Below are positions 1 to 28,991 of a DNA stretch of 28,991 bases, piece by piece; positions within the stretch are counted from its first letter, which is position 1; each line of letters begins with the position of its first letter. Location of the stretch: positions 124,001 through 152,991 of the forward strand of contig QPGO01000177.1 in the NCBI GenBank assembly GCA_008632985.1. Reading direction: 5' to 3'. The notes under the pieces are model-generated. The model was given only the letters and a program-made list of their open reading frames with translations, ran no database searches and was not told the DNA's origin. The stretch comes from Psammoneis japonica (taxonomy: Eukaryota). A program made the position numbers and the translations under genes.

Positions 1-134
1 CAACGTATGTAGAATAATACCAAGAACTACGTTCAATTCAAAACAGCCAAACCGCGGGCTTTTTCAGCTCGTCTCACAACTCGTCAACAAAGCGACGACA
101 ACAACAACAACTCACTCTGTGATACCAATCCAAC

Positions 135-3100
135 ATGACAATGACTCAAGCCTCCGCCAAGACGGCGTTACCCAAGCGTCTAACGCTTTCTCTGCTCATG
201 ACGTTGTGCCTCGCGTCGACCGCCGTAGTCATGGCGGTCGACAAGGGCGTGTGGTGGAACCGCGATGCGAAAGCGAACCCGGGAGAAGCCTTGTTGGTAA
301 GTAAAGCGCGTTATGATATTATCTACTCCACTATCAACGTATTGATACAATCGGCCGCGTCCGGGACGGTCGTAGCGACGGTCTCTGCATGATATCGCTG
401 ACGATTGAAGCAAATACTGATTTCGTGGTTCCGCCATGCTGCTACGCCATTTCCGGTATGTTTTCTACAGCGAAATGCTAACCGTGTCTTTTTGCCTCTT
501 TTGATACATACAACAGAAGAACAGCGAGGCGTCCACCAAGTTGGAGTCTGCCGCTGCCAAGGGCAACGCTGCGAAGCTCCCTTTCCATCCCATGCCTCGC
601 GTTTCGGTCATTCCGGCGAGCCGCGCCTTGCAAACTTCGGATGACTTTTCTCTCGGAGGAGTCGTGCGTCGTTCCACCTCGGTCAGTTCCATCTTTGACG
701 AGTGTGACGCCTCATGTACTCGCCGCAGGAACCTCTCCAAGGGCAAGGGTAAAGGCAAGGGCGGATCGTCTTCGTCCGGCCACAAGCCTTCGTGTTGCAA
801 GGGCGGACCTACGGCGCTACGCATGGTTTTCCACGGAGAACCCGGAACTCTACACCTTAGTTCTTCGCCGTCTGTCTCTGACTTTACGCAAGTCATCTCC
901 AACTGCGGTTCGGGTAAAGGAAAAGGCAAGGGCGGTAAGGGATCCTCAGCATCGGGTCACATGGAGGCTGTCAAGTTTGCCTCGTGCGACTACTGCTTCC
1001 CTGGCGCGGACTCTACGTGCGGAGACTACACTCCAGCTTTGGATTCCATCAAGGTGGAGAGCGGCAGTGACGTTTGCGTTTTCTCCTGGTATGAGTCTTC
1101 GAATGAACCCGCTTCCGATCTTAGCCTACCCAAGGACCTTGAGCTCTACTTCTCGGCGGACAGCGATTTTGGTGGAACTGCCTTCAAGATTTCGCTCCAT
1201 ACCTCCTGCAGCAAGCCGATTTACGCTCCCTACGCAGCCGACTTTGCTAGTTGCAGCCAGAAAGAACGCGTTGATCCTCAAGTAAGCGGCGAAGACCTCG
1301 AATTGCCGCTACTCGAGTTTATCGACGGAGAAAGCTCAAGAAATCCTGGTACCGTCTTCTCGGACTGTTCGGCTACTGCTGGCTCTAGCCACGACCATTC
1401 TCACGGCGATACGTGTTGCAAGGGCGGCGCAAGTTACCTCAAGACTCGAATCGGCGGTACTATCGTGAGTGGTACCATTACTGCTGATCTCGAAACGGCC
1501 AAGGCCTTGTTGCACCCCAGTGTTGACAACAACTGCGACTACCATGACTTGATCAGTCCTGCCGGAAAGGGGAAAGGCAAGGGCGGAAAAGGCGGCAAGG
1601 GACGCAGTAGCAATTCATCAAGCGGGAAAGGAAGCAGCAAGGGAGGCAGTAGCAAAGGAGGCAGCAGAAGCAAGGGAGGCAGTAGCAAGGGAGGCAGCGG
1701 AAGCTACTGGCAATCGAGTGACCAAGACGCAAGCCCAATTGTCTTTGTCCCGTGTGACGACTCTTGCCTCGATCCTTACGCAAACACACCATGCAGCTCC
1801 TACGAAACCAGCGCAACAGTGTCCTGGGGAGACGAGATCTGCTTTGGTACCTGGGACGCAGATTCCATGCGCATCTCATTCAGTACCAAACTGCCAAAGG
1901 AGCTAGTCCTGTTCTACATCTCGGCTGACGGTACCACGATTCTCTTCGGAGCGATCCATACTTCTTGTTCAAGGCCACTCCATTCTCCGTATGCCCAAGT
2001 ATTGACGAGTAAATGCAACAGGAACGCTGCTCCTCTCATCAATCTCGACACAGCTCCAACCACCGCTTTCGAAATGTACCTTGAGTTTCTAGACGGTATC
2101 AGCAAGGATTTCTACAACGCCGCTCTAGAGCATGGCAACTCCAACTTCGATATATCCTTTGCAACATGCGAGTGTGACTGCGGAGACACCAGTGAATCCC
2201 CTACGAGTGCCCCAACGGAAGTTACAAACACTCAGCCAGCACCGCCCACTCAAGCGCCGACGCCTCCACCAACGATCGAGTCAACGACAGCGCCAACTCC
2301 CAATCCAACACCGGGGCGTACACCTGCTCCATCACCTGGCCCAACTCCCGCACCAACCACGCCTGCTCCAACGCCGGATCCGACGCCTGGACCTACATCT
2401 GTTCCAACTCCGGATCCAACACCTGGTCCTACACCTACACCAACGGAACTCACGAACACTCAGCCAGCTCCACCCACTCAAGCACCAACGCCGGATCCGA
2501 CGCCTGGATCTACATCTGCTCCAACCCCGGATCCAACACCTCCTGGTCCTACATCTGCTCCAACGGAACTCACAAACACTCAGCCAGCTCCACCAACTCA
2601 AGCACCAACACCAACAACACCGCAACCAACGCCGTCTCCATCGCCCGAGCCAACAAAAAAGCCGTCGTCAGGACCGACTCACTTTCCCACTCGTCCTCCA
2701 ACCATGAATCCTACTCCAGCACCTTCACCAACGCCCTCGGCAAAGCCCACGCCGCTCCCGACGAGACTCCCGACCTCCAAGCCGTCACCTGTACCAACGC
2801 CTGTTCCGACACGTCCTCCGACCAAGACGCCTTCTGCTGCGCCATCAGCGAGCCCCTCGGTGAGGCCGACGCCGCCCCCAACTAGTTTTCCAACGAAAAA
2901 GCCGTCACCGGGACCGACTTCCTTACCCACACGTCTTCCAACCACGAATCCTACTCCGGAACCTTCATCACCACCCTCGGCAAGGCCGACGCCGCTCCCG
3001 ACGAGTCTACCCACAGCTTGGCCTACTGAACAGCCTACAAGTTCTCCAAGCGAGCCAAGCCGTTTACCCACAACGGCACCAAGTAACGTTCCGTCGAACA

Positions 3101-4912
3101 TCCCTTCGGCGTTCCCTTCGTTCGAACCAACGGACTCTCGTACGAATACATCTCCTCCGCCGCCGACGAAAGCCCCCACTCGCACTCCAACAACTGCCCC
3201 TTCCGATGTCCCGTCGAAGTTTCCTTCAAAGGGTCCAACGCTCTTCCCAACGCCTGCATCAACTCCATTACCGACCCGAAGTCCAACCATCACACTTGAA
3301 TGCATTGCTGAAGTAAGTAGTTGCCACTTTCACTGTTCCTTATTGATTCAATGCCGCTCGCACCGCTAACGCATCGACCTTTTCTTATCGCTACGTTCAG
3401 ACTACTGTCGCATGTACCCTCGTTGACGACTCCTCCGTCAAATGCACGGATATCTCTCAACCGAATGGTCAGTGTTTCACCGGTGACGATGTAACCGAGT
3501 TAACCTTTGTGTACGAGCCAACGAGCTGCGAGGACTCTAGGCAGTCACAGGGACTCGAGTTTTCTTGCTTTGGCGGTGATCCTTCAGGCGAAGTCGACAT
3601 TAGTTGCGTTTCCAATGGCGTTGAGTATGTTAGCGAGAGTGGTGTGTCCCCTGGAGATCTTGTTGTCATATCCGGGGGATCGTCTGCACTCCCATCTCCC
3701 ATGACTTGTAGGGTCGATAGCCAAGAGATTGTCTTCAACCCATCTGGATCAGCGCCACTTCACCTCAATGACGTGCTTGCCAGTTTACATCTCAAAGGCT
3801 GCGACGTTGGAGGCGAATCTAAAGACTGTCATACCGAGATCGAGTACAGCTATCTTGTCGGTAATACTGGAACTGTCACAATCGAAGTGATCACTTTGAA
3901 CGAGACAAGAGACGGGACAACGGATAGCATTCTCGGCGACCTCAGCCCGAACCCCGTCGAACCGCAGGATTCAGCTAGTCTTACAAAGACTGAAACCATC
4001 GACGTGTGTGTATCGACTGCATACAAGACGGAGATTTTGGCTCAAGCGCTACCGCTTCCTACTGGGGAGCTCTGCGAGGATACTGCCGTGTACGAGTTTG
4101 CGACCAACCCGCTGGCCACACCAGCGCCGACGCCACCTCAGACCGGTGAACCCACCAGGCTACCAACGGCATACCCAACGTCAACACCCACGGCTTGGCC
4201 TACTGAAGAGCCTACCAGTTCTCCGACCCCAGGTCCTACTCCAGCACCTACGACATCTGCTCCTACGCCTGAGCCAACGCATGCGCCTACACTTGCTCCG
4301 ACACCAGGTCCAACTCAAGCACCTACAACACCTGCTCCTACGCCTGAGCCGACGCATGGACCTACATCTGCTCCTACACCGGAACCGACACCTGCGCCTT
4401 CACCGGAGCCGACACCAGGTCCAACTCAAGCACCTACAACACCTGCTCCTACGCCTAAGCCGACGCCTGGGGCTACACCGGAGCCGACGCCTGCTCCTAC
4501 ACCTGCCAAAACGACTCACCCTACAGGTGCTCCAAATGCTTCTCCCACAAAAACGACGTCCCATACTCCAACCAACGAACCCACGTCTTTCCCTTCAAGC
4601 GAGCCGACTGATCCCAGAACGAATACGAATCCTTTCCCGGATTCAGATGCTCCAACATCAGCGCCCGATCCCTGTGCTCTAGAATGCCACGATTGGATTC
4701 GCACTCATTGCGCCATTGTCGGCGACAACAACATCACGATGTTCGAATTAGACTGTGACATCAACAACGTCGATGATACCGGGACAGGTAGGCTTCTCAA
4801 GGGCTTTCAAATGGATGAAACCGCCCTCTCCAGGCTTTCGGTACAGAATCAGATCAAGTATCACGACGCCATGGTGGATCTTTACACGGCCCTTCTTTTG
4901 CGCTTCGATTGA
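135..4912 (+). CDS. Large secreted Cys-rich / GK-rich / Pro-Thr mucin-like extracellular (cell-wall or adhesive-type) protein. Predicted exons 135-296, 517-3312, 3401-4912 (~1,489 aa)
   Basis: ATG135 is followed by a hydrophobic signal peptide (LTLSLLMTLCLASTAVVMA). GTAAGT donors at 297 and 3313; acceptors ...CAACAG516 and ...TTCAG3400, each preceded by a GCTAAC branch-like motif. All joins are phase 0 and link the 541..3369 and 3509..4912 ORFs in frame. Contains two HTSCS(K/R)P Cys-rich modules, GKGKGK tracts, long PT repeats and a third Cys-rich domain in exon 3. An extra 45-nt exon (411-455) cannot be excluded. Confidence 0.85.
2190..3290 (+). repeat. Coding Pro/Thr/Ser-rich tandem repeats (mucin-like stalk 1)
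   Basis: TE(V/L)TNTQPAPPTQAPT x3 (~2215, 2443, 2563); several PTPDPTPG units; TKKPS.GPT..PTR.PT.NPTP.PS..PSA.PTPLPT x2 about 240 nt apart. Confidence 0.9.
4115..4670 (+). repeat. Coding Pro/Thr-rich repeats (mucin-like stalk 2)
   Basis: PTPGPTQAPTTPAPTP(E/K)PT units. Shares PTAWPTE.PTSSP and FPS.EPTD.RTNT blocks with stalk 1. Confidence 0.9.
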
Positions 4913-5149
4913 GAATGAGTCCCTTGCCCAAAAGGATTACCGAGCACAGCCCTATTCAACGGATGGGAACGGCTGATCCTCACTGTCATTCACGGTCAGG
5001 CACTTTTGCATAGTTGTACTTAGCATCGAGGATGGCGTCGTCATTCTTGCCATGTACAATAAATCTAGAGTGATCCTTGATATACGACCTAGCCCTGGCT
5101 GACCTACCAAACGCGTGCAACCCAGTGCAAGCTTGATTAACTTTGCCAG

Positions 5150-5357
5150 CTTCTGCAACTTACACAGTATTGAATGTATCATTTGTCGGCTAGTCATGCA
5201 GTTTCTCGCTAGTGGAAGATCAATGTGGATACAGCGTCCTACCAACTGCTTTACTTCTGCAACTTACACAGTATTGAATGTATCATTTGTCGGCTCGTCA
5301 TGCAGTTTCTCTCTAGTGGAAGCTCAATGTGGATACAGCATCCCACCAACTGCTTTA
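5150..5357. repeat. 104-bp direct tandem duplication (2 copies)
   Basis: cttctgcaacttacacagtattgaatgtatcatttgtcggct... starts at 5150 and again at 5254, with only a few substitutions. Confidence 0.92.
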
Positions 5358-5733
5358 CTCCAATAGCGTATTCCTTTCCTCGCTTGTAATCAATGACTTC
5401 CTTTGCAGCGTTATCACAATTTTTCGAATCACGTCGTCCTGGTCTGAGTCTTCCCTTCTCAAGTTGGGTAGGTTGTTTCATAAGACGTCCGACCTCCTAA
5501 ATCCCCAGGAGAACCTCAATGATTTTTGATTTATCTGCAGAACCAATGTCACGACAATGCGGGTTTAGATGGGACCATATTTTGTCATCCAGAATTCCGT
5601 CCACAAACGCTCCTTGCTTGCCAAAACCTTGAAAAAACAGAGTTGATCCCAGAAGAATCATCAAAACAGCACCCAATATTGTGTGAATAGATGTCGGAAG
5701 ATATTACTCTGCTCTTCAATCAAAGGGAACTTA

Positions 5734-6003
5734 TCATTGACTACTGCAACCGATGCAAACAGACGGTGGTGCTAGTTCGTATCTTGAGACGCAGAGGCGG
5801 TTGGAACAGTCAACTCTAGGAGAGTTGACAGTTGATTTCCCCGCAGCGACGGGTGCACGGATGAAGATTATATGATGCCCTTTTCTCGACGCTTCGTTTA
5901 CCATTCCTTTCAGCTTTCTGAACGTATCGACGAGCGGGATGAAGACACCATTCTCTGCATCAGCCAGGTCGAGAAGTACAGCTGTAAATTCAGCCACCGA
6001 CAT
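5734..6003 (-). pseudogene. Degenerate 5' fragment of a P-loop NTPase-like gene (remnant may continue to ~4950)
   Basis: MSVAEF...HIIFIRAPVAAGKST is a hydrophobic strand plus a Walker A-like AxxxxGKST. The frame is lost shortly afterwards. A second copy lies at ~17334-17650. Confidence 0.5.
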
Positions 6004-6044
6004 CTGTCATTGTCGTCTCGAAAGGGAATATCAGGCGTGACTAA

Positions 6045-6857
6045 GACCCGTCGCAGTCGTGGAAAATGGGTGTAATTCGGGTGTAATTTGGGGGTGTAAA
6101 AACGCGCATCGCGCGAATTTACACCCCAAAATTACACCCGATTTTCTCACGACTGCGAGAGTGTGAAATTGGATGTCTGTAATTCTGCGAGAAATGATAT
6201 ATCCATTCAATATATACTCCTCAAAAATTGTTGATAATTAACCAGGAATAACTCTATATCTCTAATTTTAATCAACTTATTTGTGCGCGAAGCTGAACAT
6301 TCTATTGACAGCATCGAAACACCATGGCGTTCGGCGGCTCCGCTGCGACCTTACGCATATCAAATCATTGTTCTGACAAGTCTAGTCCATTTAAAATAAC
6401 GTGATTAACATCATATGTTACTATTGTATCCATAGCCAAGGTTTCAGCGACTATATGACGTGTTTTTCTTCTGAAATGGCATGAACTTGCCTTCATTTTG
6501 TTGTTCGTTAATGGCAATCTCATCGTTTTTCGCCATTATTTCTTTCATAAATATATCATAATAGTTCCCCATCAACGAGTTCTTACATCGCTTACTGGTT
6601 GAAGTTCGTCGTTGATTGTTGGTTGCCATTGTTGTTCGACATTCTGATGTTTGTTGCCGTCATGGACGATGATGAGTCTGTTTTCGTACGAAAAATTACA
6701 GGCACTTACGAAAAATTACAGGCAAAAATTACATGCCTCAGGACGGGTAATTGTTGGCTGTAATTTTTTTTGAGGGGTGTAAAAACGCGCGTCGCGCGTT
6801 TTTACACCCCAAAATTACACCCCGAATTACACCCCTTCGTCACGACTGCGACGGGTC
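6045..6857. mobile_element. Non-autonomous TIR DNA transposon (MITE), PIF/Harbinger-like, 813 bp
   Basis: Ends GACCCGTCGCAGTCGTG... and ...CACGACTGCGACGGGTC are a perfect 17-bp terminal match with ~85 bp imperfect TIR. Flanked by TAA on both sides (6042-6044, 6858-6860), the 3-bp TSD typical of PIF/Harbinger. Subterminal (T)GTAATT repeats; no transposase-length ORF. Absent from paralogous sites (~8110, ~17660). Confidence 0.88.
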
Positions 6858-6889
6858 TAAGCCTTTTAGGTAGTCGCTGAAGAAGCGGT

Positions 6890-9600
6890 GTAAACACCGT
6901 GTTATTTTGTTGGGCCACATAACCTAATCCGAGATTTTTTGAATTTTGGCATGGATTATTTCGTCGTTGTGGAACAACGGGCTTCGCGGACAATGAATGA
7001 ACATCAAGGCCTTGCAGCGTCCAACAGCTGTTGTTGAACTTGACACAGAGAAGCATGCCATGGCACTTCAAGCACTCAGCAGGCTGAGTTCAATCACGTA
7101 AGAGAAGTGATGATCAGCCCACTCCTCCAGCCCCACTCCAGTTGTCACACACACATTTCTTGAACATTGAAGACCTCACTGCCTGAAATGTTTTGCCAGT
7201 GATTGCCTTCACCAAGGTGTTGAGATGACAGCACTGGACATGCACAAGAAGGGTGATTTGCATTGATCATGCCTGGCCTCTGCTGTTAGACAGCAACAGC
7301 AGGCAACCGTGCCATTGCCAGAACAAGAAGAGAGTTTTCCCTTGTCCAGCTTTGCTCACAGCAAGGAGTGCAGCTGATGCAAGTTTCCTTCCTCTCCTCA
7401 GCACCGCCAGTGCAGCTGTCATCAGCTGCACATGACAACACAAAGAGAGGCAAGTTTTGCCGCCAATTGTGCGATCTTCTCATTCAACGCTGCGGCAGCA
7501 CGAGCACATGTGCATTTGATGTCTTTTGGCTCTGTTTGCCTTCAGATTCTTGTTTGGGTTCTTTGTTCCATGCTTCTTGGGCCTTGTTTGGCTTGCTGCT
7601 GCTGATGTTGGCATTGTCTTTGCTGCCATGGCAAGCCTTGTTCTCTTTCTTGTGTGTGTCTTCCTTGCACTGCATGTCCATGTAAAACAAAAAACTGTGT
7701 CTTTTGACTGGAGGCAGAAAAGTGCAGCTGCTCACAACCTCCAATGCAAGCTCAGTGACAGCAGCTGTGGCATGCTTCCATGGCATGGGCTGAAGTCATC
7801 TCAGCAGCTGCCAACTCCAAGAACAGCCTCATGTTTTGCAATTTACAACATGCTTGGGTGTCAATGCAAGGCCCAGGGAGCACATCTGTTTTCATGTTGG
7901 TTGCGTGCTTTGTAAAAAGATTTGTCAGTTCACACATGGTGTCAAATGGAGCACATCTCCCTTGTTGCTGCTTGCTCACATGGAGCCATTGTGGTGCTGC
8001 TCTTTTGAAGCAACATTCTTGCTGGCGACATTTTCTTTCACAGAACATCCATGCCAGTCACACAAACAACAGGGTGCTGCACTGTAAATTCAGCCACCGA
8101 CATCTGTGTTGTCATCTCTTTTGGTTGCTGATGAAAAATGTCCACAAAAGACCACAACAGGAAACACCGTGTTGTTTTGTTGGGCCACACAGCCCAGTCC
8201 CATTCCATTTTGACATGGATTTTTGTTGTGGTGGAACACCGGGTTTTGCAACAATGAAAATCAAGGCCTTGCAGCATCCAACAGCAGCTGTTGAACTTGG
8301 CACAAAGAAGCACACCAGGGCACTTCAAGCACTCAGCAAACTGTGTTCAATCATGCAAGTGATCAGCCCACCTCAGCCATCACATTTTTTGAATGACCCA
8401 GGTGATGCTTGTGTGGTGGTGTCAGCACCATCACATCCACTTTTCATTGACCTTGCTGCCTGAAACATTTTGCCAGTCATTGCTTTTGCCAAGCTGTTGA
8501 GATGACAGCAGCGCTGGACATGCACAAGAAGGGTGATCTGCGTTGTTCATGCCTGGTCTCTGCTGCCAGACAGCAGCAACAGTCATGCCATCGCCAGAGA
8601 GAACAAGAGAAGAGAATCTTCTTTCCTTGTCCAGCTTTGCCCACAACAAGGAGTGCAGCTGTTGCAAGTTTCCTTTCTGTCCACAGCACCACCAGCGCAA
8701 ATGTCATCAGCTGTGCAAAATGACAAAAAGAGAGGCAAGCCTTGCTGCCTCTCTTTTTGTTGAGTGTGGCCATTTTTTCCAACCTCTCCATCAGCAAGCA
8801 CATGCAAAATTGATTTTTTTACTCTGCTTGCCTTCAGGTTCTTGTTTGGCCTCCATTTTCTAACCTTGATCACATCTTTTCCTGACTTCAAGCCAAGATG
8901 GGATGAACATGGGGCATTTGGCCATTTCAGCAATTTGTTGGGGGCAGCTTGCTGACACAAAGTTGTGGCTTTCTTTTTTCAAGTCTTTTTTGCAATTTGC
9001 ACTTTGGGCATTGGCTTGGTCCAAGACAACACAGCCATGACCCCTTGGCAACAGCCACAACCACTTCAGCAATTGCCCCACAGCCCCTCAGCAGACTGGC
9101 CACAAATCCCATTTCAGGTTGCGGGGTCATTGCCAGCTCTCATTGCTGCAAACTGATGATGAGGTCACACACATCTTCAATTCAGCTTCTTTGCTCTTGT
9201 TGTCAAGAATCTCAGAACAACTGAAGTGCCCAAAGGGCATGCCACAATTTGTCTGCTTGGCTCTGTCTTGACTTTGGCCAAGTTTTGAAAACTGCTGTTG
9301 TTGTCAACTCCAACAGTCTCATTTTGCAACTTGCAACTTGCAACATGCTTGGGTCAATGGTCAATGCAAGGCACAGAGTGCTGTCATGAGTGAGCACATC
9401 CATTTTTGTGTGGGCGTCATGTGTTTCACAAAGAGATTTGTCAGTTCACACATCATGGCATCAAATGGGTGCATCTTTCTTGTCACTTCTCATCCAGATG
9501 GAGCTGTTCTTGTGCTGCTCTTGAAGCAATGTTGCTCCTGGTGACATTTTCTTGCACAGAACATCCATGCCAGTCACAAACAAAAATCCTTGTGCCTTGG
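6890..9600. repeat. Internal ~1.2-1.5 kb tandem duplication within unit 1 (6890-8075 vs ~8083-9600; third copy at ~17630-19070)
   Basis: Shared anchors such as tcaaggccttgcagc(g/a)tccaacagc (7005, 8261, 17732), ggacatgcacaagaagggtgat (7236, 8516, 18005) and cacagaacat (8039, 9555, 19037). Confidence 0.88.
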
Positions 9601-12600
9601 TTTTCTGACAATGGCAAAGAATGGAAGGAGCTGCTTGCAAAGGATTTCATGCAAAGGTGAGGGTCTGAGTGGCTGGCCCAATCACTGTGTTCTTTGCATT
9701 TTTTTTTGCATTGACAGCTTGCATGGTCAGCCCAGCAACATGTCCTTTGACACTGCCACACATTTCTTCCACAAAAGAGTCTGGGTTTGCAAGAGAAAGT
9801 GATGGAATGCTTTGAAAAAGCTTCTGCAAGCTCTTTCCATGCATCAAACTGCATTCTCTTCATGGATTTTGTCACAGAGTCATGACGACAATTGAGATGA
9901 GACACCCTCATCATGACACCACTTGCAATGATGCAATGGACATGCCACAATGAGGGGTGGCTGTTCTGGCAAATGAGAAAATGAGTGTGATGCCAGTGAA
10001 GACACTCTTGTTGTGCTCACAAAGAAGTGAAATGACATGCAGTGACCAAATGCTGTCTTTATTTTCAGATCATGATCACCTTGGTTCTTTGGCCACTGCA
10101 GCCACCGTTCATGGTCAAGGTCCCATTTTTTTTTTCAAGGGCGCAGTTGACCCATCAAATTTTGGTTTGACAGCATCAGAAAGCAAAGTCAAGGTGTTGC
10201 AAAAGGGCTTGAAAAACTCTCTTGCTTCATTGTCAAAGTCCAGGGTTGCCTTGAAAACAGGCCCACCTGGACCAAGCTTTCTGCCCTCCTGACCAAATGT
10301 TGTCTGCTGCTGCTTTGTTTCTTTTGGAGAGAAAAAGATGTGGGTGCATCATCTTGTGGGGCTTGGGGGGACAACTTGGTGCCATTGTGTTGTGAGGAGA
10401 TTTGCCAGAGTTGGTGGCAGGCAAGTGGCTGTCTTTTTGTTGTTGGATGAGTCATGTCCTCTGATTTGTTGCTTAAAAAATCTTTTTGCATGAGTTCACA
10501 ACACTCCAAAAATCATTGACAACATTGACAAACAACTGAGGGTCACCACAAGTTTCACATGGCAACCATTGTTTGAGAAGCCTGCAGTTGTTGGCAATCC
10601 ATGATTTTGGAGTTTCTGTCCAGCCCTCTGCTTCACAGTGAGATGGCAGGCTCATGAAAAGGCACTGCATTGCAAACCCAACACCAGGGGCATTGGCAAA
10701 ATTGTGTTGCTGCTGGGTGGAAATTGATTTCTGAGATGAAAGAGTGTTTTGAGTTGCATCAAACAGACAGTGCATTTTTGGACTGCTGCTGCTCAAGTGT
10801 GGGCACATTCAAGCAATTTAAAAACCATCAAGGCTGAGCAACACCAAGCTGTTTGGTGGCATCTGGGCACACTGCCAAACACATGATGCATTTGTGCCAA
10901 AATTGTGTCTGCAGAAATGTCGTGAGAAAACAAGAGTGTCAGAGGGAGATGGGCTAAAAGCAAATGAAGTGCATGGGAGATAAAAACAGCATTGATGATG
11001 AGCACCAAAAAGAGATGCAGGGAAAGCAATGCCAAGATGTTGCACAAGGGTGCAAAAGACAGAAAAAGAAACACACCCAAGTCAGCAAAACATGAGATGG
11101 TGGAATGACAAAAAGTCCACCCTCCTCACTGCTGGGGTTGCTCTTGGCCATTTTGAACCTGCCTGGTTGATCTCCACCTTGTTGCTGTTTGGACCCTTTT
11201 CATTGGGTTCAGCAGGGCCAAACCCTCTTGTTGGGCTCCACAAGCATGCAGGGCATGCACCTGCAGAACCCTGCATTCCAAATCTGGCAAGTGCAAAAAA
11301 CCTCACCTGGGCCATGTCTTGCCAGCACTGCCCACCCTGGGTTGAGGACAACACATGTGCACCACAAGGCAAGAGGTTGGTTGCCATGATGGTGAGCCAC
11401 TGCTTGTGATGAAAGAAGAAAGAGTCAAGCACTGAGCAATCCTCATCTGTGCACTGTGCACTCTTCCAACTTCCAAAACACCTGCCAAAAAGAAAAAAGA
11501 ACCAATTCACAGGGGTTTTGTTCTTTGCACATTCTTCAACACTGTCATTTGTTGCTTGCACCACTCAAATCTTGTGTTTTCCATGCCCCCAGCTGGGGTC
11601 TGCCATCTGCCATGAGTCATCTGGACCTGTTGGCAAGTGTTGCTGCTGTCATTGAACAACAGCTGTTTGGCAACAATTTTTGTTTTTGGAGCTCATGTTT
11701 GGCTGCCAGGATCCTCAAAAGCAACCTCACAACTGTGATGACAACTGCAGAAGAAGTCAGGCACTGGGAGAAGGTGGTTCTCCAGGAGTGTGGGCTCTGA
11801 GAGCATGGAGTTGCACATGATGTGACTGTGGCAACAGCCTCTGCTCTCATCAAAGAGTTCTCAGTGCTGGTCAGGTTGGCCTGAAGGTCAAACATGGTGT
11901 CAAACCATTGCTCATCATCTGAGAGCTTGTGACTGACCACAACAGATGGGTCTCAAGTGTTGTTGCTGGCAAGCATTGTGACACAGGAGGGAAGAAAGTC
12001 CCGCTGGACTTTCTTGTGCAGTTGCACAGACCCAATGCACAGCAGCCCACATCGCCTCCCACAATGCCCCCATTGATGCTGCAATCTGCTGCAGTGCACT
12101 GGTTTTGGACAAACTGTGAGCAGAAATGCAGAGCAGATGATGCTGTGGTCATTGACATGCAGAGGACTTGGATTTGTCCTGTGTTGTGTGGCAAAAGATG
12201 CTTTCACGGGCATTTTTGGCCACAGCAGAAAAAGCAAATCCTTTGGAAGCAACAGCTTGCATTGCACCAAATGTGCAAAAGAATGGGGCTCCTGTCTTGT
12301 CAAGTGCAGCTGCATTTCCAGCAGAAGGGGCACATCAGCACCAGCAGATTCTGGAACAGCAGAAGCAACACCATGAGGAGCATCACTGTCTCTCCCCACA
12401 CCAAGGTCACTTGGGTTGACAGCTGCCAAAATTGGGAATTGCCAGCCCCCAGGTTCAAGAAGGACAACAGCCATGGTGGAGGATGAAGGAGAGAATCCCA
12501 CATGCACTGGGTGGGCTGAGGGATGCAATGCCAGCTGCTGGTCTTTCACAAGATTGGGCCCCTGAAAGCAGGGTGCTTTTGCACTGCAAGGGCCCGGGTG

Positions 12601-14150
12601 GCACAAGCTTGGACAACATGGGCATCACTGTCAATGTCAAAGAACAAGCCATCATCTTGCATTGGGAGGTGTGGGGGTCATGGGCTTGGGCAGAGCACCA
12701 TGGCATGGAGTGTGGGGCATGCACTTTTGGGGCAAAGGTGCCATTGTGCTGAGCAGCCACAGAAAGCAGGAGGCTTTGCAGCTGCTTGCAAGCAAGGCTG
12801 TGACTGTTCCATGTGGTGCAGTGCTGACATGCACTGCTCCTGACTCCTGACTGCATGGAGTTCTTTGAAAGCATGGTGGGTTGCACTCTCAGGCATGACA
12901 CTTTTCTGTCCAAGACAGGAGCCACCCAAGGTTGGGATCAATGCTTCATGCTTGCACAGCTGATCTTGCCAACACAGAGCACAAAACCTTGTGCAGAAGA
13001 GCATGCTCAGGTGGCTTGTGGCACATGGCTTGAGCATCAGACAAAGCAATGATGTGCTTGCAGGTGAGGGCCTTGCTTTTGGTGCCAGTCACTGAGGTGC
13101 ACTTTCAGTGCTCATCAATCACAGAGGCTGTGGTCTTCAAGAGCAGAAGGAAAACAACACCTTCTTGCTGTCAAGCAGTGCAGGCAAGAAGCCCCCCCCC
13201 ATGCAGAGACTGCTGCAGGTGCCAAGAGACGTGGCATCACATGGCCGGTGCTGTTGTTGTTTCTTGCCAGCCACTTGACTTGTGAGCAAAAAATGCAAAA
13301 TGTGAGCACAAGTGCAAAAAGCTGATGGAACGCAGGGTTCAAGTCACCACTGTCAACATGTTTGCTTTTTTGGCATGTCGTGCACACAGTTCTCAAGGCT
13401 TTTGCAAAGTTCAGGGCCAGTGCCATGTCTTGGTGGTTGCTTGACAAGCAACCTTGCAAGGTCAATCTCCAACATGCAGCATTGCCTCTGCTCCAAATTC
13501 ACTGGCAAGGGCAGACAGGATGGTTTTTTTTTCGAGACACCTGTTTTTGTGAGCTCACAATGTCTTTTCAAACTCAGGGTGAGCCCATTTTGTCTTCTGT
13601 CCAACACAAGTTGCTGCAAATGCAGCCTGACATGTGGCAAGACAGGCACAACTGGTGGTCAGCCTGTTGACAACAAAGGCAGAAAATGCAAACAAGGTGG
13701 TGCAACACACCACACACTGGGGGTCCTCAAACTGGTGCCAGCAGCAACAGAAAGCCAAAAGAAAGACAAGCTCCATCATGACAGCACACAATTTTCAAGC
13801 CCATGAAGGTGCAGTTTGCCCATGAAGGTGCAGTTTGCTCTTGCAAATGTTGCGAGTGCAGTTGTGCTGGTTTTGTTTGCACCGCCAAGCCTGATTTTTG
13901 GCACGACTCAAAGAACTGCGCTTTTTCTGGCAGCCCCTCATGCCAGCAAGTTTGCTGTGACTGAGTGCACGGCATGCATGTGCAAAAATGCAGCACAGTT
14001 TGCAAGCCACTGCAGCAACTGCAGCTGCAGCTGCAGCACAAGATCTCTGGCTCAAAAAACTTGACAAAAAAAGAGCATTGTGAGAGGAAACCGAGAAGGA
14101 AATGACAAGCTCATGTGTCAGACAGAAGGGTCGCACTCACAGCTGAAGCA
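7100..14150. other. CpG- and TpA-depleted, TG/CA-enriched eroded block (copy 1); probable fossil genes or TE
   Basis: Manual count for 12481-13080 (600 bp): 0 TA and 1 CG. ORFs here are nearly devoid of Tyr and rich in C/H/Q/W/M. Borders are gradual. Confidence 0.9.
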
Positions 14151-14560
14151 GGAAGGACCACGCGCTGTGTTGGAGGGCATTCACGCATGATGTGTCCTTG
14201 TGTGTTCTTCACCCCAATCATTTAGGCCAGTCCACTAATGCGAACCCCATGTGACACAGAAGAAAAGACAAAGAATCTCTCTGCGAGCCATCGGGACCAC
14301 CTGTCAGCGTAATGTCGTGGTTACTTAACAATGATTCTTTCATTTACTTCAGGGAATTCTCGTTTACAAGTCATTCTCAAAATACCCAGTCGTTAAATAA
14401 GAAGTCATAATGAGCTTTTTCCCTTTTAACGACTATTTGGAGTTCGCATTGGGTCCACTCATCCGCGATCTCACGAACTCATCACCGTGACTTTTCTGCG
14501 TTGCTCACAAACTCTCCTCACAAAAAAAAACAAAGACAAGTAAGAGTGAAACAGAAAAAC

Positions 14561-15673
14561 ATGAAGATCGTTTACCAGCGCCTCTTGGCCCTCGCCTTCT
14601 TGATATCGGTCAAATGCCTCTACGTTGTTGCACAAGGGACACCGCAGTGTAACTTTCCTCCTATCAACAAGAACAAGGACAGGGGCGTCTATCTTTGGAA
14701 CGACTGCTTTTCCGATCAGTGGCATGTTCGGGTCGTTGCTGGAAAGCAACAGGCAGCGGTGGTTGATGGTACGTTTGATGCTGAGGTTAAGAATGGCTTG
14801 AGAGTGAACAAACTCTATTTACTCGAGGCAAAATTGGGAGACAAGGCGACAGCTTCGGGCTTCAAATTCGACGTGGGCAAAAAGGACATTGATGGCTTCG
14901 ATTTCAAAACATCAAAAGGGAAAGTATGCCTAACCATCAACTCTCCAGATGATGTTCCGTTCTACGTTGGCAAAACCAAGCTGCAGTATCCCAAGTCCAT
15001 CAGCATTCCCGGCTACAAGCCTTGTGGCGGACCTCTGATGGAATACAAGTTTGACAGTTCTAGAAGCTCAAACATCAACATTGACTCGGGAGAAAAGGGA
15101 TGGAACGGCAAGGTTGTTGGGTATACCTACAGTCATGACGGGTTTTCCAAACGCGGTATGAACTTTGACGGAAGGGACGACTACATGCTCATTCCTGCTT
15201 CTACGGGTTTGCAGATGAAGAACTATACCTTGATGGCCTGGGTGCGGTACGAGGATCCTCATAAGCCTGGGAATTCCCAATGGATTATTCAAAAGGCAGC
15301 AGCAATTGGTCTCAACATAAGGCAGGACACCCGCCGTGTAAGGACGGGTGGCTTTTTCGGGGGTTGTGGCAAAAATAACTTGGTTCAATTGGATAGCACC
15401 AAGACAGTTTCAACAGAAACCTGGACGCACATTGCAGCAACCAAGGATCAAGAGAAGCTGACACTCTACATCAACGGCGAAAACGTCGGGGAGAAAGTCC
15501 TCCCTAAACCAAATCACTACTGTGTCAACAGGGGACCATTCAACATTGGCTCCAGTTATCTAGGTTCGAAGGTGTCACCGGGCACATTCTTTAAAGGTAC
15601 GCTCGACACGGTCCGTGTCTACGACAAAGCTCTGGACAAGGACGAAATCACTGCGGAATTGTTTCGTCACTAA
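14561..15673 (+). CDS. Secreted protein with an N-terminal Cys-bracketed beta domain and a C-terminal LamG/concanavalin A-like (Laminin_G_3-type) domain, copy 1 (370 aa)
   Basis: ATG14561 follows an A-rich leader; signal peptide MKIVYQRLLALAFLISVKCLYVVAQG. LamG motifs: FDGRDDY, YTLMAWV, WTHIAAT, LTLYING, FNIG, FKGTLDTVRVYDKALDKDEI. Intronless. Confidence 0.9.
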   Translation: MKIVYQRLLALAFLISVKCLYVVAQGTPQCNFPPINKNKDRGVYLWNDCFSDQWHVRVVAGKQQAAVVDGTFDAEVKNGLRVNKLYLLEAKLGDKATASGFKFDVGKKDIDGFDFKTSKGKVCLTINSPDDVPFYVGKTKLQYPKSISIPGYKPCGGPLMEYKFDSSRSSNINIDSGEKGWNGKVVGYTYSHDGFSKRGMNFDGRDDYMLIPASTGLQMKNYTLMAWVRYEDPHKPGNSQWIIQKAAAIGLNIRQDTRRVRTGGFFGGCGKNNLVQLDSTKTVSTETWTHIAATKDQEKLTLYINGENVGEKVLPKPNHYCVNRGPFNIGSSYLGSKVSPGTFFKGTLDTVRVYDKALDKDEITAELFRH

Positions 15674-16032
15674 AGAGCGAGGGACGACGAAAAACATTCC
15701 ACGATGAAGTCAAGTTTGCGCAATCTTGTTTAGGAATAAAATAGTCTATCTACATGTTTAGCACCTCGTAATCTTATTTTTGTTCACGCAAACACCACAA
15801 TTTACGTTGTAGCTCTCCACCAGCACTACACTATTTGTGCCTGTCGTTGACAAGCAACGACGAATTGTGATGTGTATCCCGCGTGGCCCCGTCACCTCAA
15901 ACCATGTACGGTGTGCGAATTGATATCGGTGCCGGGCATTTTCTATCGTATGTACTGCCATAGCGGTTGAGGACTCAACTTTGTCGACACTTCTATCCGC
16001 ATAGCGTTCCTCCAGTAGCGGTATCTCATGCA

Positions 16033-17270
16033 TTAGATCAACTGGTGGTGAGCGACTGGATTCGCTTTTGAATAGTGAATAATGTTGCTCACTTCATCCT
16101 TGACGTCTTTTGCGCATTTGAAAACGGGAATTCCAATGTCGTAGGGCTGCGTCGTTGCAGGTTCCTGTGAATCCGTTGTCTCGTCCTTCGCTTCTGATGG
16201 ATCTCCATTCAAGGGTTGAAATGGCTGCTCGATCAAATGTCCAATCTCTTCAATACCCAACAAACACCAAGATGCCACAGCCACAACCAATAACGTCGGT
16301 ATCGAGCCAAGCGTCTTGATGAGACCCAGCGGTAAGGTTCCGCACCATAGAGTCAAAAACCTGCTTGTATGTCTTGAATAGGACCATGGGACGGGCGTCT
16401 TGACAATCTTTTCACACGACGACAATGTATCCACCAATACATTGACATCATGAGACAACTCTGACACATGTGAGGCTTCCCAAAAGTCCATTCTCGAATC
16501 TGGATTTTCCATGGCCGCGTCATGAAGCGCCGTGTGCATGGCGTGACAAAGCATCATTGCCGGTTCCAGTGGGCTGCTGCTGCTGCTGTCCATATGAGAC
16601 GGAATCGGCTTGTCCATTTTGCCAGAAACACATGTATAGCAGAGGGCATCCGGATATGCTTGGATTAGATGCAAGAGTCGTGAGGAGCTCTTGGGTGCAC
16701 TCGGCTGAAGATAATTCACAACACCTAGGGTTAGCTTTCGACAGGTTGACATGCATTTCGTCCACACACCCCTTGCCTCCCAAAACCTTGAATACGCCGA
16801 GTTGGTCCGAAACACCAGGAGGAGACTCATAAAGCCGCCCAACATGGAGTGGACCGTGGTCGGAAGACTGAACGGACGGTGACTAGGATATAACGTGTGG
16901 AATACGACAGCCAATATACAGAGCAATATATCTGCCGCCAAATGAAATCGAATTCGTCTCAAGACAAAGGAGTTGGGTATCGAGAGAAAGTTTCTCAGCC
17001 AGTCGTCCGAGCTGTACCGAAGTCCACTCTCTACCGATGGGCGACGAGCCGTCGGAACAACCGATATAAATTAGCAATGGATGAAGCCAGATCTTGCTCT
17101 TGAGTGTATTGGTGGCTGACTCTTCTTGACAACAACCGCCACCGCTTGGGTTCAGACAAACCAAGCGGCGGTCTCGTGTTTGAAACCGAGCTTCGAAAGG
17201 CTGAGACACACAGCAACGTTGACAAGACGACTAGAATCCGCGCACGCATCATGGCCACTACTTTCATCAT
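16033..17270 (-). pseudogene. Bestrophin-like (UPF0187/YneE/VCCN-type) gene copy 1, frameshifted
   Basis: Near-identical to 24986-26221 but with a 2-bp insertion at ~17065 (ccgaTAtaaattagc vs ccgataaattagc). This splits it into ORFs 17031..17270 and 16033..16962. Native upstream sequence is cut off ~60 bp from the ATG. Confidence 0.82.
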
Positions 17271-17333
17271 TGAACGGAGCAGCTCCGGAACTTTGTAAGA
17301 TGGTCATTTTTTTCAATTGGAGGACCAGCAGAG

Positions 17334-17648
17334 ATTGTGTGAATAGAAGTCGGGAGATATTATTCTGCACTTCAATAAAAGGGAACTTATCATTGACTAC
17401 AACAACCAATGCAAACATACTTTGGTGCTAGTTCGTCTCTTGAGACGCAGAGGCGGTTGGAACAGTAAACTCTAGAGTTGATTTCCCCACAGCGACGGGT
17501 GCACGGATGAAGATAATATGATGCCCTTTACTCGACGCTTCGTTTACCATTCCTTTCAGCTTTCCGACCGCATCGTCGAGCGGGATAAAGACACCACTCG
17601 CTACGTCGAGAAGTAGGTAGGGCCTACTGTAAATTCAGCCGCCGACAT
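17334..17648 (-). pseudogene. Second, 3'-truncated copy of the P-loop gene fragment
   Basis: Homologous to 5678-6003 (HIIFIRAPVAVGKST readable on the minus strand). Has indels and is cut at the duplication junction. Confidence 0.5.
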
Positions 17649-17899
17649 CTGTCATTGTCGTGCTGATGAAAAATGTCCACGAGGAAACCACCTCGCTGTT
17701 ACCGTATTCCGAGATTTTTGGAATTTTGGCATCAAGGCCTTGCAGCGTCCAACAGCTGTTGTTGAACTTGACATAGAGAAGCATGCCATGGCACTTCAAG
17801 CCCTCAGCAGGCTGTGTTCAATCATGCAAGTGATCAGCCCACTCCAGCCCCACTCCAGTTGTCACACACCATTTCTTGAATGACACCCTGGTGGCGTGC

Positions 17900-20800
17900 T
17901 TGCATGGTGGTGTGAGAGCACCATCACATCCACTCTTCATTGAAGACCTCACTGCCTGAAATATTTTGCCATTCATTGCTTTCACCAAGGTGTTGAGATG
18001 ACATGGACATGCACAAGAAGGGTGATTTGCATTGGTCGTGCCTGGTCTCTGCTGCCAGACAGCAGCAACAGGCAGTCGTGTCATTGCCAGAACAAGAAGA
18101 GAGCTTTCCCTTGTCCAGCTTTGCTCACAACAACGAGCACAGTGGTTGTGAGTTGCTTTCCTTTTCTCAGTGCCACCAGCACAGTTGTCATCAGCTGCAC
18201 ATGAAGACACAAAGAGAGGCAAGTTTTGCCACCAATTGTGCGCGCTCTTGTCCTCTTTTCTTGTTCAGTGTGGCTGCACGAGCGCATGATGTGCATTTGA
18301 TTTCTTTTGGCTCTGTTTGCCTTCAGGTTCTTGTTTGGATTCTTTGTTCCAACCTTGACCATGTCTTTTCCTGACTTCAAGCCAAGATGGGATGAACGTG
18401 GGGCATTTGGCCATTTTGGCAATTTTTGTTGTGCAGCTTGCTGACGTGCTTGTTCTTGGGCCTTGTTCAGCTCACTGCTGCTGCTGCTGGCATTGTCTTC
18501 ACTGCCATGGCAAGCCTTGTTCTCTTTCATGCAGGTGTTTTCCTTGCACTTCATGTCCTTGTGAAACAAAAAACTGATGGCTTTTGACTGGAGGCAGAGA
18601 AGTGCAGCTGCTCACAACCTCCAATGCAAGCTCAGTGACTGCAGCTGTGGCATGCTTCTGCATCATGCTGAAGTCATTTTCATGTTCATCTTGGCTCTTG
18701 TCATAAAGAGTCTCACAACAACTGCCTAAAAAACATGCCACAATTTATCTGTTTGTCTCTGTCTTGATTTTGGCTGAGTTTTTGAAACTGCTGCAGCTGC
18801 CAACTTCAACATCCTCATTTTGCAATTTGCAACATGTTTCTTTGGTGCCAATGCAAGGCACAGGGAGCTGTGAATGAGCTCATCTGTTTTCACATTGGTC
18901 ACATGTTTTGTAAAGATGTTTGTCAGTTCACACACATGGTGTCAAATGGGGCACATCTCTCTTGTTGCTGCTCATCCACATGGAGTCATTGCAGTGCTGC
19001 TCTTTGGAAGCAATGTTCTTGCTGGTGACATTTTTTCACAGAACATCTGTGCAAGTTGCAAACAACAGAAATCCAGTTGACTTGGTTTCTCAACATTGGC
19101 AAAAAACAGGGGCAGCTGCTTGCAGAAAATTTCATGCAAAGGCAAGGGTCTGAGTGGTCAGCCTGATTCTTGTGCTCTTTGTGTTTTTTCCTGATGTTGA
19201 TGGCTTGCATGGCCAGCCCAACATGCTGTTTGATGCTGCTTTTTCTGCAACAAGAAAGGAGTCAAGGCTTGCAAGCGAAAGTGGTGGCATGCTTTGAAAG
19301 AGCTTCCACAAGCTCTCTCCACATCAGACTTCATTCTCTTTTGTGAACCTTGCCACAGAGCTGTGATTGCAAATGGGGTGAGGCACCCTCAACACCACTT
19401 GTCACATGACAGACTTGCCATGGGCTGTTCTGGCAAATGAGAAAATGAGTGTGACAGCACCAGTGAGGAAGCAAATGTTGTGCTCATGCAGAAAAGTGAA
19501 ATGATGTGCAGCGACCAAACACTGTGTTTGTTTTCAGCTCACAACCTCTTGGTTCTTTGGCCACTGCAGCCACCATCCATGGTCATGGTCTCATTTCTTT
19601 CAAGGGCACAATCAACCCATCAAATTTTGGTGCTTCAGCATCAGAAAGCAAAGTCCAGGCATTGCAAAAGGACTTGCAAAACTCTTCTGCTTCATTGCCT
19701 GAGTTCAGGATTGTCTTGAAAACAGGTCCACCTGGGCCAAGCTTTCTGTCCTGACCAAATGTTGTCTGCATCTCTTTGGGAAAGAAAAAGATGTTGTTGG
19801 CACATCATCTTGTGGGGTTTTGGGAACAACTTGGCACCACTGTGTTGTGAGAAGATTTGCAGGAGTTGGCAGTGGGCAAGCAGCTGTCCTTTTTTGTTGA
19901 AGTCACATCCTTTGAGTTGCCTTTAAAGAAACCACTTTTTGCAGGAGTTCAAAGCACTCTGAAAATCATCAACAATGCTGATGAACAACTGAGTGTCACC
20001 ACAAGCTTGAGATGGCAACTGTGTGAGAAGCCTGCAGTTGCTGGCAATGATGTTGAAGTTTCTGTCCAGCCCTTTGTTGCACAGTGAGATGGCAGGCTCA
20101 TGAAAAGGTGCTGCAGTGCCAACCCAGTGCCGGGGGCATTGGCAAAAATTTGTGTTGCTGCTGGGTGGAAATCAAGTTCTGAGATGAAACAGCATCTTGA
20201 CTTGCATCAAACAGACACTGCATTCTGGGGCTCCTTCTGCTCAAGTGTGGGTGCATCCAAGCAATTTAGAAAAACTGCTGGGACCAGCATTGCCGAGCAA
20301 TTTGGCAGCATTTTGGCACCAAACACACATGGTGCATTCATGCAGAATTGTGTGTGCAGAAATGGCATGGGAAACAAGGGTGGTGATGAGAGATGGGCTA
20401 AAAAAAATGAATCTAAATTTCAAGCGCTGTTGCTCCATTGCCAGCTGTGCTGGCACCAGTTAAAAATTAAAAACAGAAGCTTGCAAGGATCAGCCAAGGT
20501 TGGCACCACCTTGTTGCAATGCACTCACCTGAGACAACTGGTGTTTGTTGCTTTCTTTTTTGACTGGAGCAGCAGTTGCCACACCACAACAGCAAAGGAC
20601 AGAAGTGCTCAGAAATTGGCTCAACAGCAGCACAAGAAATGAGATGGGCTGCCAGACCACAGACTTGCACTTGTCAAAAAGAGGCCTGGTTTTACACCAA
20701 GTGGTGCAGCAGCAACAGAAATGTTGCCACGCATGGAGCAGGGAGCTTGGCATGCCAGCAAGTGAGGGAGGGGTTGTCCAGGACTGGGAGGTGAGAAGCA

Positions 20801-23050
20801 GGAGCACTTGATGACATGATGAGTTGGTTGTCAGAAGAAACATTCATCTCATGCAGAAATGATGCCAAAGCTCTCATGGAAGTGCTGGTGCATGCAGGAA
20901 ATGGACGCATCTGCCAAATGATGTGGCTTGTTTTCTCTTGCTCATGTGTGTTGCAATGGAGGTGGCACTTTCACTGCTCAGAGTGAAGGACTTGACAGGC
21001 CAGCAGGGAGAGAAAAGATTGTTGGGGGTGGACGGGTGTGGACAAGAGCTGTTCTGAGATTTGACTGTGTGATCGTTGGAGGATGTTTCAGGAGCATGCA
21101 GAATTTGTGCTGAAACCTGCTTGGAAATTGCACTGAACTGGCAGAAAATTGCTGGAAAAGTCAACAGGCTTGCAATCCACAAGGCATTGATGCCAGTTGG
21201 TTTCCACTGGAAAATGTCCCTTGTCATGCTGCAACAAGGTTGTGCCATCAGCAGAGATGGCTAAAATGTGCTGGTGCGACCCAGGGAGAAACCATCTGAG
21301 AAGGGCAACATCAATGCAAAAGGGCATGCAGAAACACACACAGAGGCTGAGGGTGAGCAGCTGACATCAAAAAGTGAGAGATGCTGAAAGCAAATGAAGT
21401 GCAGAAGACCAGCAACAATGATGTGCACAGAGATGCCAAGAAAGCAATGCCAAGATGTTGTGAGGGCACAAAAGAGAGAAAAAGACACACACACACACAC
21501 CCCAAAACATGTGCTGCATTGCCAAAAGCCCACACCCTCCTCCTTGCTGGGGTCACTCTTGGCCATTTTCAACCCACCTCTGGTTGGTCTCCACCTCATT
21601 GCCACTTGGGCCCCCCTTGTTGGGCTCCACAAGTGTGCGGGTCATGCAGAGTTCTGCACTCCAGATCTGGCAAGGAACCTCACCTGGGCCATTTTTTGCC
21701 ACCATCCATCCTGGATTGAGATCAATGCATGCACCACAATGCAAGAGGTCAGCCACCATGTTGCACTGCTGCTGAATGATGAAAGGAAGAATCAAGCCCC
21801 AAGCGGTCCTTGCCTGTGCACTGTGCACTCTTTCAAAACACCTGCCCAAAAGAAAAACAAACAAGGCCAAAAGAAAAAAAAAACACACAAGGGTTTTGTG
21901 TTTGCACACTCTCAAACCCAAACATTTGTTGCTTGCATTGCCCACATCTTGTGTCTTCCATGCCCCCCAGCTGGGGTCTGTGCCATGATTCATCTGCTGA
22001 ACCTGCCAGCAGATGTTGCCATTGTCATTGAATGGCGACTCTTTGGCAAGAAGTCATGGCACATTTTTGTCATTTGACAATTTTTGTTTGGATCTTGTGT
22101 TTGGATGCTGGGATTCTTGGAAGCAACCTCATGATTGTGACAACTGCAGAAGAAGAAGTTGGGTGCTGGGAGAAGGTGGTTCTCCAGTGTGAGCTCTCTG
22201 AGAGCATGGAGCTGCACATGATGTGACAGTGGCAACAGCCCCTGCACTCATCAAAGAGTTCTCAGTGCTGATCAGGTTGGCCTGGAGGTCAAACATGGCC
22301 ATCAAACCATTGCTCATCATCTGAAAGCTTCCAGCTGACCACAACAGGTGGGTCCTGAGCATTGTTGCACCAGCAAGCATGACAGAGAATTGAGAGGTTG
22401 TGCGGCAATGGACAGCATCCCACATCACCACCCTCAATCCTCCTGTTGATGCCAAGATCTGCCACAGTGCCAGCTTTGGACAAGCTGTCAGCAGAAAAAC
22501 AGAGCAGATGATGCTGTGGGGTCATTGACATGTTGGCTGGTGTGCAACTTGGATTTGTCCTGTGTTGGTTGCAACAAAAGCAGAAAGTGCAAACAAAATG
22601 CAGTGCGCCACGCATTGGAGGGTCCTCTCACTGATGCCAGCAGCGGCGGCAGCAAAAATCCACAAGAAAGACAAGCTCCAACATTGCAGTGCACAACTTT
22701 CAAGCTCACAAAGGCACAGCTCGCTGTTGCAAACTTCCACAGGCACAGCTGTGCTGGCTTTGTTTGTGCTGTCAAGCCTGGTTTTCTGGTGCCCCTCCCC
22801 CTGTGCCTGTCTCAAGGAGAGCCACACTTTTTCTGGTGGCCTCTTGTGCCCATCTGTGGCTGTTTCCTGTGACTGAGTGTGCCACGTGCAGGTGCAAAAA
22901 TGCAAAGCAGTTTGCAAGCCACCACAATTTTTGCAGCTGCAGCACAAGATCTTTGTGGCTCAAAAGACTTGGCAAAAAGAGTGTTGTGAGAGGAAGCCAA
23001 GAAGGAAATTAGAACATGTCAGACAAAAGGGGGGCACACTCAGCTGAGGC
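17900..23050. other. CpG- and TpA-depleted eroded block (copy 2)
   Basis: Same dinucleotide signature as copy 1 and collinear with it, but highly diverged from it. Confidence 0.9.
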
Positions 23051-23526
23051 AGGAAGGGCCATGTGTCATGTTCATTCAAGCTGGTCGAAGACATCGCCGC
23101 CGAGGGACATTCATGCATGATGTGTTCTTGTGTGTTCTTCACCCCAATCATTTGGGCCAGTCCATCAATGCGAACCCCACGTGATGAAGACGACAAAGAA
23201 TGAATCTCTCTGTGAGCCAACCGGACCTGCCGACCACCTCCTGTTCCATGGTTTAGCGCATGATGTGGTAGGTGGGTATTTAACAATGACTCTTTAACAT
23301 ATCTTTTTACTTTTTCAAATGAATGCTCTTTTATAAGTCATTGTCTCTAAATAAGAAGTCATAATGAGCTTTTAACATTTAACGACTCTATTTTTGGAGT
23401 TCGCATTGGGTGCACTCATCCGCGATCTCATTGATCATCGAACTCATCGTCACTTTTCAGCGTTGCTCACAAACTCTCCAAAAAAAAAAAAGAACAAAGA
23501 CAAGAGTAAGAGTGAAACAGAACAAT

Positions 23527-24645
23527 ATGAAAATCGTTTACCAGCGCCTCTTGGCCCTCGCCTTCTTGATATCGGTCAAATGCCTCTACGTTGTTGCGCA
23601 AGGGACACCGCAGTGTAACTTTCCTCCAATCAACAAGAACAAGGACAGGGGCGTCTATCTTTGGAACGACTGCTTTTCCGATCAGTGGCATGTTCGGGTC
23701 GTTGCTGGAAAGCAACAGGCAGCGGTGGTCGATGGTACGTTTGATGCTGAGGTTAAGGATGGCTTGAGAGTGAACAAACTCTATTTACTTGAGGCAAAAT
23801 TGGGAGACAAGGCGACAGCTTCGGGCTTCCAATTCAACGTGGGCAAAAAGGACATTGATGGCTTCGATTTCAAAACCTCAAAAGGGAAAGTGTGCCTAAC
23901 TATCAACTCTCCAGATGATATTCCATTTTACATCGGCAAAACCAAGCTGCAGTATCCCAAATCCATCAGTATTCCCGGCTACAAGCCTTGTGGCGGACCT
24001 CTGATGGAATACAAGTTTGACAGTCCTAGGAGGATAGGGTCAAGCATCAACATTGACACAGGAGAAAAGGGATGGAACGGCAAGGTTGTTGGGTATGCCC
24101 ACTATCGTGACGGATTTTCCAAACATGGTATGGGCCTTGACGGAAGGGATGACTACATGCTCATTCCTGCTTCTACGGATTTGCAGTTGAAGAACTATAC
24201 CTTGATGGCCTGGGTGCGGTACGAGGATCCTTATAAGCCTGGGAACTCCCAATGGATTATTCAAAAGGCAGCAGCAATTGGTCTCAACATAAGGCAGGAC
24301 ACCCGCCATGTAAGGACAGGTGGCTTTTTTGGGGGTTGTGGCAAAAATGACTTGGTTCAATTGGATAGCACCAAGACAGTTCCAACAGAAACCTGGACGC
24401 ACATTGCAGCAACCAAGGATCAAGAGAAGCTGACACTCTACATCAACGGTGAAAACGTCGGGGAGAAGGTACTCCCTAAACCTAATCACTACTGTGTCAA
24501 CAAGGGGCCGTTCAACATTGGCGCCAGTTATCTTGGTTCGAAGGTGGCACCGGGCACATACTTTGATGGAACGCTCGACAACGTCCGTGTCTACGACAAA
24601 GCTCTGGACAAAGGCGAAATTTTTTCTGAAATGTTTCGTCAATAG
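23527..24645 (+). CDS. Secreted LamG/concanavalin A-like domain protein, copy 2 (372 aa)
   Basis: Intact paralogue of 14561-15673 with the same signal peptide and LamG motifs; ATG at 23527. Confidence 0.9.
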   Translation: MKIVYQRLLALAFLISVKCLYVVAQGTPQCNFPPINKNKDRGVYLWNDCFSDQWHVRVVAGKQQAAVVDGTFDAEVKDGLRVNKLYLLEAKLGDKATASGFQFNVGKKDIDGFDFKTSKGKVCLTINSPDDIPFYIGKTKLQYPKSISIPGYKPCGGPLMEYKFDSPRRIGSSINIDTGEKGWNGKVVGYAHYRDGFSKHGMGLDGRDDYMLIPASTDLQLKNYTLMAWVRYEDPYKPGNSQWIIQKAAAIGLNIRQDTRHVRTGGFFGGCGKNDLVQLDSTKTVPTETWTHIAATKDQEKLTLYINGENVGEKVLPKPNHYCVNKGPFNIGASYLGSKVAPGTYFDGTLDNVRVYDKALDKGEIFSEMFRQ

Positions 24646-24985
24646 AGAGGGACGACGAAAAGCGTTCCACGATGAAGTCAAGTTTGCGCAGTCTTGTTTA
24701 GGGATAAAATAGTTCCATTTACATGTTTTGCACCTCGTAATCTTATTTTTGTTCACGCAAACACCACAATTTACGTTGTAGCTGCACTACACTGTTTGTG
24801 CCTGTCGTTGACAAGCAACGACGAATTATGATGTGTATCCCGCGTGGTCACCTTCACCTCAAACCATGTACGGTGTGCGAATTGAAATGTGCTTCTACCG
24901 TATATACTCCCATAGCGTTTGAGAGACTCAACTTTGTCGACACTTCTATCCGCATAGCGCTCCTGCAGTAGCGGTAGCTCCTGCA

Positions 24986-26221
24986 TTAGATCAACTGGTT
25001 GTGAGCGACTGGATTCGATTTTGAATAGTGAATAATGTTGCTCACTTCGTCCTTGACGTCTTTTGCGCACTTGAACACGGGAATTCCAATGTCGTAGGGC
25101 TGCGTCGTTGCAGGTTCCTGCAAATCCGTTGTCTCGTCCTTCGCTTCTGATGGATCTCCATTCAAGGGTTGAAATGGCTGCTCGATCAAATGTCCAATCT
25201 CTTCAATGCCCAACAAACACCAAGATGCCACAGCCACAACCAATAACGTTGGTATCGAACCAAGCGGCTTGATGAGACCCAGCGGTAAGGTTCCGCACCA
25301 TAGAGTCAAAAACCTGCTTGTATGTCTTGAATAGGACCATGGGACGGGCGTTTTGACAATCTTTTCACACGACGACAATGTATCCACCAATACATTGACA
25401 TCATGAGACAACTCTGACAAATGTGAGGCTTCCCAAAAGTCCATTCTCGAATCTGGATTTTCCATGGCCGCATCATGAAGCGCCGTGTGCATGGCGTGAC
25501 AAAGCATCATTGCCGGTTCCAGTGGGCTGCTTCTGCTAGTGTCCATATGAGACGGAATTGGCTTGTCCATTTTGCCAGAAACACATGTATAGCAGAGGGC
25601 ATCCGGATATGCTTGGATTAGTTGCAAGAGTCGTGAAGAGCTCTTGGGTGCACTCGGTTGAAGATAATTCACAACACCCAGTGTTAGCTTTCGACAGGTT
25701 GACATGCATTTCGTCCAAACACCCCTTGCCTCCCAAAACCTTGAATACGCCGAGTTGGTCCGAAACACCAGGAGGAGACTCATAAAGCCGCCCAACATGG
25801 AGTGGACCGTGGTTGGAAGACTGAACGCTCGGTGACTAGGATATAGCGTGTGGAATACAACAGCCAATATACAGAGCAATATATCTGCCGCCAAATGAAA
25901 TCGAATTCGTCTCAAGACAAAGGAGTTGGGTATCGAGAGAAAGTTTCTCAGCCAGTCGTCCGAGCTGTACCGAAGTCCGCTCTCTACCGATGGGCGACGA
26001 GCCGTCGGAACAACCGATAAATTAGCAATGGATGAAGCCAGATCTTGCTCTTGAGTGTATTGGTGGCTGACTCTTCTGGACAACAACCGCCACCGCTTGG
26101 GTTCAGACAAACCAAGCGGCTGCCTCGTGCTTGAAACCGAGCTTCGAAAGGCTGAGACACACAGCAACGTTGTCAAGACGACTAGAATCCGCGCACGTAT
26201 CATGGCCACTACTTTGATCAT
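24986..26221 (-). CDS. Plastid-targeted bestrophin-like anion channel (UPF0187/YneE/VCCN/BST family), 411 aa
   Basis: Family motifs LLLVFRTNSAYSRFWEAR, PVPWSYSRHTSRFL and GIEEIGHLIEQPF. N-terminal signal peptide ends CVSA|F (ASAF-type cleavage motif) and is followed by an S/R-rich transit peptide. Confidence 0.93.
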   Translation of the reverse strand: MIKVVAMIRARILVVLTTLLCVSAFRSSVSSTRQPLGLSEPKRWRLLSRRVSHQYTQEQDLASSIANLSVVPTARRPSVESGLRYSSDDWLRNFLSIPNSFVLRRIRFHLAADILLCILAVVFHTLYPSHRAFSLPTTVHSMLGGFMSLLLVFRTNSAYSRFWEARGVWTKCMSTCRKLTLGVVNYLQPSAPKSSSRLLQLIQAYPDALCYTCVSGKMDKPIPSHMDTSRSSPLEPAMMLCHAMHTALHDAAMENPDSRMDFWEASHLSELSHDVNVLVDTLSSCEKIVKTPVPWSYSRHTSRFLTLWCGTLPLGLIKPLGSIPTLLVVAVASWCLLGIEEIGHLIEQPFQPLNGDPSEAKDETTDLQEPATTQPYDIGIPVFKCAKDVKDEVSNIIHYSKSNPVAHNQLI

Positions 26222-26298
26222 TGAACGGAGCAGCTCCGGAACTTTTAAGTGGTCATTTTTTCGATTGGAGGACCCAGGAAGATGATGGCGGCAGAAAA

Positions 26299-26321
26299 CG
26301 TGATGTCACGATGCTGACGTC
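26299..26321. promoter_or_regulatory. Candidate bZIP/CCRE-type element (TGACGT at 26315-26320) plus near-palindrome CGTGATGTCACG
   Basis: Lies ~95 bp upstream of the bestrophin ATG in the divergent intergenic region. TGACGT matches the CO2/cAMP-responsive element described for the Phaeodactylum ptca1 promoter. Short motif, so it could be chance. Confidence 0.4.
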
Positions 26322-26586
26322 GCGTTCTTCATTCTAATGAAGTCATCTTGAAGATTCCTAATTCCGGTTCTGATTTTTGGCGAGTCATGGATTTCACATA
26401 TAAAAGCATCCATCTCTGAATATATTATTGAAGCAAAATGCCGATGTGCGAACGAATCTCCACAGAAAACGGAAGAAAAGATTTGAACAAAATGCGAACC
26501 CTGTGATTTTGTTCTGTTGCGTAGTTCTCCATCTCACAATCCACAAATAAAGCAACCAAACAAACATCAAATACCGACGCTCAACA

Positions 26587-26979
26587 ATGCTCTCAACCAC
26601 CGCATCAAGGTTCGTTGTTTGTTTATCACGCAGGCGATCGCCCCAGATTGCGACATGCCTGACAGGAAGCGCGAGAACTTATCATACAGTTGCAGCCGCA
26701 ACCAGCACGATGAATCATCATGGCCACCGATACCACCTCGAACAACAACCGGCAAATAATGACTCACCCTCTCAAGTCCAACACGCCTTATTGGAAGCTC
26801 TCATTAGTTGTTCTGACGAACCACTCTCTTCCTCTCGTCGGGATTCACTTTATCAAGAGCTCAAGGAACTTCCGAAAAACACCTGTCCCGACAAGCTCCA
26901 TTTCAAGAACAACGACACGACGCTGGTGATTCCGACCTCCGCGTTTCAACAGGATGACCCATCCTTTGCCTCTGTTTAA
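26587..26979 (+). CDS. Hypothetical 130-aa protein with a mitochondrial-presequence-like N-terminus
   Basis: ATG in a caacaATG context after a CA-rich leader. N-terminus is R/S/T-rich and acid-free (MLSTTASRFVVCLSRRRSPQ...ARTY). No recognisable domain. Confidence 0.5.
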   Translation: MLSTTASRFVVCLSRRRSPQIATCLTGSARTYHTVAAATSTMNHHGHRYHLEQQPANNDSPSQVQHALLEALISCSDEPLSSSRRDSLYQELKELPKNTCPDKLHFKNNDTTLVIPTSAFQQDDPSFASV

Positions 26980-27671
26980 ATCATTTCCACATGATGGACA
27001 ACCAACAGCATGCGTTGGATGCGGAACAGTTTTGGAAGACATTTGCCTTTTTCTACAAGTGTCCTCGAGTCATTCGTCTTGACAGTACAGACGAAGAATG
27101 TGTGCTGTGGCCGTCATCGACAGACAAACATTAGACAATTAGATCATGCCAATGGCAGTTTTGATAGAAATGATTAGTAATTTTAGAAGTTTTGTGAACA
27201 TTATGACTGGGTCGAAAGTTGTAAATTACGTACGACTCCTCTCCACTACCCACTAGAGCTACTTTCGCAGTCCAGTCTTTTCGTCCATACCGTTATCCTT
27301 GCCATGTACGTCGGCTTGAACCAGCCAATGCATGCAGTATGCAACGCCGCCTATGCCTTGGGGGCGTCGTACCGTATTTCTCTTTCATCCTCCTTGTGTT
27401 GCCTTTACTCGTGATTTTCTGGACACGGTATAATCCTCTCACCTGCAATTGTTGCTTTTTGCCGATCGACGTTGTTTGCCTCTGGATTTTGCAGAACTCA
27501 AGGTGGTCGCTTCTTTAATAGAGTTTTCAATTCAAACATCATGATATCAAAAATATAAATGCAGAATCTCCGACTGTAATCTTGCAGACTATGAATTACG
27601 GTGATCCATAATTTGAAACAACAAATAAGTTCCTGTAATCGTCGGTTGATATGTACATGGGAAAACATTTC

Positions 27672-28990
27672 TTAACCATCGAGTGTTTCCCACAATTCAC
27701 AGTCGCAGTTGTTATCAAGTTGTGCTGCTTCCAATTCGTTTAGCTCTTCACGAACCGCGTTTCCTTGTAACCGATTCAATTTTTTCCGGTCCGCACTGAA
27801 TCTTACACCTTCGCCCACACGCTCGTCCCGTCTATAACGCTGAACATCCAATTCTCCAGTGGACAAGAAGAATTCGCCCTTGCGCTCACGATTACCGTCG
27901 ACAAAGTTTCCTTCAAAATAGCACGGATGCGGACCATTGGTGGCGTACTCGAATCGGCCCAAACCGTGGAATTCATCATTCAAAAAGTCGCCATGGTAGA
28001 CGTCGCCATTGGCAAAAACGTATTGGCCTTTTCCTTCGCGCAAGCCATTGACAAACTCGCCCTTGTATACATCGCCGTTGCAATATGTTCGTGTGCCTTG
28101 TCCGTGCATTCTGTCGTTGCACCAAGCACCAACGTATTCTCCGTCTACATAAGAACACACATTAAAACCGGATAAGTCACTAACGATAAAACAAGCTACG
28201 GCAAAAGTACAGAAAACAACTTACCGTGTTCAAAAAACATACTGCCTTCTCCATGCCTGGTGTTTCTTACAAAGTCGCCGGAATACCTGTCTCCGTTGGG
28301 CCAAATCAAATCGCCACGTCCCTCTCTTGCGCCATTCTCTCCAAAGTCTCCGATATAAATGCACTCGACACGTGGATTGGGATAGCATGCAAACTCCTCC
28401 ATGGATATTCTTCGCGCAAAATTCTCCTTGAGCGGCCTCGACGTCACGTAAGGATTGACTAGATTCTCGGAGTAAATAGACATCAAATCACCTTCAAACT
28501 CGTGTTCGATATCATCCTCTGTCGTGCGACGAAAGTTTGTCTGAAAGGCCTCGTCATCTGCAATAATGACTTTGGGCGGGCCTCCTTCTTCTCCCGCACC
28601 AGGTGCGGCGGAAGGCTCTTGCTTCTTTTGACCCTCTTCTACAGATGTCGTCGCAGTGGCCGGAGTCCTGTTATCTGTGCAAAACAAGCATTTGCCATCC
28701 TTGACCTGATCTCGAACAGAGATGGGCTCCATCTCTTTGTTTCGTCGAAACATACCCTTGCCTTTGATTTTGAACAGTTGAATGCCGCATGTGGGACACT
28801 GGCCGTTTCGCATACGCTCCCAACGGAGCTTTTCATCGAGTTCAGGTTTTGCTGGTGGGGTCTGTGGAGGAGCCGGAGCTGAAACCTTAGTCGGAGTTTG
28901 CGCTGGGGCCAGAGCTGGAACTGCAGCTGGAGCCGAAGGAGGTGCTATTGGTGCAGGAGATGCATTTGGAATAGGAGGCCCTGTTGAGCT
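27672..28990 (-). CDS. MORN-repeat protein with Pro-rich region and CxxC...CxxC motif; 5'-partial. Exons >28990-28225 and 28144-27672
   Basis: MORN units such as YIGDF...REGRG, YSGDFVRNTRHGEG, YVGAWCNDRMHGQG, YKGEFVNGLREGKG, YHGDFLNDEFHGLG. An 80-bp GTAAGT...TAG intron (28224-28145) joins the two ORFs in frame (EH-D-GEY). The frame is open to the window edge. Confidence 0.9.
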
Positions 28991-28991
28991 C

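Follow-up and report, generated by a model that had tools for sequence, protein, structure and literature searches.

The window, that is, the whole stretch of 28,991 nucleotides analysed here, carries two colinear units arranged head-to-tail. Unit 1 (5678..17333, 11.66 kb) is directly followed by unit 2 (17334..26283, approximately 8.95 kb). The colinear chain obtained by self-BLAST and MAFFT, running from 5678 to 17326-17333 and from 17334 to 26274-26283, agrees with the initial annotation in placing a single junction at 17333/17334. The left breakpoint was located, as the same sequence starts at 5678 and at 17334 and the DNA preceding each of these positions is unrelated, and the right end of the homology lies at 26274-26283.

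Each unit contains a LamG gene, a spacer and a bestrophin gene, all of normal composition. The LamG (concanavalin-A-like) gene, on the plus strand (copy 1, 14561..15673, with a hydrophobic N-terminus; copy 2, 23527-24645), matches Pfam Laminin_G_3 in both copies (4e-26 and 3e-27), which share 89% protein identity with a dS of 0.151 and a dN/dS of 0.30. The bestrophin gene, on the minus strand (copy 1, 16033..17270, Pfam Bestrophin_2 at 6e-51; copy 2, 24986..26221, Pfam at 3e-53), shows a dS of 0.085 and a dN/dS of 0.18. The 411-codon frame of copy 2 is intact and its named matches are diatom proteins. In copy 1, a 2-base insertion (17064-17065) shifts the frame after codon 68, and a contig of run X2 spanning 15767-17313 aligns with no gap at this insertion. 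The two genes converge, and their 3′ ends are separated by the spacer of 359 bases (15674..16032, copy at 24646-24985), with normal TA and CG content. As initially annotated, these elements remain highly similar, with 71 mismatches over 1113 aligned bases for the LamG CDS, 37 over 1236 for the bestrophin CDS and 23 over 337 for the spacer (JC 0.072, six indel events). Each unit opens with unmutated non-coding DNA, segment A (5678..6016, copy at 17334-17661), in which 38 of 328 aligned bases differ, by 18 transitions and 20 transversions (JC 0.126). Unit 1 alone harbors an uneroded MITE-like insertion (6041..6861) with 41-nt terminal inverted repeats, 88% complementary, and normal TA and CG content; its contig depth is 474, compared to 61-75 in its surroundings.

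That the two units stem from haplotypes joined in error or from an artefact of assembly, with no tandem duplication, seems to us extremely improbable. Among the contigs listed, which are short-read contigs from the only sample for which runs were found, possibly the source of the assembly itself, none bridges 17333/17334. However, the transition from unit 1 to unit 2 contains neither shared sequence nor N, which an overlap-based assembly would not yield. Contig depth, which does not equate to copy number, is comparable between the flank (74.9) and the two units (approximately 61-92). Allelic differences are usually much smaller than those observed here between the units, namely a synonymous divergence of 0.085-0.15, kb-scale indels and a MITE private to unit 1. 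The reading that we hold to be probable is a real tandem segmental duplication, apparently in a diatom genome, with genes under selection and a block-bound mutation process, erasing TA and CG, that continued after duplication.

Limits and composition of the eroded blocks

Each unit also contains a block in which TA and CG are strongly depleted. In block 1 (7000..14130), both dinucleotides are almost erased and TG/CA reach approximately 1.9 times their expected frequency; the limits of block 2 (17746..23085) correspond by homology to the block 1 limits, within approximately 50 bases, the limits being resolved to approximately 100 bases. Only 13 TA and 39 CG are found between 7000 and 14100, CG reappearing at 14132 and TA at 14223, and the approximately 3.2 kb from 10982 to 14222 are devoid of any TA. 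Similarly, 14 TA and 30 CG remain between 17850 and 23050 in block 2, compared to 39.5 TA per kb in the unmutated DNA of the window. Measured over 500-base windows, the observed/expected ratio (O/E) is 0-0.14 for TA in the blocks versus 0.3-0.85 outside, and 0-0.30 for CG versus 0.4-1.55 outside, while TG/CA reach 1.7-2.06 in block windows. The G+C content of the blocks is 0.44-0.54, versus 0.40-0.51 in the flanks. The surviving TA are not a random sample, since 26 of the 27 lie within TAA or TTA, versus 38.5% in unmutated DNA (p = 3e-10). This bias suggests a process that acts on TA selectively.

No credible Pfam match was obtained for the reading frames of the blocks, either among the 125 frames of at least 70 codons or among 44 frames at E ≤ 1, and heavy mutation could mask one; the transposon origin and the silence of the blocks are thus assumptions. 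The two blocks also differ by large segments. The eroded segment 12195..13665 is absent from unit 2, from which it was probably deleted at a 7-base microhomology. Conversely, the eroded segment 20412..21377 is found in unit 2 only, flanked by a direct repeat of approximately 25 bases present only once in unit 1, and its counterpart was therefore probably deleted from unit 1.

Divergence of genes, spacer and blocks

The duplication provides an internal clock, consisting of synonymous sites, transversions and unmutated flanks, all of the same age. The initial annotation described the blocks as differing at many sites and by many indels, which is borne out by ungapped p-distances of 0.12-0.24 and 84 indel events over approximately 4650 block columns. 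The indel density is, however, similar in unmutated non-coding DNA, with 19 events over approximately 1140 columns, and transversion densities are also similar throughout. The transversion rate is 0.081 in eroded versus 0.108 in unmutated non-coding DNA for target columns, and 0.030 versus 0.034 for the other columns. Outside TA/CG/TG/CA columns, 253 of 1858 block columns differ (0.136), and transitions there are approximately 1.6 times higher in the blocks than in unmutated non-coding DNA (0.107 versus 0.067). Neutral divergence between the units is approximately 0.09-0.15 substitutions per site, and the background clock is shown to be equal across genes, flanks and blocks.

Based on the contrast between similar genes and divergent blocks, the annotation had considered purifying selection alone an unlikely explanation. 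As stated, this is mostly unsupported. The dS values of the genes are comparable to the divergence of segment A and of the non-target columns of the blocks, and their dN/dS ratios account for their similarity: the genes are alike through purifying selection. The annotation had relied on the spacer being non-coding. The spacer does diverge less than segment A (0.068 versus 0.116 differing, Fisher p = 0.043), but modestly so, and its value equals the dS of the neighboring bestrophin gene. Partial constraint on the spacer is plausible, given that it forms the 3′ end of two convergent genes. The true contrast is therefore narrower than initially proposed: it is a transition excess confined to the blocks, a large part of which falls at former TA/CG steps as coupled pairs. 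Among 250 purine columns with a T/C difference at their 5′ neighbor, 214 are themselves A/G differences.

Divergence is nevertheless uneven along the units. The bestrophin pS (0.080, 23/287) is lower than that of LamG (0.137, 33/241; Fisher p = 0.046), and the bestrophin dS, the spacer (0.072) and repeat B1 compared to its unit-2 copy (JC 0.129) stand at approximately half of the values of C, D and the LamG dS. This unevenness may result from old gene conversion or from rate variation. A stronger version, in which gene conversion between the units homogenised the genes and the spacer, so that their low divergence would reflect a younger effective age and not selection, is unlikely in our view. 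It would account for the lower divergence of bestrophin relative to LamG and of the spacer relative to segment A, and the spacer does contain one identical run of 54 bases (P = 0.011). However, the longest identical runs in the genes (bestrophin, 119 bases, P = 0.57; LamG, 101 bases, P = 0.06) fit random placement; no conversion tract, sought as an over-long identical run, was detected in the genes, and the whole genic part gave P = 0.10. In addition, the LamG dS equals the background divergence of the blocks, the dN/dS ratios suffice for the high nucleotide identity, and conversion would not produce the loss of TA and CG in the blocks.

Erosion after duplication and the role of position

TG in one unit is opposed to CA in the other at 110 of 3964 aligned block columns versus 2 of 3349 outside (Fisher p = 4e-27), which shows that the erasure of TA and CG continued separately in each copy after duplication, as the annotation had proposed. 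The example it gave, AAGAGCATTGTGAG at 14071 and AAGAGTGTTGTGAG at 22977, is exact. The annotation also expected such sites to allow reconstruction of the ancestral sequence. They do mark a former TA or CG, as directly demonstrated by the three-copy columns in which one copy kept the original dinucleotide and the other two show TG and CA (four with CG, one with TA), but two copies alone cannot separate TA from CG. The orientation of discordant sites displays no strand-coherent runs (53 runs versus 55.3 expected); each site and strand was struck independently.

The third copy is provided by an internal repeat. Repeat B2 (8081..9583), located wholly within block 1, is an older paralogue of B1 (6892..8072) and of the unit-2 copy (17626-19068), with odd-one-out transversions of 112 for B2, 26 for the unit-2 copy and 17 for B1. 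The left end of B1 (6892-6999) is located outside block 1 and retains TA and CG, as does that of the unit-2 copy (17652-17730), whereas the copy lying within block 1 (8108-8262) has lost TA, once to TG and twice to CA, as well as CG. The same sequence is thus eroded inside the block and intact outside, showing that position, and not copy number, decides the erosion. Erosion is also absent from segment A, the spacer and the duplicated genes, and from the MITE, which is multi-copy.

The onset of erosion relative to the duplication was estimated in two ways. A two-copy model (q = 0.076) gives 257 targets intact at duplication, or 65 per kb versus 99 per kb in the unmutated DNA of the window; it predicts 1.5 columns retained in both copies, compared to the 7 observed. 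From the three-copy odd-one-out counts (17, 8 and 6), 58% of the targets were intact at duplication, and the excess of the first count indicates some erosion before the large duplication (p = 0.036). About 60-65% of the target dinucleotides are estimated to have been intact at that time, and, judging from paralogue divergence, they subsequently decayed approximately 19-fold faster per base than background.

A RIP-like process, in which duplication would itself provoke mutation of the repeated DNA, would be compatible with the fact that the mutated DNA is duplicated, with the older internal duplication B1/B2 within the block, and with estimates that permit an onset only shortly before the large duplication. 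We consider it highly improbable. Mutation is absent from the genes, the spacer, segment A and the left ends of repeat B, which are just as duplicated; TA is destroyed and not created, G+C is not lowered, the discordant sites lack strand coherence, and part of the erosion, from the three-copy counts, appears to predate the large duplication.

A second alternative is that only ordinary methylated-CpG decay operated after duplication, TA being already rare for other reasons and no TA mutator being at work. It finds support in columns caught in mid-change: 28 columns of the block alignments have CG in one copy only, versus 8 in which a TA faces TG or CA, and contig variants in the blocks mostly oppose CG to TG or CA. 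CpG methylation of repeats is, moreover, documented in diatoms (PMC5124317). Direct evidence for TA loss after duplication is indeed thin, consisting of these eight columns and a few polarised sites in the leftmost part of repeat B. These columns do exist, however, and the in-block copy of repeat B lost TA as well as CG while the outside copies kept both. The scarcity of TA, its total absence over 3.2 kb, the TAA/TTA bias of the survivors and a G+C content not lowered as CG loss alone requires are also at odds with a CpG-only process, which we regard as improbable.

Proposed mechanism and comparison with known systems

We propose that each unit consists of two genes under purifying selection and, between promoters, a 5-7 kb block presumed to be silent. 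A mutation process bound to the chromatin domain of the block would act there only; TA and CG would become TG or CA through independent hits, each on one strand at a single site. It would have been under way before the duplication, and would then have approached saturation separately in the two copies. The CG component could correspond to the deamination of 5-methylcytosine within a repeat domain that is methylated, and the TA component to an A-to-G change, probably through adenine deamination in DNA by a putative enzyme sparing TA beside A or T runs. Taken as a whole, this would be a diatom defence by DNA editing, guided by chromatin domain, targeting adenine at TpA (sparing TAAA/TTTA) and 5-methylcytosine at CpG, activated in a silent block whatever its copy number, operating at approximately 20 times the background until targets are exhausted, and functionally related to the TpA hypermutation reported in a chlorarachniophyte, a relation under which editing of adenine in DNA would be widespread among algae as a genome defence. 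We advance this full reading tentatively, its chances being in our judgement slightly short of even.

The locus separates two ideas that composition cannot, namely position in a bounded domain and repetition or sequence identity. That the mutator follows position is hard to reconcile with RIP-like triggering and suggests guidance by chromatin. The clock yields the onset of erosion relative to the duplication, its rate and the independence of sites and strands. If the TA component is an enzymatic editing of adenine in DNA, the locus would extend a process hitherto described in a single preprint, for one unrelated alga.

RIP, known from Neurospora and other fungi, introduces C-to-T changes, thereby generating TpA and reducing G+C, and acts on whatever is duplicated. 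The process described here resembles it in its dense dinucleotide-specific transitions, wrecking repeated or silent DNA, and in the sharp limits between mutated and unmutated DNA. It differs in that TpA is destroyed in blocks whose G+C is not below that of the flanks, and in that the duplicated genes, spacer, flank and outer copies of repeat B are spared.

As in methylated-CpG decay, CG is converted into TG or CA within a domain. In diatom genomes, CpG methylation is reported to be binary, marking repeat domains and absent from gene-rich regions (PMC5124317), and the blocks likewise form multi-kb domains ending near gene promoters, with untouched genic DNA beside them. Unlike in such decay, TA is also removed here, and block methylation is itself presumed.

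The closest parallel is found in Bigelowiella natans, in which TpA-to-TpG/CpA hypermutation of silent inserted giant-virus and virophage DNA was measured directly and for which a DNA adenine deaminase has been put forward by the authors (Mettrop et al., bioRxiv 10.64898/2026.01.13.699255). According to the accessible part of this preprint, both systems share the change of TpA to TpG or CpA on either strand, local confinement to silent regions adjoining normal genes (silence being assumed here), and a long-term mark of depleted TpA alongside elevated CpA + TpG in clusters. The hosts differ, a diatom here and a chlorarachniophyte there, and the target at our locus holds no recognisable viral or transposon protein. 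CG is erased here together with TA, a G:C-to-A:T change, so that the changes are not exclusively A:T-to-G:C; the term CpG does not occur in the accessible preprint text, which does not mention the sparing of TAA/TTA either. The rate is derived here from paralogue divergence and there from mutation-accumulation lines. Finally, the depletion is near total in the diatom blocks, with an O/E of approximately 0-0.1 versus the 0.45 given for their NCLDV region.

The tandem duplication

The window was treated as nuclear DNA of a diatom on the basis of the relatives of its intact bestrophin frame (copy 2, 24986-26221, minus strand). This frame matches Pfam Bestrophin_2; the relatives that carry names come from diatoms (Seminavis, Cyclotella, Fistulifera, Thalassiosira and Bacillariaceae), and the best unnamed hit has 60% identity. 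To the left of the duplication lie two adjacent genes with DUF7467/DUF7507 domains (541-4912), which carry long proline/threonine-rich repeats of 12- to 120-base periods and have a normal composition, and MORN-repeat genes lie to its right. Just left of the duplication, in unmutated DNA, positions 5150-5359 hold two tandem 105-base units that are 95% identical.

Self-comparison yielded one colinear chain, pairing 5678-17326/17333 with 17334-26274/26283. The identical start sequence of both units, at 5678 and 17334, is preceded by unrelated DNA in each case, which bears out the single head-to-tail junction at 17333/17334 proposed in the initial annotation. Among the contigs listed, which are short-read contigs from one sample, none bridged this junction; their depth was 74.9 in the left flank and approximately 61-92 in most bins of both units. 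Wrongly joined haplotypes, the alternative origin of such a structure, are unlikely given that the junction links unrelated sequence without any N, that synonymous divergence between the units reaches 0.085-0.15, and that the units differ by kilobase-scale indels.

Unit 2 lacks the 821-base MITE-like element carried by unit 1 at 6041-6861, which is bounded by 41-nt terminal inverted repeats of 88% complementarity and contains GGTGTAA-type subrepeats. Its contig depth of approximately 474, versus 61-75 nearby, indicates that it is multi-copy, and its insertion was probably recent. Each unit also contains an eroded segment that the other lacks (12195-13665 in unit 1, 20412-21377 in unit 2), whose edges, with short direct repeats or microhomology, suggest deletions in the opposite unit. 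Repeat B, of about 1.3-1.5 kb, is present twice in unit 1 (B1, 6892-8072; B2, 8081-9583) and once in unit 2 (17626-19068). Over 1021 columns, the odd one out by transversions was B2 in 112 cases, B1 in 17 and the unit-2 copy in 26. On transversions alone, B1 and the unit-2 copy thus group together with B2 as outgroup, so that the B1/B2 duplication predates the large one and a copy was later lost from unit 2.

Bestrophin copy 1 carries a 2-base insertion (17064-17065) causing a frameshift after codon 68, and its native upstream DNA is gone beyond 63 bases, with segment A of unit 2 in its place. Between the two copies, dN/dS is 0.84 upstream of the frameshift and 0.12 downstream. Copy 1 may have become a pseudogene recently, or its translation may begin at a start codon further downstream.

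Composition and divergence of the eroded blocks

Two blocks, one in each unit, have lost nearly all TA and CG. In 500-base windows covering 7001-14000 and 18001-23000, observed/expected ratios were 0-0.14 for TA, 0-0.30 for CG and 1.7-2.06 for TG/CA, with G+C unchanged at 0.44-0.54; in the rest of the window, TA ranged from 0.3 to 0.85 (1.23 in one 500-base window) and CG from 0.4 to 1.55. Only 13 TA and 39 CG are left in 7000-14100, and TA is entirely absent over 10982-14222. Both blocks have sharp limits, placed to within about 100 bases, and these limits are homologous between the units, on the left at ~7000 and ~17746 and on the right at ~14130 and ~23085. The right limit lies about 430 bases upstream of the LamG start codon in each unit. 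Block 2 has a gene 5' end on either side, that of bestrophin copy 1 and that of LamG copy 2, and so takes up the interval between two divergently oriented promoters.

Pfam scans of the blocks returned chance-level matches only, both for 125 frames of at least 70 codons (E up to 0.01) and for 44 frames of at least 100 codons (E up to 1), the best match being a cysteine-rich domain below its cut-off. The long open frames of the blocks do not count as evidence for genes, because the absence of TA leaves TGA as the sole stop. When the segments private to one unit were compared by BLAST in purine/pyrimidine coding, which ignores transitions, the result was likewise short chance matches only; the best of them, 20704-20883 versus 20948-21128, is not a repeat at the nucleotide level.

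The duplicated genes and non-coding DNA provide a clock for these blocks. The LamG copies (14561-15673 versus 23527-24645) showed a dS of 0.151 and a dN/dS of 0.30 over 370 codons, and the bestrophin copies a dS of 0.085 and a dN/dS of 0.18 over 410 codons. Jukes-Cantor (JC) divergence was 0.126 in the unmutated non-coding segment A (5678-6016 versus 17334-17661; 18 transitions, 20 transversions), 0.072 in the spacer between the two genes (15674-16032 versus 24646-24985; 23 mismatches in 337 bases, 6 indel events), and, within the blocks, 0.13 for B1 and 0.23-0.29 for two further aligned segments (C and D) and the tail preceding LamG. Background block divergence was determined by removing every column in TA, CG, TG or CA of either copy; 253 of the 1858 columns left differed (0.136), equal to the LamG synonymous difference of 0.137. 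Transversion rates in eroded versus unmutated non-coding DNA were 0.081 versus 0.108 at target columns and 0.030 versus 0.034 at other columns, and indel events numbered 84 in ~4650 block columns versus 19 in ~1140 unmutated non-coding columns. The matching background divergence, transversions and indels thus assign one age to all parts of the unit. The many indels initially described for the blocks are present but not special to them, their density being that of neutral DNA of the same age.

The initial annotation had considered purifying selection an unlikely cause of the contrast between genes and blocks. The dN/dS values of 0.30 and 0.18 do not sustain this view, since the likeness of the gene copies is, by this measure, attributable to the removal of amino-acid changes by selection. 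Gene conversion would be another way of keeping the genes alike; no conversion tract was found in them, and identical runs reached at most 119 bases between the bestrophin copies (P = 0.57) and 101 bases between the LamG copies (P = 0.06). A run of nominally significant length, 54 bases (P = 0.011), occurs in the spacer only. This spacer, in which two convergent genes have their 3' ends, shows somewhat lower divergence than segment A (p = 0.043), at a level equal to the dS of the adjoining bestrophin gene. Divergence varies along the unit. Transitions at columns other than those of the four target dinucleotides were also about 1.6 times as frequent in the blocks as in unmutated non-coding DNA (0.107 versus 0.067). 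These non-target transitions, in B1, C, D and 13666-14130, were highest after a 5' G or A, and comparison of B1 with the unit-2 copy, with B2 as outgroup, revealed no direction (A>G 15, G>A 13).

Discordant sites and the timing of erosion

Columns with TG in one unit and CA in the other numbered 110 in the blocks, split 61 one way and 49 the other, versus 2 across the ~3350 bases aligned in flank, genes and spacer (p = 4e-27). This difference upholds the earlier proposal that erosion continued independently after duplication. Among the purine columns preceded by a 5' T/C difference, 214 of 250 were A/G differences too, and paired transitions, 220 in number, account for 30% of all 729 mismatches in the blocks. 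A discordant column needs a TA or CG ancestor, resolved on a different strand in each copy. The reconstruction of ancestral CG/TA anticipated from such sites is therefore possible for the TA-or-CG class, but does not extend to the choice between the two at each site. Three-copy columns show such ancestors directly: where the other copies read TG and CA, one copy keeps CG in four cases and TA in one.

Successive discordant sites formed no strand-coherent tracts (53 runs versus 55.3 expected; runs test z = -0.45), and this random orientation implies that sites were struck singly, on either strand. A 2-base inversion, which would convert TG into its reverse complement CA, was rejected as the source of discordance, as it leaves the loss of TA and CG unexplained. 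Assigning ancestors from flanking bases put the share of TA at 0.95 and scored a pure CG origin 5 log-likelihood units lower, a result not relied on because the flanks are eroded too. Polarising B1 versus the unit-2 copy by B2 failed at target sites, B2 having resolved the same sites independently. Among the 74 discordant sites with conserved flanks, 16 read G[TG/CA]C, with GTAC or GCGC as ancestor, a share about four times that of GTAC or GCGC in unmutated DNA.

Targets were retained in one copy in 36 columns and in both copies in 7, alongside the 110 discordant columns. A simple decay model, crude in that it assumes even strand choice and predicts 1.5 doubly retained columns versus the 7 seen, gave a survival of 0.076 per lineage since duplication and 257 targets intact at duplication, or 65 per kb. 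Compared with 99 TA+CG per kb in unmutated window DNA, approximately 66% of targets were intact at duplication if the ancestor resembled the flanks. Odd-one-out counts in the three copies of repeat B (17 for B2, 8 and 6; p = 0.036 against equality) gave 58% at the large duplication, a figure independent of the two-copy model. By these estimates, erosion started before the duplication and mostly took place after it. The hazard per target base was ~1.29 per lineage versus a background of 0.068, a ratio of about 19.

Within the blocks, the contigs from run X1 depart from the window sequence at 7310, 7497, 7681-7682, 8513, 8541, 13230 and 17905, mainly as CG versus TG or CA, with one TG-to-CA double change at 7681-7682. 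These differences may be allelic, in which case they would hint that erosion is still under way.

Position, sequence preference and known systems

The left end of repeat B occurs in three copies. TA and CG persist in the two that lie immediately beyond the block limits (6892-6999 and 17652-17730) but have been lost from the one inside block 1 (8108-8262); the B1/B2 comparison showed TA->TG once, TA->CA twice, CG->TG three times and CG->CA once. Erosion has spared the duplicated genes, the spacer and segment A, and also the multi-copy 6041-6861 element, whose TA and CG content is normal although it lies about 130 bases from the eroded block. The spared duplicated DNA and the repeat B ends contradict a RIP-like duplication trigger and point to a bounded chromatin domain. 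Position, not copy number, decides erosion at this locus.

In the comparison of 6892-7000 with 8162-8262, TAA in the unmutated copy twice reads CAG in the eroded copy, so the A following the TA step had changed to G as well. A 26-nt motif, CTGTAAATTCAGCCRCCGACATCTGT, occurs at 5982-6007, 8082-8107 and 17627-17652, identical in the three copies except for one A/G position. The copy within eroded block 1 keeps TA and CG, and the surrounding sequence is only about 73% identical. The motif could mark a site that is protected or functional, or one end of an element.

The TA that survive in the blocks (7000-14220, 17776-23250) lie in TAA or TTA in 26 of 27 cases, versus 38.5% of the 641 TA in unmutated window DNA (p = 3e-10) and 46% expected under a random origin of new TA from CA or TG (p = 3e-8). 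They adjoin an A or T run of at least two bases in 22 of 27 cases, versus 82 of 641 in unmutated DNA. This bias reads as a sequence fingerprint of the mutator; no mention of it was found in the text of a preprint on Bigelowiella (bioRxiv 10.64898/2026.01.13.699255).

The loss of CG fits deamination of 5-methylcytosine. Diatom genomes are described as having hypermethylated repeat domains, mainly CpG, beside gene-rich unmethylated DNA (PMC5124317). Since the losses of TA and CG end at the same limits, one silent-chromatin domain might license both processes.

Full-text literature searching turned up no account of TA erasure in diatoms, and the chlorarachniophyte preprint is the sole described relative in that search. 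In this preprint, two silent viral inserts of Bigelowiella natans acquired 231 new mutations, of which 230 were A-to-G or T-to-C at TpA, at a rate of ~6e-7 per site per generation, and its authors propose DNA adenine deamination (bioRxiv 10.64898/2026.01.13.699255). This TpA hypermutation is the one described parallel to the loss of TA in the blocks. The present locus adds an internal clock, a split between events before and after duplication, a rate and a clean test of position versus copy number.

Follow-up and report, generated by a model that had tools for sequence, protein, structure and literature searches.

Introduction

Context-specific hypermutation of silenced DNA is, to our knowledge, known only as C>T change, in RIP, CpG decay and APOBEC editing. 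Fungal RIP (Neurospora and others) is regional, near-saturating and transition-only, has sharp edges and leaves neighbouring genes intact; it converts CpA to TpA, making TA and destroying CA/TG, is limited to duplicated DNA, is strand-coherent, and is usually recognised by a TpA/ApT index of about 0.89 or more and a (CpA+TpG)/(ApC+GpT) index of about 1.03 or less. TCG hypermutation has reportedly been found in basidiomycetes. Methylation-driven CpG decay, in vertebrates and in methylated transposons, acts on both strands within a domain and turns CG into TG/CA one site at a time, with no direct removal of TA. ADAR and APOBEC hyperediting of retroelement copies includes A>G changes with a 5' U/T preference and clusters of C>T, but is strand-coherent, has as its substrate RNA or the single-stranded intermediates of mobile elements, and is not known to saturate. 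The TET/JBP-dependent thymine modifications, 5hmU of dinoflagellates and base J of kinetoplastids, are reported to prefer TpA, and we know of no description of mutational TA erasure for either. Nor do we know of a named mechanism by which A:T>G:C transitions would remove TpA almost completely, and depending on context, across a whole domain.

Suppression of CpG and UpA in RNA viruses and cytoplasmic mRNA, as described in PMC3829696, lowers the same two dinucleotides and raises TG/CA, moderately and by selection on expressed RNA. The same source cites Duret and Galtier for the view that CpG decay lowers the TpA o/e indirectly, through a normalisation effect. Dinoflagellate 5hmU is described in PMC11572971 as preferring TA and TC, overlapping 5mC on repeats and being linked to transposon silencing.

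Results and Discussion

Composition and extent of the blocks

The window, that is, the whole stretch of 28,991 nucleotides analysed here from contig QPGO01000177.1 of the diatom Psammoneis japonica, contains two multi-kb blocks nearly without CG and TA, as an initial annotation had claimed. Block A (7100-14150, 7051 bp) holds 38 CG (o/e 0.09) and 12 TA (0.03), and block B (17900-23050, 5151 bp) holds 29 CG (0.10) and 14 TA (0.04), whereas 367 CG and 263 TA, and 268 CG and 192 TA, respectively, would be expected at the density of the right flank (Poisson log10 P of the deficits, -62 to -106). TG and CA are about doubled in both (o/e 1.81-1.97), with 850 CA (1.97) and 811 TG (1.81) in block A, and 577 CA (1.89) and 617 TG (1.83) in block B. 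The 500-bp segments of 7001-14000 (n=14) contain 0-8 CG and 0-3 TA each and those of 18001-23000 (n=10) 0-9 CG and 0-5 TA, compared with 19-46 CG and 7-35 TA in the segments 5' of 7001, and 12-33 CG and 11-28 TA in the remaining flank segments. A manual count of one CG (at 12595) and zero TA in 12481-13080 was also reproduced. The limits first given for the blocks hold only in part, the TA-free zones being wider and the CG-free cores narrower (Table 1): TA loss extends 370-670 bp past the CG-free core on both sides. The CG and TA arms of the change are separable, since the shoulders retain CG at an o/e of 0.23-0.42 while TA is at 0.04 or less.

Table 1. Coordinates of the depleted blocks and of neighbouring features in the window
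Feature	Coordinates	Strand	Remarks
Block A, TA-free zone	7100..14222	n/a	12 TA in 7.1 kb; non-coding, low-copy
Block A, CG-depleted core	7502..13852	n/a	24 CG in 6351 bp, o/e 0.07
Block A, shoulders	7100-7501, 13853-14222		CG o/e 0.24, 0.42; TA n=1, 0
Block B, TA-free zone	17775..23253	n/a	paralogue of block A, 71-89% identical
Block B, CG-depleted core	18446..22605	n/a	14 CG in 4160 bp, o/e 0.06
Block B, shoulders	17775-18445, 22606-23253		CG o/e 0.23, 0.35; TA n=1 each
Tandem duplication unit 1	5678..17326		promoter-side fragment, block A, lectin-like gene, bestrophin gene
Tandem duplication unit 2	17334..26274		block B, lectin-like gene, bestrophin gene
Laminin_G_3 (concanavalin-like lectin) gene	14414..15673	+	paralogue 23383-24645; E 4.7e-26, 3.6e-27
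Bestrophin-family channel gene	16033..17070	-	paralogue 24986-26305; E 1.3e-53, 6.3e-53
MITE-like element	6041..6861	n/a	inverted ends of ~100 bp (I1, I2); word depth 465-1200, high-copy
Internal duplicate A2 of the normal left flank	8082..8260		inside block A; 3 CG, 1 TA in 179 bp

Read evidence

A public read set (run X1, platform unrecorded), which may derive from the same sample as the assembly, was assembled into contigs at a word depth of ~61x. One read contig of 4636 bp (word depth 60.8) spans the block edge and, apart from one difference, is identical to 9961-14596, and the word depth of the blocks (~61) equals that of neighbouring single-copy genes. The depleted sequence is genuine, and the read contigs, over the stretch they cover, exclude a consensus or base-calling artefact, for which the initial annotation had proposed a check in the reads. 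Modified bases are able to cause systematic errors in long reads, so base-calling, polishing or a chemically converted library might have written TG/CA where the DNA has CG and TA, and the reads may be from the assembly's own sample. This is most improbable, since the ~61x read contigs agree over 4.6 kb and continue at equal depth into flanks with normal CG and TA, and since a modification misread on both strands would be expected to yield mixed reads, TG or CA, at every site and so to break up the 31-mer contigs. The specific survival of TAAA and the paralogue patterns (see below) are also biological in kind.

Locus organisation

The blocks are paralogous, non-coding and low-copy, and lie upstream of a duplicated pair of lectin-like and bestrophin genes, within tandem units that align at 5678-6016 versus 17334-17661 (86%) and at 13666-17326 versus 22568-26274 (87.5%). 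Block A ends ~200-260 bp upstream of the Laminin_G_3 open frame, and block B separates the first bestrophin gene from the second lectin-like gene, the two having opposite orientations. The closest relatives of the bestrophins are diatom proteins with at most 60% identity. Both genes, although co-duplicated with the blocks, are unaffected and have normal CG and TA. The MITE-like element is only 240 bp from block A, yet its CG o/e is 1.48 and its TA o/e 0.77; it is missing from unit 2 and from A2. The counterparts of A2 outside the block (5982-6040 and 6862-7001) have CG o/e of 1.22 and 1.47 and TA o/e of 0.50 and 0.63. As depletion affects A2 but not the homologous sequence outside the block, the conversion took place in situ and is set by position rather than by the sequence itself. 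All observations come from this one locus.

Direction, timing and manner of change

The paralogue pairs listed in the initial annotation were recovered: CGTA at 7097 is TGCA in the copies at ~8347 and 17818, TA at 6903, 6920 and 6925 is TG, CA and CA in the 8171 copy, gacaTAgag (17770) is gacaCAgag at 7042, and ttTAggcc (14221) is ttTGggcc at 23151. In a three-copy alignment of 154 columns, 22 columns mix CA and TG, three show CA/CG/TG and one CA/TA/TG, while CG in one or two copies faces TG or CA in the rest in eight. CG in one block copy is opposed by TG/CA in the other at 26 sites of six block alignments, and the comparison of the normal flank copy with the in-block duplicate gives eight CG>TG/CA versus three in reverse, and five TA>TG/CA versus none. 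Paralogue and three-copy comparisons thus agree in indicating the direction first proposed, from CG and TA to TG/CA. The gain of TG+CA (~85 per kb) matches the loss of CG+TA (~88 per kb), so that nearly all losses are transitions; AID plus polymerase-eta hypermutation, with its WA preference and many transversions, does not fit this balance.

Blocks A and B disagree in TG versus CA at 46/332 and 31/234 aligned sites. From these discordances and the derived share in a simulation we estimate that probably ~70% of the conversions followed the tandem duplication and ~30% preceded it; conversion acted both before and after that event. The end state is almost uniform: of 687 sites with a pyrimidine before A, 670 have C in both copies, and of 725 with a pyrimidine before G, 691 have T in both. 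Outside pyrimidine-purine steps, the blocks show a transversion divergence of 2-4%, versus 3.5% (11/313) at the 4-fold sites of the co-duplicated genes, suggesting that the blocks are of the same age as their flanks. By our own estimate, conversion per site is ~50-100 times faster than neutral transitions. No strand runs emerged from runs tests on the discordant TG/CA sites (n=46, 31 and 11; z -0.58, -1.24 and -0.93); the sites were resolved one by one, independently.

Sequence context

TA beside an A or T run is spared: 22 of the 26 surviving TA in the blocks lie in TAAA/TTTA, versus 73/477 in the flanks (P ~1e-14), and within narrower ranges 24 of 25 residual TA have A after or T before. Outside pyrimidine-purine steps, T>C was found at 23/185 sites (three lineages summed), whereas 95-97% of TA is lost. 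A:T>G:C change is thus not equally frequent in non-TpA contexts, an outcome that would have spoken against the initial annotation, and its suggestion that a TA-specific A:T>G:C process is needed beyond CpG decay is borne out. T>C is not raised at TpC (8/75 versus 15/110 at TpT), which differs from the additional TpC preference of 5hmU. Transitions outside pyrimidine-purine steps are raised only ~1.7-fold (211/2078 in the blocks versus 19/313 at 4-fold sites, P 0.02) and C>T is more frequent at TCY (12/38) than at other C (11/99, P 0.009), so the regime is not purely one of two dinucleotides. Among surviving CG, TCGA accounts for 1/54, versus 53/589 in the flanks, and TCG is apparently the most mutable CG context, if weakly so (P 0.035). 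A simple simulation of CG,TA>TG/CA misses the o/e of GC (1.39; simulated ~1.0), AT (0.76; 0.91-1.03), AG/CT (1.04-1.12; 0.80-0.97) and GA/TC (0.84-0.90; 1.03-1.10), and as it was seeded from mostly coding flanks, part of this gap may be baseline composition.

Comparison with duplication-triggered mutation

The blocks share with fungal RIP its regional, near-saturating and transition-only character, its sharp edges and the intact neighbouring genes, but in them TA is what is lost and CA/TG what results. Both RIP indices are reversed relative to their usual thresholds (TpA/ApT 0.03 in block A and 0.05 in block B; (CpA+TpG)/(ApC+GpT) 2.12 in both). A RIP-like defence triggered by duplication, in which a single system, for example an RID-related DNMT4 together with a deaminase, acts on A and C, would suit the tandem duplication of the blocks, the further internal duplicate, the large share of conversion that postdates duplication, and the raised C>T at TCY with the scarcity of TCGA among surviving CG; RID-related DNMT4, of unknown function, is listed for 31/60 diatom species surveyed in PMC9998398. 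We consider it decidedly unlikely, as the genes of the same duplication and the adjacent high-copy MITE were untouched, strand-coherent runs are absent, some 30% of the conversions are, by our estimate, older than the duplication, and the block to conversion at TAAA on both strands would point to recognition of duplex rather than single-stranded DNA. The idea in the initial annotation of a repeat-inactivating genome defence is likewise not supported, with the blocks at single-copy depth (~61) and the high-copy MITE and the co-duplicated genes intact. ADAR/APOBEC hyperediting differs in similar respects, the change described here being in place, in low-copy DNA, symmetric and saturated.

Mutation or selection

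Both dinucleotides might instead be kept out by selection, CG and TA (UA in RNA) each being harmful within the island, for example as targets of a nuclease or RNA-decay factor on a long transcript, or through TA-specific transposon insertion. Since both dinucleotides are self-complementary, selection on transcripts, whichever strand they came from, would leave a strand-symmetric pattern in the DNA, and the rarity of CA>TA (10/687) and TG>CG (30/725) between copies relative to C versus T at pyrimidine-pyrimidine steps (157/1564) would also be expected under purifying selection. Two residual TAAA sites, apparently common to both copies (10819/20267 and 10955/20399, matched by flanking letters rather than by direct alignment), also speak for selection, which is possible given the very large population of the organism. 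Selection that suppresses CpG and UpA jointly is described in PMC3829696. The blocks, in contrast, diverge freely, with many indels and 71-77% identity across long central alignments; none of their 134 ORFs reached a curated score in a Pfam scan, no RNA family of Rfam was matched and codon periodicity is absent, which is not the functional constraint that such suppression would imply. The o/e values of 0.03-0.10 are far beyond the suppression seen in viruses or mRNAs, and the change is near-absolute, in non-coding DNA and rapid after duplication. About 450 TA and 630 CG sites would each need a selective advantage of their own, and the remaining non-coding DNA of the window has normal composition. 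Selection is therefore an unlikely explanation.

Possible mechanism

We favour, with a probability of about 0.55, the interpretation that the blocks represent copies of a single intergenic island, silent and non-coding, in which CpG and TpA have been turned into TpG/CpA by position-bound mutation. Such an island of the diatom nuclear genome would be bounded by gene promoters and subject to a strand-equal regime in which single transitions convert both self-complementary pyrimidine-purine steps. The CG arm might be 5-methylcytosine deamination within a CG-methylated island, the loss of CG to TG/CA, one site at a time on both strands and domain-bound, being as in CpG decay elsewhere; diatom methylation is described in PMC9998398 as maintained by DNMT5a. 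Methylation decay could explain the loss of CG, whereas TA, lost just as thoroughly, is not accounted for by any process described to date, and a normalisation effect is unable to yield raw TA counts as low as 12 and 14 (263 and 192 expected).

The TA arm would be a separate process recognising the TpA step in duplex DNA. Our preferred candidate is a TET/JBP-type dioxygenase that oxidises thymine to 5hmU or 5fU, whose mispairing with G would result in T>C; a TpA preference is reported for thymine modification of the 5hmU and base J type. Deamination of adenine is an alternative. One 5-methylpyrimidine dioxygenase, acting on 5mC at CpG and on T at TpA to give mispairing formyl bases, would explain both arms. 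No report of 5hmU in diatoms was found in the literature searched, in which the texts naming both concern dinoflagellates.

A single primary lesion would suffice if T:G mismatches from 5mC deamination underwent error-prone patch repair that also mutates nearby A:T pairs, on the model of antibody hypermutation by polymerase eta at WA motifs. The co-location of both depletions and the mild general rise of transitions would then be explained. Such collateral damage is nevertheless very unlikely: the TA losses are almost all transitions, while polymerase eta makes many transversions too, AA/TT is enriched in the blocks (o/e 1.24-1.31) rather than depleted, and the TA-free zone takes in the shoulders, where CG persists outside the CG-free core.

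Conclusions

If the island indeed arose by mutation, the TA arm suggests that a major group of marine primary producers possesses a new DNA-editing enzyme or base modification. We tentatively suggest an undescribed TpA modification or editing pathway of diatoms, or of this diatom, which would operate in CpG-methylated silent islands as a mirror image of RIP. Enzymes performing A:T>G:C change on duplex DNA would also be of interest as tools. Sequence that lacks both CG and TA but retains TAAA would provide a simple signature for mapping long-lived silent chromatin in diatoms without epigenomic data, and orphan enzymes, diatom DNMT4 for example, might thereby be assigned a function.

Organisation of the locus

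The locus is built as a tandem duplication of two units, each with a CG- and TA-poor block (block A in unit 1, block B in unit 2), a lectin-like gene and a bestrophin gene (see table). The two blocks are 71-89% identical to each other, and the closest relatives of the bestrophins are diatom proteins with at most 60% identity. Each block stops ahead of its lectin-like gene, about 200-260 bp before the open frame, and block B is flanked by two oppositely transcribed genes. A MITE-like element is inserted in unit 1 only; in X1, the one public read set containing this stretch, word depth at 6000-7000 is 465-1200, which suggests that the element has roughly 8-20 genomic copies. The two long open frames near the left end of the window, with a strongly negative GC skew, probably represent one or two genes for a repetitive secreted or cell-surface protein.

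Features of the duplicated locus and of its surroundings
Feature	Position	Remarks
Two long open frames (+)	505-4912	954 and 521 aa; DUF7467/DUF7507 domains and PT-repeat stretch; DNA repeats inside at 2200-3014 and 4186-4506
104-bp unit in tandem	5150-5359	two copies, exact length, 95% identity; normal intergenic DNA
Tandem duplication, left part	5678-6016 vs 17334-17661	86% match
Tandem duplication, right part	13666-17326 vs 22568-26274	87.5% match
MITE-like element	6041-6861	nested inverted ends of ~100 bp (6041-6139 vs 6756-6861); CG-rich
Block A	7100-14150	unit 1
A2	8082-8260	internal duplicate of the left flank of block A
Block B	17900-23050	unit 2
Laminin_G_3 lectin-like genes	14414-15673 and 23383-24645	one per unit
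Bestrophin genes	16033-17070 and 24986-26305	strand opposite to lectin-like genes
MORN-repeat protein gene (-)	27672-28990	right end of the window; open frame continues past the edge

Depletion of CG and TA

From the flanks to the blocks, the number of CG per 500-bp window drops from 12-46 to 0-9 and that of TA from 7-35 to 0-5, while TG+CA rises from ~1.0-1.4 to 1.65-2.04 times expectation. Block A retains 38 CG (o/e 0.09) and 12 TA (o/e 0.03), where 367 and 263 are expected from flank density, and block B retains 29 CG (o/e 0.10) and 14 TA (o/e 0.04), where 268 and 192 are expected; Poisson log10 P for these deficits ranges from -62 to -106. The o/e of CA and TG in both blocks is 1.81-1.97, and the remaining non-coding DNA in the window has normal CG and TA. 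The manual count for 12481-13080 and the four paralogue examples, on which the initial annotation had based its claim of hypermutation, all proved correct. The TA deficit is not a normalisation by-product of CpG decay, as raw TA counts are near zero. This evidence comes from one locus.

An artefact is very unlikely as the source of the depletion. X1 was compared as contigs (two other read runs, X2 and X3, have almost no coverage of the stretch), and a single contig of 4636 bp with a word depth of 60.8, spanning the transition from block to normal flank, matches 9961-14596 with one difference, 13230 C>T, itself a CG/TG difference. Depth in the block is 61-138, equal to that of the flanking genes (62-102) and higher where paralogues cross-map. 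A modification misread on both strands would leave each site with reads of both kinds, TG and CA, and make a long full-depth 31-mer contig impossible; a misread modified base was therefore rejected, as the contigs are continuous at full depth. Since X1 is possibly the assembly's own sample, the match excludes a consensus or polishing error, while a strain peculiarity may be compatible with the read evidence. Assembly and read contigs show four differences within block A, two of them CG/TG or CA/CG (13230, and 7497 A>G); these two may be polymorphism from a still-active process.

Non-coding nature of the blocks

The blocks contain 154 open reading frames of at least 60 aa; none of the 134 of at least 64 aa that were scanned against Pfam reached the curated score, the best match being CCD_aECM (E 7.7e-05, 23 bits, cut-off 27). 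No homologue of the 229-aa block frame (21388-22074) was present among 127 candidates, Rfam gave no match in the window, and scans for tandem and inverted repeats detected neither LTR-like nor terminal structures around the blocks, nor tandem repeats in them. No RNA run was listed as containing 10500-15500, which is uninformative about expression. Mismatches between blocks A and B lack three-base periodicity and are accompanied by many indels, whereas gene mismatches do show periodicity. The blocks are thus low-copy, non-coding intergenic DNA without any hint of a function. Unusual codon usage in a protein-coding gene was also rejected, given the absence of periodicity and the lack of TA in all six frames. 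In metagenome contigs, a 26-base pattern common to all three copies had no hits, and no confirmed relative emerged from the 113 pattern matches for the lectin-like protein; no orthologous or un-eroded copy was found there.

Selection against CG and UA, which has been described for RNA (PMC3829696), might operate in a species with so huge a population, but fits poorly with freely drifting, indel-rich block sequence and with such an extreme degree of depletion.

Direction, timing and rate of conversion

The normal left flank (5982-6040 and 6862-7001) has a homologue in the segment A2, but A2 lies within block A and is depleted, with 3 CG and 1 TA in 179 bp, while the flank counterparts have CG o/e of 1.22 and 1.47. 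An origin as foreign or viral DNA with a composition of its own was rejected, since a copied piece of host flank lost CG and TA after it came to lie in the block. When 6892-7557 was aligned with 8162-8849, CG>TG/CA was found 8 times and the opposite 3 times, and TA>TG/CA 5 times and the opposite never. The 154 three-copy columns comprise 114 concordant, 22 mixed CA/TG, 3 CA/CG/TG and 1 CA/TA/TG; in the last two classes, a single ancestral CG or TA was resolved differently among the copies. The direction suggested in the initial annotation, from CG and TA to TG/CA, is supported by both comparisons. The first ~160 bp of the repeated block unit (7002-7164, 8260-8430, 17730-17880) are ~90% identical in the three copies vs 71-77% further in.

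Between blocks A and B, TG stands opposite CA at 46/332 and 31/234 aligned TG/CA sites, such double transitions being otherwise rare. Given these counts, a derived share of ~38% of TG/CA in a simulation-based comparison and a one-in-two chance of discordance, about 70% of conversions probably followed the duplication and about 30% preceded it. Outside pyrimidine-purine steps, the blocks have a transversion divergence of 2-4%, vs 3.5% (11/313) at 4-fold sites of the genes; blocks and genes are therefore of the same age. Conversion per site would then be ~50-100x faster than neutral transitions.

Properties of the process

The changes are transitions only, the gain of TG+CA (~85 per kb) standing against a loss of CG+TA of ~88 per kb. 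This outcome, and the enrichment of AA/TT, contradict collateral error-prone repair of T:G mismatches. The end state of conversion is fixed: where a pyrimidine precedes A, both copies have C at 670 of 687 sites, and where it precedes G, both have T at 691 of 725. Conversion is strand-symmetric, site by site: the TG:CA balance is 811:850 in block A and 617:577 in block B, and runs tests on discordant TG/CA sites gave no significance. It is also positional, as A2 is depleted and the MITE-like element, which is high-copy and only 240 bp from block A, is spared (CG o/e 1.48, TA o/e 0.77).

A RIP-like defence triggered by duplication, akin to the repeat-inactivating system considered in the initial annotation, is contradicted by the intact state of the co-duplicated genes and of the MITE-like element, by the lack of strand runs, by RIP indices that are inverted, and by conversions older than the duplication. 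RID-related DNMT4 genes, with no assigned function, are reported for 31 of 60 diatom species (PMC9998398).

Surviving TA lies in TAAA/TTTA in 22 of 26 cases in the blocks vs 73 of 477 in the flanks, the share expected for TA newly created by single substitutions being 14-18%; with somewhat narrower block ranges, 24 of 25 have A after or T before. Because the same flank protects TA on both strands, recognition of the TpA step apparently takes place in duplex DNA. For surviving CG the context effect is weak, TCGA and TCGG being rare (P 0.035). Block margins of 370-670 bp outside the CG-depleted cores have CG o/e of 0.23-0.42 and TA o/e of at most 0.04, so that the domains are nested, reflecting either two separate arms or a faster conversion of TA in an outward-growing domain. 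Retained CG is clustered near the left ends of the blocks, at 7405-7501 (6 CG in 97 bp, block A) and 18134-18283, and three CG are common to both copies in the alignment of 7165-7570 with 17938-18351; this cluster may be a protected element or a mere domain shoulder.

The regime is not confined to two dinucleotides. Transitions outside pyrimidine-purine steps amount to 211/2078 in the blocks vs 19/313 at 4-fold sites (P 0.02), C-vs-T differences at pyrimidine-pyrimidine steps to 157/1564 in the blocks and 40/1504 in the mostly coding flanks, and C>T to 12/38 at TCY vs 11/99 at other C (P 0.009). GC (1.39), AT (0.76), AG/CT and GA/TC depart from a simple simulation with an imperfect baseline; trinucleotide and tetranucleotide comparison with simulated flank is confounded by the mostly coding nature of the flanks.

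Possible mechanism

The loss of CG would fit 5mC deamination in a methylated island, and CG methylation is maintained in diatoms by DNMT5a (PMC9998398). The loss of TA needs another process. The preferred candidate is a TET/JBP-type dioxygenase that would symmetrically modify T at TpA, the oxidised thymines mispairing with G and giving T>C; an alternative might be an adenine deaminase active on duplex DNA. T is also oxidised by some TET enzymes, and formyl-uracil mispairs with G. In dinoflagellates, 5hmU reportedly has a preference for TA and TC and coincides with 5mC on repeats (PMC11572971), whereas T>C at TpC is not elevated in the blocks (8/75, three-copy comparison), and the literature searched gave no support for 5hmU in diatoms.

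Searches of full-text literature turned up no account, for diatoms or elsewhere, of DNA domains from which CG and TA have both been erased. The CG arm of the process is ordinary and the TA arm is without a named mechanism; the phenomenon is classed as context-specific hypermutation of silent DNA.
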